Source: Deltaproteobacteria bacterium (GTDB lineage Bacteria > Desulfobacterota > Syntrophia > Syntrophales > UBA2210). Taken from it: 60,685 nucleotides of DNA. This document shows positions 1-60,685 of the stretch, piece by piece. Positions within the stretch are counted from its first letter, which is position 1, and every line of letters begins with the position of its first letter. Under the pieces are notes generated by a model. That model had not been told where the DNA came from and did not search any database. It was given only the letters and a program-made list of their open reading frames with translations. The stretch lies in assembly GCA_019313695.1 (NCBI GenBank), contig JAFDAS010000004.1:1-60685 (forward strand), written 5' to 3'. A program made the position numbers and the translations under genes.

Positions 1-1
1 T

Positions 2-748
2 ATAAAGAAGAATACAAGGGCAATCTATCTTACCCATGCCTCCAACGTTACGGGCACAATCATGCCCATCGCCGAGACAGGAAAAATCGCCCGTGAAAAA
101 GGAGTCATATTTTGTGTTGATGCCGCGCAGACCGCGGGCGTCATTCCGATAGATGTAGAGGAGATGTTCATAGATGTCCTCGCGTTTACCGGTCATAAGT
201 CCCTCTTCGGTCCCCAGGGAACGGGAGGACTTTGCATGGCCGAAGGATTGGAAAAGGAGATCTGCCCCATCATGACCGGCGGCACAGGCAGCAGATCCGA
301 GTCGGAGGAACATCCGGATTTTCTCCCCGACAGATACGAATCGGGCACCGCGAATGTGATAGGAATTGCCGGCCTCAACGCCGGCATCCGGTTTATCCGC
401 TCCGTCGGGATAGAGGCCATAAGAAAAAAAGAGTCGGAACTGGCGGCAATTCTTATGGAAGGGCTCAAATCCATTCCAGAGGTTATCCTGTACGGGTGCG
501 GTGACGCGAAAAAGCAGACAGCTGTTGTGTCATTCAATATATCGGGCGTGGATTGCTCCGGGGTTGCCATGGCCCTCGATGAAGAATTCAATATCATGTC
601 GAGACCGGGTTTGCAGTGCGCCCCTGCCGCTCACAGCACCATCGGAACCTTTTCAGCGGGAACGGTGCGGCTCAGTCTGGGATACTTTCTTGAAAAGGAC
701 GACATTCAAGCAGTTCTTTTCGCCGTGGAAAAACTTATTCAAAGGTGA
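2..748 (+). CDS. cysteine desulfurase / class V aminotransferase family protein (5' end cut by window edge)
   Basis: Frame is open from base 2 (IKKNTRAIYLTHASNVTGTIMPI...). FTGHKSLFGPQGTGGL contains the PLP-lysine motif typical of NifS/CsdA-type desulfurases. Confidence 0.85.
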   Translation: MKKNTRAIYLTHASNVTGTIMPIAETGKIAREKGVIFCVDAAQTAGVIPIDVEEMFIDVLAFTGHKSLFGPQGTGGLCMAEGLEKEICPIMTGGTGSRSESEEHPDFLPDRYESGTANVIGIAGLNAGIRFIRSVGIEAIRKKESELAAILMEGLKSIPEVILYGCGDAKKQTAVVSFNISGVDCSGVAMALDEEFNIMSRPGLQCAPAAHSTIGTFSAGTVRLSLGYFLEKDDIQAVLFAVEKLIQR

Positions 749-755
749 TCAGAAT

Positions 756-986
756 ATGAGGGACACAAAAACCCGCCTGGTCCTTCTCTTTGACTCGACA
801 AGTGAAGCTCTGCTTGCCGAAAAACTCTTCAAAGGTGCAGGCATTTCCTATAAGATAATACCGGTGCCGCGCCATCTCAGCTCCGACTGCGGCGTCTGCA
901 TACGATTCTCCGCCACCGATAAAGAGAGGGTGTGTGAAGCCCTCGACGGCAGGGTGGATATTCGGGACATCTGTCCAATAGATTAA
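756..986 (+). CDS. DUF3343 (putative Se/S carrier-like) small protein
   Basis: 76-aa product MRDTKTRLVLLFDSTSEALLAEKLFKGAGISYKIIPVPRHLSSDCGVCIRF matches the DUF3343 pattern. The ATG lies 8 nt after the upstream stop. The longer ORF-track start at 501 overlaps the desulfurase. Confidence 0.75.
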   Translation: MRDTKTRLVLLFDSTSEALLAEKLFKGAGISYKIIPVPRHLSSDCGVCIRFSATDKERVCEALDGRVDIRDICPID

Positions 987-1117
987 ACCCCCGTTGATTA
1001 AACCCCCATTTGACATACCGGAGTGCAGGTCTTATTATAGTGGCGTATCTGCAAACGATTATGTGGAGCTTGTTGGAATATCCACTCAAGAGTAAAAAAC
1101 ATAGAGGAGAAAGCAAA

Positions 1118-1432
1118 ATGTTTGAAGTATCGGAAAAAGCACAGGAAATGATCAAAAAGGCACTTGAATCGAGGGAAGAAAAAATCCCTGTCCGTCTGGT
1201 GTATTCCGCAGGCGGGTGAGCGGGGCCTTCACTGGGAATGTCTCTGGATGAGGCAAGGGAAGAAGATAAGGTCTTTGAGGAAGATGGCGTCACATTCGTG
1301 ATAGACGAACAGTTGTTCGAACAGGTGAAGCCTGTAAACATAGATTTCATTACTACGGACAGAGGCTCAGGGTTTTCCATTACCTCCAGCCTGTCTGGCG
1401 GTTCATGCGGAGGAAGCTGCAGCGGCTGCTAA
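1118..1432 (+). CDS. HesB/IscA-like selenoprotein (TGA 1217-1219 read as selenocysteine)
   Basis: ORFs 1010..1219 and 1238..1432 share one frame and are separated by a single TGA. The joined product has ...VRLVYSAGG-U-AGPSLGMSLDE...VTFVIDEQL... and a Cys/Ser/Gly-rich tail (SGGSCGGSCSGC). AGGAGA RBS lies 9 nt upstream of ATG 1118. Confidence 0.75.
1225..1254 (+). promoter_or_regulatory. candidate bacterial SECIS hairpin
   Basis: Hand-folded imperfect stem GCCUUCACUGGG / UCUCUGGAUGAGGC with a 6-nt apical loop AAUGUC that contains GU. It starts 6 nt after the UGA. Not computed. Confidence 0.4.
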
Positions 1433-1437
1433 AGATA

Positions 1438-1761
1438 ATGCCTGAATCCAAAAAATACTGCGTCATACTGACTACGTGCGGGAACAGGGAGGAAGCGGAA
1501 AAACTGGCCCGCCTGTTGATTGAATCACGGCTGGCGGCGTGCGTGCAGCTAACGGGAGTTACAAGCTTTTACGAATGGGACGGTGCGGTCAACAGAGATG
1601 ACGAAAAGTTGCTGCTGATAAAGGCAAAATCTACTCACTATGACAGGATTGAAGAGTTTATTTCTAAGAATCACAGTTATGATGTCCCGGAGATAATACA
1701 GCTCCCGATAAGTGGCGGCAGCGAAACATACCTGAAATGGATTGCTGCTGTCAGCAAATGA
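1438..1761 (+). CDS. cutA: divalent-cation tolerance protein CutA
   Basis: CVILTTCGNREEAEKLARLLIESRLAACVQ...SFYEWDG...YDVPEII is the CutA1 family pattern. The ATG follows the upstream stop by 5 nt. Confidence 0.85.
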   Translation: MPESKKYCVILTTCGNREEAEKLARLLIESRLAACVQLTGVTSFYEWDGAVNRDDEKLLLIKAKSTHYDRIEEFISKNHSYDVPEIIQLPISGGSETYLKWIAAVSK

Positions 1762-1773
1762 GGGGCAAACCGC

Positions 1774-3012
1774 ATGAGTTTTGTTGCACATGTGTCAAAA
1801 GAGATTCTGTTCTTTTTTAATGAGATATCAATCTATCTGCTGTTCGGGTTTATTGTTGCCGGGATACTTTACGTTTTCTTTCCGGAATCCGTTATACGTC
1901 GTCACCTGGGGCGCGACTCCTTTCTCTCTGTCATAAAGTCAACGATATTCGGCATACCCCTTCCTCTCTGTTCATGCGGCGTTGTGCCGGTCGCGGCTTC
2001 CCTCAGGAAAAGCGGCGCGTCGAAGGGTTCTACCATATCATTTCTCATCGCGACACCACAGGTTGGCGCGGACAGTTTCATGATTACCTATTCCCTTTTA
2101 GGATGGGTGTTCGCTCTTTTCCGTATTGTTGCGTCACTGGTCACCGCGCTGGCTGCCGGTATCATGGTTAATATTCTTGGCAGGAACGGGCCTGATCAGC
2201 CGGAGATTGTCCTGCCGGATGATGCGGTTCCGCGGGAAAGCTATTACAAGCGGCTCAAATCAATCCCCGGCTATATTGAATATGACCTGTTAGGCTCCCT
2301 CGCGAACGCACTGTTGATGGGTATAATTGCCGCTGGCATTATATCCGCCCTGATACCTGATGGATTTTTTGAAAAACACCTTGGCAGTGATTTCCTATCC
2401 ATGCTTTTAATGCTGATTGTAGGCATCCCCATTTATGTGTGTGCCGCGGCATCCACACCTGTCGCCGCCTCCCTTATAATGAAGGGCATCTCACCGGGCG
2501 CCGCTCTGGTTTTTCTCCTGACGGGTCCCGCGACGAATGCCATGACTATTTTGACGGTCTTTAAAGTCCTTGGCAAAAAATCCACCATTGTTTATCTGTC
2601 GGCCATTGCCCTTATCAGCCTTTTGTTAGGATACCTGCTTAACATATTTACAGCGCATTTCGGTTTTCAAAACGTTATAATCCTTCATAATCACGAAATA
2701 CTGCCTGCATGGCTGAAGGCGGGAGGGTCCATTATACTGGCCATGATGATCGGATGGTATTATCTGAAAACCAGGATTCTTGACAGGGTAAAGGGGGGAA
2801 GAGACGTGGGAGACAATAAAATAAGCTTGCCTGTTCAGGGTATGACCTGCATGCATTGCGCGGGCACGGTAAAAAAGGCTGTCGAATCGATCGCCGGGAC
2901 ATCGGATGTTGATGTCCGCCTGGACGAAAAAACGGTGGTATTTGAGATAGAGGAAGAAGCCGGTATCGAAAAAGTAAAGCAGGCAATCGAGCGCGCAGGC
3001 TACGACGTTTAA
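1774..3012 (+). CDS. predicted permease (PF03773/ArsP-type, SO_0444-like) fused to a C-terminal heavy-metal-associated (HMA) domain
   Basis: 412 aa and multi-TM. It carries the conserved PLPLCSCGVVP motif. The last ~65 aa contain GMTCMHCAGTVKKAVE, the HMA CxxC motif. Confidence 0.8.
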   Translation: MSFVAHVSKEILFFFNEISIYLLFGFIVAGILYVFFPESVIRRHLGRDSFLSVIKSTIFGIPLPLCSCGVVPVAASLRKSGASKGSTISFLIATPQVGADSFMITYSLLGWVFALFRIVASLVTALAAGIMVNILGRNGPDQPEIVLPDDAVPRESYYKRLKSIPGYIEYDLLGSLANALLMGIIAAGIISALIPDGFFEKHLGSDFLSMLLMLIVGIPIYVCAAASTPVAASLIMKGISPGAALVFLLTGPATNAMTILTVFKVLGKKSTIVYLSAIALISLLLGYLLNIFTAHFGFQNVIILHNHEILPAWLKAGGSIILAMMIGWYYLKTRILDRVKGGRDVGDNKISLPVQGMTCMHCAGTVKKAVESIAGTSDVDVRLDEKTVVFEIEEEAGIEKVKQAIERAGYDV

Positions 3013-3082
3013 GAAGTATAAAGGCCGCGCCTGCACTTTTATGTCGGATAGCCGGAACTCTTCACCTTTTTCCTGACAGACC

Positions 3083-4219
3083 CTAATGTTTTACTCCATG
3101 ATCAAATTTATATCCCGCCTTTGCAAATCCTGACTCTATCGCACCCACGGTGGCCAGTATGTCCGCGGCGCTCACAGCACCCATGTGTCCCACGCGGAAG
3201 TACTTCTCTCTGATTTCGGCGAGGAGGCCTCCGGCTAATATGGCGCCGGCATCCTTGATCAGCGGGAGCACGCTGCCGTTCACACCTTCCGGGAAATATG
3301 GGGCGGTCAGGGTATTAGCCGCCTTATCGGCGTTTACCGGCACCTGCTTCAGACCAATGGCGGTCATGGCCGCCTTGAATGCGTCGCTCATGAGACGGTG
3401 ACGGGCAAAACGTTTGTCCATCCCTTCGGCGAGAATCTGCTCGAGGCTGATGTTCAGCGCCCATACGAGATTCACCGCCTGTGTTCCGAAGTAGGCCGCC
3501 TTGCGGTCTTCGTAAGACTCCATTATGGGAAGCCAGTTCGCCCAGTCGGAGTAGTAGCTTCCAACAGGGGTGCGGCGGTTTTTGAATGTCTCTATCGCTT
3601 TGGGGCTTGCCACAAGAAGCGCCAGCCCGGGGGGAACCCCTATGGCCTTCTGGCAGGCGGTGAGGACAATATCCACGCCCCATTCTTCCTGGCGCAGTTC
3701 TTCGCCGGCAACGGAGCAGACGCCATCCACGATACTCAGGATTCCATACTTCCGGCACAGGCCAGCCAGCCCCTCTATGTCGGCGCATACAGCGGTAGAG
3801 GTGTCAACGTGTGTCACAGCCAACCCCTTATAATCGGCCTTCCTGAGTTCCGCCTCAATTTCATCCAGAGAAGGGACATCTCCTATGGCTGACTTAACGT
3901 GTGTGACCCGCGCCCCATAGCGTTCCAGAATTGCGCCGAAACGGTCGCTGAAATAACCCGTGTTTACCACCAGAACATTATCTCCCGGTTCGATGATGTT
4001 GCAGGCGGCCATGTCCATGGCCATCGTTCCGGAACCGGCAACAATAAATGGTTGCCCGCCGGGGCATAGAAACACCTCGCGCGTCCGTTCAAGCGCCTGA
4101 CCCATGCACTCGACAAAGTCGGGGGCCACATGGCTCGTTGTGGGCATACCCATCGCCCGCATTACCTCGGGAGTAAACTCGATCGGTCCGGGAATCATAA
4201 GAAGTTTTCTGTTTTTCAT
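3083..4219 (-). CDS. class V aminotransferase (alanine-glyoxylate / serine-pyruvate aminotransferase-like)
   Basis: N-terminus MKNRKLLMIPGPIEFTPEVMRAMG and a length of ~378 aa. GGAGG lies 8 nt upstream of ATG 4219. The ORF-track start at 4234 is an upstream in-frame ATG that overlaps the RBS. Confidence 0.85.
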   Translation of the reverse strand: MKNRKLLMIPGPIEFTPEVMRAMGMPTTSHVAPDFVECMGQALERTREVFLCPGGQPFIVAGSGTMAMDMAACNIIEPGDNVLVVNTGYFSDRFGAILERYGARVTHVKSAIGDVPSLDEIEAELRKADYKGLAVTHVDTSTAVCADIEGLAGLCRKYGILSIVDGVCSVAGEELRQEEWGVDIVLTACQKAIGVPPGLALLVASPKAIETFKNRRTPVGSYYSDWANWLPIMESYEDRKAAYFGTQAVNLVWALNISLEQILAEGMDKRFARHRLMSDAFKAAMTAIGLKQVPVNADKAANTLTAPYFPEGVNGSVLPLIKDAGAILAGGLLAEIREKYFRVGHMGAVSAADILATVGAIESGFAKAGYKFDHGVKH

Positions 4220-4273
4220 GGTTGTTGCCTCCATTTTTAATTAATGACACTCTTGTCGTGTCAATCAAGAAAT

Positions 4274-4335
4274 GTCATTTCGACCGCAGGGAGAAATCTA
4301 AGATTTCTCAGTCGTAAAAACTCCTTCGAAATGAC
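4274..4335. repeat. nested palindromic REP/MITE-like element
   Basis: Outer inverted repeat is GTCATTTCGA (4274-4283) / TCGAAATGAC (4326-4335). It encloses the inner palindrome GAGAAATCT-A-AGATTTCTC (4291-4309). Confidence 0.7.
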
Positions 4336-4544
4336 AAAGTATCATTGACATGACACTCGCTGAAAAAGAATGAAATAATATTTCTTATCTGAAACTGCTC
4401 CATATTGATATCATATTTTGCCGACTGAGGGAATCTCCGGCGGCGTTTTTTTGTGCCGGCATTTATCCCTGCCTGAAATCCGCAATTTTCTCTTGCCGCA
4501 GGGTTTGAACTTTATTATAGGGATAAGACAAGGAGGAAAACGAT

Positions 4545-5306
4545 ATGAAGGTCATATATCACGAAGATTTTAAAGAGTCTTATTGTTCCGATCCCGCCGC
4601 AGCCGATGGACGGATCGAAGCCGTTATCAAAGCCATAGAAGGCAGGGTTGAATTTATTGACGCGATTCCCGCCGATGAAGGGGACATTCTTGCCTGCCAT
4701 ACGGACAATCATGTGGCGCATGTGAGAAAACAGGGGCTTTACGATATAGCTGCCCTTGCGGCCGGGGGCGCCATCCAGGCAGCCTTCAACGGTCTTGTCG
4801 AACCCTGCTTCGCCCTTATAAGACCCCCCGGACATCACGCGTCCGCGAACAATTCATGGGGCTTTTGTTTCTTTAACAATATGGCCATTGCCATATCAAA
4901 ACTGAAGAGAGAAGGCAGGATAAATACGGCATTTATCCTGGATTTTGACCTTCATTTCGGTGATGGCAACGTTAACATACTTGGAAATTCCGACTATGTA
5001 ACCATATACAATCCAACCGAATCCGATCCGAACAAATATCTCAGACATGTAGAGGAGATACTTCCTGACGATGCGGACATCATCGGCATCTCAGCAGGTT
5101 TTGATAATCACAGAGAAGACTGGGGCGGCGTCCTCTCCACAGATAATTACCGGGAGATGGGTCGGATGGTCCGCAGCGCGAGCCGGAAAAGCGGCGGAGG
5201 ATGCTTCGCCATACTGGAGGGAGGTTACAACCACAGAGTGCTGGGGCAGAATGTCATGGCCCTGATAGAGGGGCTGGAAGAGTTGGGGAAGACCGGGGAT
5301 GGATAA
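4545..5306 (+). CDS. histone deacetylase-family amidohydrolase (short, acetylpolyamine/AcuC-like)
   Basis: RPPGHHA...GFCFFNN...LDFDLHFGDGN motifs of the arginase/deacetylase superfamily. AAGGAGGA RBS precedes ATG 4545. Confidence 0.8.
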   Translation: MKVIYHEDFKESYCSDPAAADGRIEAVIKAIEGRVEFIDAIPADEGDILACHTDNHVAHVRKQGLYDIAALAAGGAIQAAFNGLVEPCFALIRPPGHHASANNSWGFCFFNNMAIAISKLKREGRINTAFILDFDLHFGDGNVNILGNSDYVTIYNPTESDPNKYLRHVEEILPDDADIIGISAGFDNHREDWGGVLSTDNYREMGRMVRSASRKSGGGCFAILEGGYNHRVLGQNVMALIEGLEELGKTGDG

Positions 5307-5419
5307 AGAAGGAAGGCGCTAAAAAGTATGGCGCAAAATATGGAGATCAGGTGTTGTGTCTGGGCTGTGTTGAACTTTTATCAATGGACCTGCCCAGTTT
5401 TAATTCCTCTTGGGGTTAA

Positions 5420-5443
5420 TTCCCCGCCGCCTGCGGCGGGGAA
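5420..5443. repeat. GC-rich REP-like hairpin (CCCCGCCGC/GCGGCGGGG)
   Basis: TTCCCCGCCGC-CT-GCGGCGGGGAA. Related hairpins lie at 16226-16245 and 31569-31588. Confidence 0.6.
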
Positions 5444-5543
5444 GTTCATTTGTATCGTATAAGAATTATTGTCTTGCATTATAGATGACCAGGGCATAGA
5501 TGATTAACTGTAACTTGCTTTTGTTGATAAAGGAGGTGCGCAT

Positions 5544-6905
5544 ATGAGAAAGCTTGAGATATCCGAGGGTGACATAAACATTTCTCCCGGAAGGAATAAA
5601 TGGCAGGAGGAGAATCTTAGCAAAGAGACACGTGCCGTCCTTGATGAAGACTCGCGATATTTCCTGAGTCAAGCGCTCTCCACTCCCTGTCTGAACGTAA
5701 TGTCCCGGTGCGAAGGGGCATATATTGAAGACATGCAGGGCCGGCGGTATATGGATTTTCACGGGAACAATGTCCATCAGGTGGGCTTTGCCAATCCTGA
5801 TGTTATAGAGGCGGTTAAACGACAGCTTGACGACCTCTCATTCTGCACCCGGCGCTACACCAACAGCGTGGCCGTTGAGCTGGCGGGAAAACTCTGCGAA
5901 ATCGCGCCGGGGGATTTGAATAAGGTGCTCTTGTGCCCCGGAGGGACCGAGGCAATAGGAATTGCCATAAAGCTCGCCCGAATGGCAACAGGCCGCCACA
6001 AGACGATTTCAATGTGGGATTCCTTTCACGGCGCGTCACTCGACGCGATATCCATAGGGGGAGAGGCGATATTTCGCAGGGACATTGGTCCCCTTATGTC
6101 CGGGACGGAGCATGCTCCCCCACCCGATGAATATCACTGTGCCTTCGGTTACCCGAATTGCGATGGCTGTGATTTTGTCTGCGCGCGGTACATCGAGTAT
6201 ATACTTGAAAAAGAGGGAGATATCTCCGCTGTTATAGCCGAGCCGATAAGGAGCACCCCTTACATTCCCAGACCTGAATACTGGAGAATAATAAGAGAAG
6301 CCTGTGACCGTCATGGCGCACTGCTTATATTCGATGAAATCCCTCACGCGCTGGGTCGTACAGGAAAGATGTTTACATTCGAGAATTTCGATATTGTACC
6401 TGACATGGTTGTGATAGGCAAGGGACTGGGAGGGGGAATATTTCCACTTGCCGCGCTGATCGTCCGGGAGAATCTGGACGTTGCCGCGGAACGGGCTCTG
6501 GGACACTATACCCATGAAAAAAGTCCCGTCGGATGCGCGGCGGCGCTGGCAACTATCGATTATATAGAGCGTCACAATCTTGCAGCCCGCGCCTCTGAAC
6601 TGGGCAGATACGCCCTCGATCGGATGGGGGGAATGATGGAACGGCACCCCCTGATAGGGGATGTCAGGGGGATAGGTCTGTTCCTCGGAATAGAACTGGT
6701 GAAGGACAGGGCGACGCGTGAAAGGGCTGTCGAAGAGGCGGAAGAGGTGATGTACAGGGCTCTGACTAAGGGACTGAGCTTCAAGTTGACTATGGGAAAT
6801 ATAATTACCCTCACACCGGCCCTGATAATCACCAGGGAAGAGATGGACAGGGCGCTTGATATCATCGACGAATGCCTGAACGAGGTGGAGGAGAATAAGC
6901 GGTAA
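5544..6905 (+). CDS. class III (omega-type) PLP aminotransferase family protein, paralogue 1
   Basis: 453 aa with a class III fold-type I pattern (MDFHGNNVHQVGFANP, FDEIPHALGRTGKMF). Paralogue of 28199..29569. AAGGAGG RBS. Confidence 0.85.
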   Translation: MRKLEISEGDINISPGRNKWQEENLSKETRAVLDEDSRYFLSQALSTPCLNVMSRCEGAYIEDMQGRRYMDFHGNNVHQVGFANPDVIEAVKRQLDDLSFCTRRYTNSVAVELAGKLCEIAPGDLNKVLLCPGGTEAIGIAIKLARMATGRHKTISMWDSFHGASLDAISIGGEAIFRRDIGPLMSGTEHAPPPDEYHCAFGYPNCDGCDFVCARYIEYILEKEGDISAVIAEPIRSTPYIPRPEYWRIIREACDRHGALLIFDEIPHALGRTGKMFTFENFDIVPDMVVIGKGLGGGIFPLAALIVRENLDVAAERALGHYTHEKSPVGCAAALATIDYIERHNLAARASELGRYALDRMGGMMERHPLIGDVRGIGLFLGIELVKDRATRERAVEEAEEVMYRALTKGLSFKLTMGNIITLTPALIITREEMDRALDIIDECLNEVEENKR

Positions 6906-6914
6906 AAAAGGCGA

Positions 6915-6940
6915 GGCCGGAAGAATAGCTGCTTCCGGCC
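6915..6940. terminator. bidirectional terminator hairpin between convergent genes
   Basis: GGCCGGAAG-aatagctg-CTTCCGGCC, flanked by A-runs on both sides. Confidence 0.6.
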
Positions 6941-7027
6941 CCACGGGCTAAAAAGGAGGTTTGGAGGGTTCCCGGTAATGTGTCGTAATTGACCGCTGAG
7001 GTTGCCTGGCAGACCTCACAGTTGTGA

Positions 7028-8140
7028 TCATAAAAGAGTGTCAACGGGTACGTACTCAAGCCCGAAGGCGTCGGCAACCCCCATGCAGGTCACCTTGCCC
7101 TTTACCACATTGGCGCCATGTTTGATTTCCCGGTTTTCCCTGAAAGCCCTTTTCCAACCCTTTGTTGCGATTTCCACGGCGTAAGGCAGGGTGGCATTGG
7201 TAAGAGCCAGTGTCGATGTCTTCGGTACGGCGCCGGGCATATTGGCAACACAGTAATGAAGCACTCCGTCCACGGTGAAGACAGGATCAGTGTGTGTGGT
7301 GGCCTTTGATGTTTCGAAACACCCGCCCTGATCGATGGCAACATCGACCATAACGGAGCCCTTTTTCATGGTTTTTAACATGTCTCGGGTTACAAGTTTC
7401 GGCGCCTTGGCTCCAGGGATGAGGACAGCCCCTATCACCAGGTCCGCTTCCCTTATGAGGTTGCGAATCGTAACCGGTTTTGACATGAGCAGAAAACAGT
7501 TCTTCGGCATTACATCACTCAGATAGCGGAGACGGTACAGGTCGTTATCAAGCAGATACACCTTGGCGCCCAGGCCGCATGCCATCTTTGCGGCATTGGT
7601 CCCTACGATTCCACCTCCGATGATGAGTACGGTGCCGGGGTCAACTCCCGGAACTCCGCCCAGAAGAACTCCCGCTCCTCCCCGGGACATTTCCAGATAA
7701 CGGGCTCCCTCCTGAATAGACATACGCCCTGCCACTTCACTCATCGGATTAAGGAGGGGCAATGATCGATCCTCCATCTGTATGGTTTCGTAGGCTATAT
7801 TTACAGATCCGCTCTGGACGAGGTGCCTGGTCAGTTTTTCATTTGCGGCAAGGTGGAGGTATGTGAAGACAATCTGGTCTTTCCTGATAAATCCATATTC
7901 CGACGGCAGCGGTTCCTTGACATGCATTACCATTTCTGCTCGTTCGTAGATTTCCCGGGGGCCTCCCACTATCTCTGCCCCGGCATTCATGTAAACTTTG
8001 TCTGAGAGTCCGCTCTTTATGCCGGCCTTCTTTTCCACAAGAACGGTATGCCCGTTCTGGTTCATCACTTCGACCCCTCCGGGGGTCATGGATACCCTGT
8101 TCTCTTCGGCCTTGATTTCTTTAAGAATCCCTACAATCAT
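7028..8140 (-). CDS. ald: alanine dehydrogenase
   Basis: [23 protein letters not shown]... and the NAD-binding segment [24 protein letters not shown]. 370 aa, typical for Ald. Confidence 0.9.
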
Positions 8141-8193
8141 TGCATTCTCCTTCAGGACGGATATGTCTAATCTATAAGAATATTATTAAAGAG

Positions 8194-8216
8194 CTTCGGG
8201 GGCGCATTTCCCGAAG
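8194..8216 (-). terminator. putative intrinsic terminator after the phnW-like gene
   Basis: On the minus strand, stem CTTCGGG / CCCGAAG is followed by CTCTTTAATAATATTCTT. Confidence 0.5.
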
Positions 8217-8291
8217 GCAGTTGGTACCAGGGATCACTGAACGGCTAAAATACCATTGAGCTTGTTCCGAGTTCCCGTCAGTTAGTATCTG

Positions 8292-9341
8292 TTACCAGAA
8301 TACGGATTCTTCTATTGCCTTTAAGAGCCTCTTTATATCTTCAGGATAAATGTCGCCAATGTTTCCGATCCTGAACGTATCGAGCTTTGTCACTTTGCCC
8401 GGATAGATAACGAAACCCCTCGCTTTCAGTTTGTCATAGAAGTCCTTGAAATTATATTTTTCACTTTCAGGACTGTAGAAGGATGTAATAATCGGTGACT
8501 GGAACTCGTCGGGCAGAAGAGTTTTGAAACCAAGCCTTCTCATACCTTCGACCAGGATCCTCTGGCTGGAGCTGTATCGCTCGTGTCTCTTTTCAATTCC
8601 GCCTTCCTCTTCCAGTTCCAGCATCGCCTGGTAAAAGGCCCTTACAACGTGAGTGGGAGAGGTGTACCGCCACTTGCCTCCGTCCGCTTCCATCATCTGC
8701 CACTGATCATAGAGATCAAGGGAGAGCGAACGGGCGTAGCCCTTTATCTTCGTCATTTCCTTTTTCCTGGCGATGATAAAACCAAAGCCCGGAACTCCCT
8801 GGATACATTTGTTTGAGCTTCCAACGCAGTAGTCGATGTTCAGGTCGGAAATATCCATGGGGACTCCACCAAAACTACTTATGGTGTCGGAAAAGTATAC
8901 CCTCCCGTGCTTTTTGACTATCTCGCCTATCTTATCTATGGGATTGATCATGCCCGTAGTCGTTTCACAGTGTACAACGGCAACGTGAGTTATATCCCTG
9001 TCTTCCTTCAGGGTTGACTCAAGCTTTTCCAGGTCGGGCTTTGCCAGTTCCCCGCTGTTATGAACGACGGTGTTTATCTTGAGGGTTTTAGAGATCAGGG
9101 CGATCCTGTCTCCGTAGGCGCCGTTTGCGAGGACGAGAAGCTTACCCTCGGGAGGGATTATGGAACCGATAATCGATTCAACGGAAAAGGTGCCGCTACC
9201 CTGCATAAGAGTGATTGTGTATTCTTCAGTTTTCTTCGTGGCCAGCGCGAGGAGCTTTGCCCGCAAATCTTCCACCAGGGTCTTGTAATCATCGTCCCAG
9301 GTGCACCAGTCTCTCAGCATAACGGCCTTTATTGTATCCAT
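8292..9341 (-). CDS. phnW: 2-aminoethylphosphonate--pyruvate transaminase-like (PhnW-type class V aminotransferase, short N-terminus)
   Basis: [12 protein letters not shown] and [19 protein letters not shown] are signature stretches of PhnW. AGGAGG RBS lies directly upstream. An in-frame stop 14 codons upstream excludes a longer N-terminus. Confidence 0.75.
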
Positions 9342-9516
9342 GGCACGCCTCCTTGATTTGGTATTTCTACTGACACTTAGTTAATACACCCGCTCTCACT
9401 GTGGGTGGTTATTGAAACTTATTTATTACACGCCAGATGATGCCGGATTAACCCTGAAACATAATGAACGATTGTAGCTGCTTTTTTATGGTATGAAATC
9501 ATATAGCCGTAGAAAT

Positions 9517-9541
9517 ATAAGTCAAACTAATAATAATCATG
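9517..9541 (-). promoter_or_regulatory. 25-nt shared leader box, copy 1 (CATGATTATTATTAGTTTGACTTAT)
   Basis: Read on the minus strand, 175 nt upstream of the phnW-like ATG. A possible sigma70 promoter is TTGACT-N16-TATGAT. Near-identical copies lie at 15252-15276 and 31068-31092. Confidence 0.55.
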
Positions 9542-9561
9542 GCTATAATAACTATATGTCA

Positions 9562-10809
9562 TTATGAAAATCCATAGGCCCGCTGTTTACTCTCGGGTAT
9601 AAGCAAAACAGCTAAGATGCCCAGCGCCGCCAGAAAACTAAGCAGAAAAAAGACTGATGCATATGATCCGAAGGTGTCGATAAGAATACCTGTCAGAAAC
9701 ATGGCGCACATGCTCCCCAGATGTCCTCCTGCCTCAAGAAAGCCGGACGCGGTTCCTGTGAGATCTGGTGAAAGTATATCCAGTTCCAGCGCGAAGAAAA
9801 GAGTCCCTATGGTCTGGTCGAAGAAACCGACGCCTGCTATGAGCATGAGTACGATAATTAAGTGGTCGGAAAGGGCCAGAAGGGCGGTGAATATGAGGAT
9901 CATGAATAATCCCACCAGGATAACGGGCTTCCTTTTCCCCTTGAGGGTGATGTCCGACAGATAGCCACCCAGAGGTCGCGCTATTATGCCCATAAGAGGA
10001 TAGATGCCCGCGCAGAGACCGGCCGAAACGACACTGAGGCCGTGGAATTCGTAGAGATACAAGGGGAGCCATATGAGGTTGCAGTAAGTTATATAGCTCA
10101 GACAGGAAAATCCCAGGCAGGCCATTCTCGTGGGTCCATTTGAGATGACGGCAAAGAGCCTGTTTTTTCTTTGTAAAGATACACCGTCTGGTTCCTCGTC
10201 GGGGTTGTCCCGCCCGATAATTATGCCGGACTCGTCAGGATGATCAGTTGCAAGAAGCCGGAAAATAACAAGACCGGGAAGCATAATAAGGGGCGATATT
10301 ATGAATACGATTCTCCAGCCGAATCTGTGGCCAACATAACCTGAAAGCAGATAGGCAAGAACGGTGAAAACGGATGTACAGGTGCAGAATATTCCAAGGG
10401 CACGCCCTCTTTCGGAAGCTGGAAACCAGTTGTTGAGGAGCTTGATGCTCGGGCTGAAGCCACAACCCTGTCCGAGGCCGTTTACGCTCTGGAGGCCTAT
10501 GAGGAATCCAAGCCCTGTTCCGGCGCTGAAGAGTGCATTCGCCAGGGATGACAAAAAGCCCCCGGTGACGATAATCTTTCTGGGACCGAAAATGTCGCTC
10601 AGATATCCCGCGGGGAGTTGGGCTATGGTGTAGAAGGCAAAAAAAGCGGTGCTGATGAGACCGATCTGGGTGTGCGTAAGATGCAGATCCCTCATCATTA
10701 AGGGAATAACCGGTGCCAGGTTAAGTCTGTTAAGGTAATAGCATCCGTAAACGAGCCAGAGAACAGCCAGTACCTTGTAACGGGGATGATATTGGAGTTT
10801 TGAGAACAT
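9562..10809 (-). CDS. MFS transporter
   Basis: About 12 predicted TM segments with MFS-like loops (YLNRLNLAPV, GYLSDIFGPRK). Start is uncertain: ATG 10809 is preferred over TTG 10863. Confidence 0.75.
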   Translation of the reverse strand: MFSKLQYHPRYKVLAVLWLVYGCYYLNRLNLAPVIPLMMRDLHLTHTQIGLISTAFFAFYTIAQLPAGYLSDIFGPRKIIVTGGFLSSLANALFSAGTGLGFLIGLQSVNGLGQGCGFSPSIKLLNNWFPASERGRALGIFCTCTSVFTVLAYLLSGYVGHRFGWRIVFIISPLIMLPGLVIFRLLATDHPDESGIIIGRDNPDEEPDGVSLQRKNRLFAVISNGPTRMACLGFSCLSYITYCNLIWLPLYLYEFHGLSVVSAGLCAGIYPLMGIIARPLGGYLSDITLKGKRKPVILVGLFMILIFTALLALSDHLIIVLMLIAGVGFFDQTIGTLFFALELDILSPDLTGTASGFLEAGGHLGSMCAMFLTGILIDTFGSYASVFFLLSFLAALGILAVLLIPESKQRAYGFS

Positions 10810-10958
10810 GTATATTTCAGTACAAATAAAGCCCGGATATGTAAAGCCGAAAATCCAATTCAACCCATCTGCTGGCAGAGCCGGTTGATCCTCAATGATT
10901 CAGGTGGCAACGGGAACCGATCCCGGCATCTCACGAAGGACGGAACATTTCGGCATTT

Positions 10959-11615
10959 TTAGTTGTCTGAGTCTAACAGACGAAGCAATTCGCTGGAGGC
11001 GTCCAGGATTGTATCATATATTCCATGGGCTCCGGAAAAATCGCCATCCATTGTCAGTCTGTTTGGGACTACCATGCATCTGATCCCGGCCGCGATTGCA
11101 GCCCTGAGGCCGCGTTCCGAATCCTCCACGATGATGCAGCGCTCTTTTTTGAAACCGTTTTTCCTAATCGCAGTGAGAAAGGGATCGGGGTCCGGTTTGG
11201 AACGTTCGTAGTCCTCCCGGGTCAACACGAAATTAAAATATGGCAAGAGTCCCGTGGCGGCATGAATAATGTCAAAGTGTTCCCTCCGGGAACTCGTTAC
11301 CACGCCCATGGACACCCTGCCCTGTAACATGCGGAGCGTATGCTCAACACCGTCTATCGGCCGAACACCGCTCCGCAGCAGGTTGCCATAGAGAAGATTG
11401 CGTTTCTGTTGGAGACGAGAAATCTTCTCCGCTGTTATGCCCCTTTCGGCGGCAAGGTCGAAGGAGCTGCGACCCTGCTTCAGGGAAATTGTCTTGAACA
11501 GTTCCTCGGTCAGTTCGACTCCCGTTTCGGAAAGAGCCTCTTTCGTTGATTCATAGTACAGTCTTTCCGTATCGACGAGGACACCGTCGTTGTCCCACAG
11601 GATCGCTTCCAGCAT
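10959..11615 (-). CDS. HAD-IA family hydrolase
   Basis: ILWDNDGVLVDTE (motif I) and VVEDSERGLRAAIAAG (motif IV). The PhnX-type DWAGT motif is absent. Confidence 0.8.
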   Translation of the reverse strand: MLEAILWDNDGVLVDTERLYYESTKEALSETGVELTEELFKTISLKQGRSSFDLAAERGITAEKISRLQQKRNLLYGNLLRSGVRPIDGVEHTLRMLQGRVSMGVVTSSRREHFDIIHAATGLLPYFNFVLTREDYERSKPDPDPFLTAIRKNGFKKERCIIVEDSERGLRAAIAAGIRCMVVPNRLTMDGDFSGAHGIYDTILDASSELLRLLDSDN

Positions 11616-11633
11616 GTGTAACCGTCGCTTTCC

Positions 11634-13025
11634 TTAATCTCTGCCCCACTTGTTCAGATAACTGCCTAAAAGTTCCTCCTCAGTGGGAACATGATAGTTC
11701 TCAATTGGCTGAGCGAGATTAGTATAATTCAGAAAGTGCTTCCAGTTCACGTTAGTGCTGGAGATGTTGCCGGCCCATGTGCCACACCCGAGGGTATCGG
11801 TAAATGGATTACCGCTGAACCAGGCGCCGCTGTTTGCCGCCCCGTGAGGCATATTGCAACAGACTCTTCCCACGTTTGCCTTGATGGCGAGCTCCATCAT
11901 CCTGTCCTGACGGGTGGAATGAATCGCTATCGAATGTCCCTCACCTGAGAACTTGTGCATCTTTTTCGCCCGTTCCACCATCTCGCTGAAATCCGTCCAT
12001 TTCCATATGGTGAGAACGAGGGATATCTTTTCTCCGGAGAATCTGTCTTCAGAACCAATCTTTTCTCCCATAACCATAAGACACCGTGTACCATCCGGGA
12101 TATTAATATCAGACATCTTTGCAGGATACTCGACTGGTCTTGCCACACAGTCGCGGTTCAATACTGTTCCATCCGGCCACATCCATTTACGAAGTCTTTC
12201 GCGCTCTTCAGTGGCGCAGAGATAGCCGCCCTCTTCTTTGAGGCACTCCATCATCTCGTCAAAAACACTCTCTTGAATGGCAACAGCGTTTTCCGATGAA
12301 CAGGACGCTGCATTGTTGGCACATTTCGACATCATTATCTTGTTGGCGGCAGCCTTGAGATCGGCCGTGGAATCAATAATCGAAATGACATTGCCCGCGC
12401 CGACCGTTTGGGCCGGTTTGCCCGCCTCATAGACAACCTTGATCAGTGCCGCTCCGCCTGTGGCAACCGCATAGTCGCAACTTGCCATGAGTTTCTGCGT
12501 CTTCTCGTTGGTAGGATGCTTAATGCACTGCATCAGATCCTCCGGGGCGCCAATTTTTTTCAGGGCCTTCCTGCCGAGTTCGACAGTCTTGTATGAGCTC
12601 TGCGGTGTCCTGGGATGAGGAGACACGATCTGGGCGTTTCTCGTTTTCAGCATGCTGAGACCGAGGGCGCAGATTGTGGATTCGGGGTTCGTACAGGGCA
12701 CAACGTTCGCGATGACACCGATGGGTTTGGCCAGGATCTTGAGATTTTTTTCAGGTATATCTTCTATTACGCCGCAGGTCTTTACGCCTTTCTGGTCCCA
12801 GAGCGTGCCGAGACATTTGTCCTTTATCTTGTTTACCTTGTCCTCATAGCGGCCGATTCCGGATTCATCGACAGAAAGGCGCGCAAGGAGTTTCCTGTTC
12901 TCCTCCTTCTGCCATTCCCAGGCTGCCGCCTGGCACATCTCGTCGACCTTTTCCTGTGGCCAGAACTCTATGGTTTCAAAGGCCTTTCGTGCCCTTTCAT
13001 ACATCTCTTGAATGTTGTCTTCCAT
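11634..13025 (-). CDS. CoA-acylating aldehyde dehydrogenase (SucD/SauS/EutE-like)
   Basis: 463 aa. TVGAGNVISIID and NNAASCSSENA (catalytic Cys) resemble acylating ALDHs. The ELGGK general-base motif of non-acylating ALDHs was not seen. GGAGG RBS. Confidence 0.75.
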   Translation of the reverse strand: MEDNIQEMYERARKAFETIEFWPQEKVDEMCQAAAWEWQKEENRKLLARLSVDESGIGRYEDKVNKIKDKCLGTLWDQKGVKTCGVIEDIPEKNLKILAKPIGVIANVVPCTNPESTICALGLSMLKTRNAQIVSPHPRTPQSSYKTVELGRKALKKIGAPEDLMQCIKHPTNEKTQKLMASCDYAVATGGAALIKVVYEAGKPAQTVGAGNVISIIDSTADLKAAANKIMMSKCANNAASCSSENAVAIQESVFDEMMECLKEEGGYLCATEERERLRKWMWPDGTVLNRDCVARPVEYPAKMSDINIPDGTRCLMVMGEKIGSEDRFSGEKISLVLTIWKWTDFSEMVERAKKMHKFSGEGHSIAIHSTRQDRMMELAIKANVGRVCCNMPHGAANSGAWFSGNPFTDTLGCGTWAGNISSTNVNWKHFLNYTNLAQPIENYHVPTEEELLGSYLNKWGRD

Positions 13026-13057
13026 GATATTTTTTTACCTCCGAATAAAAGTATTAA

Positions 13058-13093
13058 AGATACGGCCGGCGGCTCACGCCTTCGGCCGTATCT
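13058..13093 (-). terminator. strong intercistronic stem-loop (attenuator, terminator or processing site)
   Basis: Perfect 11-bp stem AGATACGGCCG / CGGCCGTATCT with a 14-nt loop. A T-rich tract follows on the minus strand. Confidence 0.45.
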
Positions 13094-13164
13094 TATAAGT
13101 GACACTGCCGTAACTCAGTACGGAATCATTCCCGTATGGAGAAATCGCCCACCTTTGCGTTCAA

Positions 13165-14187
13165 TTACTTTTTCTCCTGTTTTTTCAAATAGTCAAGAGG
13201 ATCAACGATATCTTCAATGATCCGCCAGCCCGTTCCGTACATATTCTGTTTTTCTTCGAAGCCCTTCTTCCATTCTTCGGGCGTCTTATACTCGACGGCA
13301 GAGGCAAATTTCTTCCTTTCCTCAAGAGAGGGCACGGACCGATCTTCCGGGCCGTCATAGTCCTCCTTCGGGGTAAGGTCTTCACCGAATCTCCGTTGAG
13401 GCTCTCTCTCCACCTCTTCACACCAGTGAGCGCCGGCATCAAAGGCCCTGGTAATCGCTAAAATGATCCATGTGGCGTCAGGGGAAAATTCCAGGTCCAT
13501 CATGGTGGCTCCGATGGCTCCGAGAAGATCGAGGTCTACGGGCTTGTCGCTGAGCTTCTGGACTGCCGCCACAATTTCCTTCATGAAGGCAATGTATTTG
13601 CCGTCAACTCCCAGTTTTTCGGCCCGGGCGAGGGTCCTTTTGGCGGCGGGGTCCCTAAGCATCAAGTCGGAGACGCCGAGGTGAACCGCGTCAAGATTTT
13701 CCCTTGCAAGCAATTCGGCAACTTCCGCGGTGGATTTTCCCTCTTTCTCCGCCATGGCGAGATACTTGTCGAGCATCTTGCCAAAGGCATCAAACGCTCC
13801 GTACGAATGCCCAAAAGCCAGAATAGAAGCGCCGCATGCCTGGGTAAGGAGGGTGGTGCTGCTTCCCGTGATCCTTGCAATTTCCGCGGGTGAAGACAGG
13901 CCGTCATCAAGAGAAAGGATCATAACGTAGTTCAGCATCTGCGTTTCTTCTATAAGGGGAATCCTGGCCTGGAAGTCAATGAAGATAATATCCGCGAGGC
14001 CGTATCCCTGCTCGACAAGTTCCGTCGTGTCATAGCCCCTTGTCACAATGCTGTGAACGTTTTTGTAGGCAACCTCGGAGACCCACTGAAAAGGGGCTCG
14101 TGTTTTATCCTGAGGGACAGTGCCCCGTTCCCTCTTTGAATAATCGTAATTTAATCTTGGATCATCTAAATTACCTATAACGCCCAT
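13165..14187 (-). CDS. citrate synthase / citryl-CoA lyase-fold protein, degenerate subunit
   Basis: VTRGYDTTELVEQG..., LSLDDGLSSPAE, AFGHSYGAF and LMLRDPAAK align by eye to citrate-synthase blocks (DHE..S, HGGA, GFGHRVY..DPR), with catalytic positions substituted. GGAAGGAG RBS lies 9 nt before ATG 14187. Confidence 0.65.
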   Translation of the reverse strand: MGVIGNLDDPRLNYDYSKRERGTVPQDKTRAPFQWVSEVAYKNVHSIVTRGYDTTELVEQGYGLADIIFIDFQARIPLIEETQMLNYVMILSLDDGLSSPAEIARITGSSTTLLTQACGASILAFGHSYGAFDAFGKMLDKYLAMAEKEGKSTAEVAELLARENLDAVHLGVSDLMLRDPAAKRTLARAEKLGVDGKYIAFMKEIVAAVQKLSDKPVDLDLLGAIGATMMDLEFSPDATWIILAITRAFDAGAHWCEEVEREPQRRFGEDLTPKEDYDGPEDRSVPSLEERKKFASAVEYKTPEEWKKGFEEKQNMYGTGWRIIEDIVDPLDYLKKQEKK

Positions 14188-15071
14188 TTTTTCCACTCTC
14201 CTTCCTCTTTCTGTTTTTTCGCGTATTCCTGTCTCTCTGCCTGGCTTGGAACCTCTCTGTCCTCGGGACCAACGTATTTTATCATGGAGAGATCCAGCAT
14301 CTGTACCATAGGTTCACTTTTCGACGCGGCCCAGGCGCGGCCTTTCTTCACCTGGTAGAGGGCATGAGCAGCGCAGCTGTATCCCCTGGTGACGCATCCG
14401 ATACACCAGGCGGCATTGGGTGCAAATCCTATCTCGGCAAGGGCGGTATTTCCCGCTCCGATCATATTGACGGATACATAGGATTTACCCTCTTTTTTCC
14501 TCCGCTCATTGAAATGCTTCTCTATCGACCTTTGAAGTTCCAGGTAGACGCCGTTTATACCCAGCTGTTCGTGCTTGATATGCGTCGGCTCCGCCCTGGG
14601 GTCTCCGTCGAGATGCTGGGGCTGTCCCATGCCCATGACAGCGAGACCGGCATCCATGTGCTCATCAACGAGGATCTTGCCCATCTCTTCCAGGGATATG
14701 CCCTCAACGCGGGCACGTTCGATGTACTTATGCATCATATATCCGTGAGCAGCTCCCGGTCCATGGGCGCCACCGAAGGTCATAACAGCGGCCGCGGCAG
14801 CGGCCGGAATGTTGGGTCTTCCACTGATTACCCCGAAAGCTGATGCCGCCGAGGGTGACATGGAATGTTCCAGAAATTCTCCCATTTCATACTCGAGCAT
14901 CTTTTCCTCTTCCTCGGTTGGAAGCCTCTGTTGGAACAGGACAAACATGGCGTCACAAAAGGTATATCCGGCCTCCGCCAGATCGCTTACATTGTAGCCA
15001 CGTAAGACGGTCTTTTCTTCTGTCTTGTAGGAAATCGATGTCTTCCTGCGGAAGAACGGTTCTCTGCTCAT
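14175..15071 (-). CDS. citrate synthase / citryl-CoA lyase-fold protein, less degenerate subunit
   Basis: VLRGYNVSDLAEAG, EHSMSPSAAS, TFGGAHGPGA and GMGQPQHLDGDPRA match citrate-synthase-family blocks. GGAGG RBS. It overlaps the downstream partner by 13 nt. Confidence 0.7.
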   Translation of the reverse strand: MSREPFFRRKTSISYKTEEKTVLRGYNVSDLAEAGYTFCDAMFVLFQQRLPTEEEEKMLEYEMGEFLEHSMSPSAASAFGVISGRPNIPAAAAAAVMTFGGAHGPGAAHGYMMHKYIERARVEGISLEEMGKILVDEHMDAGLAVMGMGQPQHLDGDPRAEPTHIKHEQLGINGVYLELQRSIEKHFNERRKKEGKSYVSVNMIGAGNTALAEIGFAPNAAWCIGCVTRGYSCAAHALYQVKKGRAWAASKSEPMVQMLDLSMIKYVGPEDREVPSQAERQEYAKKQKEEGEWKKWAL

Positions 15072-15251
15072 TGTTACTCCTCCTTTTATGGTGTTTTCTT
15101 TTTGTTAAAGCATCAGGAGCAAACACGACCCCTTTACCCCTGACATTAACTACCTGTAATATATGTATATAAGCACTTATGTGCTCCCATACCCTGAACT
15201 GTTATTACCGTTCCGCTGACACGATTGGCACATATTAAAGAAACCTCATAT

Positions 15252-15276
15252 ATAAATCAAGCTAATAATAATCATG
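15252..15276 (-). promoter_or_regulatory. 25-nt shared leader box, copy 2 (CATGATTATTATTAGCTTGATTTAT)
   Basis: 181 nt upstream of ATG 15071. 23/25 identical to copy 1. A possible -10 TAATAT lies 17 nt after TTGATT. Confidence 0.55.
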
Positions 15277-15304
15277 ATATTCATTGCTATTTGTTATTAT
15301 CTTA

Positions 15305-16174
15305 TCAACTTATCCCTATGAAAATTACTCCCAGTGCGATGATAAAAGATCCCGTCAATTTCTGCATGGCATGTTTCTCTTTGAACCAGACAAGGCCGTA
15401 AATTGTCGACAGCACAATACTAAGTTCACGGACGGCAACAACATAACTCACATTGCTCATACGAAACGCAAAGAGAATCATCATGTACGTCAGGAGCACA
15501 AGAACTCCCACGGCAAGTATATTGTTTCGATTGCAACGCCACTCCTTTCTCAGTTCCTCTCTTTTCTTTATCAGCACATAGGGCGACAAAGACGTCACGA
15601 CAATCAACAACATGAAATATATGTACAAAGGCGGCTCCACAAAACCCACGCCTACCTTATCGACAAGTGAATAGGCTGCAATCGTAAGGCCTGTCATGAT
15701 CGACCAGGATGACGCACCATGCTTCACTGCGCGAAAAGGTTCCACGAAAGAATCGAATGCAAAGGATCTCAGGTGAATCACATATATCCCAGACACAACC
15801 AACGCGATGCCAAGAGCCCCCATCGGATAAATTTTTTCGTGCAGAAACAATACTGCCATCACCGGCACCAAAAGCGGTCCCGAACCCCTGGAAATGGGAT
15901 AGACCAGCGAGAGGTCGCCACGCTCGTATGCGCCGCACATAAAGATGTAATAAAGAACATGGAGCAGTCCCGTTGCCGCAATACACAACCATCCTTCCAT
16001 TGGTATGTCAGCGCGAAACCAATAGTAAAAAAACATCGGAGAATAAAAGACCAGCGACACTACCAAAAACGCCCAGCTGTAGGTGAGCTTATCGAGGCTT
16101 TTTTTCAGAAAATAATTCCACCCGGAATGTAAAAAAGCCGCCACTATCACTATCACAAGAGCAATATCACTCAC
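15305..16174 (-). CDS. EamA/DMT-family transporter
   Basis: 289 aa with ~10 TM segments and a two-EamA-repeat architecture. Confidence 0.75.
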   Translation of the reverse strand: MSDIALVIVIVAAFLHSGWNYFLKKSLDKLTYSWAFLVVSLVFYSPMFFYYWFRADIPMEGWLCIAATGLLHVLYYIFMCGAYERGDLSLVYPISRGSGPLLVPVMAVLFLHEKIYPMGALGIALVVSGIYVIHLRSFAFDSFVEPFRAVKHGASSWSIMTGLTIAAYSLVDKVGVGFVEPPLYIYFMLLIVVTSLSPYVLIKKREELRKEWRCNRNNILAVGVLVLLTYMMILFAFRMSNVSYVVAVRELSIVLSTIYGLVWFKEKHAMQKLTGSFIIALGVIFIGIS

Positions 16175-16225
16175 CTGAAAACTCCAGTACTTCCATGCGC
16201 TTCCGCCCGCACTGATTTTAAATCT

Positions 16226-16245
16226 CCCCGTGGCACGCTACGGGG
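16226..16245. repeat. GC-rich REP-like hairpin
   Basis: CCCCGT-GGCACGCT-ACGGGG. Confidence 0.5.
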
Positions 16246-16471
16246 CATATCCCTCTCTGCAACTCAATAAAGCACCGGAATTTCTCTTTCTTCTTTCCGG
16301 GGTGAATGGCACTAAGAAGAACAACCTTGGAAATCGGCGCTCAGTTATGTGCTGACAGTTCGATATGCTTTCGGCATCTGTTCCCTGTGACTTTCATTTC
16401 GCCTGTACGGCTCGAAGCCAATATCATATGCACACAGGAATAGTTTTTTTACTCTTGCACCACCAGTTTTC

Positions 16472-17566
16472 TCACATAATGACGGCAACACGTACCGCTT
16501 CGCCCGATTCCGCGATTCTAAGGCCTTTGTTGATATCGTCCAGGCTTATCCTGTGCGTGACAATTTCCCTGAAGGGGAAATCCTTCTGTCTCATCTCCAG
16601 GAGGTCAAGTCCCGCCTTCAGGTGTCTGGCGTCATAATTGTGAATTCCCCTGATGGTGAGTCTTCTGAATATGATGTCGCAGGCATCATAGGTGAAGTCG
16701 GCTCCGGGGAAAGCGCAACCCACTTCGACAAACCGCCCTCCGATACGGAGGCACTTCAATCCAAGAGGAATAAGACCAGGCACACCCGCCACTTCCATGG
16801 CGCAATCGACTCCGTGATCGTCCGTAAGACTTTTGATCGCATCGACGATTTCGTCGTCTTTCATATTCCGTACGTTTATGGTATCAGTTGCGCCGAACCG
16901 TTTTATAAAATCCAATCGATGATCCAATATATCGGTAACGATAATTTTTCTGCACCCGTAATGCGATGCCAGCGCAGAGGCATAAAATCCGAGCGCGCCT
17001 GCCCCCTGAATCAACACGTTTTCAAAGGGTTTGACTTCGGCCGCCTCCCACGCGGCAATGACCGTTCCCAGCGCGCAATTCGCTGGTGCGACTTCCTCAT
17101 CAGTGAGCGAATCCGGCACTTTAAACACACATGTCCCCGGTGTAATGTAGCAGTACTCGGCAAAGCCTCCCTTAAAATGGGGAGGGGTTTCACAACTGTC
17201 GTGACCGTACTTTTTCAGATTTTGGCATTTCATGGGCAGGCCTTTATCACGGCAGTAGTAACATTTTCCGCAGTTGTCCATGATGGTCCAGGTAACCCTG
17301 TCGCCCACTCGCAGGGATCTGTCAGCGCTGTCATGCGTCACCCCCCTGCCAAGTTCCACAATCTTTCCGACAATTTCATGGCCGAGAATAATTGGGACAG
17401 GCGCGGGTCTGTGGCCCAGCCATGAATGAACATCCGAGCCGCAGATAGTGCAGCAGGTTATCTTAACAAGGATACATCCCTTTTCTACCTCAGGTAAGGG
17501 ATATTCTATGAATTCAAGGTCCTTTTTCTGGGCCGTCATCACGGCGGCTCTTCCCATCTTGGTCAT
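16472..17566 (-). CDS. zinc-dependent medium-chain alcohol dehydrogenase
   Basis: CGSDVHSWLGH...GHEIVG (catalytic Zn), CGKCYYCRDKGLPMKC (structural Zn) and GAGALG (NAD). It resembles the clade described as phosphonate-catabolism-associated ADH; this was not verified. Confidence 0.85.
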   Translation of the reverse strand: MTKMGRAAVMTAQKKDLEFIEYPLPEVEKGCILVKITCCTICGSDVHSWLGHRPAPVPIILGHEIVGKIVELGRGVTHDSADRSLRVGDRVTWTIMDNCGKCYYCRDKGLPMKCQNLKKYGHDSCETPPHFKGGFAEYCYITPGTCVFKVPDSLTDEEVAPANCALGTVIAAWEAAEVKPFENVLIQGAGALGFYASALASHYGCRKIIVTDILDHRLDFIKRFGATDTINVRNMKDDEIVDAIKSLTDDHGVDCAMEVAGVPGLIPLGLKCLRIGGRFVEVGCAFPGADFTYDACDIIFRRLTIRGIHNYDARHLKAGLDLLEMRQKDFPFREIVTHRISLDDINKGLRIAESGEAVRVAVIM

Positions 17567-17600
17567 CTTTATACCTCAATAAACGGATGGTAAATATTCA

Positions 17601-17623
17601 GGTTGGCCAGATTGCGGCCAACC
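17601..17623 (-). terminator. hairpin between the TRAP genes and Zn-ADH
   Basis: GGTTGGCC-agattgc-GGCCAACC. The U-tract is weak. Confidence 0.4.
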
Positions 17624-17709
17624 CAAAACAGGATTGTCGGCATTCCCGCTCGATCTCCGCTGTCCTGAAGAGAAGCATTCATTCTGCATTACACTACGCC
17701 ACCTTTCTC

Positions 17710-19026
17710 TCAACCGAACAGAAGACCGGGAAGCCAGAGCACAATCTGCGGGAAGAAATAAATCATAGCAACGCCCACTACTTGCAGAGCCATGAACGGC
17801 ATCATTCCTTTATAGATATCCAGCAGTTCCCACTCAGGCATGATTCCCTTGATATAGTAAGCCGATAAAGCCACCGGTGGGGAGAGCCAGCATGTCTGCA
17901 GCACGACGGCCAGCAGCATGCAAAACCATATCATATTTATATTCATCTCCCAGATAATCGGAAGGAAGATAGGGACAATGACGACCACGATAGGGACCCA
18001 CTCCAGGGGCCAGCCCAGGATAAAACAGACTATCAGGATACCGACCAGAAAAACCCAGGGGGGGAGGTTCCAGGAAAGCAGGGTATGGGCGATGAAGAGC
18101 GGCGTTCCCATCGAGGAAAAAACCACTCCCATGAATGTGGAAGCCGCAAGAAGAATCATCACCATGCTCGTCGTTTCGGCCGTGCGGAAGACGGCTTCCT
18201 TCACGAGCTTGAAGGTCAGTTTCCCGTTCAGAGCTGTCACTATCAAGGCCCCAAAGCATCCGAGGGCTGCTCCTTCCGTGGGTGTGGCAAGTCCCGTTAT
18301 AATGGAGCCCAGCGTTGCCAGAACGAGGACTGACGGCGGCAGGAGTCCCAGAAAAAACTCACGAATCTTGAAACTTGTGGGTACGTCGAGTTCCTCATCG
18401 GACATAGGCGGACCCAGCTCCGGGTTGATCATGACCCGGATCATCGTGTAAATGACGTACATGCTGGCGAGCATGATCCCTGGCAGAATCGCTGCGGCAA
18501 AGAGCCGTGCAACAGAAACCTGCATCACCGGCCCCATGACCACCAGCATAATGCTGGGAGGTATCAGGATACCCAGCGTTCCGCCGGCGCAGATAGCTCC
18601 GGCGCTGAGCGCCGAGTCGTAATTGGACTTTTTCATGACAGGAGCGGCCATCAGTCCGATGATCGTGACGGCGGCGCCCACAATCCCCGTTGCCGCCGCG
18701 AACAGCGTCGCCGAGAAGATAGTCCCCATATACAATGAACCCTTGAGCCGACCGGAAAGGAGAAGAAGCGCCCTGAAGAGACGTTCCATCAGGCCGGCCT
18801 TCTCAAGGATATAGCCCATGAACGTAAAAAGGGCCACTGCCGCCAGAACCGTATCCAGCATCGTGTCGAAGAACGTAAGGGTCATAAGGTAGAATACCTT
18901 GGTGCCAAGACCGATAAAACCGAATATCATGCCGAGTGTGATCAGCGTGAATGAAATAGGAAACCCTATGCATATAGCTCCGAAGAGGCCCCCCAGAAGT
19001 ATCAAACCATATATTTCCAAGCTCAT
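17710..19026 (-). CDS. TRAP transporter large permease (DctM family)
   Basis: 438 aa and highly hydrophobic, with a DctM-type pattern. Adjacent to the DctQ and DctP homologues. Confidence 0.9.
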   Translation of the reverse strand: MSLEIYGLILLGGLFGAICIGFPISFTLITLGMIFGFIGLGTKVFYLMTLTFFDTMLDTVLAAVALFTFMGYILEKAGLMERLFRALLLLSGRLKGSLYMGTIFSATLFAAATGIVGAAVTIIGLMAAPVMKKSNYDSALSAGAICAGGTLGILIPPSIMLVVMGPVMQVSVARLFAAAILPGIMLASMYVIYTMIRVMINPELGPPMSDEELDVPTSFKIREFFLGLLPPSVLVLATLGSIITGLATPTEGAALGCFGALIVTALNGKLTFKLVKEAVFRTAETTSMVMILLAASTFMGVVFSSMGTPLFIAHTLLSWNLPPWVFLVGILIVCFILGWPLEWVPIVVVIVPIFLPIIWEMNINMIWFCMLLAVVLQTCWLSPPVALSAYYIKGIMPEWELLDIYKGMMPFMALQVVGVAMIYFFPQIVLWLPGLLFG

Positions 19027-19126
19027 TTCTTCCTCCTAGATAGTTTTGAGACATTCAAGAAATTCCGCGGTCCCCTGGATCAACAGCAGCGTCAATGACA
19101 ATACCGCAACAGGGGAAATAACGGAT

Positions 19127-19669
19127 TTACGTAATCTCAGAGGGTTCCTCTTCCCGGTGGCGAATATCCACTCCTGTCAGTAAGAACTTTATCGATTTGA
19201 GAAGTTCCGAGATTCCCTGGAGGAGCAGCAAGACCCCGCCTAAGGGAATGGCCGATTTGTACCAGTATGCCGGGGGCCTCCAGGTCGTCATCAGTTTTTC
19301 CCTCAAGTCCCAGGATTCGGCAGCGTAGCCCCAGCTCAGCCAGATGAACATCACTATCCCGGGAAGAAAGAGGAGGAGATAGCAATACACGTCAACCCAG
19401 CATTGCGTCCGTGGTTTCCAACCCTGGTAAAGAAAGTCGGTCCGAATATGCTTTCCCATATAGAGGGTCATGGCGCCGGCAAGCCAATAATGAGTGCCGT
19501 AGCACATGGTAGATATATCGATAGCCCAGAGCGTTGGGCGGTAGGTGTAGCGAATAAAGACTTCCCAAACCAGCGTGGCCGCCATCGGGATGATCAGCCA
19601 GGCAACGGTTTTCCCTGCCCATATACTGATCTGGTCGATCACCTTGATGATCCGATCTATGTTGTTCAT
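19127..19669 (-). CDS. TRAP transporter small permease (DctQ family)
   Basis: About 180 aa with 4 TM segments. ATG 19669 has GGAG 10 nt upstream. The ORF-track start at 19684 is TTG. Confidence 0.8.
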   Translation of the reverse strand: MNNIDRIIKVIDQISIWAGKTVAWLIIPMAATLVWEVFIRYTYRPTLWAIDISTMCYGTHYWLAGAMTLYMGKHIRTDFLYQGWKPRTQCWVDVYCYLLLFLPGIVMFIWLSWGYAAESWDLREKLMTTWRPPAYWYKSAIPLGGVLLLLQGISELLKSIKFLLTGVDIRHREEEPSEIT

Positions 19670-19877
19670 AGTATCACACTCCAAAATTTCGGGATGGTTC
19701 GCTCGGAATCATCCTTTTTGGTTGAAATGGTCGTTTTCCCAACTTTCTCTCGACATCTTCGCCCGCAACGGCTTACCCGGCCGACCCTTCCCGACAGGAT
19801 TCGGGAGGGCCGGCCCAGGCAAGGCGTTGATGACGATCGGGCCCGTCATGCGACGCGCCCATTGGTTCTGCATGCGT

Positions 19878-20996
19878 CTATTTCGTTTCCGCAGCCCCGG
19901 AGATCAACAGCATCAGCTTGTTGGTCTCTGTGGTGAAGGGAACCACTAACTTGGCATACGCGCGCTGTGACTCGATAACCTTTTTGAAGAACGGATCCTT
20001 CTTCTCGATTTCGGCCATCACCTTCTTCGACGATTTAATGAAGGCCTCTGAATAGCCGGCGGGCGCGTCGAACACATTGACGCCCTTTTCCTCGACCAGT
20101 ATCTTAAGGGCCTTGGCGTTTTGTTCCACAAAGTACATCATGCCCTCAAGAATCGACTGTGTGGTTGCGCATTCAATGATCTTCTGGATATCCGGGGGCA
20201 GTGCACGCCATGCATCGCCGTTGATGATGATATCCATGATGCCGACCGCCTGGTGGAGCCCCTGGAGGGAGTAGTTCTTGGCAACGTCGTAGAGCCCCAG
20301 CTTCAGGTCGCTGGCCGTATTGATCCACTCGCCGCCGTCGAGCAGGCCCCTCTCCAGCGCGGGGATAACCTCCGCTCCACTCATGTTCACCGGGATGCCG
20401 CCCATGTCCTTCAGAACGTCCGACGACAGACCCGAAGACATGCGGTACCTCATTTTCAGGTAATCCTCGAGCGTCTTGGGCTGCTTCTTACTCCACCCGA
20501 AGGCCTCAGGTCCGTCCGGCGCGATCAGGAAGGGCATGACGTCCGCCTTGACGATCTTCTGGTAATATTCCACGTAGAGATCCCGTCCTCCCCCCTGGAA
20601 ATACCAGGAAAGATGGTTCATTAGATCCAGACCGCTTCCGGCGCCGCCGAGCGGGGAGCTGAAGAGACTGCCGGCCGGGTTTTTCCCCATCGAGTAATGG
20701 GTCCACCATTGTCCGCACTCAATGATCCCCTTCTTGACGCCGTCCATAATTTGAAAAGGTTTCACGATGGCGCCGCTCGCGAGGACCTCGATATGAAGCC
20801 TCCCTGCCGACATCGTCTCGATGTTGTCGGCCAATCTTTTCAACAGCACAATTTGAGGGGCCCCTGCGGGGTTCGCGCTCTGCAGCTTCCAATTAAACTG
20901 TGCCGCATGCGCAGTCGCTGTAAGACCGGAAATACTCAAGGTCAAAGCGCAAGCAATAACCACCGCTAACGAAACAATCAAAAGTTTTCTTTTCAT
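19878..20996 (-). CDS. TRAP transporter solute-binding protein (DctP-like, COG4663-type)
   Basis: Signal peptide, then FNWKLQSANPAGAPQIVLLKRLADNIETMSAGRLHIEV, typical of the DctP superfamily. Confidence 0.85.
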   Translation of the reverse strand: MKRKLLIVSLAVVIACALTLSISGLTATAHAAQFNWKLQSANPAGAPQIVLLKRLADNIETMSAGRLHIEVLASGAIVKPFQIMDGVKKGIIECGQWWTHYSMGKNPAGSLFSSPLGGAGSGLDLMNHLSWYFQGGGRDLYVEYYQKIVKADVMPFLIAPDGPEAFGWSKKQPKTLEDYLKMRYRMSSGLSSDVLKDMGGIPVNMSGAEVIPALERGLLDGGEWINTASDLKLGLYDVAKNYSLQGLHQAVGIMDIIINGDAWRALPPDIQKIIECATTQSILEGMMYFVEQNAKALKILVEEKGVNVFDAPAGYSEAFIKSSKKVMAEIEKKDPFFKKVIESQRAYAKLVVPFTTETNKLMLLISGAAETK

Positions 20997-21206
20997 GATC
21001 TTCCTCCTTATTACGTTATGTTAGCAATTCAGTGAATCTAAAAAATCCGGCTATATTCTACCCCTTGCTTCTCTTTGTGCCCTCCTTTCCCTTCGCATTT
21101 GATATGATTGTGGGGAAAATTCCTTACCCCCGGATATTGGTTTGGCAGGACAGCATGTCTTTCCAGGTATTTTTAACGATATTGCCGTCGCTCAATCCAA
21201 ATCATT

Positions 21207-22139
21207 TTATTGTTTCTTATTCTGAGACTTCACTTCCTCGTAGGCCCTGTTTAAAAGCCGTATTACGTCGTAGTCTGTGTCTTTCATGCTCACACACTTT
21301 TCGGCCTTGACATTGTCAAGCCACGCCTGACACGTGGGTTCTTCATGAACGGTAAGAAATGCCCGTCTGATTTTTTCTCTCAATTGAGGATGGAGGTCCA
21401 TTCTATAGGCAAAGGGGTCCTGGGGAATCGTTGCGGACCACCAGATGTAATTGAAATCTTCTTTTTTCACAACGCTGCGATCTATGACGTTGTCGAATCG
21501 ATGGGTGGCAACGAATGCGCAGTCTATCCTGCCATCGTAAACCGCCATGATGGAAAGATCATGCCCTCCGGAATAGACTACCCTCTTAAAATATTTTTCC
21601 AGGGGCATCCCGACTTCTTTTACGAAAACCACCCGGGGCACCAGATTTCCCGATGTGCTGTCAGGATCAGTCAGAACAACTGTCGCTCCCTTTATGGATT
21701 CAACCGTTGTATATTTGCTGCCTTTTTTTGTTATGATTACCGATTGGTATCCCGGGCCGCTTTTGCTGATATATCCCTGTTTCTTCTTGTAGGTGGCGAA
21801 TACCACGATGTCAGGGTCTTTTTCGTGGGCTATCACGTATGAAAAGGGTCCGTGAACGGCGACATCCACCCACCCATTAACCTGCGCTTCCACGACGCTG
21901 GAATAGGAGGCGGGCATATAGAAATTTATTTTTTTCCCTGTGCATTTAGAAAGATAGTCTATAAGAGGTTTATAGATGGTAAGTTCCTGGATGGTTTCCT
22001 CTGTGGGGATGATGGAAAATGTGAGGATATCAGGGTCCTTCCACCCGTCATCCGCAGAAATGCATCTTACCCCTGAGAGGATAAGGCATGTCGATACAAA
22101 GAAAACGATAATTAATCTTGAGATTATTATTTTCTTCAT
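21207..22139 (-). CDS. PhnD-like phosphate/phosphite/phosphonate-type periplasmic binding protein (orphan; no adjacent permease or ATPase)
   Basis: Signal peptide. LTFSIIPTEETIQELTIYKPLIDYLSK...VDVAVHGPFSYV matches the PhnD/PF12974 pattern. Confidence 0.75.
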   Translation of the reverse strand: MKKIIISRLIIVFFVSTCLILSGVRCISADDGWKDPDILTFSIIPTEETIQELTIYKPLIDYLSKCTGKKINFYMPASYSSVVEAQVNGWVDVAVHGPFSYVIAHEKDPDIVVFATYKKKQGYISKSGPGYQSVIITKKGSKYTTVESIKGATVVLTDPDSTSGNLVPRVVFVKEVGMPLEKYFKRVVYSGGHDLSIMAVYDGRIDCAFVATHRFDNVIDRSVVKKEDFNYIWWSATIPQDPFAYRMDLHPQLREKIRRAFLTVHEEPTCQAWLDNVKAEKCVSMKDTDYDVIRLLNRAYEEVKSQNKKQ

Positions 22140-22294
22140 AATGCAAACCTTCCCGTGTTTGTCACAGACCGATTTGAAAGGAAATTTTGCCCTGCCGCAA
22201 CGTGAGCAACTACTATTATCGGTGCCGACTGTAATTGTGATAACATGGGGGAGACTTACAGTCTGGACCGTTAAGTTTCATGAGATATCTCTTA

Positions 22295-22693
22295 TCACGG
22301 CATATAGGTAACCTTCAGCTCCGTCCTGTACATCCTGCCAGTGGAGCGGTCCTTCGCGCTTATCGTCAGAGTGTTGTTTCCCGGTTGCAGATCTACCCCG
22401 CGAATCCGCCAGTTTATGGTTCCCTCCGCTATGCCGCTTCCCCCCCTGTTGTTCGTCCAGTATATCGCGTCAATATCATTGAAGGTCAATCCGGCAAGCT
22501 CGATGGGTGATACTTTCAGGATCTTTCCATCGCCCACAAACCGGGGTTCGGTGATTACGATGTCAGGCAGCTCCCGGCCCGCTTCCTTCAGGACGGCGCT
22601 TCCTTTCAAGCCTCCCCTCGTTTCTTTGCAGCCGGAAATTGCAAAACCTGAAGCTATAATGACTATAATGAAAGATAAAAAAAACTTTTTCAT
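22295..22693 (-). CDS. small lipoprotein with Ig-like beta-sandwich-type repeat
   Basis: Lipobox AISGC. The C-terminal WTNNRGGSGIAEGTINWRIRGVDLQPGNNTLTISAKD resembles Ig-like surface domains. Confidence 0.6.
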   Translation of the reverse strand: MKKFFLSFIIVIIASGFAISGCKETRGGLKGSAVLKEAGRELPDIVITEPRFVGDGKILKVSPIELAGLTFNDIDAIYWTNNRGGSGIAEGTINWRIRGVDLQPGNNTLTISAKDRSTGRMYRTELKVTYMP

Positions 22694-22880
22694 TTGGTAT
22701 GTCGCTTTTTCCTTTGTCGGACCCTGTTGCCTGTGAAATCCACAGAGAATATCATATTAAAAGACACCGCCGGACGGAAAAACCACTTTACGATTTTCAA
22801 GTTATACGGAGAAACGGGTAAAGACAATAGCATTATATACTCATTTAAACATAGGTAGAATTACCTATCAGATGAACGCT

Positions 22881-23537
22881 TCAGTCGCTGATGGCGATAT
22901 AGTCTTTGCTGATGGCGTATTTTACAAGTTCTGAGGTGTTTTTGAGATTAAGCTTCTTCATCATATTCGCGCGGTGATTCTCTACTGTTCGAATGCTTAT
23001 ATACAGCATTCCGGCAATTTTTTTGTTCGTTTTTCCTTCGGCGACGAATTTTATGATTTCCCTTTCACGAGAGGTAAGGATTTCAAAATCGTGATTGTAT
23101 TTTCCCCTGCACATCTGAACGAAATTATCGGCAAGGTCATCTGTGAGGATGGGGGAAATGAAAATGCCCCCTCCCCGGATCTTTTCTATCGCCATATATA
23201 GTTCGGTGTCTGCGTCTTCTTTTAGAAGGTAACCCTCGGCGCCCGCGGAGATGGAGTGGTGCAAATATTCCCTGCCCTTATGCATGGTCAGGATGAGAAT
23301 TTTAATGCCGGGGTCTGACATTTTTATTTCGCGCGTGGCTTCGATTCCCCGTATGTTCGGCATGGATATATCAAGAATGACCATGTGGGGGGTCATCTCT
23401 TTTAACATGCGGAGAAGTGCCAGGCCGTCGCTTACCTCTCCTATGACTTTTACATCGTCAAGTTCCTCAAGGATCTTCCTTACTCCCAGGCGGAACATCT
23501 TATGGTCATCGGCCAGTATAATGCTGTAGGGGTCCAT
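22881..23537 (-). CDS. NarL/FixJ-family response regulator (REC + LuxR HTH)
   Basis: ILADDHKMFR...DISMP receiver motifs and a C-terminal LTSREREIIKFVAEGKTNKKIA HTH. Confidence 0.9.
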   Translation of the reverse strand: MDPYSIILADDHKMFRLGVRKILEELDDVKVIGEVSDGLALLRMLKEMTPHMVILDISMPNIRGIEATREIKMSDPGIKILILTMHKGREYLHHSISAGAEGYLLKEDADTELYMAIEKIRGGGIFISPILTDDLADNFVQMCRGKYNHDFEILTSREREIIKFVAEGKTNKKIAGMLYISIRTVENHRANMMKKLNLKNTSELVKYAISKDYIAISD

Positions 23538-25585
23538 TACTGATTGACCTCCCCGTCAATGGGAACAGTAAATGTTATTTCTGTTCCCATGCCTTCCTTG
23601 CTCCCTATGTTGAAGGATGAGCCCAGCATCCGCGCGCGTTCCTGCATGGCTGCCAAGCCAATCCCTTTTTTTGATGAATATTTACCGGAATGTCTCCTGG
23701 TCTTAAAGCCTTTTCCGTTGTCTTTTACCGTAAAGAAGATCGATCCGTCTACATTTTTTATAATGATGGATGCACGGCTGGCCTCGGCGTGTTTATCAAT
23801 ATTCGTGAGGATTTCCTGAAAAATCCTGTAGATAATAATCTGCTGCTCGGAAGAGAAGAATTCGTCGATCTTTTCGATATCAATATCGGCATCGATATTA
23901 TAATATTTTATGAAGTCGTCTATGAGTCGCTGTATTGCCGCCGAAAGCCCGATATCTTCCAGTATCGAGGGGCTGAGGTCCCGGGAAATCCTTCGCACGT
24001 TTTCGATAACAGAGTCAATACAACCTAACATCTCGTTGCATTCCGTTATTAATTTTGTCTGGTCCCCGCTCAGATTTCTTTTTATGAAACTGATCTGCAT
24101 TTTTAACAGAGACAGAGACTGTCCGAGGTCGTCGTGAAGTTCGTAAGAAAGCTTTTTTCTCTCTTTTTCCTGAGCAGTAAGGATATGTGAGGAGAGGACG
24201 CGCAGTTCGTTTCTGGAATCTCTCAAGGCGTCTTCTATCCTTTTTCTTTCATCGATTTCCATCAACAGGTTGTCCTTTGCCTTTGACAGATCGGCCGTTC
24301 TTTCCTTCACCCGTTTTTCCAGTTCATGGTGGGCCTTTTGAAGGGCCATCTCACTCTTTTTACGTTCGATGATGTCCCTGGCTACGCATACTATTCCCTG
24401 GATATCGCCGCTGTCGTTCTTCATTACGGCGCCTGAAAAGAGAACGGGTATCCTTTTCCCATTCTTTGTCAGGTAGGTTTTTTCCATGTTGACGACAGCG
24501 CCCGTTGACACCAGTCCGTCTATTACCGAATCGCCCGTTGACGCCTCTTCCGGGATTATTTCCTGTATCGATTTCCCGACGAGGTCATCCCTTTCGTATC
24601 CAAGGAGATTGAGTGCTGATTGATTGACCTTGATGATTTCCCCCCGGGGATTGATAACAATAAGAGTGTCGAGCATGGATTTGATTATATTATCCACGTA
24701 TGATTTTGAGACAGTGGTTTTGCCCAGATTGTGTGCCATTTCATTGAATGCGTTTGTCAGTACGCCAACTTCATCCGAGGAGGTGATGTCTATCTGGGTA
24801 TCCAGTTGCCCCCGGCCTATCTCAAGCGCCGCTGTGGCCAGTCTGTTTATGGGTCTTGAAACGGAACGGGAAATCCAGTATCCCATAATGACCACGGTAA
24901 ATATTGTGCCCATGGTCAAGGCGATTATCATTAGGGTGGCATTGGGAATGGATTCATCTATGATTTTTGAGAGATGAATCTCCATATCCTCGTGGGTTTT
25001 TTCTCTATATCTGTTGATGACGGGATATATGTTCTTTCTGTAATGAGGCTCAAGGGTTTTTTTGAAAAAATCATAGGCCTGGTTTGGCACTTTGTCTGAG
25101 AGATTTATAAAGTGCGACAGGTACTTCCAGTGGTAATAAAAGTCTCGTTTACGGAGGCTGACCCATCTCTGAAGATCTTCGTCATTAATATAGTCGGCTC
25201 TGCGGATTTCTCCTTTCCCCTTCAGTGGTATGTCGGTCAGGTTCGGTTCGATGGTGGCTGAAAGAAAATGCTCCAGCCGCTGCAGATTCGATTTGATATT
25301 CTTCTGTTCCAGGTCAAACACATCCCTTTGCTGACGCTTGTCCGGAAATGTGTATATGATCCTGTATTTCTTATTTACCAGGTCCTGAACGGATTCCTGA
25401 CATCTTTCCATAACGAGGAGCACTTCATCCGACGCCTCCGATTCAACGAGGGAATATTTATTCAGTTTTATAACATTCAGTTTGATGTCGTTGTATATCT
25501 TAATATAGAGATACCCGGCGCAGATTATCAGCACGGACATAATCAGATATCCGAGCATTAATTTGTGAGTTATCTTCATCGCCAT
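23537..25585 (-). CDS. sensor histidine kinase (TM-sensor-TM-HAMP-PAS-HisKA_3-HATPase)
   Basis: HAMP (SRPINRLATAALEIGRGQLD), PAS, and the H-box SYELHDDLGQSLS typical of the NarX/HisKA_3 class. Overlaps the RR gene by 1 nt. Confidence 0.9.
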   Translation of the reverse strand: MAMKITHKLMLGYLIMSVLIICAGYLYIKIYNDIKLNVIKLNKYSLVESEASDEVLLVMERCQESVQDLVNKKYRIIYTFPDKRQQRDVFDLEQKNIKSNLQRLEHFLSATIEPNLTDIPLKGKGEIRRADYINDEDLQRWVSLRKRDFYYHWKYLSHFINLSDKVPNQAYDFFKKTLEPHYRKNIYPVINRYREKTHEDMEIHLSKIIDESIPNATLMIIALTMGTIFTVVIMGYWISRSVSRPINRLATAALEIGRGQLDTQIDITSSDEVGVLTNAFNEMAHNLGKTTVSKSYVDNIIKSMLDTLIVINPRGEIIKVNQSALNLLGYERDDLVGKSIQEIIPEEASTGDSVIDGLVSTGAVVNMEKTYLTKNGKRIPVLFSGAVMKNDSGDIQGIVCVARDIIERKKSEMALQKAHHELEKRVKERTADLSKAKDNLLMEIDERKRIEDALRDSRNELRVLSSHILTAQEKERKKLSYELHDDLGQSLSLLKMQISFIKRNLSGDQTKLITECNEMLGCIDSVIENVRRISRDLSPSILEDIGLSAAIQRLIDDFIKYYNIDADIDIEKIDEFFSSEQQIIIYRIFQEILTNIDKHAEASRASIIIKNVDGSIFFTVKDNGKGFKTRRHSGKYSSKKGIGLAAMQERARMLGSSFNIGSKEGMGTEITFTVPIDGEVNQ

Positions 25586-25867
25586 CTACCCCTGCCCATG
25601 CGTTTGCTTGAACCTGAGTGGTTGAGATATATAAGATACTACCAGGCCCTGTGATAGAACTTCACTATTTCTTTCGTTGTTGGAACGACGAGATTGTTAT
25701 CCGGTAAATATCTGCCGCTGTATCCAAGCATATCTTTCTCTCCCTGGCTTACAAGTTTATGAAATAAAACGTCGATTCTTATCTGTCTTTAAGATCCCAT
25801 CGAGTCTCACGGATAAATATCACGCAGAAGTATTAGTTTTTGTAACCCCTATCCGATCAAATGTCAA

Positions 25868-25903
25868 GAAACCCGCAGACCCCTTGAAACCCGCAGACCC
25901 CTT
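25868..25903. repeat. perfect 18-bp tandem duplication (GAAACCCGCAGACCCCTT x2)
   Basis: Read directly from the sequence. Intergenic. Confidence 0.9.
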
Positions 25904-26233
25904 TGTCGGAATCTGTCCGTCTCATTGGCTACCCCCTGGTGGCCGATTGTAAACAGGACAGATTACTTGCTACTAACACGCACAGTTCTATTTGTTGGCA
26001 ACACATTATAAGTTAGTACAACATAATAAACCCCGGGATTCAGGAGACATGGTAAATGCCGCAGTTGCGCGGAGGGTCCACCCTGCCGAAGGGCCAAACA
26101 TGAAGAATGAGTTGAAGCCCATGCCGGGCAGGTACGTAAATTACACTGATACACTTAAAGGATGTCGATCACTTCATTCCGGATGATAGGTTCATCTATC
26201 GGAGTCCTTCCGGCAGGTGGCCCTTATGTTCTG

Positions 26234-26983
26234 CTACAAATATACGCGCATACCATCTTCCGCCGTTTCAAGATCGAGGTGATCTATTTTGGACAGCATA
26301 TCTTCGCTCATGTGAGTGATGATAATGCGCTTGCAAGTGAACCTGGTCAGACGAGACATCAGACTTTGATAGTCCAGGTGGAATTTCATGCTTTTGTCGA
26401 AGAAATAGGCCTCGCATATGAACAGGTCTGCCGCCCGCGATGCCTCGAGTAGACTCTCCGTCCATTCGGTATCCCCGGAGTATACGATGATTCGCCCACC
26501 GAGCTCCAGACGGAGGGCGTATGACGGTGCACCACTGAAGTGAGCAACAGGGAAACTCGTGATGGAGAGGTCACCAATGTTCCGCGTTTCTCGTGCGGCC
26601 AGCTCGATAAACTCGATGTCGAACCCTTGCTTTGCCTTCGATGATCCCGGAAACAGGATCTCCATTGCGGACAATAAGCGCTCTTCCAGTCCTGGTGGTC
26701 CGACGATCTGCAGAGGAGTTGTTCTCTTCAATACGTGCTGAGCGTGTAGAATGAAGAATGGAATGCCGCCGAAGTGATCCCCATGGAGGTGGGTGACCAG
26801 AATCTTGCTTACTTCGAGGGGATGAATTCCGGCTTGTTTGAGGGCAATCAGTGACGAGGCTCCACAATCAATGAGTAACCGATCGTTCGAAAACCGAACC
26901 GAAATGCAGGTCTGGAAGCGGCCTCCGCTACCGAAGGCATCTCCGCTTCCGACAAAATGTACCTCGACTTGTGACTCTCTCAT
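26234..26983 (-). CDS. MBL-fold metallo-hydrolase (RNase Z/ElaC-like)
   Basis: LIDCGAS...VTHLHGDHFGGIPF contains the HxHxDH motif. Confidence 0.8.
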   Translation of the reverse strand: MRESQVEVHFVGSGDAFGSGGRFQTCISVRFSNDRLLIDCGASSLIALKQAGIHPLEVSKILVTHLHGDHFGGIPFFILHAQHVLKRTTPLQIVGPPGLEERLLSAMEILFPGSSKAKQGFDIEFIELAARETRNIGDLSITSFPVAHFSGAPSYALRLELGGRIIVYSGDTEWTESLLEASRAADLFICEAYFFDKSMKFHLDYQSLMSRLTRFTCKRIIITHMSEDMLSKIDHLDLETAEDGMRVYL

Positions 26984-27016
26984 CCGCGTTCCTCTCTGTT
27001 CGCATCGCGCTGCCTA

Positions 27017-27454
27017 TTATTTGGTGTCCAGTGCCATGGGGAAAGTCAAGATGTAGCCCTTGATCTCTTCCCTCACGCGACGATAGTGGATCAAGGCCTT
27101 TTCTTCGTTTGCAGTTCCCTCTGCCAGTCTCGGCGGGTCATCGAATCCCCTGTGAATTACCTTTGTTCTATCCGGAAAGAAGGGGCACGTCTCGTTCGCA
27201 TGACCACAGACGGTAACCACGTACTCGAATACCTTGTTGGCGAGATCATCCACGGTCTTGCTGCGCTGGCCGGAAATGTCGATACCGATTTCGCGCATCA
27301 CCTTTACCGCAAGCGGGTTTAGCCCGTGTTTCTCGATTCCCGCCGAGTACGGTTCAATAACATCGCCTCGGAAATGGCGGCACAGACCTTCCGCCATTTG
27401 ACTGCGACAGGAATTACCTGTGCAGATAAAAAGCACTCGAATCTTGTTGATCAT
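27017..27454 (-). CDS. arsC: arsenate reductase (thioredoxin-coupled, LMW-PTP family)
   Basis: VLFICTGNSCRSQMAEG P-loop plus downstream Cys residues (VCGHANETCP). Confidence 0.85.
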   Translation of the reverse strand: MINKIRVLFICTGNSCRSQMAEGLCRHFRGDVIEPYSAGIEKHGLNPLAVKVMREIGIDISGQRSKTVDDLANKVFEYVVTVCGHANETCPFFPDRTKVIHRGFDDPPRLAEGTANEEKALIHYRRVREEIKGYILTFPMALDTK

Positions 27455-27499
27455 ATTTACTTTCTTTCGGTCTTACAACGAATATGTCCATGAAAGGTT

Positions 27500-27936
27500 T
27501 CAACAGAATTCTTTAGCCCGCCTTATCTCCTCTTTTACGGGGTCACTGGTTTTATCAATAAATCCTTTTAAAGCAGTTAGCGCTTCTGGCACGCCGATAT
27601 TACGATGGCCCACACCGTCATTCCGCGAACACGCTCGTCCGGATTGTCTTCGAACGCACGAACGAGATCTGCAATATATTTTTCGTCGCGGCTGTTTCCC
27701 ATCACCCTCGCCACGTTCATCTTCCACCGCCATATGTCTTGATAAGACATATGGAACATATGGGGCCATATTTTAGTTTCAAAGTATTCCCTGTCCATGT
27801 GCAGCAGGTGTGATAGCTCAAAACGATTCTCCTTCGCGGCAACTTTCTCATTTATTGGAAGCTCCTGGGCGAGCCAGGGCTGATTTCGCGGGCAGACATT
27901 CTGGCATATGTCACATCCATATACAAACATACCCAT
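27500..27936 (-). pseudogene. epoxyqueuosine reductase (QueG)-like remnant: 5'-truncated and frameshifted
   Basis: Only the C-terminal third is present (YGCDICQNVCPRNQPW...DERVRGMTVWA). The HEAT-like tail continues in another frame (GVPEALTALKGFIDKTSDPVKEEIRRAKEF, ORF 27500..27769). AT-rich non-coding DNA replaces the N-terminal two thirds. Confidence 0.65.
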
Positions 27937-28198
27937 GGGCTACCTTAATTTACAATTACCGGCACCTTTTTTTTTGCATTATTGGATTTTCCCGCATATA
28001 GTACCAAAATTCCGTCTATTGCTCTATAATAAAGACAAATAGAAATATGAATGCATCAATTGCGTAACTTACAAAAAATACTACTTAATTTAATTATGAT
28101 CGTCAAGAATAAATTTAAGCCAAATCCAAACATACGTCTAAACAGGGAGTCTGTGTAAGCAGATACTTTCAATTATCATTTTCAGGAGGGAACCCGCC

Positions 28199-29569
28199 AT
28201 GCAGAAGTCACGTATTAACAGAGAGCAGGGAGACATTAACACCACACCCGGCAGGGAAAAATACTGGGAGAGAAATCTATCAGTACAGGCCGGGAAGTGG
28301 TTTGAAGAAGATAGCCGGTATTTCCTCCATCAGAATCTTTCCACGCCTGTCCTGAATGTGTTGGCCAGGGCCCACGGCGTTTACATAGAAGATCTGGACG
28401 GGAAAAGATACATCGATATGCATGGCAACGGTGTCCATAACGCGGGGTTTAACAACCCTGAGATTGTCGCCGCCGTCAGAAAACAACTGGACGCCGAGAT
28501 GACTTTCTGTCCCAGGAGATATACGAACATACCGGCGATATCTCTGGCAAGGAAGCTTTCGGAGATTACTCCCGGAGACCTCTCCAGGTCTCTGTTCTGC
28601 CCGGGGGGCTCCGAAGCGATAGAGATGGCGCTGATGCTCGCGAAGCAGTTAACGGGAAGATTCAAGACAATCTCCTTCTGGGATTCTTTTCACGGAGCCG
28701 GATTCGGCGCGGCAAGTGTCGGTGGTGAAGAACATTTTCACGGCGGTCTCGGCCCGATGGTCCCGGGCGGCTTTCATGTCGAATTTCCCAATTATTACCG
28801 GAACCCATGGGGATTTACCGATAAATCAGATGTGGACGCAGAGTGCCTCCGTCAGATCGAACTTGTGCTACAACGTGAACCGGAGATGGCGGCGGTCATT
28901 GGTGAGCCGATTTCCGCGAAACCGGTGGTGCCTGACAGGGGGTTCTGGGAAGGCGTGAAAGGTCTGTGCGATGAATACGGCGCCCTGCTTATCTTCGACG
29001 AAATAATAGAGGGTTTCGGCAGGACGGGCAAGATGTTCGCCTGTGAGCATTACCTCACCCCGGACATACTCGTGCTGGGAAAGTCTATGGGTGGCGGTCT
29101 GCTCCCCTTTGCGGGAATTATCGCCAAAGAAGAACACAACACACTGCGGCACCGTTCCATAGGCCATTACACACATGAAAAGAACGCCCTCTGCTGCGCG
29201 GCCGCTCTCGCGGAAATCGAGTATATAGAAAACAACAATCTATGCCGGCACGCGGCGGAACTTGGGACCTACACTCTTGAGCGACTGCGGGAGATGAAGG
29301 AAAGGCACCCTCTTATCGGAGACGTGAAGGGAATGGGGCTTCATATAGGGATCGACCTCGTTACCGACAGAAAAACCAGACAAAGGGCCGTCGATGAAGC
29401 GGAAATCATCATGTTCAAATGCCTCGAAAAGGGCCTGTCCTTCAAGACGATAGAGGGAAACATCATAACGTTGAGGCCGGCCCTTGTCATAACAAGGGAA
29501 GAGATGGATAAGGCGCTGGATATCCTTGATGAAACAATAGGTGAAGTGGAAAAAGGAGCGACGTTTTAA
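28199..29569 (+). CDS. class III (omega-type) PLP aminotransferase family protein, paralogue 2
   Basis: 456 aa and colinear with 5544..6905, including the N-terminal GDIN.TPGR.K and EDSRYFL motifs. GGAGGG RBS. Confidence 0.85.
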   Translation: MQKSRINREQGDINTTPGREKYWERNLSVQAGKWFEEDSRYFLHQNLSTPVLNVLARAHGVYIEDLDGKRYIDMHGNGVHNAGFNNPEIVAAVRKQLDAEMTFCPRRYTNIPAISLARKLSEITPGDLSRSLFCPGGSEAIEMALMLAKQLTGRFKTISFWDSFHGAGFGAASVGGEEHFHGGLGPMVPGGFHVEFPNYYRNPWGFTDKSDVDAECLRQIELVLQREPEMAAVIGEPISAKPVVPDRGFWEGVKGLCDEYGALLIFDEIIEGFGRTGKMFACEHYLTPDILVLGKSMGGGLLPFAGIIAKEEHNTLRHRSIGHYTHEKNALCCAAALAEIEYIENNNLCRHAAELGTYTLERLREMKERHPLIGDVKGMGLHIGIDLVTDRKTRQRAVDEAEIIMFKCLEKGLSFKTIEGNIITLRPALVITREEMDKALDILDETIGEVEKGATF

Positions 29570-29828
29570 TACCGGTTTCTGCGTGTAATCATTATCCCCG
29601 GAAGGCCATATGCCAGTCCCGCCGCCACGCTTTGCGAGTAATGTTTCCCCTGACAACAAATACCCCCAGATCATAATCTAAAGTCATTATAACGCATATA
29701 ATTAGTCCTTTGACTTATCCAATATAATATTTGAAGATATTTGAAATCGCCTAAACGATGGAAAAACCTTCGCATTCGAGAACTGAAATCATGTCTTCTG
29801 ATAAAAACAAAAAGAAAAGGGGCAAATT

Positions 29829-30992
29829 ATGAGAGTCTTGTGTCTTGGCGGCGCGGGGAAGATATGCGGTGAAGCGGTTCGTGACCTTGTGGAATTCTCC
29901 GAGTTTGAAAAAATTACCATAGGTGATTACAATGAAGAGGCCGGCCGTGCTCTCGTAGAAGAGCTTAACGGCAGCCGGGTAGATTTCGTAAGGGTGAATG
30001 TCCTCGAAAAGGAGGAAACCATCAAGACCCTTCAAGAGTATGACATCGTTATGGACGGAACAACCATAAAACTCAATGACCGCACGACGGAGTGCATAGC
30101 TCTGGCGGGCTGCAGCGGGATCAATCTGAACGGTTTCGGTGAAGAATACAAGTATGATGACATATTCAGAAAGCATGGAAAGATACATGTTCCGGGATTC
30201 GGCATGACACCCGGGACCACCGACATGATGGTTAAATACGCCGCCGACAGACTCGATACCGTTGAAATCGTCCGTGTAAGTCACGGGGCATTCCGGCCCA
30301 TCGCCTTTTCTCCCTCTATCACTGAAACGACGACCTATGAATATGATCCGGATCTTCCGGGCAGGGTGGTCTTTGAAGACGGAAAGTTTATACAGGTACC
30401 CCCATTCGCGAGAGAGCGAGAGATTGAACTGCCCGAACCCTACGGGACTCAGCCACAGTGGATAATTCCCCACTCGGAGACGAAAACAGCTTACGAATAT
30501 CTCAAAGACAAGGGGATAAAGCTTATAGAGGTTCGCGGCACCTGGCCCCCCAGGAATATGGCGCTCGTAAAGACCCTTTATGAGTGGGGGTTTATGAGGA
30601 ACGACAGGATAAAGGTGGGTGACGATACTGAAGTCGGCATCATGGACGCCATCGGAAGCTATCTTCAGCAGGCTCCCGAAGGACAGTCCACCGATCTGTA
30701 CGGATATGCCCTGCACATTGAGGTTGTCGGAACGAAAGCGGGGAGGAAATACCGGCATATCCTGACTCATACGCACCCTTCATCGGACGGCTCCGTTGAG
30801 GGATGGGAAAAACTCAGAGCCTATACCAGATGCGTGGGCATTCCCATGTCTATCGGAGTCCAGCTGATCGCGCTCGGCAGGGCTCACGGCACGGGCGCGG
30901 TAATGCCCGAATTCGCCTTTGATCCGGAGGATGTCTTCTCCGAACTGGAAAAACGTCAGATATATATCCATGAGGTGATCAACGAGTTGTAG
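29829..30992 (+). CDS. saccharopine dehydrogenase-like NAD(P)-binding oxidoreductase
   Basis: MRVLCLGGAGKICGEAVRDL Rossmann N-terminus and ~387 aa, typical of the saccharopine/carboxynorspermidine dehydrogenase family. Confidence 0.7.
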   Translation: MRVLCLGGAGKICGEAVRDLVEFSEFEKITIGDYNEEAGRALVEELNGSRVDFVRVNVLEKEETIKTLQEYDIVMDGTTIKLNDRTTECIALAGCSGINLNGFGEEYKYDDIFRKHGKIHVPGFGMTPGTTDMMVKYAADRLDTVEIVRVSHGAFRPIAFSPSITETTTYEYDPDLPGRVVFEDGKFIQVPPFAREREIELPEPYGTQPQWIIPHSETKTAYEYLKDKGIKLIEVRGTWPPRNMALVKTLYEWGFMRNDRIKVGDDTEVGIMDAIGSYLQQAPEGQSTDLYGYALHIEVVGTKAGRKYRHILTHTHPSSDGSVEGWEKLRAYTRCVGIPMSIGVQLIALGRAHGTGAVMPEFAFDPEDVFSELEKRQIYIHEVINEL

Positions 30993-31067
30993 GGATGGAT
31001 TAAGGGGTGCAATATGCTTGTATAAGTTCCTCTTGGAGCGCCCCTGATAACCTCATGTTATCTATAT

Positions 31068-31092
31068 CATAATAATTATTATTTTGACTTAT
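31068..31092 (+). promoter_or_regulatory. 25-nt shared leader box, copy 3 (CATAATAATTATTATTTTGACTTAT)
   Basis: 22/25 identical to copy 1. It lies 620 nt upstream of the ABC binding-protein gene. Confidence 0.5.
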
Positions 31093-31464
31093 ACTTAAAA
31101 AAATATAATGTAAGAAATTGATTGATTAAGGAATATACTAATATTTTTCTCCTGACATATTAGTCCCTTAAGTGTGAATTTCTTGCAAAAATGGCAAAAG
31201 AATTTGTTGTCATGCCCGCAAAACCTTTTGTATAAAGGTATTGCGGTGTTTTTTAGGAAATTCAACTTTTTAAAATTTCTTGGTTCCGGCTTGTCCGGGT
31301 TAGGGTTTATGCGCAATTAAAAATCATTCCCTTCTTTGCGATATCACGCACTTTGTGGTATTGTTCTACTTGTTGCTCTGCGACAAGCTATAACTGTTGC
31401 GCTATACCCGAAAACCATCGGCAAGTCTTTATTCTATAATGTTGTTGCTTTTTGAAATAACTGA

Positions 31465-31527
31465 AGATCCCCGCAGTTCCGTATAAGCAGGACCTCCACT
31501 TTTGCTCCGATAAGTTGCGGGGGATCT
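31465..31527. repeat. long hairpin in the ABC-operon leader
   Basis: AGATCCCCGCA ... TGCGGGGGATCT arms with one extra G. The ~40-nt interior carries the direct motif CCG(T)ATAAG twice. Confidence 0.55.
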
Positions 31528-31568
31528 CCGACTGTTAAAGAAAATTTTTGAGTTTATGCAATCGCTAA

Positions 31569-31588
31569 CCCCGCCGCAAGTAGCGGGG
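31569..31588. repeat. GC-rich REP-like hairpin
   Basis: CCCCGC-CGCAAGTA-GCGGGG. Confidence 0.5.
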
Positions 31589-31711
31589 AATGCGCTCGCT
31601 ATTCAGTTCAAAGTATTTCTGAATGAAAGGGGGTGAGTTGTCCAATAAAAGGTGTCTTGTTTCAACCACAAACGATGATCACTCAATCAAAAGGACAAAA
31701 GGAGGAATATT

Positions 31712-32713
31712 ATGAAGGCAAAATTATCTTTGGCAGTTCTCGTTATTTTTTCAATCATGGTAGTAGGCGGCAGCGTTTACGCTGCTGATGAAATAACAGC
31801 CTACATGGGCACGTCTCCCGACAACAACATAGCTATCGTGGACTACATCAAGAAAAAAACAGGAATTCACATCAAACAGACTTTTCAGTCATTCGGTGAA
31901 ATCGAAGCCAAGGTAAAGGCCGAAGCCCCCAATTTCAACGCGGATATGTGTCTCGGTGTCGGTTCTCCCCTGACCTTTATGGCAAAGAAGAACAAATGGG
32001 CCGGGCCTTACAAATCTTCCGACTGGCTGGGAATCGGCAAGGTTTTCGTCGATCCCGAGGGATACTGGTATAACATCGGGAATTTCTCTTTTGTTCTCGT
32101 TGGTAATAAGGACGCCCTCGCTAAAAAGGGATACACGCTTCCCACCAGCTGGCAGGAGCTTCTGGATCCCAAGTGGAAGGGTGAGATCGTCATGGCGTCA
32201 CCCCTCAGCTCCGGAACGGCAAACATGATCCGCTTCGCCTTCCTCGCCCTCTATGGCGATGATGGGGGGTGGGATTTCCTTCAGAAACTTGACAAAAACA
32301 TCCATCATTACACCAGAAGCGGCAATGCGCCGACAGACCTCGTCGGACGAGGCGAATTCATGCTGGGCATCACCTCCGATGAAAACGTCAAGAACAGGCT
32401 CGACCAGGGTTATCCGCTTGTCTGGGGTGTCCCACAAGAGGGTATCGGCTATGACGGGACCTTTGCATTTATCTTCAGCACAACGAAGGGGAAGCAATTA
32501 AGTCTCTGCCAGAAGGTAATGGATGCGCTTGGAGACCAGGAACTGAGCGATATTATGGCCGGAATCGGTTACATGTCTCCCCGTCCGGCGGCGAACAAAC
32601 TCTACGGGGCAATGACGCCGAAGTACATCGATCTGGACCTCGGAAAGGCCGCGGAAGAGAGGCCCAAGAATAACGATATCTGGAAATCGAAGTTCAGGGT
32701 CACTTACAAATAA
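31712..32713 (+). CDS. ABC transporter periplasmic binding protein (Fe3+/2-aminoethylphosphonate PhnS-type family)
   Basis: Signal peptide with an SBP_bac_6/8-like pattern. AGGAGG RBS. Followed by a fused two-domain permease and an ATPase. Confidence 0.75.
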   Translation: MKAKLSLAVLVIFSIMVVGGSVYAADEITAYMGTSPDNNIAIVDYIKKKTGIHIKQTFQSFGEIEAKVKAEAPNFNADMCLGVGSPLTFMAKKNKWAGPYKSSDWLGIGKVFVDPEGYWYNIGNFSFVLVGNKDALAKKGYTLPTSWQELLDPKWKGEIVMASPLSSGTANMIRFAFLALYGDDGGWDFLQKLDKNIHHYTRSGNAPTDLVGRGEFMLGITSDENVKNRLDQGYPLVWGVPQEGIGYDGTFAFIFSTTKGKQLSLCQKVMDALGDQELSDIMAGIGYMSPRPAANKLYGAMTPKYIDLDLGKAAEERPKNNDIWKSKFRVTYK

Positions 32714-32767
32714 CAGTTTTTTCAATATCTGCAGTTAAATGGCAACTTTCACAAAAAGGGGAGAAGG

Positions 32768-34459
32768 ATGGCTGCAACGGCAACACTATACCACGCTCAG
32801 CTGACAGGATGGGAACGTATCAAAGAATTTTTCAACGCGAAATTTATCAACATCCTGGCGTTATCTCTATTTCTGCTGCTCGCCGTCTTTCTTCTCTTCC
32901 CCATATTTGCCGTACTGGTGAAAAGCTTTCAAGGCCCTGAGGGTTTTACCCTCGCGCACTACGAGAATTTTTTCACCCATGCGTATTTTTTCCAATCTCT
33001 GTATAATACACTGTTGCTCGGTTTGATAAATACCATTATATGCGTGGGCGTAGGTTTCTGTTTCGCCTACATGACGACGCGCGGCCCCATGGCTCTCCGG
33101 AAACCCCTCAAGATAGTCGCCATGATACCGTTGATCGCGCCTCCATACCTCTTCGCGCTCTCCCTTATTATTCTCTTCGGGCGCGTCGGGTTGATCACCA
33201 AAACTTTCGGTGTTAACTGGGAAATATACGGCTTCGACGGCGTTGTCATAGCCCAGACACTCGCTTTCATACCCCTGGCATTCCTGATGCTGGAAAATAA
33301 TATCAAATCGCTGAATCCGAACCTTGAGGAGAGCGCCTACGACATGGGCGCGACGGAGGGAACCATCATAAGGACTATTACACTCCCCCTGCTCGCTCCC
33401 GGACTGCTCAAGGCCGCTCTCCTGGTTTTTGTCATGACCATTGCCGAGTTCGGTAATGCCGCTGTCCTGGGAGGCAGGGTTCCCTTTCTGGCCCCCGACA
33501 CCTACACAATGATAGTCGGAGAGGCTGATTTCAGCATGGGCAGCGTCCTTTCTGTCATGTTAATCATGCCATGCATCATGATCTTCATAGCCCATAATTA
33601 CCTGCTCAAGGGCAAAAAATTCACTACGATAGAGGGAAAGCCCATCGCCTCCGAACCGAGAAAGATGAGTCCCTTCGTAAAGGTGCCTTTCATTACCGTT
33701 ACCTTTCTCTTCGGATTCACCATATTTATCTGCTTCGCCGTTGTCATACTGGCCGCGTTTGTCAACATTCTGGGTGTCAGAAATGAATTCGTGATGAGGC
33801 ATATAATGGATTTCCGTTCCAACATGGCAATCTGGAACAGCATAAGGGTATCTTTTATCGCCGCGCTCGTTGGCGGCATCATCGGCACTCTTCTCTCCTA
33901 TGTTATTGTACGCGGGAAATTTGTCGGAAGGAATTTAATCGAGATGATATCTCTGTCTGGGTTTGCCCTGCCTGGCACCGTCATTGGAGTGGGCTATCTT
34001 ATAGCCTTCGCGTCACCTCCCATGAAACTGACGGGAGGAATTATGATACTGGCTCTTAACTGTGTGTTTCGTTTCCTTGCCGTCGGCGTCGAAGCGGGAA
34101 TCACCAAGCTTCATCAGATAAATATCGAAATAGAAGAGGCGTCATGGGATATGGGGGCAACCTTCTTCACAACATTCAGGAGGATAGTCCTTCCCATTAT
34201 GTTTCCCGCCTTTATCGCGGGTTTTATCTATACCTTCATGACAGCAATGGTATCTCTCAGCGCGATAGTATTTCTCGTCAGTCCGGGCTACGAACTGGCG
34301 GCGGTGACCATATTCGATGCCGCGGCATACGGAAAAATAGGCCTTGCGTCGGCCACTACACTGAAAATGATAATGGTAGTTATTCTGTGCATGATTGTAC
34401 TTAATCTGTTAACAAAATTCACAAATCTCGATATAGAACGAAAGGGAGGGGCTGCATGA
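32768..34459 (+). CDS. ABC transporter permease, duplicated two-domain type (FbpB/PhnU-like)
   Basis: 563 aa with two BPD_transp_1 modules, each carrying an EESAYDMGAT / EEASWDMGAT EAA-loop. Confidence 0.85.
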   Translation: MAATATLYHAQLTGWERIKEFFNAKFINILALSLFLLLAVFLLFPIFAVLVKSFQGPEGFTLAHYENFFTHAYFFQSLYNTLLLGLINTIICVGVGFCFAYMTTRGPMALRKPLKIVAMIPLIAPPYLFALSLIILFGRVGLITKTFGVNWEIYGFDGVVIAQTLAFIPLAFLMLENNIKSLNPNLEESAYDMGATEGTIIRTITLPLLAPGLLKAALLVFVMTIAEFGNAAVLGGRVPFLAPDTYTMIVGEADFSMGSVLSVMLIMPCIMIFIAHNYLLKGKKFTTIEGKPIASEPRKMSPFVKVPFITVTFLFGFTIFICFAVVILAAFVNILGVRNEFVMRHIMDFRSNMAIWNSIRVSFIAALVGGIIGTLLSYVIVRGKFVGRNLIEMISLSGFALPGTVIGVGYLIAFASPPMKLTGGIMILALNCVFRFLAVGVEAGITKLHQINIEIEEASWDMGATFFTTFRRIVLPIMFPAFIAGFIYTFMTAMVSLSAIVFLVSPGYELAAVTIFDAAAYGKIGLASATTLKMIMVVILCMIVLNLLTKFTNLDIERKGGAA

Positions 34460-34460
34460 T

Positions 34461-35564
34461 ATGGGCACGAATGAGCAACCAACGCTGATCTTAAAGGACA
34501 TCCACAAATCCTTCGGAAAGAACAAGGTACTGAACGGCATTTCCATTGAGGTAAATAAGGGAGAACTGGTAACGTTCGTGGGACCCAGCGGATGCGGAAA
34601 AACCACCCTTCTGCGTATCATCGGTGGATTTACTGAACACGATTCCGGAGAGGTCATACTTGATGGGAGAAGTATCGGTCATCTGCCACCCAATCTGCGT
34701 GATACACGGATCTGTTTCCAGAACTATGCCCTCTTTCCTCATCTGACGGTAGGTGAAAATCTTGCCTACGGACTGAAGGTCAAAAAATGGGACAAGAAAA
34801 AGATCCGGGAACGTGTCGATGAACTCCTGACGCTGGTGCAACTGGAAGGATTCAAGGACAGGATGATCGATAAAATGAGCGGCGGTCAGCAGCAGCGCGT
34901 CGCCTTTGCCCGTGCACTTGCCTTTTCACCCAAGGTGCTCCTTCTCGACGAACCCATATCGAACCTCGACGCGAACCTGCGGGTTCTCATGCGTGATGAA
35001 ATCAGGAGGCTTCAGACGGAACTGTCCATCACAACCGTCTTTGTCACCCACGACCAGTATGAGGCAATGGCCATATCCGACAAGATCGTTGTACTCTCAG
35101 ATGGGTATATACAGCAGGTAGGTTCTCCCATTGAGATATACGATCATCCCGTCAATGAATTCATCGCGAGTTTTGTCGGCTACGTCAATTTCCTCCCAGC
35201 AAAGATCGACAGTATCATCAAGGAAACTGATGCAGCTGTCGTATCAACTGAATACGGGAAGCTTGAGATTGATATTGAGCAGACTGAATTTGCCCCAGGG
35301 ACTGAAGTGTTGCTCGTCATCAGACCGGAAACATTAAAGATCGCACCATCCAACGGAACGGTTACAACACAGAACGTGGTCCAGGGCACACTGAGACGGT
35401 ATATATATTCGGGAGCGCTTGCAAAATGTCACGTGGTCCTGGGGAATGACAAGGAAGTAATCGTGGACATCCAGGATCCCAGGGACCATGTACCTTTGAG
35501 GGAAAACGAGAAGGTGGATGTGACCGTCTCCCGCAATGTCCATGTCTTGAAGAAACGGGCGTAG
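34461..35564 (+). CDS. ABC transporter ATP-binding protein (PotA/FbpC/PhnT-like)
   Basis: Walker A GPSGCGKTT, signature MSGGQQQRV, Walker B LLLDEP, and a C-terminal TOBE-like domain. Confidence 0.9.
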   Translation: MGTNEQPTLILKDIHKSFGKNKVLNGISIEVNKGELVTFVGPSGCGKTTLLRIIGGFTEHDSGEVILDGRSIGHLPPNLRDTRICFQNYALFPHLTVGENLAYGLKVKKWDKKKIRERVDELLTLVQLEGFKDRMIDKMSGGQQQRVAFARALAFSPKVLLLDEPISNLDANLRVLMRDEIRRLQTELSITTVFVTHDQYEAMAISDKIVVLSDGYIQQVGSPIEIYDHPVNEFIASFVGYVNFLPAKIDSIIKETDAAVVSTEYGKLEIDIEQTEFAPGTEVLLVIRPETLKIAPSNGTVTTQNVVQGTLRRYIYSGALAKCHVVLGNDKEVIVDIQDPRDHVPLRENEKVDVTVSRNVHVLKKRA

Positions 35565-36050
35565 GTGTCTGATGACACACAGGCGTATAGGATAAGACAA
35601 GACCCCGCTTTCAATATACACACACATGGAAACGAGGTCTTTATATAGCTATTGATATAACTGTTGCGGCCTTTCGACAATACATGGAACCTGCAACACC
35701 TGAGTGTAAAATCAGTCCCAGATATCGACGAAGGCTTTGATCAGTAACTCTATGATGCTCATCTTCCTGGTCCTCCTTACGGCTAATTTTTTCAAAAGGC
35801 GGGGTTTGCGGATCGCCGCCGTTCACTTTATTCACCGAATGTACTGTATCTAAATTGGTGTCTCAAATCGGAAGATGCGCCTTGTAAACTATTCAAAAAC
35901 GAAAGTCAATAACATGCGTGGTAATATTTGTTATACTCATCATAACGTAACTACCCAGGCATCAAGCATCATTCAGTGTCTTCACTATATGTGGGTAGAG
36001 CAGGCGTTTCGGTTATAGAAACCAGGTAACTCGGCAACAGAGAAAATTCG

Positions 36051-36752
36051 ATGATAAAAGCAATACTGTTTGATTTTGGTCAAACGCTGGTAAACTCATC
36101 CGACGGTTTCCGCAAGGCGGAGAAGGATGCCCAGCTGAGACTTTTTTCTCATCTGGGCCTCCCATCCCGGGATGATTTCCTCTCAACATACCGGGACATC
36201 CGCGGGGAACTTCACTCACAATCGATTTTCTCGCGAAATGTCATGTGGCGGAATGTGTCGGTTCATTTCGGACTCAAACCCAGCGATGAACTTTACATGG
36301 AATGGGAAAGGGAGTACTGGAAGACAGTGATCGACAACACCGCCATGTTCCCGGAAGTCATACATGTATTGAAGGCGCTTTCTTCCCGGTATCGACTGGG
36401 ACTTGTTTCCAATACTCAGGGACAGGGGCAGTCAGCCGGGCATCGCCTGAGTCTCTTTCCCGGCATTGTTAAATTATTCGACGCGATAATAATAGCCGGA
36501 GAAGGAGGTGTCCCGCCAAAGCCCGACCCGGAGCCCTTTCTGCGGTGCCTGACGGAGTTGGATATAGAACCCGGGGAGGCCCTCTTTGTGGGTGATGACT
36601 GGCGTATAGACATATGTGGCGCGAGAGATGCGGGAATCCGGCCAGTATGGCTTCAACACAGGTCAGTGCATCGAGCGTGGCCGGTCGTGGAGGCATCCGT
36701 TCCGATTATTCGTGATCTTAATCCGCTTATCGAACCGGAGACTCTTCTATAA
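36051..36752 (+). CDS. HAD-IA family hydrolase
   Basis: ILFDFGQTLV (motif I), LVSNT (motif II) and FVGDDWRIDICGARDAG (motif IV). Confidence 0.8.
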   Translation: MIKAILFDFGQTLVNSSDGFRKAEKDAQLRLFSHLGLPSRDDFLSTYRDIRGELHSQSIFSRNVMWRNVSVHFGLKPSDELYMEWEREYWKTVIDNTAMFPEVIHVLKALSSRYRLGLVSNTQGQGQSAGHRLSLFPGIVKLFDAIIIAGEGGVPPKPDPEPFLRCLTELDIEPGEALFVGDDWRIDICGARDAGIRPVWLQHRSVHRAWPVVEASVPIIRDLNPLIEPETLL

Positions 36753-36772
36753 CGTTAAAAGGAGAAAATAGT

Positions 36773-37861
36773 ATGGGTACCAGAATCGTCGTCTGTCTGG
36801 ATGGAACAAGTCCCCGGTACATCTCGAAAAGCGATACGCCGACCCTTGACGCTATCGCCAGAGAGGGTTTCAACACCATAGGCAGGGCGGTTGTTCCTAC
36901 CGTGACAAACGTCAACAACACTTCCATCGTCACCGCCAGTTTCCCGGAAGAACATGGAATTACATCCAACTACTTTCTCGATCTGTCAACGGGCGAAGAA
37001 CGATACATGGAATCATCGGAATATCTTCTGACGGAAACCATCTTTGAACGAATCGGCAGAAGGGGCAAGAAATCAGCCCTGGTTACCGCAAAGGAAAAAC
37101 TGAAAACCCTGATCCACCGGGGGACAGAGATCGCAGAGTCCGCCGAGAAGCCCTCCCGATGGCTCGTGGATAGAATCGGCGCTCCCCCGGAATTTTATAC
37201 GATTGAAACCAACCACTGGCTGTTCCGGGCGGCACGGGAAATCCTTGTAGTTAAATCGCCGGATGTGCTGTATCTGACGACGACGGACTACGCGACGCAC
37301 GCCTATCCGCCGGAGGACGAACGGTCACAATGGAATTTTAATCAACTTGACCGGCTTCTCGGTGAAATCCTGAATATATCCTCCGATATAGAGATTGTTG
37401 TGACGGCCGACCACGGAATGAACGCGAAGTCCCGCGCGCTTGATCTTACCAGGATACTTAATGAAGCAGGAGTGCCGGGAACGGCGATTCCCATTATCAA
37501 GGACCGCCATGTAGTCCACCACCAAAACCTCGGAGGGGCGGCATACATATACCTGAATGACCCATCCGCCATGGACGACGCAACAACGCTGTTACTGGAA
37601 GAAAGGGGTGTCGAAAGTATCATGCCTAATTCTGAGGCCGCCCGGATTTACCGTCTCCATCCCGACCGTATCGGGCACCTCCTCGTCCTGGCGGACATCG
37701 ATACGGTATTCGGAACCATCTCTGCCGCCAGAGAAGAGATAACCATCCGCTCACACGGCTCTCTGCATGAACAGGAAATCCCCATTTATGGCCTCGGGAA
37801 AGGGCCCATGGCCCTACAACCGCAGTCAAATCCTGAGGTTGCAGCGTGGCTTGACAAGTAA
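36773..37861 (+). CDS. phnA: phosphonoacetate hydrolase-like enzyme (alkaline phosphatase/NPP superfamily)
   Basis: IVVCLDGTSPRYI...VVPTVTNVNNTSIVTASFPEEHGITSNYF resembles, from memory, the PhnA N-terminal metal/nucleophile block (CxDG...FTNPNN.SIVTG.P..HGI.GN). 362 aa is somewhat shorter than characterised PhnA. Confidence 0.6.
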   Translation: MGTRIVVCLDGTSPRYISKSDTPTLDAIAREGFNTIGRAVVPTVTNVNNTSIVTASFPEEHGITSNYFLDLSTGEERYMESSEYLLTETIFERIGRRGKKSALVTAKEKLKTLIHRGTEIAESAEKPSRWLVDRIGAPPEFYTIETNHWLFRAAREILVVKSPDVLYLTTTDYATHAYPPEDERSQWNFNQLDRLLGEILNISSDIEIVVTADHGMNAKSRALDLTRILNEAGVPGTAIPIIKDRHVVHHQNLGGAAYIYLNDPSAMDDATTLLLEERGVESIMPNSEAARIYRLHPDRIGHLLVLADIDTVFGTISAAREEITIRSHGSLHEQEIPIYGLGKGPMALQPQSNPEVAAWLDK

Positions 37862-37862
37862 C

Positions 37863-38756
37863 TCAGAAGTTCTCCGAAGCCCACTTATCGGTTTCTTCTA
37901 TCAAATTGCCGAGAGATTTTGAAATATACTTGTCACGGTGGTGAATAAGATAAAATTTTCTCTTCATGGAGGTATCAGAGAGGGGAACGGCCGTCAATCT
38001 GCCGTCTTCAATCTCTTCGTTGGCCACCCATCGGGTTACCAGGGCGAGACCCAACCCCTGTTCCACCGCCCGTTTAATGGCCTCGTTGTTGGACAGCTCC
38101 AGCGGGACGGAAACTGAGATATTGTTTTTTTTGATATACCTGTCGGTAATTCTTCGCGGGGCCGCCCCACTTTCGTGCATGATCAGGCACTGGTGTTCCA
38201 AATCGCGCGGATGGATCTCTTTCTTACCGGCAAATTCATGATCAGGGGGGACTATCAGGACGAGACTGTCTTCGAGTATTTCCCTCGCCGTTATTTTCTT
38301 GTGCTCTATGGCGTAGGAAATGAATCCTATGTCGTTGTTTAGCGTAGCCGTCTTTTCAACAACCAGTTCCGTGGGCAGTACATTTACCGATACCTGAATC
38401 TGGGGATTATTCTTCCTGAATTCCCTTATAATCGAAGGAAGATAATATGCCCCGAAGCTTTCACTTGCATGAATCCGGAGATGTCCCCTTTTCCTCTGCT
38501 GAAAATCGCGGACGACCTCTTCCGCCTGGCTCTCCATCCCGAAAATCTTGTCTGCTATATCGTATAGAGCCTCTCCGGCATCTGTCAGGACGAGCTTTTT
38601 ACCGAACCGGTTGAAAAACTTGATTTCATGGTATTCTTCGAACCGTTGAATCCCCTTGCTCACTGCGGGCTGTGTAATATACAATGCGTCCGCGGCGATA
38701 CTGAGGCTCCCGTATTTTACCGTGTAATAGAATATTTTTAACTGATTAAGGTTCAC
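37863..38756 (-). CDS. LysR-family transcriptional regulator
   Basis: N-terminal HTH LNQLKIFYYTVKYGSLSIAADALYITQPAVSKGIQRFE plus a LysR substrate domain. Confidence 0.9.
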   Translation of the reverse strand: MNLNQLKIFYYTVKYGSLSIAADALYITQPAVSKGIQRFEEYHEIKFFNRFGKKLVLTDAGEALYDIADKIFGMESQAEEVVRDFQQRKRGHLRIHASESFGAYYLPSIIREFRKNNPQIQVSVNVLPTELVVEKTATLNNDIGFISYAIEHKKITAREILEDSLVLIVPPDHEFAGKKEIHPRDLEHQCLIMHESGAAPRRITDRYIKKNNISVSVPLELSNNEAIKRAVEQGLGLALVTRWVANEEIEDGRLTAVPLSDTSMKRKFYLIHHRDKYISKSLGNLIEETDKWASENF

Positions 38757-38956
38757 TATAACTTCCGTTTATCAATTATATAAATTCAATTAGCTTGACT
38801 TATGCTAAACATATATTTAAAACTATTTCAACTCATTAGTTCTCTTTCAGCAATCTGTAAATCTGCTCAAACTGTCTGACACGGATTGCAGTGTAATTAG
38901 TCACCATAAAAAGCAGTAAGGTTCGAACGTATATTAATCTATGGAGATGCGAAACA

Positions 38957-39607
38957 ATGGAACTTGACATCTTTAAGCGAAAACCGGGAATAGAGACGCA
39001 GATTGACGAATTTCTAAACAGGATCAGTGAGGCGGGACTGATTTTCAAGGGCGCCATTGTCGATTATCTGAAGGGCGATCTGGAAACCTTCGAGCAAAAG
39101 AGAGACAGGCTCCATGAAACCGAACGTCAGGGCGATGTCCTTCGTCGGGAACTTGAGCTCATGCTCTACACGAAAACGCTCATTCCGGAATCGAGGGGCG
39201 ATGTGTTGGAACTCATCGAAAACATGGACACACTCCTGGATCATTACAAGGGAGCAATGTGGAGGATAGATATTGAGCAACCTCAGATCTGCGATGAATT
39301 TCATGAAGACTTCAAGGAACTGGTGGAATATGGTGTGGAGGCAGTGGAATCCACTGTCTGCGCGTGCAGGGCCTTTTTCAGGAATATCGATACGGCCTCG
39401 ACCCATATGGATAAGGTAATCTACTGGGAAAAGAAGTCCGACGTCGTTTCGACGCGCATCCAGCGGGCCATTTTCAGGCACGAAGACCTGCGATTGAGTC
39501 ACAAGCGACACCTTCGCGATTTCGTCAGATCCATGGAAAAGATAGCCGACGAGGCCGAAGACGTTATAGACCGGCTCAGTATCTATATCATCAAGCGCGC
39601 ATTATAG
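38957..39607 (+). CDS. DUF47 / PhoU-like (TIGR00153-type) phosphate-transport-associated protein, copy A
   Basis: 216 aa. Helical PhoU_div pattern ending ADEAEDVIDRLSIYIIKRAL. Immediately upstream of PiT. Confidence 0.8.
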   Translation: MELDIFKRKPGIETQIDEFLNRISEAGLIFKGAIVDYLKGDLETFEQKRDRLHETERQGDVLRRELELMLYTKTLIPESRGDVLELIENMDTLLDHYKGAMWRIDIEQPQICDEFHEDFKELVEYGVEAVESTVCACRAFFRNIDTASTHMDKVIYWEKKSDVVSTRIQRAIFRHEDLRLSHKRHLRDFVRSMEKIADEAEDVIDRLSIYIIKRAL

Positions 39608-39618
39608 GAGCAATAACA

Positions 39619-41097
39619 ATGTTTCTCTTTTTCCTCTCGAGTGGGCTGTTTCTTGGCTGGTCATTAGGGGCCAACGATGCCGCCAATGTTTTCGGAACCG
39701 CAGTCGGCTCGCGGATGATAACCTTTAAAAGGGCAGCTGTTCTCTGTAGCGTGTTTGTGATACTGGGAGCCGTAATAAGCGGTGCGGGTACTTCGGACAC
39801 CATTGGGAAACTGGGCACAGTGAATGCCCTGGCCGGGGCATTTATCGTCGCCCTGGCCGCGGCGATAAGCGTCTATATAATGACAGTCATAGGATATCCC
39901 GTATCGACCTCTCAGGGCATTATCGGGGCCATCATAGGCTGGAATCTTTTCACCGGCACCCTGATTGATTATACGTCCCTCACAAAGATTGTTTCCAGCT
40001 GGGTTGCCTGCCCGATTCTGGCGGCAATTTTTTCCATAATACTGTACAAGCTGGTCGTCATCTGCATTAAAACTTTCAATGTACGGATGTTCAAACTCGA
40101 CACCCTCACACGATACGGCCTGATAATCGCGGGCATATTCGGGGCTTATTCCCTCGGAGCAAACAATATCGCAAATGTCATGGGTGTATTTGTCCCCGTT
40201 TCACCATTCCGCGATATTTCTGTTATGGGGATCTTTTCGCTTACCTCCGCGCAACAGCTCTTCTTCATCGGAGGCATTGCCATAGCAATCGGGATTATCA
40301 CCTATTCAAAACGGGTTATGATGACAGTGGGAACGGGTATAATGAAAATTTCACCCGTTTCCGCGTTCGTGACGGTGTGGGCCCATTCTATTGTCCTCTT
40401 TCTTTTCGCCTCTCAGGGTCTGGAGCGTTTCCTGATAAGCCACGGCCTCCCCTCTATTCCTCTGGTCCCCGTTTCCAGCTCACAGGCCATCGTCGGTGCG
40501 GTTATCGGCATTGGCCTCCTCAAGGGGGGAAAAGGCATCAGATGGAAAACCGTGAGGGGAATCTCCGTAGGATGGGTGACGACGCCTCTCCTCGCCGCCC
40601 TGATAAGTTTCATTTCACTGTTCTTCTTCCAGAACGTGTTTCAGCAGCAGATATACAAACCGGTTGAGTATATAGTTTCCGCAGAGGCGATAGAAAGGAT
40701 TGAGAATAAGGGCATACCGGCAAATGAACTCAAGGGAATGCTTGGCAACAAGTTTCCCTCGGCCGTTCAATTTAACAATGCCCTGAAGGAATGTTCGTTC
40801 CTTCGGCATGATGATACAAACTTCATTATGGAATCAACAGAGCATTATAAGATGAAAATAACAGATACGGGTATCAGATCCCTGGATGCGGAGTGGTTCA
40901 CGGAAGAACAGATAAAGGTCCTGGAAAAACTCGAAGGGCAGGTTTTTATTCATAAGTGGATGATGGAAGAGGCCCTTGCCGGGATATCTCCATCATGGAG
41001 AATAAAAAAGGACGACAAACTATTCAACAGGAGACTGAAAGGCAAGATTGCCCATATCCATGACCTGTTCCATGCCAGTGAATTTTTCATGAGATAG
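39619..41097 (+). CDS. PiT-family inorganic phosphate transporter with a ~140-aa C-terminal soluble extension
   Basis: GANDAANVFGTAVGS and GANNIANVMG PHO4 repeats. The hydrophilic tail runs from about QQQIYKPVEY to the end. Confidence 0.85.
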   Translation: MFLFFLSSGLFLGWSLGANDAANVFGTAVGSRMITFKRAAVLCSVFVILGAVISGAGTSDTIGKLGTVNALAGAFIVALAAAISVYIMTVIGYPVSTSQGIIGAIIGWNLFTGTLIDYTSLTKIVSSWVACPILAAIFSIILYKLVVICIKTFNVRMFKLDTLTRYGLIIAGIFGAYSLGANNIANVMGVFVPVSPFRDISVMGIFSLTSAQQLFFIGGIAIAIGIITYSKRVMMTVGTGIMKISPVSAFVTVWAHSIVLFLFASQGLERFLISHGLPSIPLVPVSSSQAIVGAVIGIGLLKGGKGIRWKTVRGISVGWVTTPLLAALISFISLFFFQNVFQQQIYKPVEYIVSAEAIERIENKGIPANELKGMLGNKFPSAVQFNNALKECSFLRHDDTNFIMESTEHYKMKITDTGIRSLDAEWFTEEQIKVLEKLEGQVFIHKWMMEEALAGISPSWRIKKDDKLFNRRLKGKIAHIHDLFHASEFFMR

Positions 41098-41190
41098 TCT
41101 CTCCCGGTGCGTCGAAGGCCCGACGGATATGCGAGGCGGAAGGTTTTTTCATAATATTTAATCCCTCAACCCAGCGAGGAACAAAAAATC

Positions 41191-41841
41191 GTGAAATCCA
41201 GCATACTTAAAGATAGCGAGGAAACAGGGAAACAATTTGACGAGTTTCTTGACAATGTCAGTGGGGCGGGAGTGCTCTTTGGTGAGGCCACTGACGACTA
41301 TTTTGAAGGCGATCTCGAAGCCTTTGAAAAGAAACGGGACAAAATGAACGACCTTGAACATCGGGGGGACGCCCTGCGTCGAACCCTTGAGCATCTTTTA
41401 TATACTAAGACACTGGTTCCTGAGTCTCGCGGAGACGTAATGGAGCTTCTCGAAAATATGGACGCCCTGCTTGACCACTACAAGGCCGTTATATGGCGTT
41501 TCGACATAGAGCACCCGGATATTCCACCCGAATTTCACGATGACTTCAGGGAGCTGATTGTCTCCGGCGTAAACGCTGTTGAATCTACCGTCCTGTCCTG
41601 CAAGGCCTTTTTCCGGGAGATAGATGAGGCATGCAATCATATGCACAAGGTCATATTCTGGGAAACTGAGGGAGATATCGTGTCTACCAGGCTCCAGAAG
41701 CGCATCTTCAGAAACGAGAGCTTGAGATTGAGTCACAAGAGGCATATTCGCGACTTCGCGAAGTTCATCGAAAAGATAGGGGACGAGGCCGAAGACGTGA
41801 TAGACCGCCTCAGCATCTATATTATCAAGCGGGTGATGTAG
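41191..41841 (+). CDS. DUF47 / PhoU-like protein, copy B
   Basis: 216 aa and colinear with copy A, with well over half of positions identical by eye and the same C-terminus GDEAEDVIDRLSIYIIKRVM. GTG start with GAGGA 10 nt upstream. Confidence 0.8.
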   Translation: MKSSILKDSEETGKQFDEFLDNVSGAGVLFGEATDDYFEGDLEAFEKKRDKMNDLEHRGDALRRTLEHLLYTKTLVPESRGDVMELLENMDALLDHYKAVIWRFDIEHPDIPPEFHDDFRELIVSGVNAVESTVLSCKAFFREIDEACNHMHKVIFWETEGDIVSTRLQKRIFRNESLRLSHKRHIRDFAKFIEKIGDEAEDVIDRLSIYIIKRVM

Positions 41842-41847
41842 AACCTA

Positions 41848-42005
41848 AGTCAGCAAGAATAAATAACTCATACACCTTGCTTGTCCTTTTACTTGTTTTC
41901 GGTGTTGTGTCAAAGCTTACATAACTCGTTATGCCCGCTTCAACACGCCTTGAAAACAAACAAAATTACGGCGCAATCTGTATAACTTATTTATTCTTGA
42001 TTCCT
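41848..42005. repeat. ~158-bp imperfect palindrome between convergent genes (MITE-like or bidirectional terminator)
   Basis: Outer arms 41848-41874 / 41979-42005 match at 21/27 as an inverted repeat, with core CAAGAATAAATAA / TTATTTATTCTTG. Inner arms are TTGTTTTCGGTGTTG (41893-41907) / CAACAC..GAAAACAA (41941-41959). Confidence 0.6.
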
Positions 42006-42022
42006 AACGATCAAAATCGTGT

Positions 42023-43327
42023 TTATTTTGAAGACTCGACATATTCCACGATCTTTTCCGCCAGCGTATTTATCGTTTTCTCGAATTTGCCTTCATCTTT
42101 CTCCAGCAGTGTCAATCTGAAACCTGGCAGCGCGGTAAAGAATGATGTCAGTGGAACCACGCAGATTCCTGTGGACCCGAGGAGATAGTAAACGAAACGC
42201 TTGTCATTTTCTATATGGCCGCCCGTTATCTCTTCCACGTAGGTTTTTATGGGGGCATTTTTTATCTGTAACTTCTGCCTGTCGTTGAGCACCGCCTCAT
42301 TGAACACGATAGTCATGTAGAAAGCGCCATTTGTCCTGTTCACCACAATATAGGGGACATTCTTGAGGATATTGTATGCTATGTTGGAGAGCTTCTCGTA
42401 GTGTCTGATCCTGGTGTTCAGATATTTCTGATATTCAGGATGGGTCATAATCTTCGGGATGGCCATCTGCGGCAGTGTTGTGGAGCAGACCTCAGACGTC
42501 TTCTGCGTTAATATGGTATCTATGTATCTTGCGAAGGTCTCGTCTTTGTCCGCGTTGTATACCTCTATCCACCCGCACCGCGCCCCTGGCCAGGGGAACT
42601 CCTTTGATATGCCCTTCATGCTCATGCCGGGCACATCCCCGATTATATCTGAAAGGGGAACGGTTTTACAGCCGTTGAACAGAATGTTTTGATAGGTTTC
42701 ATCGAAGACGAGAAAGAGATCGTACTCTTTCGCGATTTTTACAATTTTTCTGAGGCTTTCTTCGGGATAGACGAATCCGGTCGGGTTGTCCGGGTTTATC
42801 ACAAGGGCGCCGACGATAGTATTGTGGCTTTTCACCTTTCGCTCGAGTTCCGCGATGTCCGGATGCCAGTTGCGGTAGGGGTTCATCCTGTAAGTGTTCG
42901 GCGGAAAGGAGGCATGATGAATCTCTGCGAGAAGATGTGTGGGATATGTCGGTTCCGGCATTATGATGCGGGCATCGACCCTTATGGAGCTGTATGATCT
43001 TGCGATTGCGTCTCCGAGGCCGTTGAAGAAGATGATATCATCTTTATTCATCTGATATTTTCCCCTCCTGTTTACCGCCTCCGCGAGAAATTCCCTGGTA
43101 TCTTCCATACCCTTGGTGGGTGAATAGGCGTAAGAAATATCATCCTTTATGATGTCGGTCAGGGTGTCCTTCATCCATTCAGGGATCTTTTCCCCCTTTA
43201 CTACGGGATCTCCGATGTTTTCCCAGGTGACATCAACATCGTACTCCTTCAACTTTTCCGCTATATTTACTATATTGCGTATCTCGTATGCTATTCCTGT
43301 CCCGCTCTTCGCGATATCAAATCTCAT
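42023..43327 (-). CDS. class I/II PLP aminotransferase (alanine/aspartate aminotransferase-like)
   Basis: 434 aa. Typical blocks VINPDNPTG, FDETYQ and MKGISKEFPWPGARCGW (PLP-Lys region). Confidence 0.85.
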   Translation of the reverse strand: MRFDIAKSGTGIAYEIRNIVNIAEKLKEYDVDVTWENIGDPVVKGEKIPEWMKDTLTDIIKDDISYAYSPTKGMEDTREFLAEAVNRRGKYQMNKDDIIFFNGLGDAIARSYSSIRVDARIIMPEPTYPTHLLAEIHHASFPPNTYRMNPYRNWHPDIAELERKVKSHNTIVGALVINPDNPTGFVYPEESLRKIVKIAKEYDLFLVFDETYQNILFNGCKTVPLSDIIGDVPGMSMKGISKEFPWPGARCGWIEVYNADKDETFARYIDTILTQKTSEVCSTTLPQMAIPKIMTHPEYQKYLNTRIRHYEKLSNIAYNILKNVPYIVVNRTNGAFYMTIVFNEAVLNDRQKLQIKNAPIKTYVEEITGGHIENDKRFVYYLLGSTGICVVPLTSFFTALPGFRLTLLEKDEGKFEKTINTLAEKIVEYVESSK

Positions 43328-43463
43328 GGAAGCCTCTTTCCCTGAAAGGTTTTGTCGTGTTGAATGGTCTATACCTGAACAGCTGCAAAAATTCTACAAA
43401 TAATTTACGCCTCCGGATTGCGGAGACATGCGTGCCGGGGAGAGTTGCAGGACAAGTTTTCCT

Positions 43464-43491
43464 TGACTTATATCTGTTTTGCTTTATAAAT
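43464..43491 (+). promoter_or_regulatory. putative sigma70 promoter of the AOR operon
   Basis: TTGACT-N16-TATAAA, about 110 nt upstream of ATG 43601. Confidence 0.5.
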
Positions 43492-43600
43492 TTTCCAAAT
43501 CAGGTAGTCTTGAAGAGGGATAAAAGCCGTGACCGGCAGCTGCCTGCCTTCGTTACCCTGTCTTGTGACGGGTTTACGATTTGTAAGGAGGAGATATGTG

Positions 43601-45556
43601 ATGGGCAAGGGATACATGGGCAAGATTTTGACGGTTGACCTGACTGCGGGGGATATAAAAGAGGAAATAATACCGGATGATGTATATGAGAAATACCTGT
43701 CCGGTATGGGACTTGCCGCTTATATCCTTTACAACAGGATACCCGCGGGCGCGGACCCGCTTGGTCCGGATAATATCCTGGGCTTTGTCTCCGGCCTTCT
43801 GACCGGCACAGGCAGCCTTTTTGCGGGTAGATGGATGGTCGTGGGTAAATCACCTCTGACCGGCGGCTGGGGTGACGCGAACTGCGGAGGCAATTTTTCG
43901 CCCGCCATAAAACGATGCGGGTATGACGGGATATTCTTCAAGGGTATAAGCAGCAAACCGGTATATCTCTACATCGAGAACGGGAAGGCCCGGCTTCGCG
44001 ACGCGTCTCATGTATGGGGCAGGGATACGGTAGAGGCCGAAAAGATGTTGCTGGAAGACGCGCCTGCCGGTGCCCGGGTCGCCCTTATAGGTCCCTCCGG
44101 TGAAAAGCTGTCGTTGATATCCGGTATATGCAATGACGGGGGGAGAATGGCTGCCAGATCGGGTCTTGGCGCTGTAATGGGGGCAAAGAGGTTGAAGGCG
44201 CTGGTTCTGGCAGGAGCGAAGAGAATCCCCGTCCATAACAGAGAGGGGATAAAAAAGCTGAGCCGGAAGTGCAATAAATGGGTTCAGTTCCAGCCGCCCT
44301 TCGTGCCTGGATCCATGATGCCGTATATTGGAGCATTTATGAGGGTAATGCCCACAGTGCTTGCCCAGGACGGTATATTGTACAAGATATTCCTCAGGAA
44401 ATGGGGCACGGGAAGTATGAACCAGATGTCCATTGAGATGGGGGATTCCCCGATAAAAAACTGGAAGGGAAACAATGAGGACTTTGGACCCAAAAAGTCT
44501 GTAACAACCAGACCGGATGTGTTCACGGACCGTGAGATGATAAAGTATCACTGTTATTCGTGTCCTCTGGGTTGCGGCGGGATCTGTTCGATGACGGGGA
44601 AGTACAGCGAAACCCACAAACCGGAATATGAAACCGTCCTTGCCCTGGGCGGACTGTGCATGAATGAGGACGTGGACAGTATTTTCCATCTCAATGAGAC
44701 CCTGAACAGGGCCGGCATGGACACCATATCGGCGGGGGGCACAGTAGCCTTTGCCATTGAGTGTTATGAGGAGGGGATACTTACAAAGAAAGACACGGAC
44801 GGTCTTGAACTCTCATGGGGGAACTCTGACGCGATAATTGCCCTGATAGACAAGATGGTAAGCAGAGAGGGTGTCGGGGATATTCTGGCAGATGGTTCCA
44901 GAATAGCCGCCCGGAAGCTGGGAAAGGAAGCGGAGCGGCTCACGATACATGCAGGGGGACAGGAGCTCGCGATGCATGATGGCAGGAATGATCCGGGTTT
45001 CGCGCTTCACTACAGTGTTGAGCCAACACCGGGCAGACATACAATAGGGTCCGGACTCTACTATGAGATGTTCCAGTTGTGGAAAAAGGTTAAAGGGTTG
45101 CCGAAAGTGGGGCTGCTTTATTTCAAGGGAAGCAAATACGTGGTGGATGAAGAGAAGGCCGTCAGGGGCGCGGCGTGCAGCAAATTCATGAATGTGTTGA
45201 ACGGCGCCGGGCTTTGTATGTTCGGCTCTTTTCTGGGGACGAAGAAGATACCGACTTTTGAATGGTTGACCGAGGCAACGGGTTGGAACAAGACACCGGA
45301 AGAGTATATGGAGATCGGCGAGCGCATACAGACACTGAGGCAGGCATTCAATGTAAAGCATGGCATAGAACCGAAGGATTTCAAATTAAGCGGCCGTGCC
45401 GTCGGAATGCCTCCCCTGTCTGGTGGCGCGAATAAGGGCAGGACAGTGGATATAGATAAAATGATGGAAAGTTACTGGGGACAGTTCGGCTGGGATACCC
45501 GGACGGGAAAGCCCGGTTCGGAATGTATGGCCAGGCTCGATATAGAAGCGCAATAA
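43601..45556 (+). CDS. aldehyde:ferredoxin oxidoreductase (tungsten/molybdopterin AOR family)
   Basis: GKILTVDLT...PLGPDNILGF..GLLTGT...GKSPLTGGWGDANCGG and an internal CYSCPLGCG cluster motif. AGGAGGA RBS 9 nt upstream. Confidence 0.9.
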   Translation: MGKGYMGKILTVDLTAGDIKEEIIPDDVYEKYLSGMGLAAYILYNRIPAGADPLGPDNILGFVSGLLTGTGSLFAGRWMVVGKSPLTGGWGDANCGGNFSPAIKRCGYDGIFFKGISSKPVYLYIENGKARLRDASHVWGRDTVEAEKMLLEDAPAGARVALIGPSGEKLSLISGICNDGGRMAARSGLGAVMGAKRLKALVLAGAKRIPVHNREGIKKLSRKCNKWVQFQPPFVPGSMMPYIGAFMRVMPTVLAQDGILYKIFLRKWGTGSMNQMSIEMGDSPIKNWKGNNEDFGPKKSVTTRPDVFTDREMIKYHCYSCPLGCGGICSMTGKYSETHKPEYETVLALGGLCMNEDVDSIFHLNETLNRAGMDTISAGGTVAFAIECYEEGILTKKDTDGLELSWGNSDAIIALIDKMVSREGVGDILADGSRIAARKLGKEAERLTIHAGGQELAMHDGRNDPGFALHYSVEPTPGRHTIGSGLYYEMFQLWKKVKGLPKVGLLYFKGSKYVVDEEKAVRGAACSKFMNVLNGAGLCMFGSFLGTKKIPTFEWLTEATGWNKTPEEYMEIGERIQTLRQAFNVKHGIEPKDFKLSGRAVGMPPLSGGANKGRTVDIDKMMESYWGQFGWDTRTGKPGSECMARLDIEAQ

Positions 45557-45577
45557 CCCGGGACATGGAGGGAAGAA

Positions 45578-46012
45578 ATGGCGTACAAAATAACTGATGC
45601 ATGCAACGGATGCGGCGCGTGTAAGAAAGTATGTCCCGTGGATGCTATTCATGGAGAGAAAGAGGAACTCCACGTGATAGAGGACGCGCTTTGCCTGGAA
45701 TGTGGGGCGTGTGGCAGGATATGCCCCAGAGAGGCAGTGCAGGATGGATTTGGAATCGTATGTGAAATGATAAAACGCTCCGGGTGGGAGAAACCTGTTT
45801 TTGACAGGAAAAAATGTATGTCGTGCATGATATGTATGGATGCGTGTCCCGTGGGATGCCTTTCCCTTTCTGAAGCCGTATCCGGAGATCCGCACGGATA
45901 CCCATACCTGGAGAACGAGAAATCCTGTATAGGATGTGGCTTTTGCGCATATGAGTGTCCCGTGGACGCTGTTACCATGGACTACGATCGGAGGGGGGAA
46001 GAACATGGATGA
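45578..46012 (+). CDS. polyferredoxin (four CxxCxxCxxxCP-type [4Fe-4S] motifs)
   Basis: CNGCGACKKVCP, CLECGACGRICP, CMSCMICMDACP and CIGCGFCAYECP. Confidence 0.9.
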   Translation: MAYKITDACNGCGACKKVCPVDAIHGEKEELHVIEDALCLECGACGRICPREAVQDGFGIVCEMIKRSGWEKPVFDRKKCMSCMICMDACPVGCLSLSEAVSGDPHGYPYLENEKSCIGCGFCAYECPVDAVTMDYDRRGEEHG

Positions 46013-46535
46013 TTTCAAAGAAATAACAGCGGGGAACAAACCCTTTAAGAAGGCATATGTTGCCATAATGTTGTGGTTTGTCGGCAGGGCTATTCAGGCA
46101 GCGGCCAGGGTTGACAAAGATGTGAAAAAGGAATTTGAAAAACTCCCGGATGGGTTTACTTTCTGTCTCGGCGTTCTGCCCCGGGGCCCTTATATGATTG
46201 TGGGCAAGAATGAGAAGGGGCGCGTGAAATACATGGGATGGAAGCCCGACGGCAAGCGTATCGATCTTGATATGAAGATCAAAAATATTGAAGCTGCCAT
46301 ATTGATGTTTACTTTTCAGGAGAGTACGGCCGCCGCAAGTGCCAGGAATCGCATGATAGTTGACGGAGAGGTGCCGTACGTCTGTGCGATTGTCCGTGTG
46401 CTGGATATAGGGGAGGTCTACCTGCTTCCTAAGTTTATCGCCAGACTGGCGGTGAAACGGTATCCTGCATGGTCGTTTGGCCGGAAGTATATCGGCCGGG
46501 TCCGAATATATTTTCGTTCGATATTGGGTTACTGA
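46005..46535 (+). CDS. hypothetical protein (176 aa) translationally coupled to the polyferredoxin
   Basis: ATGGATGA start/stop overlap with the upstream gene. Coding-like composition. No family recognised by eye. Confidence 0.6.
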   Translation: MDDFKEITAGNKPFKKAYVAIMLWFVGRAIQAAARVDKDVKKEFEKLPDGFTFCLGVLPRGPYMIVGKNEKGRVKYMGWKPDGKRIDLDMKIKNIEAAILMFTFQESTAAASARNRMIVDGEVPYVCAIVRVLDIGEVYLLPKFIARLAVKRYPAWSFGRKYIGRVRIYFRSILGY

Positions 46536-46541
46536 TGATAT

Positions 46542-46724
46542 GGAAGGATTCAAGGGGTCGAGGATTCAAGGGTTCGAGTGAAATGCTGAGAAACTACAAA
46601 GAAGAGTTCAAAGTTGAATCATGTAGGTTGGGTAGAGCTTGCGAAACCCAACAAAGATTAACTGAAAAGGGTTCAAAGTTCACAGTTAAAGATGGTTCAC
46701 TGTTGGACCTTTAACCTTGAAAGG
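46542..46724. repeat. intergenic repeat family, copy A (carries a 55-bp hairpin insertion)
   Basis: GGATTCAAGGGGTCGAG/GGATTCAAGGGTTCGAG modules, GTGAAAT, CTACAAAGAAGAG and CAGTTAAAGATGGTTCACTGTTGGACC are shared with 47967-48079. Confidence 0.8.
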
Positions 46725-46732
46725 ATCACACT

Positions 46733-47908
46733 ATGTTCTTCCCAGATAATTATGAATTTTATTGTCCGGTAAAGATAAATTCAGGCAACAGGGCGCTGGA
46801 ACACCTCCCCGTCGAGCTGGATGCCCTGAACGCCAGAAAACCTTTTATTATCACCGACAAAGAGATTGCAAAGAAGGGATTGATAAAAAAGATCACAGGC
46901 GCTTTTAAGGATTCGGGCATAACATTGGGTATCTTTGATGGCGTCCCTCCGGTCCCCGATCTTAAACTGGTCAGAAGACTTATGAATAACTATCGCGATA
47001 CCGGATGCGATTCAATTATAGCAGCGGGTGGAGGAGCTGTGGTGGATACAGCCAAGGCGCTTAATATCGTGGTTTCCGGGAGACCCGAGGACCTTAAAGA
47101 ATCCGCTGGAGAAGATCTGATAAAAAGTCCCCTGGGCCCTTTTGTCTTTGTGCCGACCGCTTCCGGGACGGGCTTTGAGACATCCAGGTTTGCCACTCTG
47201 GGAGGATTGAGCTTCTCTTCGCATTTTTTGATGCCGGATCTCGTGGTTATTGACCCTCGCATGGTTACATCTGAGAATGCGGACGCGGTTGTTTCCACTG
47301 CGATGATCGCCCTTGCCCACAGCGCACAGTCATATACCTGTCCGGCAAAGAACCCCATGACTGATACATACGCCTATGCCGCTATGCAGTTTGTGGGAGA
47401 AAACCTGGCCAATGTGGTCAGATCCGGCGACAAAAAGGGGCGCCTTGCGCTGGCTAATGCCGCCACCATGGCGGGGATTGCCTTTTCGAATTCCCCAAGG
47501 GGAATGGTTCATGATCTGGGGTGGGCTGCGGGTGATATCTCCGGACTTCCACATGGAATATGCATGGGTATTCTTCTGCCATATGTTCTCGAATACAATA
47601 TTGACAGTGAGGGGTATCACATGTCTGACATGCTGCTGCCCATTGCCGGTTTCGAGATATATGCCGGCACGGCGAAAAACCTGAAGGCCAGAAAGGCAAT
47701 CAATTTCATCTACGATATGCAACATGAAATACACGATATTACCAGGGGGAATATCCCTCTTACGCTGAAGGACGCGGGCATTTCAAAGGATGCCCTGGAC
47801 GGTGTGGCCAGAGCGGCTGTCGGGGAAGGTCGCCTGGGATTTAATCTGGATGATTGCATGGTGATCCTGGAACACGCCTGGGAGGGCAAACAGATAACTT
47901 CTTCCTGA
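46733..47908 (+). CDS. iron-containing (group III) alcohol dehydrogenase, paralogue 1
   Basis: AAGGGAVVDTAKA and H-rich metal-site blocks (AHSAQSY, MVHDLG, PHGICMGILLP). Confidence 0.85.
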   Translation: MFFPDNYEFYCPVKINSGNRALEHLPVELDALNARKPFIITDKEIAKKGLIKKITGAFKDSGITLGIFDGVPPVPDLKLVRRLMNNYRDTGCDSIIAAGGGAVVDTAKALNIVVSGRPEDLKESAGEDLIKSPLGPFVFVPTASGTGFETSRFATLGGLSFSSHFLMPDLVVIDPRMVTSENADAVVSTAMIALAHSAQSYTCPAKNPMTDTYAYAAMQFVGENLANVVRSGDKKGRLALANAATMAGIAFSNSPRGMVHDLGWAAGDISGLPHGICMGILLPYVLEYNIDSEGYHMSDMLLPIAGFEIYAGTAKNLKARKAINFIYDMQHEIHDITRGNIPLTLKDAGISKDALDGVARAAVGEGRLGFNLDDCMVILEHAWEGKQITSS

Positions 47909-47966
47909 GGGTCATCCCCCGATTAGTTGTAACTGAGATTAAGTCAAAATAAATGTGTTATCTATA

Positions 47967-48079
47967 GAAGGGTTCAAGGAGTCAAGGATTCAAGGGGTCA
48001 AGTGAAATACTACAAAGAAGAGCTCAAGATTCGCAGTTAAAGACTGTTCACTGTTGAACCATGAACCTGATAACCTGAA
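47967..48079. repeat. intergenic repeat family, copy B
   Basis: Same module order as copy A, without the insertion. Confidence 0.8.
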
Positions 48080-48097
48080 TAGTTAAGGAGCAAGCCT

Positions 48098-49345
48098 ATG
48101 TATTTATCTGGATACTATGAATTTTGCTGTCGGGTCAAGATGATTGCCGGTCATGACGCGCTTGAAAAAATTCCTGGAGCGCTCGCGCAGTTACATGCCG
48201 GCAGGCCGTTGATTATCACGGATAAAGGTGTTTCCGGGGCCGGGCTGGTTGATACAGTGGTTGATGCCATAAAGGATGGAATTGACATAGGAGCCATGGC
48301 GGATGATGTGCCGCAGGATTCGTCTGTGAAAGTTGTCAACCATCTGGCGGATGTGTACCGGGACAATAACTGCGATTCCATTGTCGCGGTGGGCGGCGGC
48401 TCGGTTATGGATACGGCCAAAGGGGTAAATATCGTGGTCTCCGAGAATGCGGACGACCTGATGAAATTCAGCGGTGTCGGTGTCCTGAAGAAGGCATTAA
48501 AACCGCTTCTTGTAATACCTACAACTTCCGGGACCGGGTCAGAGGTTACTCTGGCTGCCGTGATAAAGGATCATGAGAGACATCTGAAGATGGCCTTTGC
48601 CAGTTATTTCCTTCTACCGGATGTTGCCATACTGGATTCACGTATGACCCTTACACTTCCCCCGTTTCTCACGGCGTCGACCGCCATGGATGCCATGGCA
48701 CATGCCGTTGAGGCCTATACAGGTCTGGCCAAAAATCCCATGAGCGACGCCAATGCGATAGCCGCCATCAGCCTTATCAGCAGTAATCTGTTGAATGTGA
48801 TAAAAACCCCCTCCGACAGAGAGGGGCGCCTTGCCCTGGCAAATGGAGCCACCCTGGCCGGAGCCGCATTTTCCAATTCTCTGGTAGGCGTGGTTCATGC
48901 TCTCGGACACGCGACCGGTTCCGTGTGCGGTGTTCCTCATGGGGTGTGCATGTCCATACTGCTCCCATATGGTCTGGAGTATAATATGCACAAGAGAGCT
49001 CACTTTACAGGTGAACTTCTGCTGCCGCTGGCGGGAGCGGAAGTGTACGTCGGTACGCCGAAACATCTGAGAGCGGAGGGGACGGTTGCCTATATTCGTA
49101 AGATGAATCAGAACATGCATGATGCTACAGACGGAAGACACGCCCGTTTCTTCGAAGAAGTCAAAGACAGAGACGGAAGGCGTATGGTGCCGAGAGAAAA
49201 ACTGGAGGATATCGCCGAGGCGGCCCTTGATGACGGATCAATAGTTTACAATCCCGAAGAATGCGATTATGAAGATTTTCTGATGATAATCAGAGCGGCC
49301 TGGGAAGGCGCGCCCCTTGACAGGAGTCTGATTAAAGGAGTATAA
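48098..49345 (+). CDS. iron-containing (group III) alcohol dehydrogenase, paralogue 2
   Basis: AVGGGSVMDTAKG, MAHAVEAY, VVHALGH and PHGVCMSILLP. AAGGAG RBS. Confidence 0.85.
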   Translation: MYLSGYYEFCCRVKMIAGHDALEKIPGALAQLHAGRPLIITDKGVSGAGLVDTVVDAIKDGIDIGAMADDVPQDSSVKVVNHLADVYRDNNCDSIVAVGGGSVMDTAKGVNIVVSENADDLMKFSGVGVLKKALKPLLVIPTTSGTGSEVTLAAVIKDHERHLKMAFASYFLLPDVAILDSRMTLTLPPFLTASTAMDAMAHAVEAYTGLAKNPMSDANAIAAISLISSNLLNVIKTPSDREGRLALANGATLAGAAFSNSLVGVVHALGHATGSVCGVPHGVCMSILLPYGLEYNMHKRAHFTGELLLPLAGAEVYVGTPKHLRAEGTVAYIRKMNQNMHDATDGRHARFFEEVKDRDGRRMVPREKLEDIAEAALDDGSIVYNPEECDYEDFLMIIRAAWEGAPLDRSLIKGV

Positions 49346-49351
49346 GCGTAT

Positions 49352-49520
49352 CCATCAATACACGGGTGGATGTGAGGAAGAGGGGTGAAAATCCCCCGCT
49401 GCCCCGCAGCCGTGAAGGGAACGAAAACCCAAAACAGCCACTGTTCCGATACAATCGGGATGGGAAGGCGGGTTAGTAGGGTGCCCTGAGCCGGAAGACC
49501 GGTCCACCCGCAAATCCTCG
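49352..49520 (+). promoter_or_regulatory. cobalamin (B12) riboswitch
   Basis: Conserved blocks appear in the canonical order: GGTGAAAATCC, GCTGCCCCGCAGCCGTGAAGG, CAGCCACTG, GGGAAGGCGG and B12-box-like GAGCCGGAAGACCGGTC. Boundaries are approximate. Confidence 0.85.
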
Positions 49521-49639
49521 AGGGAGGTGTGCCACGAAGTGTTTTGCCTGTTTTACAATCCTTACGGTTTCGTAAAAAGTTCGACAACTTTGACTTATCG
49601 GTATTGTTCCGCACCCTCGCCCGGGTACAGTGGTGTATC

Positions 49640-50668
49640 ATGAAAAGACCCGTAGTCACCACCCCGGCGAAAGTAGCCAGGGTAAGCGCTGTATTGCTCA
49701 TCGTTTTCGTGGTTGTGGCGGTTGTATCTGTTCTGACCGGGACGGCCGGTATCGGTGCCTCCAAGGTACTCAGGAGTATTGTATCCGGGTGGCGCGAAGG
49801 CCACCTTGTCCTGGCGCCTTCTGAAAAAACCATCCTCTTCTCGATCCGCCTGCCGAGGATCATCTTTGCCGGAATCGTCGGCGCAGCGCTTTCCACCGCG
49901 GGGGTAGTGTTTCAGGCGCTTCTCAGGAATCCTCTGGCGGATCCTTATATACTCGGAGTTTCAGGTGGTTCCGCTGTGGGAGCAATCATAGGTATAATAA
50001 TTGGCGCGGGCTGTGTCCCCTTCGGCATTCCAGCGCTTGCCTTTCTGGGTGCGGTTTTGACGGTGGCGCTGGTTTTTGTGATAGGGAGCAGGGAAGGGCG
50101 CCTCGATTCCAATACACTTCTCCTTGCCGGGGTTATCGTCAACGCCTTCTTCTCGGCGGTCATCATGTTTTTCATCTCCATCAGTTCCAACGCTGATCTG
50201 CACAATATCGCCTTCTGGCTGATGGGCGATATGAGTCTGGCCGACGGGGACAAGATCATGCTGATGGGCCTCCTTCTTGCCGTCGGAACCGGTGTTGTGT
50301 ATTGTTACGCCAGACCGCTGAATCTGATCGTTGCCGGCGAGGAGACAGCCATGCAGTTAGGTGTGGATGTAAAGAGGACAAAGATTGTGCTGTTTTTTGC
50401 GGGTTCGCTTATGACTGCCGTCGCGGTATCTTTTACCGGCATTATAGGATTTGTCGGTCTTGTCATTCCCCATATGATGAGAATGGCGCTGGGGACGGAT
50501 CACAGGTTGCTGATTCCGGCGTCATTCCTTTTCGGCGCGTCGTTCCTGGTAATCGCCGACACTGTAGCCAGGGTTATATTTCCCGGCATGGAACTGCCTG
50601 TCGGGGTTGTTACCGCGTTGTGTGGAGCGCCTTACTTTATATATCTCTTGCGAACGAGGAGTACGTAG
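49640..50668 (+). CDS. btuC: FecCD/BtuC-family ABC permease
   Basis: The hydrophobic N-terminus starts at MKRPVVTTPAKVARVSAVLLIV. FecCD pattern RLPRIIFAGIVGAALSTAG. Downstream of the B12 riboswitch. The ORF-track start at 49529 lies inside the riboswitch region. Confidence 0.8.
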   Translation: MKRPVVTTPAKVARVSAVLLIVFVVVAVVSVLTGTAGIGASKVLRSIVSGWREGHLVLAPSEKTILFSIRLPRIIFAGIVGAALSTAGVVFQALLRNPLADPYILGVSGGSAVGAIIGIIIGAGCVPFGIPALAFLGAVLTVALVFVIGSREGRLDSNTLLLAGVIVNAFFSAVIMFFISISSNADLHNIAFWLMGDMSLADGDKIMLMGLLLAVGTGVVYCYARPLNLIVAGEETAMQLGVDVKRTKIVLFFAGSLMTAVAVSFTGIIGFVGLVIPHMMRMALGTDHRLLIPASFLFGASFLVIADTVARVIFPGMELPVGVVTALCGAPYFIYLLRTRST

Positions 50669-50671
50669 GCT

Positions 50672-51475
50672 GTGTCCATTATAAAAGTGGCAGAAATAGA
50701 CTTTCGGTATAAAGACGTGTGGGCGCTGAGAGATGTTTCCTTCGATGTCCGCCGTGGAGAATTCCTGGGTATAATAGGTCCCAATGGTTCGGGTAAGACC
50801 ACACTCATCAGGGTTATCGACGGCATCCTTGCGCCGGAGAGGGGTGACATCAGCGTTAAAGGGAACAATATACGGGGTATGCGAAGGAGGGATCTTGCCA
50901 GGCTCGTCGCGGTAGTGCCCCAGGATTCTGCCATGATATTTCCCTTCATGGCGCTTGAGATTGTGATGATGGGGAGATCACCCCATCTGGGGATGTTGAG
51001 ATTTGAGGGGAATAGAGATTTTGAGATAGCGCGCGAGGCTATGGAGATGACGGATACCATTTCACTGGCGGATCGTAGCATAGATAAATTGAGTGGAGGC
51101 GAACGTCAGAGAGTTCTCATAGCGAGAGCCCTGGCGCAGGAACCGGAGGTAGTCCTTCTCGATGAATCAACTGCATTCCTGGACATAAAACATCAGGCGG
51201 CATTTTTTGGTTTGATGAAGGCGTTGAACAGAGAAAAAGGGCTTACCGTCCTTGCCGCGACTCATGACATAAACCTTGCGGCCGCTTATTGTGACAGAAT
51301 TATGCTGTTAAAGAACGGACGTATTCACAGCCTGGGAGCGCCGGGTGAAGTTATCACGGAAGCGAATATAAGGGAGGTTTATGAAACCGATGTTCTGGTG
51401 GATGCCAATCCTCTGAACGGATTGCCGAGGATAACATTGATGGCTTCGAAGGGGAAAGGGGTTTGTTCATTATGA
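50672..51475 (+). CDS. btuD: ABC ATP-binding protein (BtuD/FepC-like)
   Basis: GPNGSGKTT, LSGGERQRV and VLLDES. GTG start 4 nt after the permease stop. Confidence 0.85.
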   Translation: MSIIKVAEIDFRYKDVWALRDVSFDVRRGEFLGIIGPNGSGKTTLIRVIDGILAPERGDISVKGNNIRGMRRRDLARLVAVVPQDSAMIFPFMALEIVMMGRSPHLGMLRFEGNRDFEIAREAMEMTDTISLADRSIDKLSGGERQRVLIARALAQEPEVVLLDESTAFLDIKHQAAFFGLMKALNREKGLTVLAATHDINLAAAYCDRIMLLKNGRIHSLGAPGEVITEANIREVYETDVLVDANPLNGLPRITLMASKGKGVCSL

Positions 51476-53484
51476 GAAGTTCAGAAAAGTTTCTGGTGGG
51501 TATCGCAGTGTTGTTTGCGTGCACCCTTTTCGCGTTTTCTTCCTTTGCGGAGGAGGGAGAAAGCACTGTGGCGCTGGAAGAGGTTGTTGTCACGGCAAGC
51601 AGAGACAAAGAAGAGGTTCGCAAGATTCCGGCAAATGTCAGCGTTATCACTGCCGGGGATATCAAAAAATCCGGTGCTACCAGCATAGTAGAAGTTCTGG
51701 AAAAGCTGGGAAGCATTAATTTCAAAACTTTCAGCGGCAATCCTTCACAGGCAGTGGTGGACATGCGGGGTTTCGGAGAGAACGGTTTTGGCAGAACCCT
51801 TGTTTTGCTGGATGGCAGAAGACTGAACAGACCGGATATGTCAGGTGTAAACTGGCTTCAGATACCTATCAACAATGTTGAAAGGATAGAAGTTGTCAGG
51901 GGCGCTTCCAGCGTTCTGTATGGCGACTCCGCTGTTGCAGGCGTGATTAATATCATCACAAAAAGGGGCAAAGGAAAACCCCGGATAAGCGCTTCGGTTA
52001 TAGCAGGAAGCTATGGCCTGCATGATGAAAGAGTGGGAATAACCGGCTCTTATGACAGGCTTTCGTACTCCCTGACCGGTGAAAACCAGAAAACATTCGG
52101 CTACAGAGACAGGTCAAGGTTTGCATCGAAGGGTGCTGGATTAGATCTGGGTTATGATGCAAGCGATTATCTTGATATTTCCCTTGGGGTGTCCTTTAAC
52201 AGAACTGACTTTGACATGCCGGGTTGCCTGACAAAAGCTGAGATGGAACAGAACAGAAAACAGTATCAGCCGGGGTATTCAAATGATGACGCATCAAATG
52301 AATATAGTAATATCACCCTTAAGATGGAATCCTTTCTGGGTGATTTCGGACGATTTGATGTTAATTTTTTATATAGCAATAAGGAGATCACTGCCGATTA
52401 TGCATCATACTCCTCCTATTCCGTTGTGGACATCGACACATACGGAATCATGCCAAAATATATACTGGAGAAGGATATTTTCGGGCATGGAAACAAGCTG
52501 ATTTTAGGGTTGGATTATTACCATGAGAACCTTGATGTTGATAAATTCAGTGATCGTGAAAAGACATTAAAAACATCTACTGCAGAACTGACGAAAAACA
52601 GCCTCGGCTACTACCTCAGAGACGAATTCAACATCCTTAAAGAACTTATCCTGAGCGCCGGGTATAGAACTGAAAGGGCGGAAATAAAAGGAAATAAAAT
52701 ACTTTCAACAGGAACGATGCCCTTTGACAGCAAAAAGACTCACAAAGGAGAGGCGTATGAGGCAGGTCTGGTTTATCTGATAGGGGAAAAATCCAAGGTG
52801 TTTGCAAAATATGCCCAGGTGTATCGCTATCCGTTTACCGATGAGCAGGCATCATACTGGGGAGTTGGAACGGATGTCTTCTTGATAGATCTTGAAAAAG
52901 AAAAAGGCAAAAGCTATGAAATAGGCACCCGGTTTTATCCTCTGGAAAACCTGAAGATCGGATTGACTTTATTCAGGATTGACATGGAAGATGAGATCGC
53001 ATGGAATAATGGCAGGAATGAAAACCTCGACAAGACAAGACATCAAGGAGCCGAGTTTTCAATGTCATATAAATTGAAGGACCTGGCCAGATTTTACGGC
53101 AACTTCACCTATCACAATGCGGAATTCAGGGAGGGCGGAAATGTCGGCAAAAAGGTGCCTTTAGTTCCCGAGAAAATGGCCAATGCCGGGCTGGAGATAT
53201 ACCTGCCATATACTCTCATGCTGCGTCCTGAAGTCCGATATGTCGGAAAAAGTTATCTGGGCTTTGACAACGATAACAGCGCCGAGCGGATGGATGACTA
53301 TACAGTCTATAGCCTTTTCCTCCGGTATGCCCCCGAATCCGGCGGCCGCAAGCTTTCGGCCTTCTTTGGTATCGAAAATCTGACAGACGAGAAGTACTCT
53401 ACAATGGGATATGAAGGCGCGACAAATACCTACTATCCATCGCCGGATATTACCGTCAGGGGAGGAGTTTCGATTGGCTTTTAA
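51472..53484 (+). CDS. btuB: TonB-dependent outer-membrane receptor (BtuB-like)
   Basis: Signal peptide, TonB box/plug (LEEVVVTASR...IPANVSVIT), and a C-terminal beta-barrel ending in ...VSIGF. ATGA overlap with the ATPase stop. Confidence 0.85.
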   Translation: MRSSEKFLVGIAVLFACTLFAFSSFAEEGESTVALEEVVVTASRDKEEVRKIPANVSVITAGDIKKSGATSIVEVLEKLGSINFKTFSGNPSQAVVDMRGFGENGFGRTLVLLDGRRLNRPDMSGVNWLQIPINNVERIEVVRGASSVLYGDSAVAGVINIITKRGKGKPRISASVIAGSYGLHDERVGITGSYDRLSYSLTGENQKTFGYRDRSRFASKGAGLDLGYDASDYLDISLGVSFNRTDFDMPGCLTKAEMEQNRKQYQPGYSNDDASNEYSNITLKMESFLGDFGRFDVNFLYSNKEITADYASYSSYSVVDIDTYGIMPKYILEKDIFGHGNKLILGLDYYHENLDVDKFSDREKTLKTSTAELTKNSLGYYLRDEFNILKELILSAGYRTERAEIKGNKILSTGTMPFDSKKTHKGEAYEAGLVYLIGEKSKVFAKYAQVYRYPFTDEQASYWGVGTDVFLIDLEKEKGKSYEIGTRFYPLENLKIGLTLFRIDMEDEIAWNNGRNENLDKTRHQGAEFSMSYKLKDLARFYGNFTYHNAEFREGGNVGKKVPLVPEKMANAGLEIYLPYTLMLRPEVRYVGKSYLGFDNDNSAERMDDYTVYSLFLRYAPESGGRKLSAFFGIENLTDEKYSTMGYEGATNTYYPSPDITVRGGVSIGF

Positions 53485-53509
53485 CCTTGTGCGGTGAAAG
53501 GAAATTCAG

Positions 53510-54121
53510 ATGATCAACTATTTTTATCAGGGCGGACCAGTAATGTACCCGCTTCTTTTTTGCTCCCTGGTATCCCTTACCATTGTCATAGAGAGGGGTA
53601 TATTCTGGATGCGGGAGAAGAAAAGGCGTGACAGGAACTTGCTCGACAGGTTTATGTCTCTTGTTGAAAAAGGGGAGCTTGAAGAGGCCAGAGAGCTTGT
53701 AGTGGATTCCCGTGACCCGGTTGTACGTGTCCTGGTGTGCGGTATCGTCCATCGGGAGTTTTCACTGAAAGACGCCCTCCGTATGAGCGCCGATGAAGAA
53801 ATCGCGAGAACGAGACGGTATCTCCCTGTCCTTGATACGATGATAACCCTTTCACCCCTTTTAGGGATTCTGGGAACGGTCACAGGCATCATATATTCCT
53901 TCAATATGCTGGGGAGCGCGGGTGTGGAGAACCCAGCTATGATTACCGCGGGAATAGGGCAGGCCCTTCTGACCACCGCCTTTGGACTTGCCATAGCGAT
54001 CTTCAGCCTTATACCCTACAACTATTTTCTGTCCAGGATCGAGAAGACCGCGCATGAGATGGAGAAATATGGCACTACCCTGGAGATACTGTTTGAGGGA
54101 GGGTCACATCTTAATTATTAA
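53510..54121 (+). CDS. exbB: MotA/TolQ/ExbB proton-channel protein
   Basis: GGPVMYPLLFCSLVSLTIVIER... and LGILGTVTGI motifs. Confidence 0.85.
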   Translation: MINYFYQGGPVMYPLLFCSLVSLTIVIERGIFWMREKKRRDRNLLDRFMSLVEKGELEEARELVVDSRDPVVRVLVCGIVHREFSLKDALRMSADEEIARTRRYLPVLDTMITLSPLLGILGTVTGIIYSFNMLGSAGVENPAMITAGIGQALLTTAFGLAIAIFSLIPYNYFLSRIEKTAHEMEKYGTTLEILFEGGSHLNY

Positions 54122-54189
54122 CTATTCGGAGTTTTAGGAGGGGAACACTTTTTGAAAAAGCCGAATAGTTAATAATTAAGATGTGACCC
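54101..54189. repeat. perfect 29-bp inverted repeat with a 31-nt spacer, overlapping the exbB stop
   Basis: GGGTCACATCTTAATTATTAACTATTCGG (54101-54129) and its exact reverse complement (54161-54189). The spacer contains AGGAGG. Confidence 0.9.
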
Positions 54190-54204
54190 TCATTGTGAGC
54201 ATTG

Positions 54205-54654
54205 ATGAAGATTTCAAGAAAACACACAGATAAAGCACGCATCGAAATGATACCTCTGATTGATGTCGTTTTTCTTCTCCTTGTGACATTTATATTCTTT
54301 GCGATGTCGATGACCATCAACAGGGGAATTCCTGTTAACCTCCCGGTTTCGTCCGCCGCGCAGGTGAAGGAGAAGGATTGTGCTGAAATCGCGATAAAGA
54401 AAAATGGAGAAATATTTTTCAACAGGGAGAAAATGAATGCTCAGACCCTTCTCTCCCGGCTTGTTCTTCTCCACAGGGAATTGCCTGGAACAAAGATTAT
54501 CATCTCCGGTGACAGGGAGGCGTCTTACGAATCTGTTGTGTCGGTCATAGATACGGTGAAGAAGGCCGGTATCTCCGGACTATCATTGAAAACAGAGATC
54601 GACAATCGGGAGTCAGGGGCCGGATCAAAAAACACTTTACGGGACCGTAAATAA
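54205..54654 (+). CDS. exbD: ExbD/TolR biopolymer transport protein
   Basis: IEMIPLIDVVFLLLVTFIF and the ExbD periplasmic domain. The start could also be TTG 54202. Confidence 0.85.
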   Translation: MKISRKHTDKARIEMIPLIDVVFLLLVTFIFFAMSMTINRGIPVNLPVSSAAQVKEKDCAEIAIKKNGEIFFNREKMNAQTLLSRLVLLHRELPGTKIIISGDREASYESVVSVIDTVKKAGISGLSLKTEIDNRESGAGSKNTLRDRK

Positions 54655-55328
54655 TGCCGGGGAAAGATCTTGTGATTGCGGCTGTCATTGCCGTCGCCCT
54701 TCACTGCGGCGCGGCATTTGTGCGTATTCCGGCTGTTTTCACCCTTCCTGAAATCTATGAGAATAAGACCCTTGAAATATCGCTTGTTTCTGCATATAAA
54801 GGAGTTTCTGAAGAGTCCGAAGTCGAGGTGCATGAAACAAAAAAAGAGAAGAACAAGGCGGACGGCAGAGAAGAGAGGGCGTTAAAAAAGCGGGCGGAAA
54901 AAATAGTAAAAAAAGAAGAGCTTGGTCCAACAGAAGAGAGAAAAGAGCCCAATCTTCCTTGGGAGATTGCACCCGTAAAGATGTTCAAAGCCCCGCCATC
55001 TCTTCATGTCACGCAAAATAAAGACAGGCCGACTGAAAAAATAATTATAGTGCCTGCCATGCCCCGTTATAAAAACAATCCGCCTCCAAAATATCCGGCA
55101 ATCGCGCGCAGGAGAGGATATGAAGGAAGGGTTCTTCTCTCTGCAACGATATCGATTGAGGGCAATGTGGCAGGGTTGAAGGTAAAAGAATCTTCGGGGC
55201 ATCCGGTTCTGGATCGAGCCGCCGTAAAGGCGGTTGAGACGTGGGAGTTCGAACCTGCGAGACGAATGGGGTCTCCGGTTCCAATGTCGGTGGATGTTCC
55301 TGTGCGATTTGTGTTAAGGCAACCATAG
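54654..55328 (+). CDS. tonB: TonB-family energy transducer
   Basis: N-terminal TM segment, a Lys/Glu/Pro-rich linker, and the C-terminal domain PPKYPAIARRRGYEGRVLL...GHPVLDRAA. Confidence 0.85.
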   Translation: MPGKDLVIAAVIAVALHCGAAFVRIPAVFTLPEIYENKTLEISLVSAYKGVSEESEVEVHETKKEKNKADGREERALKKRAEKIVKKEELGPTEERKEPNLPWEIAPVKMFKAPPSLHVTQNKDRPTEKIIIVPAMPRYKNNPPPKYPAIARRRGYEGRVLLSATISIEGNVAGLKVKESSGHPVLDRAAVKAVETWEFEPARRMGSPVPMSVDVPVRFVLRQP

Positions 55329-55357
55329 CTGATTTTGGAAAGAGAGAGTTTTTGTCC

Positions 55358-56308
55358 ATGAGAAGAGCGGTCTTAAAAGTTGTTTTGCTGTCTTTATCTG
55401 TCTTGCTGTTTTTCGCGGCGGAGGCGTATTGTGCGTCGTCAAAAACCTATTATCTCCAGGGAAATAAATATTTCTCCAGCAAAAAATACGACAGGGCGAT
55501 AGACAAATATAAAAAAGCTATCAAGACTAATCCCAAGGTTGCCAAATATTATTACAAGCTGGCAGAGGCATACAGGTTGAAGGAATCGGGAGACGAGGCC
55601 ATCCCCTACTATGAGAAAGCGATCACAATCTATCCGGGATACTATTCGGCATACGAGGGCCTTGGCGAGATCTTTTTTAAAAAGGGAGACCGTGAAGAGG
55701 CTATACAATACTACAGGAAAGCCATAGACAAGTGTTCAACCGCCAGTAAAGACCGGTTTTTTCTTGGCAGGATATGCGATATAGAAGGGGACACAGACGG
55801 TGCCATCAGGGAATATGAAAGGGCCATAAAGATACGCCCGGGCTACTTCGAAGCGCTCTCCAATCTTGCCGTGAATTATGCCAAAAAGAGGGAGTTCAAA
55901 AGGGCCGTTTCCTATTATGTGAAGGCGAGAAAGATAAGGCCGTATGATGAACGCGTTGTGGTGGGTCTGGGGATAGCTTATATAAACCTCAGGGAGTTTA
56001 GCAAAGCGCGGAAAATCCTGCTGATCGCGCTTAAGATAAATCTCTTCAACCGTGATACACGATTTTATCTCGGCAGGGCATATTATGGTGCGGGCAATCT
56101 TGATCAGGCTATAAAACAGACTGAGAAAGCCCTGGAGATAAATCCCGGCAATCCGGAGACGCATTTCACATTGGGTCTGTACTATGATAAGAAGGGGTGG
56201 TCTGATATGGCCGCGGCCGAGTACCGCGAGACTCAGCGGCTGGACCCTGACTATATCATGAGAAGGGTGAGGAAGATTGAGAAAAGGGCGAAAGAAAACA
56301 GTAAGTAA
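55358..56308 (+). CDS. secreted tetratricopeptide-repeat (TPR) protein
   Basis: Signal peptide MRRAVLKVVLLSLSVLLFFAAEA, followed by multiple A..YY.KAI..NP-type TPR units. Confidence 0.8.
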   Translation: MRRAVLKVVLLSLSVLLFFAAEAYCASSKTYYLQGNKYFSSKKYDRAIDKYKKAIKTNPKVAKYYYKLAEAYRLKESGDEAIPYYEKAITIYPGYYSAYEGLGEIFFKKGDREEAIQYYRKAIDKCSTASKDRFFLGRICDIEGDTDGAIREYERAIKIRPGYFEALSNLAVNYAKKREFKRAVSYYVKARKIRPYDERVVVGLGIAYINLREFSKARKILLIALKINLFNRDTRFYLGRAYYGAGNLDQAIKQTEKALEINPGNPETHFTLGLYYDKKGWSDMAAAEYRETQRLDPDYIMRRVRKIEKRAKENSK

Positions 56309-56329
56309 AACAGAGGAGATGATTTGAGA

Positions 56330-56920
56330 ATGAACCATAGCGAAATGAGGGCAAGACTGGCACGCATGATAGTGGAGCGCACCTTCCGTTACAGGGATGA
56401 TCCGCCATTTACATTAGTTTCCGGAAAGCAGAGCAACTTTTATTTTAACTGCAAACCCACGACCCTCGATCCGGAGGGAATGAACCTGATAGGAAATATT
56501 ATATTTGATATGCTTGAAGATTCCGGAATCTCAGCGGTTGGAGGACTTACCCTGGGGGCGGATCCGATGGCCAACGCTGTTTCCGTGATATCATATCAGA
56601 GAAATCGGCCCATCAAGGCCTTCATCGTCAGGAAGGATGCCAAGGAACATGGCACAAGGAGCGCGATAGAGGGAAACATAACAGAAGGAGAAAGAGTGGC
56701 TATCCTCGACGATGTTATTACCACGGGGAGATCCACCATAATTGCCATTGAAAAAGCCCAGGGAGCGGGGCTCATCGTTGATCGTGTGATAACACTGATT
56801 GATCGCGAGGAGGAAAGTGGAAGGGAAAACATAGAGCAACATGTAAAGAGGGTCGAATCCATCTTTACGCGGACCGACATAATGGGTCTCTATGAACAAG
56901 AAAGGGGGAATAAGTCATGA
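56330..56920 (+). CDS. pyrE: orotate phosphoribosyltransferase
   Basis: FTLVSGKQSNFYFNCK and the PRPP motif VAILDDVITTGRS. The alternative TTG start at 56324 is closer to the GAGGAG RBS. Confidence 0.9.
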   Translation: MNHSEMRARLARMIVERTFRYRDDPPFTLVSGKQSNFYFNCKPTTLDPEGMNLIGNIIFDMLEDSGISAVGGLTLGADPMANAVSVISYQRNRPIKAFIVRKDAKEHGTRSAIEGNITEGERVAILDDVITTGRSTIIAIEKAQGAGLIVDRVITLIDREEESGRENIEQHVKRVESIFTRTDIMGLYEQERGNKS

Positions 56921-57627
56921 GGAGTGGTAGATCTTTTTTGCTATTTTCTTTTATAACAATTTTTATCCTCACTCTGCCGGGAGCGGTTATAGCCGGTGGG
57001 GACAACAGCCTGACCGTTGCCGGATTTGATTCAGAAAAAATGGAAGAGGGTGCCCCGTCAGGCTGGGAACTGGTTGAGAAAAAGGGGGTTACCAGCCTTG
57101 TTCTTGAAAAGGTAGACGATAGATACGCCCTGCACATGAAAAGCGACAGCAAATCCTCTTTCGGAATAAAAAAAGAAATGGATGTTGAGACAGGGAAATA
57201 CCCCTTTCTTAGTTGGGAATGGAAAGTCACCAGGTTGCCCGTTGGCGCGGATGTCAGGAAGGCCGACACCGATGACCAGGCTATTCAGATATACGTTGCC
57301 TTTAAGCCCACCGGGTGGCCCGCGAAACTGAAAACTCCCACAATAGGTTATATATGGGGAGTGGAGTGTCCTAAAGATGCCGTAGTCACAAGCCCGCAGC
57401 CACTTGCGAGCAAAGTAAGATATATAGTGCTCAGGAACAAGAGCGATAAGTTGAGCGAATGGTATTCTGAGAAGAGAAATCTGGGAGAAGATTACAAAAA
57501 GCTGTTTCCCGACATTGATGGCGGGAAGCCGCGTGATATTGAGGGCATTTCCTTCTATATAAATTCCCAGCACACAAAAAGCGAGGCGGAAAGCTATGTT
57601 TATAATGTTCGATTCAGCAGGGATTAG
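56917..57627 (+). CDS. DUF3047 domain-containing protein
   Basis: Signal peptide. WELVEKKG...YPFLSWEWKV...DDQAIQIYVAF is the DUF3047 pattern. ATGA overlap with pyrE. Confidence 0.75.
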   Translation: MRSGRSFLLFSFITIFILTLPGAVIAGGDNSLTVAGFDSEKMEEGAPSGWELVEKKGVTSLVLEKVDDRYALHMKSDSKSSFGIKKEMDVETGKYPFLSWEWKVTRLPVGADVRKADTDDQAIQIYVAFKPTGWPAKLKTPTIGYIWGVECPKDAVVTSPQPLASKVRYIVLRNKSDKLSEWYSEKRNLGEDYKKLFPDIDGGKPRDIEGISFYINSQHTKSEAESYVYNVRFSRD

Positions 57628-58343
57628 ACCAGTGGGGACAGGTTTAAACCTGTCTCCGATTTTTCCTGTTTCAGCCTTATCTCGTTAACGGCCAGGTGTG
57701 CCTTCCTTGTGGGTTCGGGTAGTCTGTATCCTCTGCAGCTTGACAGGGTTATGTCTATAGCCATGTCAAACCCTATTTTATGCCCCTGTGATACGAAGAC
57801 CGGGTTCACTTTCTTTTTTGTCCGGAGAACGGCGCCCCTTGTTTCACCATTGTGCACAAGGGGAGAGAAATCGCCCGGTTCATTTCCTGCTTCATCGTAT
57901 GACCCGACCAGTCTTGTCTTCGCGCAGCCTATGGATGGTGTGTTGAGAAACAGTCCCATATGAGAGGCAAGACCAATACCCCTCGGATGAGCGATCCCCT
58001 GTCCGTCAAAGATAATGATATCGGGCGAGAGGCTCAGTTTCCGAAAGGCTTCCAGAAGTACGGGTCCCTCTCTGAAGGTAAGTAAACCTGGGATATAGGG
58101 AAAGTCGATCATTCCGCTGGATGACGCCTGCTCGATAATTTCCATGGTTGGAAAATCAAGGATCATAACGACTGCGAAAAAGGTGTTGCTGCCTCTTGAA
58201 TAGGAGATGTCGGCGCCGGCTATTGTTTTTATCTTATCGGGGAGGTTTTCATCGTGAAGGATGAGCTTTCCCCTTAGTTCATTCTGTATCTCTCTGGCTC
58301 TGTCATAGCTGACGTTCCAGTCGTGCGGGTGTTCTATCTTCAT
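57624..58343 (-). CDS. nfi: endonuclease V
   Basis: IAGADISY...YIPGLLTFREGP...IIFDGQGIAHPRGIGLASHMG are conserved Nfi blocks. Confidence 0.9.
   Translation of the reverse strand: MKIEHPHDWNVSYDRAREIQNELRGKLILHDENLPDKIKTIAGADISYSRGSNTFFAVVMILDFPTMEIIEQASSSGMIDFPYIPGLLTFREGPVLLEAFRKLSLSPDIIIFDGQGIAHPRGIGLASHMGLFLNTPSIGCAKTRLVGSYDEAGNEPGDFSPLVHNGETRGAVLRTKKKVNPVFVSQGHKIGFDMAIDITLSSCRGYRLPEPTRKAHLAVNEIRLKQEKSETGLNLSPLV
57630..57661. repeat. palindromic element, copy 1 (CAGTGGGGACAGGTTTAAACCTGTCTCCGATT)
   Basis: 31/32 identical to 58361-58392. Followed on the plus strand by a T-run (GATTTTTCC), so it can act as the terminator of pyrE-DUF3047. Confidence 0.8.
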
Positions 58344-58360
58344 CTTTTGATCATATGTAG

Positions 58361-58392
58361 CAGTGGGGACAGGTTTAAACCTGTCCCCGATT
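58361..58392. repeat. palindromic element, copy 2 (perfect 24-bp palindrome GGGGACAGGTTTAAACCTGTCCCC)
   Basis: Read directly. The ribF stop codon lies in the central TTTAAA. Confidence 0.8.
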
Positions 58393-59325
58393 CTTTTCCG
58401 CGCAGGATGACAGGATTTCCCTGGCTCTTTCGATATCTCTTTTTATCTGCCGGGCAAGTTCTTCGGGGCTTTTGAATTTTATTTCATCACGCAGCCGGTC
58501 TATAAAGAGTATTGTGATATCCCTTCCATATATATCGCCTTCAAAATCGAGCAGATGCACCTCCGCTGAAATCTCTTCGTTGCCGAAAGTGGGGTTGTAG
58601 CCTATATTGATGACGCCCTGGTGCCTGATTCCTTCAAGCTCGGCGATGATAGCATAGACGCCTGTCGCGGGAATTACCTTTTCGGATTTTATGTTGGCCG
58701 TGGGATAGCCGATGTCGGTGCCCCGCCTGTAACCTTCGACGACAGTGCCGCTCACGCCATAGGGTCTTCCCAGCATTTCTGATGCCTGCTTGACATTTCC
58801 GTCAAGTACTGCGAGGCGTATGCCTGTGCTGCCGGCAATGATGCCGTCTGTTTTTACGGCGCCGATTTCCTCTACCTGAAAGCCGAGTTTCCTGCCGGAT
58901 GCCTTTAGAAATTCCGCGTTTCCTCCCTTTCCTTTTCCGAATGCATAGTCATAACCGACAAGCAGTTTGCTTAAACGCAGTTTCTTCCACAGGATATTCT
59001 CTACGAATTCTTCGGCGGTTATCCTGGCAAACTCGATAGAAAATGTAATCAGAATGACGGCATCCACATCGCAGGACTTTATGAGGTCCAGTTTTTCATT
59101 CAGGGGGGTCAGCAGGAAGAAAGGTCTTCTTTCCGGGTGTATGATCTTCTGCGGGTGGGGATCAAAGGTAATGACCACCGACTTTTTATTACTTTCTCTG
59201 GCTTCCCTTACGATTTTTCTGAAGATTTCCCTGTGCCCAAGATGTATGCCGTCGAAGTTGCCTATCGTAACGATGGACCCTGTCAGGTCTTCAGGGATAT
59301 TGTCAATATTTCGTATAATTTTCAT
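58375..59325 (-). CDS. ribF: bifunctional riboflavin kinase / FAD synthetase
   Basis: VTIGNFDGIHLGHREI, the FTFDPHP-like VITFDPHP, and the C-terminal riboflavin kinase block GYPTANI...VHLLDFEGDIYG. Confidence 0.9.
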   Translation of the reverse strand: MKIIRNIDNIPEDLTGSIVTIGNFDGIHLGHREIFRKIVREARESNKKSVVITFDPHPQKIIHPERRPFFLLTPLNEKLDLIKSCDVDAVILITFSIEFARITAEEFVENILWKKLRLSKLLVGYDYAFGKGKGGNAEFLKASGRKLGFQVEEIGAVKTDGIIAGSTGIRLAVLDGNVKQASEMLGRPYGVSGTVVEGYRRGTDIGYPTANIKSEKVIPATGVYAIIAELEGIRHQGVINIGYNPTFGNEEISAEVHLLDFEGDIYGRDITILFIDRLRDEIKFKSPEELARQIKRDIERAREILSSCAEKNRGQV

Positions 59326-59467
59326 AACTCATTCCGTGAAAAGAATCTTTTTGGAAAAACCACTATGTTCCAGAGAAGCACAATAACATGTATGGCATTA
59401 TTTTCAAGGGTAATTTCACTTGACAATATCAGGGTGTATTAAGTATAAGCGTTCCATAGTTTTCAGC

Positions 59468-59554
59468 GCCGAAGTGGCGGAATTGGTAGACGCGCTAGGT
59501 TCAGGGTCTAGTGGGCTTATGCCTGTCCGAGTTCAAATCTCGGCTTCGGCACCA
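59468..59554 (+). tRNA. tRNA-Leu (anticodon CAG), type II with long variable arm and encoded CCA
   Basis: Acceptor GCCGAAG/CTTCGGC, D-arm GCGGAATTGGTAGACGC, anticodon stem-loop CTAGG-TTCAGGG-TCTAG, and T-arm CCGAG-TTCAAAT-CTCGG. Nearly colinear with E. coli tRNA-Leu(CAG). Confidence 0.95.
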
Positions 59555-59704
59555 TAAGAAAATCAGGGAGTTGGCCGTGCTGGTTGACTCCCTTTTTTCT
59601 AAAGGAGAAAAACTGTTAAGTCACGACTTGGCCCGATAAAGGTTATTCCCGGAGAAAACGGCAGCCGATTTCCCCACTGCCGTTCTATTTTTATCGATGA
59701 TGAC

Positions 59705-60553
59705 GTGAAGGTCCTTATTGATCCCGGGGCCGGGTATAGGCGCCTGACTGAATTGAAACAAAAGCACTACATCGACATGGTGTTCAACACGCACTTTCAC
59801 TTCGATCATATCGCTTACAATTATCTTTTCGATGAATCCAGGATTTTCATCAATGAAAAAGAGGCCCCTTGTTTCCGCGACAGGAGAGCGATACCACCAA
59901 TTATCGGCATAGAAGAAGTATACGGGAAGGAATGGGTCGACGGCTGGCTGCAACGGATCGCCGATCCCGCAACCGAGAAAAGTCCTTACTCACCCCAGAA
60001 CAACCATGAATGGTGGCTCTCGACCGCCCGACTGGACGGGGAATACGCATGGGGGGATGTATTGGATTTTGGGAAGGTGAAGATGCATGTCATCGGTGCT
60101 CCGGGACACTCCGGTGGATTCAGTTGCATGTACTTTCCCCGGTACGGCGCGGTCTATGTGGCTGACCTGGACCTCACGCCATTCGGGCCATGGTATTGCG
60201 GGTCCGACGGTGATATAGATCAGTTTATATCATCGTGTCGTATGATAGAGAACATCGATGCCGAATTCTTTATAACAGGCCATGAAGCGGGCATTCTCAG
60301 CAAGGAAGAATTCCGCACAGGTATGGAAGGATATCTGGCGGTTATCGAAGAGAGAGATAAGAAGATTCTCTCAGTCCTGTCCGCGCCCTTTTTACTGGAA
60401 GAAGTGGTTGATCGGGGATTGATATACGGCAGGAAATATCATGTGGATGCCTGGGTATACATGTGGGAGTTCATCACGATCAAGAAACACATCCGAAGGC
60501 TGGAATACCGGCAACGAATATCCCGGGTCGGCGATAGATTTGTCGCCATATAG
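59705..60553 (+). CDS. MBL-fold metallo-hydrolase (start uncertain)
   Basis: VFNTHFHFDHI (HxHxDH) and GAPGHSGG motifs. The frame is open and protein-like back to 59603, but no canonical start lies between 59603 and GTG 59705. Confidence 0.7.
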   Translation: MKVLIDPGAGYRRLTELKQKHYIDMVFNTHFHFDHIAYNYLFDESRIFINEKEAPCFRDRRAIPPIIGIEEVYGKEWVDGWLQRIADPATEKSPYSPQNNHEWWLSTARLDGEYAWGDVLDFGKVKMHVIGAPGHSGGFSCMYFPRYGAVYVADLDLTPFGPWYCGSDGDIDQFISSCRMIENIDAEFFITGHEAGILSKEEFRTGMEGYLAVIEERDKKILSVLSAPFLLEEVVDRGLIYGRKYHVDAWVYMWEFITIKKHIRRLEYRQRISRVGDRFVAI

Positions 60554-60584
60554 GCCAACCCGCATATGACTTTCACCTACCTAT

Positions 60585-60628
60585 ACGTAACATAATCTGT
60601 TTTATCTATTGATAATAGTATGTTACGT
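60585..60628. repeat. 10-bp perfect inverted repeat ACGTAACATA / TATGTTACGT with 24-nt spacer
   Basis: Read directly. Lies in AT-rich DNA near the window end. Confidence 0.6.
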
Positions 60629-60685
60629 TATGTTTATGATTTCACAGTTTCGTTCCCCCGTCAAGGATTATCTGTATTGGTAGCC

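Follow-up and report, generated by a model that had tools for sequence, protein, structure and literature searches.

A predicted C2-phosphonate catabolic cluster in which a citrate-synthase-fold pair and an acylating aldehyde dehydrogenase probably replace the known C–P-cleaving enzymes

How is the C–P bond broken in a gene cluster that, judged from its sequence, is catabolic for C2 phosphonates and has none of the usual cleavage genes beside its feeder enzymes? The question is raised by the 60,685-nt stretch of contig JAFDAS010000004.1 (positions 1-60,685, forward strand; assembly GCA_019313695.1) from a Deltaproteobacteria bacterium (UBA2210, Syntrophales), called the window below. Genes were called in the window from ORFs and Pfam/NCBIfam profile searches with curated NCBIfam cut-offs, and relatives were sampled from the best 80 of 238 genomes with the signature gene CCL_A, all 80 being metagenome-assembled genomes (MAGs). 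The 15 genes that a preliminary description had assigned to positions 4545-22139 are all present where, and in the order in which, it placed them. Its upper limit did not hold, as the unit runs on past 22139 to 25585, and a second phosphonate block (28199-41841) had been overlooked, containing PbfA2, an ABC importer, a non-canonical HAD, a divergent PhnA-family hydrolase, a LysR regulator and PiT. The features are as follows:

4545..5306, + strand: HDAC-like amidohydrolase, 253 aa (Pfam Hist_deacetyl, two partial stretches)
5544..6905, + strand: PbfA, HAEP ammonia-lyase (NF049939, 712.6 bits; cut-off 525)
7028..8140, - strand: alanine dehydrogenase (TIGR00518, 496.9 bits; cut-off 391.85)
8292..9341, - strand: PhnW, AEP:pyruvate transaminase (TIGR02326, 541.1 bits; cut-off 400.8)
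9562..10863, - strand: MFS permease of the organophosphate:Pi antiporter type, GlpT/PgtP/UhpC-like (family matches)
10959..11615, - strand: HAD1, canonical DxDxV HAD phosphatase, beta-PGM-like, motif I DNDGV (family matches)
11634..13025, - strand: CoA-acylating aldehyde dehydrogenase, aALDH (best NCBIfam match SauS, 465.6 bits, below the cut-off of 600)
13165..14196, - strand: CCL_B, citrate-synthase-fold subunit B, 343 aa (CCL_A paralogue, 32% identity)
14175..15071, - strand: CCL_A, citrate-synthase-fold subunit A, 298 aa, module signature gene (Pfam Citrate_synt)
15305..16174, - strand: EamA/DMT permease, phn_DUF6-like (TIGR03340, 143 bits, below the cut-off of 288)
16472..17566, - strand: Zn-dependent ADH, PbfG-like (TIGR03366, 309.5 bits; cut-off 328.1)
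17710..20996, - strand: TRAP transporter DctM, DctQ and divergent DctP (family matches)
21207-22139, - strand: PhnD-like binding protein (TIGR01098, 230 bits against 112; PhnD model TIGR03431, 226 bits, below 261)
21207..25585, - strand: the PhnD-like gene with a 132-aa lipoprotein ORF, a LuxR-type response regulator and a HAMP/PAS histidine kinase
28199..30992, + strand: PbfA2 (NF049939, 656.6 bits against 525) and a saccharopine-dehydrogenase-like protein (Sacchrp_dh)
31712..35564, + strand: ABC importer, PhnS2/U2/T2-like (TIGR03261, TIGR03262 and TIGR03265 best, all below cut-offs)
36051..36752, + strand: HAD2, non-canonical HAD, motif I DFGQT with the second Asp missing (family matches)
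36773..37861, + strand: divergent PhnA-family hydrolase, alkaline-phosphatase/NPP superfamily (TIGR02335, 201 bits, below 407)
37863..38756, - strand: LysR regulator, phn_lysR-like (TIGR03339, 188 bits, below the cut-off of 341)
38957..41841, + strand: PhoU_div, PiT (PHO4) phosphate transporter, PhoU_div (family matches)

The feeder enzymes PhnW, PbfA and the PbfG-like ADH belong to families that would all lead to phosphonoacetaldehyde (PnAA). The signature blocks (23 residues) by which PhnW had been recognized are present in the translation; the ORF begins at profile position 17, with a strong RBS ahead and stop codons upstream. PhnW would convert AEP to PnAA, and alanine dehydrogenase would turn alanine back into pyruvate with release of NH3. 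PhnW-family genes are present at 25 of the 80 loci, alanine dehydrogenase in the closest ones only (L005 and L006). The gene previously read as a class III aminotransferase encodes no transaminase but the lyase PbfA, which is found in 15/80 loci; the pair of PbfA2 and saccharopine-dehydrogenase-like protein is seen again in L020, L024 and L032, and both PbfA lyases would form PnAA from (R)-HAEP. The Zn-dependent ADH, 19 bits short of the TIGR03366 cut-off, fits the published description of PbfG, a PF00107 HEP dehydrogenase (PMC13576164), and may produce PnAA from HEP. Its gene is found in 20-24 loci and is the sole feeder gene beside the core in Planctomycetota. The phosphonate assignment is thus strengthened by PhnW, the two PbfA proteins, the PbfG/TIGR03366-like ADH, the PhnD-like protein and the phn_DUF6-like permease. 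A restriction to 2-aminoethylphosphonate-like substrates could not be retained, because the Zn-ADH points to HEP and so to a range wider than aminophosphonates. It is doubtful that the HDAC-like amidohydrolase is part of the system, and the 80 related loci contain no homologue of it.

Profile searches of the window ORFs agree with the earlier statement that PhnX, PhnY, C–P lyase, Xsc and IslA are missing, and neither PhnZ nor a glycyl-radical enzyme was found among them. The claim that all three canonical systems are lacking is correct within 4545-22139 but not for the second block, where the hydrolase at 36773-37861 can be aligned along its entire length with PhnA 1EI6 (E = 4.5e-50) and retains the CxDG, TNxNN, TTDYxxH, TADHGMNAK and RSHG motifs, including the Thr nucleophile and the metal-ligand motifs. 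In related MAGs its gene and the core share an operon, and in eight Desulfobacterota loci (L001 included) it follows HAD2, with 53-65% identity where measured. Of the 46 loci that offer 4 kb or more of room, just 13 (28%) have it and 33 do not, so that C–P cleavage is most simply assigned to the core. HAD1 reaches 25.6 bits with the PhnX model (cut-off 220) and is found in 13 loci, exclusively of Desulfobacterota, and is therefore regarded as accessory.

The non-canonical downstream chemistry suspected earlier gained substance from comparative genomics, which revealed a conserved module of CCL_A, CCL_B and aALDH. This core order is repeated in 80 loci of other genomes, and chance assembly is rejected. 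CCL_B adjoins CCL_A in 80/80 loci, and the stop of CCL_A lies inside CCL_B, with a 13-nt overlap in 43 of 67 pairs and a 22-nt one in the window. Where 3 kb or more of room is available downstream (61 loci), aALDH comes directly 3' of CCL_B in 55 (median gap 120 nt), and a HAD2-type gene follows aALDH directly in 36/52 loci. Four loci (L013, L035, L057 and L068) have the pair with no ALDH within 4.5-9 kb downstream. Among the best 80 of the 238 matches, CCL_A shows 73-96% identity, and its hosts belong to two archaeal groups and about ten phyla of bacteria. Operons of Planctomycetota and Verrucomicrobiota have the order regulator-(MFS)-CCL_A-CCL_B-aALDH-(HAD2)-(PbfG)-(MFS). Published pbfG clusters contain phnX or phnYA, and the trio therefore sits where phnX/phnYA sits in them (PMC13576164). 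Judging by gene content and order, the trio probably replaces the known C–P-cleaving enzymes in a new C–P cleavage route.

The closest relatives of aALDH are SauS and SucD, two acylating ALDHs with anionic substrates; its best PDB match is the acylating succinate-semialdehyde dehydrogenase SucD, 8cei. In SucD, Lys70 and Ser243 bind the distal carboxylate, and the equivalents of Lys66, Lys70, Cys242 and Ser243 are invariant in 55/55 members of the aALDH family (PMC10249356 for the roles). This kinship, together with the Lys70/Ser243 equivalents, argues for the conversion of PnAA, NAD(P)+ and CoA to phosphonoacetyl-CoA by aALDH; no other PnAA consumer was seen among the scanned window ORFs.

CCL_A scores under every NCBIfam citryl-CoA lyase cut-off, and among PDB entries it is closest to citryl-CoA lyase 6hxp. 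An alignment of 78 sequences contains 128 invariant residues out of 298 in CCL_A, and 87 of 343 are invariant in CCL_B. CCL_A keeps the equivalents of His274 (H103) and Arg329 (R159) of citrate synthase, the acetyl-CoA enolate-stabilising His and the DPR arginine, whereas His320 is replaced by Gln150 and Asp375 by Ile; in CCL_B all three catalytic residues are replaced. The pair thus lacks the Claisen catalytic residues and has in their stead an invariant loop at the former oxaloacetate site, with six His and D155, D157 and E161. A predicted structure model (pLDDT 49.7) was too poor for viewing the CoA site. The clade is isolated, with next relatives at most 45% identical and generic citryl-CoA lyases at 25-33%, and in contrast to those of citryl-CoA lyase, the ATP-citrate lyase C-terminal module and citrate synthase, which share its fold and sequence family, its context is phosphonate genes and never the rTCA cycle; the heterodimer of two paralogues with the new loop is a further difference.

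A link to phosphonates that does not depend on context is suggested by rare CCL_A fusions (four protein clusters) with an N-terminal Fom1-type cytidylyltransferase domain. The closest relatives of this domain (56-68% identity) are joined to PEP mutase in 74/80 metagenome loci, as in Fom1 of fosfomycin-type clusters, while the fusions have CCL_A instead of PEP mutase, which was found near just one of the four contexts. Archaeal biosynthetic clusters for phosphonates and surface glycans also contain the CCL pair (78-82% identical, with the same invariant residues), without ALDH but with an HD hydrolase and nucleotidyltransferases.

It is proposed that the feeders supply PnAA from the natural phosphonates AEP, (R)-HAEP and HEP, that aALDH makes phosphonoacetyl-CoA, and that the translationally coupled CCL_A/CCL_B heterodimer, and not a HAD protein, would bind it and cleave the C–P bond hydrolytically to acetyl-CoA and phosphate. 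The leaving group would be the acetyl-CoA enolate, a species that the citrate-synthase fold is built to stabilise, and the His/Asp/Glu-rich loop might handle the phosphoryl group. HAD2, the PhnA-family hydrolase and HAD1 would be accessory and may handle free phosphonoacetate or a phosphorylated by-product. As a whole this is the preferred but tentative reading, with not quite an even chance of being right. The citryl-CoA-lyase fold, the retained His274, the new loop and the stop/start overlap argue for it. However, an Asp375-type acid/base, normally needed for protonation of the enolate to acetyl-CoA, is missing; the intact-motif PhnA-family hydrolase would be redundant if the pair cleaved the bond; a C–P hydrolase has no obvious role in biosynthetic clusters that contain the pair without ALDH; and the four loci lacking a downstream ALDH also argue against it. 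Phosphonoacetyl-CoA is not known as a catabolic intermediate, which weighs on the same side, and no such route was found in the searchable literature.

Hydrolysis of an acyl-CoA thioester is an activity of citrate synthases, and the pair could instead be a thioesterase or CoA-transfer enzyme that only removes or transfers CoA, so that aALDH and the pair jointly stand in for PhnY and the PhnA-family enzyme cleaves the resulting phosphonoacetate. The all-motif PhnA-family enzyme of the window and of the eight Desulfobacterota loci would then have its place, and no other reading also accounts for the biosynthetic fusions, where freed phosphonoacetate could be cytidylylated by the fused domain. 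We regard it as unlikely, though, in view of the 33 loci without a PhnA-family gene, of a detour that is wasteful compared with one-step PhnY, of the loss of the hydrolysis residues His320 and Asp375, and of 128 invariant residues and obligatory heterodimer formation, more than a thioesterase would be expected to need. A quite unlikely assignment of C–P cleavage is to the HAD2 type, as a new phosphonatase with PnAA or phosphonoacetyl-CoA as substrate, the pair then having a different function, for example the formation or rearrangement of that substrate. Motif I of PhnX is DWAGT, without the general-acid Asp+2, and its leaving group needs no protonation. The earlier remark that neither HAD carries DWAGT is true of HAD2; yet its FDFGQT, found in 26/30 members, lacks the same Asp. 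The frequent position directly after aALDH, and an HD phosphohydrolase after the pair in the biosynthetic variant, which makes pair and phosphohydrolase a recurrent combination, also speak for it. Against this, the HAD is missing from 13/52 loci with room, gave no listed match and no meaningful score with phosphonatase models, shows no evident invariant cap-domain Lys for a Schiff base among its members, and is about 50% conserved against 73-96% for CCL_A.

Anaerobes commonly have acylating acetaldehyde dehydrogenases, and AdhE/EutE-type models also match aALDH; the pair, with or without the HAD, might thus cleave PnAA to acetaldehyde and Pi, leaving an ordinary acetaldehyde dehydrogenase to form acetyl-CoA with identical net stoichiometry. 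We consider this very unlikely, since the Lys70/Ser243 equivalents are Leu/Val in aliphatic-aldehyde enzymes, the best families are SauS and SucD rather than EutE, aALDH keeps 60-73% identity between phyla and stays in tight synteny with the pair, and to our knowledge the citrate-synthase fold has no activity without acyl-CoA. The main alternative offered earlier, a sulfonate cluster for taurine or sulfoacetaldehyde, found no support and is hardly credible. The best NCBIfam match of the ALDH is indeed SauS, and anaerobic taurine use, too, typically pairs alanine dehydrogenase with a pyruvate-dependent transaminase, but PhnW and both PbfA proteins pass curated equivalog cut-offs, the core is ringed by PhnD-like, PhnA-like, phn_DUF6-like, PhnS2T2U2-like and PiT genes, CCL_A is elsewhere fused to a PepM-type cytidylyltransferase domain, and Xsc, IslA/B, a sulfite exporter and sulfite reductase were not found among the window ORFs.

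The proposed CoA route has features of several known systems. With PhnW-PhnY-PhnA (AEP to PnAA to phosphonoacetate to acetate and Pi) it has in common the feeders PhnW and PbfA, the oxidation of PnAA to the acid level ahead of C–P cleavage, the occurrence of a PhnA-family hydrolase, and suitability for an anaerobe. Here, however, oxidation would proceed via a SauS/SucD-type acylating ALDH with two citrate-synthase-fold proteins as obligatory partners, and the PhnA-like protein is dispensable in most loci. With PhnW-PhnX it shares the PnAA hub and a HAD without the second motif-I Asp, and net products are equal once acetaldehyde is oxidised to acetyl-CoA, but neither HAD scores as PhnX and a quarter of loci lack the HAD2 type. 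In the SauT-SauS-Xsc system of Cupriavidus necator, SauS interconverts sulfoacetaldehyde and sulfoacetyl-CoA, of which phosphonoacetyl-CoA is the phosphonate analogue, and clostridial SucD interconverts succinate semialdehyde and succinyl-CoA; the present system differs in having neither SauT ligase nor Xsc, in the oxidative direction proposed and in the heterodimeric partner.

The whole may be a substrate-inducible catabolic island of an uncultured, anaerobic Syntrophales-type bacterium. No ABC permease or ATPase gene adjoins the PhnD-like gene, and the four-gene set at 21207..25585 is probably a phosphonate-sensing unit; all four genes occur together in L005, L006 and L007, and L009, L012 and L015 likewise have the PhnD-like gene next to that of the response regulator. 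Among the remaining genes, the EamA/DMT permease is found in 19 loci, the phn_lysR-like regulator in 16, the TRAP transporter in 13 and MFS genes of the GlpT/PgtP/UhpC type in 12. PiT, which would dispose of the freed phosphate, belongs to a family seen again in L019, L026, L028 and L068.

The minus strand from 25585 down to 7028 carries seventeen ORFs with short gaps, among them, in order, histidine kinase, response regulator, 132-aa lipoprotein ORF, PhnD-like binding protein, DctP, DctQ, DctM, Zn-dependent alcohol dehydrogenase (Zn-ADH), EamA permease, the citrate-synthase-fold proteins CCL_A and CCL_B, a CoA-acylating aldehyde dehydrogenase (aALDH), HAD1, MFS transporter, PhnW and alanine dehydrogenase; an HDAC-like and a class-III PLP-enzyme gene lie on the plus strand, convergent with the last. 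The preliminary description had read 4545-22139 as a C2-aminophosphonate catabolic cluster, and this interpretation is partly supported. The fifteen genes it named are present there as ORFs, its family assignments stand in Pfam and NCBIfam scans, and the sequence blocks cited for PhnW are found in the translation; however, its “class III aminotransferase” is actually PbfA, the ammonia-lyase of (R)-hydroxy-aminoethylphosphonate (HAEP). It also overlooked a second phosphonate block outside these coordinates, composed of a second PbfA (PbfA2), a saccharopine-dehydrogenase-like protein, a PhnS2/U2/T2-like ABC importer, a second HAD (HAD2), a PhnA-family hydrolase, a LysR regulator, and a PiT phosphate transporter between two PhoU_div genes. 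Apart from housekeeping genes, the remaining window holds an aldehyde:ferredoxin-oxidoreductase-like protein, a pair of Fe-ADHs, and an ABC and TonB system of the corrinoid/siderophore type.

Features of the window discussed in the text
3083-4234, class-V aminotransferase
4545-5306, plus strand, HDAC-like protein (253 aa)
5544-6905, plus strand, PbfA
8292-9341, minus strand, PhnW
10959-11615, minus strand, HAD1
11634-13025, minus strand, aALDH
13165-14196, minus strand, CCL_B
14175-15071, minus strand, CCL_A
17710-20996, minus strand, TRAP transporter
21207-25585, minus strand, PhnD-like protein, lipoprotein ORF, kinase and regulator
28199-29569, PbfA2 (28199-30992 with the saccharopine-dehydrogenase-like protein)
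36051-36752, plus strand, HAD2
36773-37861, plus strand, PhnA-like protein
38957-41841, PiT (PHO4) between two PhoU_div genes
43529-49345, aldehyde:ferredoxin-oxidoreductase-like gene and two Fe-ADHs

Cleavage of the C-P bond in natural phosphonates follows three hydrolytic routes and two others, oxidative and radical; to our knowledge, all hydrolytic ones were elucidated in cultured, mostly aerobic bacteria. In the window, three feeder enzymes converge on phosphonoacetaldehyde (PnAA): PhnW acting on 2-aminoethylphosphonate (AEP), PbfA on (R)-HAEP, and a PbfG-like ADH probably on 2-hydroxyethylphosphonate (HEP). Placement outside the PhnW clade had been named as a refutation of the phosphonate reading; the protein lies inside the family (TIGR02326, 541.1 bits vs equivalog cut-off 400.8; PRK13479, 527 vs 296). 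PbfA and PbfA2 both cover positions 1-441 of the 442 of NF049939, with 712.6 and 656.6 bits, respectively (cut-off 525). The Zn-ADH carries PF00107 and PF08240 and scores 309.5 bits to TIGR03366, 19 bits short of the cut-off of 328.1, with threonine dehydrogenase as the next best match. PbfG is a recently described PF00107 enzyme that oxidizes HEP to PnAA, and the Zn-ADH is consistent with this description and with the genomic context given for it (PMC13576164). The HAEP racemase PbfF was ruled out as its identity, since PbfF belongs to PF02826 and not to PF00107.

The window ORFs that were scanned include no PhnX, PhnY, PhnZ, C-P lyase, Xsc or glycyl-radical enzyme. Absent from the NCBIfam and Pfam scans of these ORFs are phnJ and its partners (PhnGHIJKLM), none of the ORFs matches the families of Xsc or IslA/IslB (TPP enzyme, or glycyl-radical enzyme with activase), and aALDH is the only ALDH among them. 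The candidate PnAA consumers left are aALDH, the citrate-synthase-fold pair, the HADs and a distant PhnA-like protein.

CCL_A forms an isolated clade. It has hundreds of homologues at 75-96% identity and occurs in 238 genomes (one genome per species), while a library of 1.84 billion representatives yields only 25 matches at E <= 1e-30, mostly fragments; the nearest relatives outside the clade reach no more than 45% identity, and generic citryl-CoA lyases show 25-33%. The best 80 of the 238 genomes (loci L005-L084), on which all neighbor counts are based, are MAGs with no cultured isolate among them, which may explain the lack of biochemical study of the module. They comprise Syntrophales, Desulfobacterales, Anaerolineales and other Chloroflexota, Planctomycetota, Opitutales and other Verrucomicrobiota, Spirochaetota, Bacteroidota, Gamma- and Alphaproteobacteria, and two archaeal groups, and the sources so far are anoxic sediments, bioreactors and marine samples. 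Closest to the window are the Syntrophaceae MAGs L005 and L006, the latter with identical gene order. CCL_B adjoins CCL_A in 80/80 loci, and in 43 of 67 pairs the CCL_A stop and the CCL_B start share a 13-nt overlap. The aALDH gene lies immediately 3' of CCL_B (median gap 120 nt) in 55 of the 61 loci where 3 kb or more is available, gaps of 1-2.3 kb being mostly filled by a PhnW-like transaminase, and a HAD2-type HAD follows aALDH immediately in 36/52 loci where 1.5 kb or more is available. The other neighbors among the best 80 loci are the PhnW-family transaminase (25), Zn-ADH (20-24), EamA permease (19), PbfA (15), TRAP transporter (13) and PhnD-like binding protein (11); a PhnA-family gene occurs in 13 of the 46 loci that extend 4 kb or more past aALDH. 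In Planctomycetota and Verrucomicrobiota, the operon reads regulator-(MFS)-CCL_A-CCL_B-aALDH-(HAD2)-(PbfG-like ADH)-(MFS). Published pbfG clusters have the same architecture, with phnX or phnY-phnA in the slot that is here occupied by the trio (PMC13576164), and the core is thus a conserved unit at the usual position of the PnAA consumer. The CCL_A/CCL_B/acylating-ALDH module is probably a new PnAA-processing branch.

Two genes were rejected as members of the system. Neither the class-V aminotransferase nor the HDAC-like protein has a counterpart in the 80 loci (no orthologue and no homologue, respectively); the latter is short, matches its Pfam profile in two partial stretches, and its tie to phosphonate metabolism is unsupported. 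A separate observation concerns the transaminase inserted between CCL_B and aALDH in ten loci, L001 (12045-13178) among them. It represents a second, distinct PhnW-like subfamily that is 77-86% identical internally and 32% identical to the PhnW of the window. Relative to the family profile, the PhnW of the window is short by about 16 N-terminal residues (the TIGR02326 match begins at position 17), despite a start, [15 protein letters not shown], behind a strong AAGGAGG ribosome-binding site and stop codons upstream in all frames (9342-9561); the protein is naturally short, or else it has been truncated at the N-terminus.

Acylating ALDHs are marked by a catalytic Cys and a His that protonates CoA, and SauS (sulfoacetaldehyde) and SucD (succinate semialdehyde) are acylating enzymes that both take anionic aldehydes. 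The best family match of aALDH is SauS NF047625, full length (3-462 of 464) and below the cut-off (465.6 vs 600 bits), and TIGR03250 gives no PhnY identity (26.8 vs 635.65 bits); its best solved relative is SucD (8cei), aligned over residues 3-454. Cys242 is invariant in 55/55 members of the family and His364 is kept in 54 of them. In SucD, Lys70 and Ser243 hold the distal carboxylate, and propionaldehyde enzymes have Leu and Val there (PMC10249356). The equivalents of SucD Lys66, Lys70, Cys242 and Ser243 show no variation across the 55 phosphonate-associated aALDHs. These anion-binding residues, together with the SauS/SucD kinship, argue at the level of sequence that the substrate would be PnAA, converted to phosphonoacetyl-CoA, and not acetaldehyde.

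Both CCL_A and CCL_B align with citryl-CoA lyase 6hxp and with citrate synthases, and every score to the NCBIfam citryl-CoA lyase models is under the cut-off. In the numbering of pig citrate synthase (catalytic triad His274, His320 and Asp375), CCL_A keeps His274, which stabilizes the acetyl-CoA enolate (H103), and Arg329 of the DPR motif, which binds oxaloacetate (R159); it has Gln150 for His320, which polarizes oxaloacetate, and Ile204 for the catalytic base Asp375, and in CCL_B each of these residues is replaced. With such residues lost, the pair is not a Claisen enzyme. An FrbC-like condensation of acetyl-CoA with phosphonopyruvate was rejected on the same missing base, the lack of accompanying C3/C4 phosphonate enzymes, and the absence of PEP mutase from every catabolic locus among the best 80. 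In CCL_A, 128/298 residues are invariant (78 sequences), including six His, one Cys, and D155/D157/E161 in what is the oxaloacetate-binding loop of citrate synthase. The kept enolate-stabilizing residue and this new His/Asp/Glu-rich site would fit hydrolytic C-P cleavage with the acetyl-CoA enolate as leaving group. A metal-polarized carbonyl beta to phosphorus is used by PhnA and phosphonopyruvate hydrolase. It is proposed that aALDH would convert PnAA to phosphonoacetyl-CoA, which CCL_A/CCL_B would split into acetyl-CoA and Pi, the enolate leaving beside the His/Asp/Glu site. This route, with cleavage by the pair, is tentative and in our judgment falls somewhat short of an even chance; the lack in the pair of an acid/base for enolate protonation counts against the hydrolytic mechanism. 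A Horner-Wadsworth-Emmons-like condensation/elimination, giving enoyl-CoA and Pi from phosphonoacetyl-CoA and an aldehyde, was also considered as a possible reaction. The AlphaFold2 model of CCL_A (15-sequence alignment) has a mean pLDDT of 49.7, too low for analysis of fold or pocket.

HAD2 and the PhnA-like protein are alternative candidates for C-P cleavage. HAD1, found in Desulfobacterota only, is a canonical DxDxV phosphatase and not PhnX (TIGR01422, 25.6 vs 220 bits; motif I DNDGV, not DWAGT-type). HAD2 could be a C-P hydrolase: its motif I is FDFGQT in 26/30 members, and the general-acid Asp is missing, as in phosphonatase. However, no TIGR01422 match to HAD2 (motif DFGQT) is among those listed, no phosphonatase model gives it a meaningful score, and no invariant cap-domain Lys for a Schiff base was seen in HAD2-type members; HAD2 could instead remove a phosphorylated by-product. 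In the other alternative, the pair would act on the thioester only, removing CoA, and the PhnA-like protein would be the true C-P hydrolase. This protein aligns over residues 4-339 with solved PhnA (1EI6, E = 4.5e-50; 3SZY, 4.1e-48) and retains the Thr nucleophile and metal ligands of the alkaline-phosphatase superfamily (motifs VCLDG, TVTNVNN, TTDYATH, TADHGMNAK and RSHGS); its TIGR02335 score is below the equivalog cut-off (201.2 vs 407.55 bits), and such motifs are common to other NPP enzymes and no proof of substrate. It could also clear free phosphonoacetate. Because the HAD2 and PhnA-like genes are absent from many loci, C-P cleavage is placed, with moderate confidence, in the core.

A second context of CCL_A bears on the same question. 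A whole-fusion search gave, out of 5.8 billion protein clusters, only four, too few for statistics, in which CCL_A carries an N-terminal TagD/RfaE-like cytidylyltransferase domain (L003 10001-13597, L073 9569-13154, L085 10001-11284, L086 8259-12004). Downstream of the fusion, these archaeal and marine loci carry CCL_B, an HD hydrolase of 193 aa and a nucleotidyltransferase, with CDP-alcohol phosphatidyltransferase, B12-radical-SAM, asparagine-synthase-like and sugar-nucleotide genes nearby, a setting of surface-glycan, lipid or phosphonate biosynthetic clusters; none has an acylating ALDH. The closest relatives of the fused domain (56-68% identity) form in-frame fusions with PEP mutase in 74/80 metagenome loci (L088-L167; for example, L088 10001-11293), the architecture of Fom1, and CCL_A is in none of these 80 loci from the cytidylyltransferase-domain scan. 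This gives the pair a link to phosphonates that does not rest on its catabolic context. The fusions do not fit a purely hydrolytic role of the pair, and release of phosphonoacetate followed by its cytidylylation, as the thioester-only alternative allows, fits them better. In them, CCL_A stands where PEP mutase would, behind a Fom1-type domain; one locus has a PEP mutase-nucleotidyltransferase fusion with no recognizable phosphonopyruvate decarboxylase, and in two of the four contexts PEP mutase was not seen within 10 kb. Transfer by the pair of phosphoryl or nucleotidyl groups onto and off the enolate (carbanion) carbon of acetyl-CoA would cover both contexts, running downhill from phosphonoacetyl-CoA to acetyl-CoA and Pi in catabolic operons and, in fusions, letting the enolate attack the CTP alpha-phosphate so that a C-P bond is formed without PEP mutase; we regard it as highly improbable.

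From its gene content, the cluster appears to supply an anaerobe with carbon, nitrogen and energy rather than to scavenge phosphorus. Control lies with a LysR protein and a two-component system that has a PhnD-like binding protein of its own; no Pho-type control is visible, which points to substrate induction. Importers dependent on binding proteins (TRAP, ABC) indicate uptake, alanine dehydrogenase would free the amino nitrogen, and the acetyl-CoA product would make ATP synthesis possible. The PiT/PhoU_div unit adjoins the second phosphonate block, its PiT family recurs in L019, L026, L028 and L068, and it is consistent with disposal of surplus phosphate. The orphan PhnD-like protein forms, with the lipoprotein ORF, a HAMP/PAS histidine kinase and a LuxR-type regulator, a quartet found together in L005-L007 (the regulator adjoins the PhnD-like gene also in L009, L012 and L015), which suggests a phosphonate sensor working through a binding protein, and not a transporter. 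The DctP of the TRAP system in the phosphonate operon is very divergent (54 bits to TRAP_S1), and no description of TRAP systems for phosphonates was found in the phosphonate literature searched.

CoA-dependent or citrate-synthase-like phosphonate catabolism was not found in the full-text literature searched, which lies mostly outside subscription journals, and a prior description is possible; phosphonoacetyl-CoA appears there only as an unrealized expectation in one biosynthesis preprint, and the module is not mentioned in two surveys of clusters for phosphonate degradation from 2023. If the CoA-dependent route is true, then AEP, HAEP and HEP would serve anaerobes as carbon, nitrogen and energy sources with the thioester saved for ATP, the citrate-synthase fold would gain new chemistry, and CCL_A would be a marker for phosphonate turnover missed by phnX, phnA, phnZ and phnJ surveys.

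PbfA2 and the saccharopine-dehydrogenase-like protein, paired again in L020, L024 and L032, could act, by analogy with the NAD-dependent racemase PbfF, on another HAEP-related compound or the other enantiomer. The two Fe-ADHs beside the aldehyde:ferredoxin-oxidoreductase-like gene have weak scores with TIGR03405, a model for phosphonate-associated Fe-ADHs, their family is also present in L031, L041, L054, L059 and L067, and they could be PhpC-type HEP dehydrogenases or serve general aldehyde handling. In Anaerolineales and Planctomycetota MAGs, homologues of MtmB-family (PF05369) methyltransferases are found next to PbfA/PhnW and the CCL core, in two copies in L031 (7877-10697), L051 (7154-9958) and L067 (6400-9191) and in one in L061 (8582-9955). 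Aerobic demethylation of N-methyl-AEP is carried out by the FAD enzymes PbfC/PbfD, and these homologues may represent an anaerobic, corrinoid-dependent version of it.

Follow-up and report, generated by a model that had tools for sequence, protein, structure and literature searches.

A citrate-synthase-fold protein pair and an acylating aldehyde dehydrogenase as a candidate CoA-dependent route for phosphonoacetaldehyde in anaerobes

A stretch of 60,685 nucleotides from a Syntrophales MAG (hereafter the window) is a phosphonate catabolic island in which two overlapping genes for divergent citrate-synthase-fold proteins, CS-A and CS-B, are followed by a gene for an aldehyde dehydrogenase (ALDH) of the CoA-acylating type. 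Judging from sequence, we consider it quite possible, if short of probable, that phosphonoacetaldehyde is oxidised to phosphonoacetyl-CoA and that CS-A/CS-B cleaves the C-P bond of this thioester, yielding acetyl-CoA and phosphate. The pair and the ALDH would thereby form a CoA-dependent system for phosphonoacetaldehyde disposal in strict anaerobes, replacing PhnX or PhnY-PhnA.

Open reading frames of the window were scanned with Pfam and NCBIfam models, complemented by tblastn with PhnX. The gene string around the pair runs on the minus strand and is preceded by a two-component system (22881..25585, minus strand; PAS/HAMP histidine kinase 23537-25585, LuxR-type response regulator 22881-23537); such a kinase and regulator pair also precedes the cluster in the related loci L006, L007, L008, L010, L013 and L016. 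Next are a PhnD-like phosphonate ABC substrate-binding protein (21207..22139), which scores above the cut-off of TIGR01098 (230 bits) and below that of the PhnD model TIGR03431 (226 bits, cut-off 261), and a TRAP transporter (17710..20996; DctM 17710-19026, DctQ 19127-19684, DctP 19878-20996; PF06808, PF04290, PF03480). In other loci the latter moves as one unit with the adjacent gene, which encodes a PbfG/HpnZ-like Zn-dependent alcohol dehydrogenase (16472..17566; TIGR03366, 309.5 bits, slightly below the cut-off of 328). This enzyme is a predicted 2-hydroxyethylphosphonate dehydrogenase yielding phosphonoacetaldehyde; PbfG itself has been characterised (PMC13576164). A gene for an EamA-family membrane protein of the phosphonate-associated 'phn_DUF6' type (15305..16174; TIGR03340, 143 bits, below the cut-off of 288; PF00892) recurs immediately upstream of CS-A in related loci.

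CS-A (298 aa, 14175..15071), CS-B (340 aa, 13165..14187) and the ALDH (463 aa, 11634..13025) are followed by a beta-phosphoglucomutase-like HAD-family hydrolase with the motif I DNDG (HAD1; 10959..11615; PF13419, 114 bits) and an MFS transporter of the organophosphate/anion type (9562..10863, start codon uncertain; PF07690, 234 bits), which among NCBIfam subfamilies comes closest to the D-galactonate and PgtP types. HAD1 was considered as a PhnX orthologue and rejected, as it reaches 25.6 bits on the phosphonatase model TIGR01422 against a cut-off of 220. The string continues with PhnW (8292..9341; TIGR02326, 541 bits, cut-off 400.8), the phosphonoacetaldehyde-forming 2-aminoethylphosphonate (AEP):pyruvate transaminase, and an alanine dehydrogenase regenerating pyruvate for PhnW (7028..8140; TIGR00518, 497 bits, cut-off 392), and is closed by a terminator-like hairpin (6911..6944, minus strand; 13 pairs, nine of them G-C, and a T tail). 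On the plus strand lie one more source of phosphonoacetaldehyde (5544..6905; NF049939, 712.6 bits, cut-off 525) and a second phosphonate operon (28199..37861) with PbfA (28199-29569), a saccharopine-dehydrogenase-like protein (29829-30992), PhnS2/U2/T2 (31712-35564), a c8-type HAD with the motif DFGQT (36051-36752) and a PhnA-like hydrolase (36773-37861).

PhnW, two PbfA, the PbfG-like dehydrogenase and the PhnD/PhnS2 transporters all converge on phosphonoacetaldehyde, for which the window holds three independent producers along with phosphonate importers. The initial annotation had named phosphonoacetaldehyde or sulfoacetaldehyde as the aldehyde; the former agrees with these genes, while the latter finds no support in the gene context, where all markers are phosphonate-specific. 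In published PbfG clusters, phnX or phnY-phnA is normally found at the corresponding place. Among the window ORFs that were scanned with the Pfam and NCBIfam models, neither PhnX nor PhnY was detected, and tblastn with PhnX gave no match in the window.

The CS-B gene overlaps the end of the CS-A gene by 13 nt, and the ALDH gene begins 139 nt downstream of CS-B. The mechanically called ORF of CS-B starts from a GTG at 14196, and homologues with 94% identity begin at the ATG that yields 340 aa. As the initial annotation had recognised by eye, both proteins are related to citrate synthase and citryl-CoA lyase (CCL): they match PF00285 (cut-off 27; CS-A 59.2 bits, E 5e-16; CS-B 29.7 bits, E 4e-7) and the CCL structure PDB 6HXP (CS-A E 2e-17, CS-B E 2e-10; profile E 7e-23 for CS-A), so that, at the sequence level, their relation to the citrate-synthase fold cannot plausibly be a matter of chance. 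With 32% identity to each other (E 1e-44) they are paralogues, and CS-A is conserved at 75-96% identity across phyla. AlphaFold models of the pair were too poor in quality for use. Public annotations read 'citrate synthase' or 'citrate/2-methylcitrate synthase', yet the idea that an ordinary citrate synthase, methylcitrate synthase or citryl-CoA lyase of central metabolism stands beside phosphonate genes by chance is hardly credible and already contradicted: the proteins score below every NCBIfam citrate synthase and CCL cut-off (for example, 105 bits for CS-A and 98.6 bits for CS-B on the CCL subfamily NF004869, cut-off 212), catalytic residues are absent, the closest canonical representatives share about 33% identity or less, and the phosphonate context is repeated in many phyla.

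The sequence blocks quoted in the initial annotation are all present, namely EHSMSPSAAS, GGAHGPGA and GMGQPQHLDGDPRA in CS-A, DDGLSSPAE, AFGHSYGAF and LMLRDPAAK in CS-B, and GAGN and NNAASCSSENA in the ALDH. Their interpretation as a His/His/Asp triad has to be revised, however, because the three blocks are those of His238, His274 and His320-Arg329 (numbering of pig citrate synthase); the block of Asp375 is a different one, and neither protein has retained it. CS-A retains H69 (His238), H103 (His274), R159 (Arg329) and R229 (Arg401), whereas Q150 replaces His320 and I204 the base Asp375. In CS-B, the positions of His238, His274, His320, Arg329 and Asp375 are occupied by D95, Y129, V172, A181 and L222, and only R247 (Arg401) and R261 (probably Arg421) are kept. 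Across 171 homologues the Asp375 position is variable, and throughout the family neither subunit has an equivalent of Asp375 or His320. The suggested combination of a catalytic and a pseudo-catalytic subunit is supported in that CS-B is by far the more degenerate partner and the two are paired in 62 loci, but not as regards CS-A, which itself lacks two catalytic residues.

With His320 and Asp375 gone from CS-A, and only Arg401 and probably Arg421 left in CS-B, ordinary Claisen or lyase chemistry by the pair is unlikely. We therefore give little credence to a synthase joining phosphono- (or sulfo-)acetyl-CoA to an oxo-acid such as oxaloacetate, glyoxylate (both envisaged in the initial annotation) or phosphonopyruvate by condensation, or to a CCL-type lyase cleaving such an adduct. 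Such chemistry would be in keeping with the fold and with the retained residues of the oxaloacetate site (His238, Arg329, Arg401 and Arg421'), and locus L001 encodes a PEP mutase and no phosphonopyruvate decarboxylase, so that a condensation consuming phosphonopyruvate could pull the mutase. However, both the base and the carbonyl-polarising histidine are missing, the catabolic clusters show no enzymes for further conversion of a condensation product, and no PEP mutase is found within 10 kb in L042 and L060.

The ALDH is of the SucD/SauS type, as had been proposed. Its best NCBIfam match is SauS (NF047625, 465 bits, cut-off 600), AdhE scores 355 bits, and its closest solved structure is the succinyl-CoA reductase SucD of C. 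kluyveri (CkSucD; 8CEI, 272 bits). The catalytic Cys242 is present, and the anion-binding pocket of succinyl-CoA reductase (Lys66/Lys70/Ser243) is kept in all 44 ALDH homologues (44/44). In CkSucD, the distal carboxylate is bound by Lys70 and Ser243 (PMC10249356), and the equivalent residues of PduP are hydrophobic. On these sequence features, the enzyme is a predicted acylating phosphonoacetaldehyde dehydrogenase.

Across 62 related anaerobe loci, CS-A and CS-B are never found apart and their genes overlap, which points to an asymmetric heteromer. The ALDH follows the pair in nearly all catabolic loci with room for it, and the smallest unit consists of CS-A, CS-B and the ALDH (L003, L041, L078). 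Both subunits of a CoA-transferase are encoded in L009, L036, L037, L049, L052 and L053, in L009, L049, L052 and L053 immediately upstream of the pair, where they could provide a second way of making the acyl-CoA for CS-A/CS-B.

The favoured pathway can be outlined as follows. Strong family matches suggest that phosphonoacetaldehyde would arise from AEP (PhnW with alanine dehydrogenase), hydroxy-AEP (PbfA) and 2-hydroxyethylphosphonate (PbfG-like dehydrogenase). The anion-binding acyl pocket suggests that the ALDH would oxidise it with CoA to phosphonoacetyl-CoA, and gene context that in some genomes the two-subunit CoA-transferase would form the same thioester from phosphonoacetate. The CS-fold pair would then cut the C-P bond, releasing acetyl-CoA and phosphate. 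In a single active site of the heteromer, His69, His103, Arg159 and Arg229 would come from CS-A and an arginine probably from CS-B across the interface; the His274 equivalent would stabilise the leaving group, the enolate of acetyl-CoA, and the phosphonate would sit between the residues of the oxaloacetate site (His238, Arg329, Arg401 and Arg421'). C-P cleavage would need neither a proton-abstracting base nor carbonyl polarisation, which would explain the loss of Asp375 and His320, and since the thioester would be kept, the carbon could still yield ATP. The residue pattern, the strict pairing, the ALDH following the pair and its 44/44 anion pocket, the CoA-transferases, the three phosphonoacetaldehyde producers and the lack of PhnX and PhnY in the window together favour C-P cleavage by the pair. 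To our knowledge, phosphonoacetyl-CoA has not been described as a metabolite; the sole mention that we found in the literature is as an unobserved hypothetical product. In agreement with the initial annotation, we found no published description of a CS-fold enzyme acting on phosphono- or sulfoacetyl-CoA, or of a pathway combining a CS-fold pair with an acylating ALDH.

Other genes near the pair count against C-P cleavage by CS-A/CS-B, as a c8 HAD or a PhnA-like hydrolase could be the real C-P-cleaving enzyme. Homologues of HAD1 follow the ALDH in 13 loci, a c8-type HAD in about 30 and a PhnA-like hydrolase in 10, and in many loci the last two stand directly after the ALDH. There is a modest chance that the pair acts on the thioester, either as a phosphate acyltransferase (Pta/PduL-like) that forms phosphonoacetyl phosphate or acetyl phosphate, or as a thioesterase or transferase that forms phosphonoacetate, with the C-P bond cut by the PhnA-like enzyme and/or the c8 HAD, in a CoA-dependent version of PhnY-PhnA. 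The residue pattern fits equally well, with the thioester-polarising His274 beside an arginine-rich anion site and no need for Asp375 or His320; c8 lacks the Asp+2 general acid and would suit a substrate with a good leaving group; the PhnA-like gene follows c8 in those 10 loci and in the second operon of the window; and an ALDH with a phosphotransacylase is the usual logic in anaerobes (Eut, Pdu). Against this, many loci (L003, L041, L078) consist of CS-A, CS-B and the ALDH only, and neither a HAD nor a PhnA-like gene lies within 10 kb of them. Moreover, the energy conserved by the acylating ALDH would be lost if an acyl phosphate or thioester were hydrolysed, L009 and L049 would have no need of both a CoA-transferase and a Pta-like enzyme, and no acyl kinase is conserved nearby.

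It is rather unlikely that the C-P bond is cleaved without CoA at the aldehyde stage, by a HAD (c8, HAD1 or PhnX-like) or by the pair, to acetaldehyde and phosphate; equally doubtful is the corollary that the ALDH merely converts acetaldehyde to acetyl-CoA and the pair has another role. A HAD gene does follow the ALDH in most loci, a PhnX-like HAD is found in three (TIGR03351, 170 bits), and the motif DFGQT of c8 is similar to DWAGT of PhnX in that Asp+2 is missing. L014, moreover, combines a PhnX-like gene, a PbfG-like dehydrogenase and the CS pair; there, as in L035 and L079, no ALDH is found within 9-10 kb of the pair, which also counts against the favoured pathway. However, HAD1 and c8 each reach no more than about 25 bits with the phosphonatase model, the conserved Lys66/Lys70/Ser243 pocket and higher scores for SauS/SucD than for acetaldehyde dehydrogenases do not suit acetaldehyde, and the CoA-transferases and the most conserved genes of the cluster would be left without a role.

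C-P cleavage by the pair also has to be reconciled with archaeal and marine glycan/lipid clusters, in which the same pair occurs fused to cytidylyltransferase domains and without an ALDH or CoA-transferase, and in which it is hard to see what a C-P hydrolase would do. The cytidylyltransferase domains joined to CS-A are of two unrelated kinds, HD and NTP_transferase partners are conserved, and no conserved position separates glycan-type from catabolic-type CS-A. These observations would fit a reaction common to both contexts, e.g. the reversible conversion of a C2 phosphonate in cytidylylated or CoA-linked form, with the ALDH association reflecting one use only. We consider this improbable, since the fused module is rare (five or six loci versus about 50 catabolic loci) and no concrete chemistry suits both contexts, but a final answer for the pair must explain the fusions as well.

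Among known enzymes, the pair most resembles the CCL of Hydrogenobacter thermophilus (6HXP), its best structural-sequence match, and the CCL module of ATP-citrate lyase, which are likewise short (260-340 aa) citrate-synthase-fold proteins. CCL and CS-A have in common the His238, His274, Arg329 and Arg401 equivalents and a C-terminal Y-x-G-P-x-x-R-x-x-P tail. In contrast to the two paralogous subunits found here, CCL has a single subunit type with the full His274/His320/Asp375 set; in the pair, His320 is changed to Gln or Val and Asp375 to Ile or Leu, the NCBIfam CCL models give scores of half their cut-offs, and the context is phosphonate catabolism instead of the reductive TCA cycle. The ALDH is matched best, in family and in structure, by SauS (acylating sulfoacetaldehyde dehydrogenase) and SucD. 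Both convert an aldehyde bearing an anionic group to the corresponding CoA thioester and back, and Cys242, Lys70 and Ser243 are shared. However, the SauS score lies below the equivalog cut-off, the substrate would be the phosphonate analogue, and SauS is partnered by SauT or SauCD ligases and by Xsc or IseG and is not known to work with a CS-fold protein.

In its logic, the proposed route is closest to PhnY-PhnA (phosphonoacetaldehyde dehydrogenase and phosphonoacetate hydrolase), which also oxidises the aldehyde, cuts the C-P bond beside the new acyl group and takes the same place in clusters with PhnW, PbfA and PbfG. However, PhnY is a non-acylating ALDH, PhnA is a Zn enzyme of the alkaline phosphatase superfamily where the candidate here is a CS-fold heteromer acting on a thioester, and the product is acetate instead of acetyl-CoA. 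The phosphonatase PhnX likewise disposes of phosphonoacetaldehyde in AEP and 2-hydroxyethylphosphonate clusters and activates the C-P bond by turning its carbon side into a good leaving group, which is an enamine there and would be the enolate of a thioester in our proposal, but unlike the pair it is a CoA-free HAD-fold enzyme with a Schiff-base lysine. Citrate lyase and malonate decarboxylase, which belong to other protein families, operate by acyl exchange followed by a cleavage that regenerates the acetyl thioester; by analogy, the CoA-transferase and cleavage enzyme of L009 and L049 might work in the same manner, with the product acetyl-CoA as the next CoA donor. A precedent for the evolutionary step is found in the isocitrate lyase/PEP mutase superfamily, which unites C-C lyases with phosphonopyruvate hydrolase: there, in a different protein family, a C-P hydrolase arose among C-C lyases using the same enolate stabilisation.

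The overlapping genes for two paralogous citrate-synthase-fold proteins, CS-A and CS-B, and the acylating aldehyde dehydrogenase (ALDH) gene that follows them probably constitute a CoA-dependent module, so far undescribed, for the catabolism of phosphonoacetaldehyde/phosphonoacetate. All three genes are located on the minus strand. CS-A (14175-15071, 298 amino acids) overlaps CS-B (13165-14187, 340 amino acids when counted from the ATG used by close homologues) by 13 nt, and the ALDH ORF (11634-13025, 463 amino acids) lies 139 nt after CS-B; every peptide block quoted in the initial annotation was found in the translations. CS-A and CS-B are 32% identical, and both score above the gathering threshold of 27 bits for the citrate synthase superfamily PF00285 (59.2 and 29.7 bits, respectively). 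The NCBIfam citryl-CoA lyase (CCL) subfamilies NF004864-NF004869, however, yielded only about 100 bits against cut-offs of 193 to 409 (best NF004869, with 105.5 bits for CS-A and 98.6 bits for CS-B at a cut-off of 212), and the models for citrate and 2-methylcitrate synthases (NCBIfam TIGR01800 and others) at most 31 bits against cut-offs of 330 to 590. With approximately 370-430 amino acids and a large N-terminal domain, citrate and 2-methylcitrate synthases are also longer than either protein. The closest solved structure is that of the Hydrogenobacter CCL 6HXP (E-values of 2e-17 for CS-A, 2e-10 for CS-B and 7e-23 for the family profile).

CS-A homologues form 517 clusters at 90% identity, the best 120 of which share 75-96% identity with the query. 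Their sources, metagenome-derived throughout, are named as Syntrophales, Desulfobacterales, Spirochaetota, Planctomycetota, Chloroflexi and Methanosarcinales, and the CS-A protein of the window is 96% identical to that of Syntrophales MAG contigs. Among 1.84 billion representatives at 50% identity, the CS-A family comprises one full-length representative (64% identity) and a sister at 45%, in which positions 320 and 375 (pig citrate synthase numbering, used here throughout for reference positions) are likewise Gln and Leu. CCL-like proteins and citrate synthase representatives of the canonical type, with a complete residue set, are found at about 33% identity or below. The pair might have clustered with ordinary citrate synthases or CCLs and kept all catalytic residues; this did not come true, because the family stands apart from both. 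Its members are at present mis-annotated as citrate synthases, which skews TCA-cycle calls in metagenome-assembled genomes.

As a residue reference, pig citrate synthase was placed in the alignment, where its textbook residue numbers land on the right motifs. The three blocks that the initial annotation had read as a catalytic triad actually contain His238, His274 and His320-Arg329, respectively; Asp375 sits in a fourth (NVDAHSG in pig, LNVDGAI in CCL). His238 corresponds to His69 in CS-A and Asp95 in CS-B, His274 to His103 and Tyr129, His320 to Gln150 and Val172, Arg329 to Arg159 and Ala181, Asp375 to Ile204 and Leu222, and Arg401 to Arg229 and Arg247, respectively. Residue loss is complementary at Arg421, which is not conserved in CS-A and has an equivalent, probably Arg261, in CS-B. 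Pairwise HMMER, profile HMMER and MAFFT alignments agreed on this mapping. The triad His274/His320/Asp375 of competent citrate synthases, methylcitrate synthases and CCLs is thus replaced by His/Gln/Ile in CS-A and Tyr/Val/Leu in CS-B, a pattern of loss that is constant in 171 CS-A and 160 CS-B homologues. Position 204 is variable among the CS-A homologues, and the other residues listed for CS-A are invariant or almost invariant. By this mapping, even the less degenerate CS-A lacks the proton-abstracting base and the oxaloacetate-polarising histidine; it retains the histidine that polarises the thioester and the oxaloacetate-binding cage of arginine and histidine residues. Citrate-synthase-type chemistry, as first envisaged for the pair, is unsupported because the catalytic base is gone. 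The complementary residues, the 13-nt overlap and strict co-occurrence fit a predicted CS-A/CS-B heterodimer with a single composite active site. AlphaFold2 models of the two proteins, based on 34 and 33 aligned close homologues, respectively, reached a mean pLDDT of 52 and were too poor for fold comparison and three-dimensional residue mapping.

The best family for the ALDH is SauS, the acylating sulfoacetaldehyde dehydrogenase NF047625, at 465.6 bits and hence below the equivalog cut-off of 600; its best structure match is the succinyl-CoA reductase (SucD) of Clostridium kluyveri. In the latter enzyme the distal carboxylate is bound by Lys70 and Ser243, whereas the propionaldehyde enzyme PduP has hydrophobic residues at the equivalent positions (PMC10249356). 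The window ALDH shows the features of a SucD-type acylating enzyme with an anionic acyl pocket, namely K66, K70, the nucleophile C242, S243 and H364. The first four of these residues are present in all 44 ALDHs of the related clusters, and H364 in 41 of them. Conservation of Lys66, Lys70, Cys242 and Ser243 favours an anionic aldehyde, i.e. phosphonoacetaldehyde, over acetaldehyde as the predicted substrate. We also considered sulfoacetyl-CoA as the substrate of the pair and rejected it; sulfonate genes are absent, and cleavage of the C-S bond by hydrolysis would yield sulfate. In the literature sulfoacetyl-CoA was found only in connection with SauS and SauT or SauCD.

The gene context in the window is that of phosphonate catabolism. 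The minus-strand string begins with a histidine kinase and a LuxR-type regulator, followed by a PhnD-like binding protein, the TRAP transporter DctPQM, a Zn-alcohol dehydrogenase of the HpnZ/PbfG type, an EamA 'phn_DUF6' membrane protein, CS-A, CS-B and the ALDH, and then a HAD hydrolase (10959-11615), an MFS transporter, PhnW and alanine dehydrogenase, and it ends at a strong terminator-like hairpin (6911-6944). A PbfA lyase gene is located just past the hairpin on the plus strand (5544-6905), and a second one (28199-29569, plus strand) belongs to another operon at 28.2-38.8 kb, together with a saccharopine-dehydrogenase-like gene, PhnS2/U2/T2, a second type of HAD hydrolase, a PhnA-like hydrolase and a LysR regulator. 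Both PbfA paralogues exceed the cut-off of 525 bits of NF049939 (712.6 and 656.6 bits), as does PhnW that of the equivalog TIGR02326 (541 versus 400.8 bits); the Zn-alcohol dehydrogenase contains PF00107 and PF08240 and, with 309.5 bits, falls just under the TIGR03366 cut-off of 328. The phosphonate genes of both operons feed phosphonoacetaldehyde. We dismissed a role of the pair as malonyl-CoA decarboxylase in a pathway of beta-alanine or 3-hydroxypropionate, since the scores of PhnW, PbfA, PhnD and PhnS2 are those of phosphonate-specific equivalogs. The saccharopine-dehydrogenase-like gene (29829-30992, plus strand) adjoins PbfA and recurs near related clusters (L009, L021, L025, L033, L043, L044, L047); it is distinct from the published HAEP racemase PbfF, a member of pfam02826, and could perform an analogous NAD-dependent step.

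PbfG is a 2-hydroxyethylphosphonate dehydrogenase, and in its clusters consumption of the aldehyde usually falls to phnX or phnY-phnA (PMC13576164). In the window the CS pair and the ALDH stand in the place of these genes. Neither PhnX nor PhnY was detected among the window ORFs scanned. Against the phosphonatase model TIGR01422 (cut-off 220), the HAD hydrolase downstream of the ALDH scored 25.6 bits and that of the second operon 25.8 bits, and tblastn with Bacillus cereus PhnX gave no match in the window.

We tentatively propose, with a confidence somewhat short of even, that the CS-fold heteromer cleaves the C-P bond of phosphonoacetyl-CoA to yield acetyl-CoA and phosphate. The ALDH would first oxidise phosphonoacetaldehyde with CoA to phosphonoacetyl-CoA. 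In the subsequent cleavage by the heteromer, the thioester would turn the alpha-carbanion into a good leaving group, and His274, which stabilises the enolate in citrate synthase, would stabilise the same enolate here. The phosphonate would occupy the site of the oxaloacetate C2 of citryl-CoA, within the retained cationic cage. Asp375 would be dispensable because PO3 rather than a proton leaves, and His320 because no carbonyl is attacked. Alternatively, the HAD hydrolase (36051-36752, plus strand) and the adjacent PhnA-like protein (36773-37861, plus strand) of the second operon could be the true C-P hydrolases, with the pair acting on the thioester. The motif I of this HAD type (DFGQT) lacks the Asp+2 general acid, as do PhnX (DWAGT) and dehalogenases, and the residue pattern of the pair fits a phosphate acyltransferase equally well. 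The PhnA-like protein scored 201 bits with the phosphonoacetate hydrolase model TIGR02335 (cut-off 407.55) and is thus related to this enzyme, but not an equivalog.

Several other features were noted in the window. Downstream of the second phosphonate operon, an aldehyde:ferredoxin oxidoreductase (43529-45556) and two Fe-type alcohol dehydrogenases (46733-47908 and 48098-49345; pf00465, the family of PhpC), all on the plus strand, could catalyse further aldehyde/alcohol steps of the island. A cobalamin riboswitch (49351-49521, plus strand, 79.5 bits) precedes genes for FecCD/ABC and a TonB-dependent receptor (49529-53484). Also present are a tRNA-Leu (CAG; 59468-59554, plus strand), an ArsP-type permease fused to a heavy-metal-associated domain (1774-3012, plus strand), a class-V aminotransferase (3083-4234, minus strand) that is BhcA-like (209 bits) and weakly PhnW-like, and a histone-deacetylase-family protein (4545-5306, plus strand).

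We gathered 62 distinct loci, scored by six-frame tblastn, and in all of them CS-A and CS-B are neighbours. The ALDH follows the pair in nearly all catabolic loci with room for it; the exceptions are L014, where PbfG-like and PhnX-like genes accompany the pair, L035 and L079. Several loci (L003, L041, L078) contain scarcely more than a regulator, CS-A, CS-B and the ALDH. HAD hydrolases resembling that of the second window operon accompany the pair in about 30 loci, those resembling the one next to the ALDH in 13 and PhnX-like ones in three; PbfA is found in 13 loci and a PhnA-like hydrolase in 10. PhnW or another class-V aminotransferase, a PbfG-like alcohol dehydrogenase with TRAP transporter, PhnDCE and EamA recur as well. 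A two-subunit family-I CoA-transferase is encoded in six loci, directly upstream of CS-A in L009, L049, L052 and L053, and L049 has an AtoE-like short-chain acid transporter in addition. That the pair is fed by an acylating ALDH or a CoA-transferase points to an acyl-CoA as its substrate. With the CoA-transferase, the proposed pathway would regenerate its own CoA donor, as in citrate lyase or malonate decarboxylase.

Genes of MtmB/MttB-family methyltransferases and URO-D (MtaA-like) proteins are located beside the module in L032, L049, L057, L078, L079 and L080 and may serve the anaerobic demethylation of N-methylated aminoethylphosphonates. A thiamine-diphosphate enzyme (PRK08327, 690 bits), distantly similar to the sulfoacetaldehyde acetyltransferase Xsc, is encoded upstream of the CoA-transferase and CS cluster in L049 (1375-3120) and L053 (83-1828). 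Upstream of EamA and CS-A, L012, L036, L050 and L077 (6491-7342) contain a xylose-isomerase-like TIM barrel (AP_endonuc_2) with weak resemblance to the cobamide-remodelling phosphodiesterase CbiR.

A few archaeal and marine loci of a glycan/lipid type (L001, L042/L063, L059, L060, L064) contain the pair as well, with 78-82% identity for CS-A and 64-69% for CS-B and no residue systematically different from the catabolic pair. In these loci a TagD/CCT-like cytidylyltransferase, belonging to one of two unrelated types, is fused to CS-A. Genes for CS-B, an HD phosphohydrolase and an NTP-transferase come next, and CDP-alcohol phosphotransferase as well as sugar-nucleotide genes adjoin. Neither an ALDH nor a CoA-transferase was found in these fusion loci. 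A metagenome scan with the HD protein of this module yielded only three more module loci (L063-L065); where HD homologues are more distant, the CS pair is missing. L001 (GCA_028279655.1, Nanoarchaeia MAG, positions 1-21305) encodes a PEP mutase fusion, an AepZ-type transaminase, a CobD-like decarboxylase and three B12-radical-SAM enzymes, and no phosphonopyruvate decarboxylase; in L042 and L060 PEP mutase was not found within 10 kb. Replacement of phosphonopyruvate decarboxylase by the pair would unify L001 with the catabolic loci and was set aside because decarboxylation of an alpha-keto acid without thiamine diphosphate is implausible in this fold. We see no satisfying role for a C-P hydrolase in the fusion loci. 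It is conceivable, though very improbable, that the pair is of general function and converts a C-P bond and the acetyl-CoA enolate into each other; it would cleave phosphonoacetyl-CoA in anaerobic bacteria and form the C-P bond in the archaeal and marine modules. In the latter direction an enolate derived from acetyl- or malonyl-CoA would attack a phosphate activated by cytidylylation, and if true this would represent a phosphonate route independent of PEP mutase.

Full-text literature searches uncovered neither a publication on the catabolism of phosphonoacetyl-CoA nor an acylating phosphonoacetaldehyde dehydrogenase, and no CS-fold protein turned up among the enzymes known to couple to PEP mutase or to degrade phosphonates, or in phosphonate clusters. 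The core idea of the initial annotation, a so far undescribed action of a putative CS-fold heteromer and an acylating ALDH on a phosphonate, was judged right, and the pair is a candidate for a new class of C-P-cleaving enzyme. If C-P hydrolysis by the pair is true, this class would derive from the citrate synthase superfamily, phosphonoacetyl-CoA would be a new metabolite, and the reaction would explain how fermenters and syntrophs retain the energy of the C2 unit.

The module is most reasonably interpreted as a new form of hydrolytic phosphonate catabolism that depends on CoA. In current descriptions, hydrolytic breakdown of phosphonates funnels into phosphonoacetaldehyde, which is then cleaved by PhnX or PhnY-PhnA. 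The module is a candidate for a third, CoA-dependent exit, widespread in uncultured strict anaerobes of the Syntrophales, Desulfobacterales, Spirochaetota, Planctomycetota and Chloroflexota, groups whose phosphonate turnover is poorly understood. The net chemistry would parallel that of PhnY-PhnA, but the proposed route differs in that the thioester would be kept, which matters to energy-limited anaerobes.
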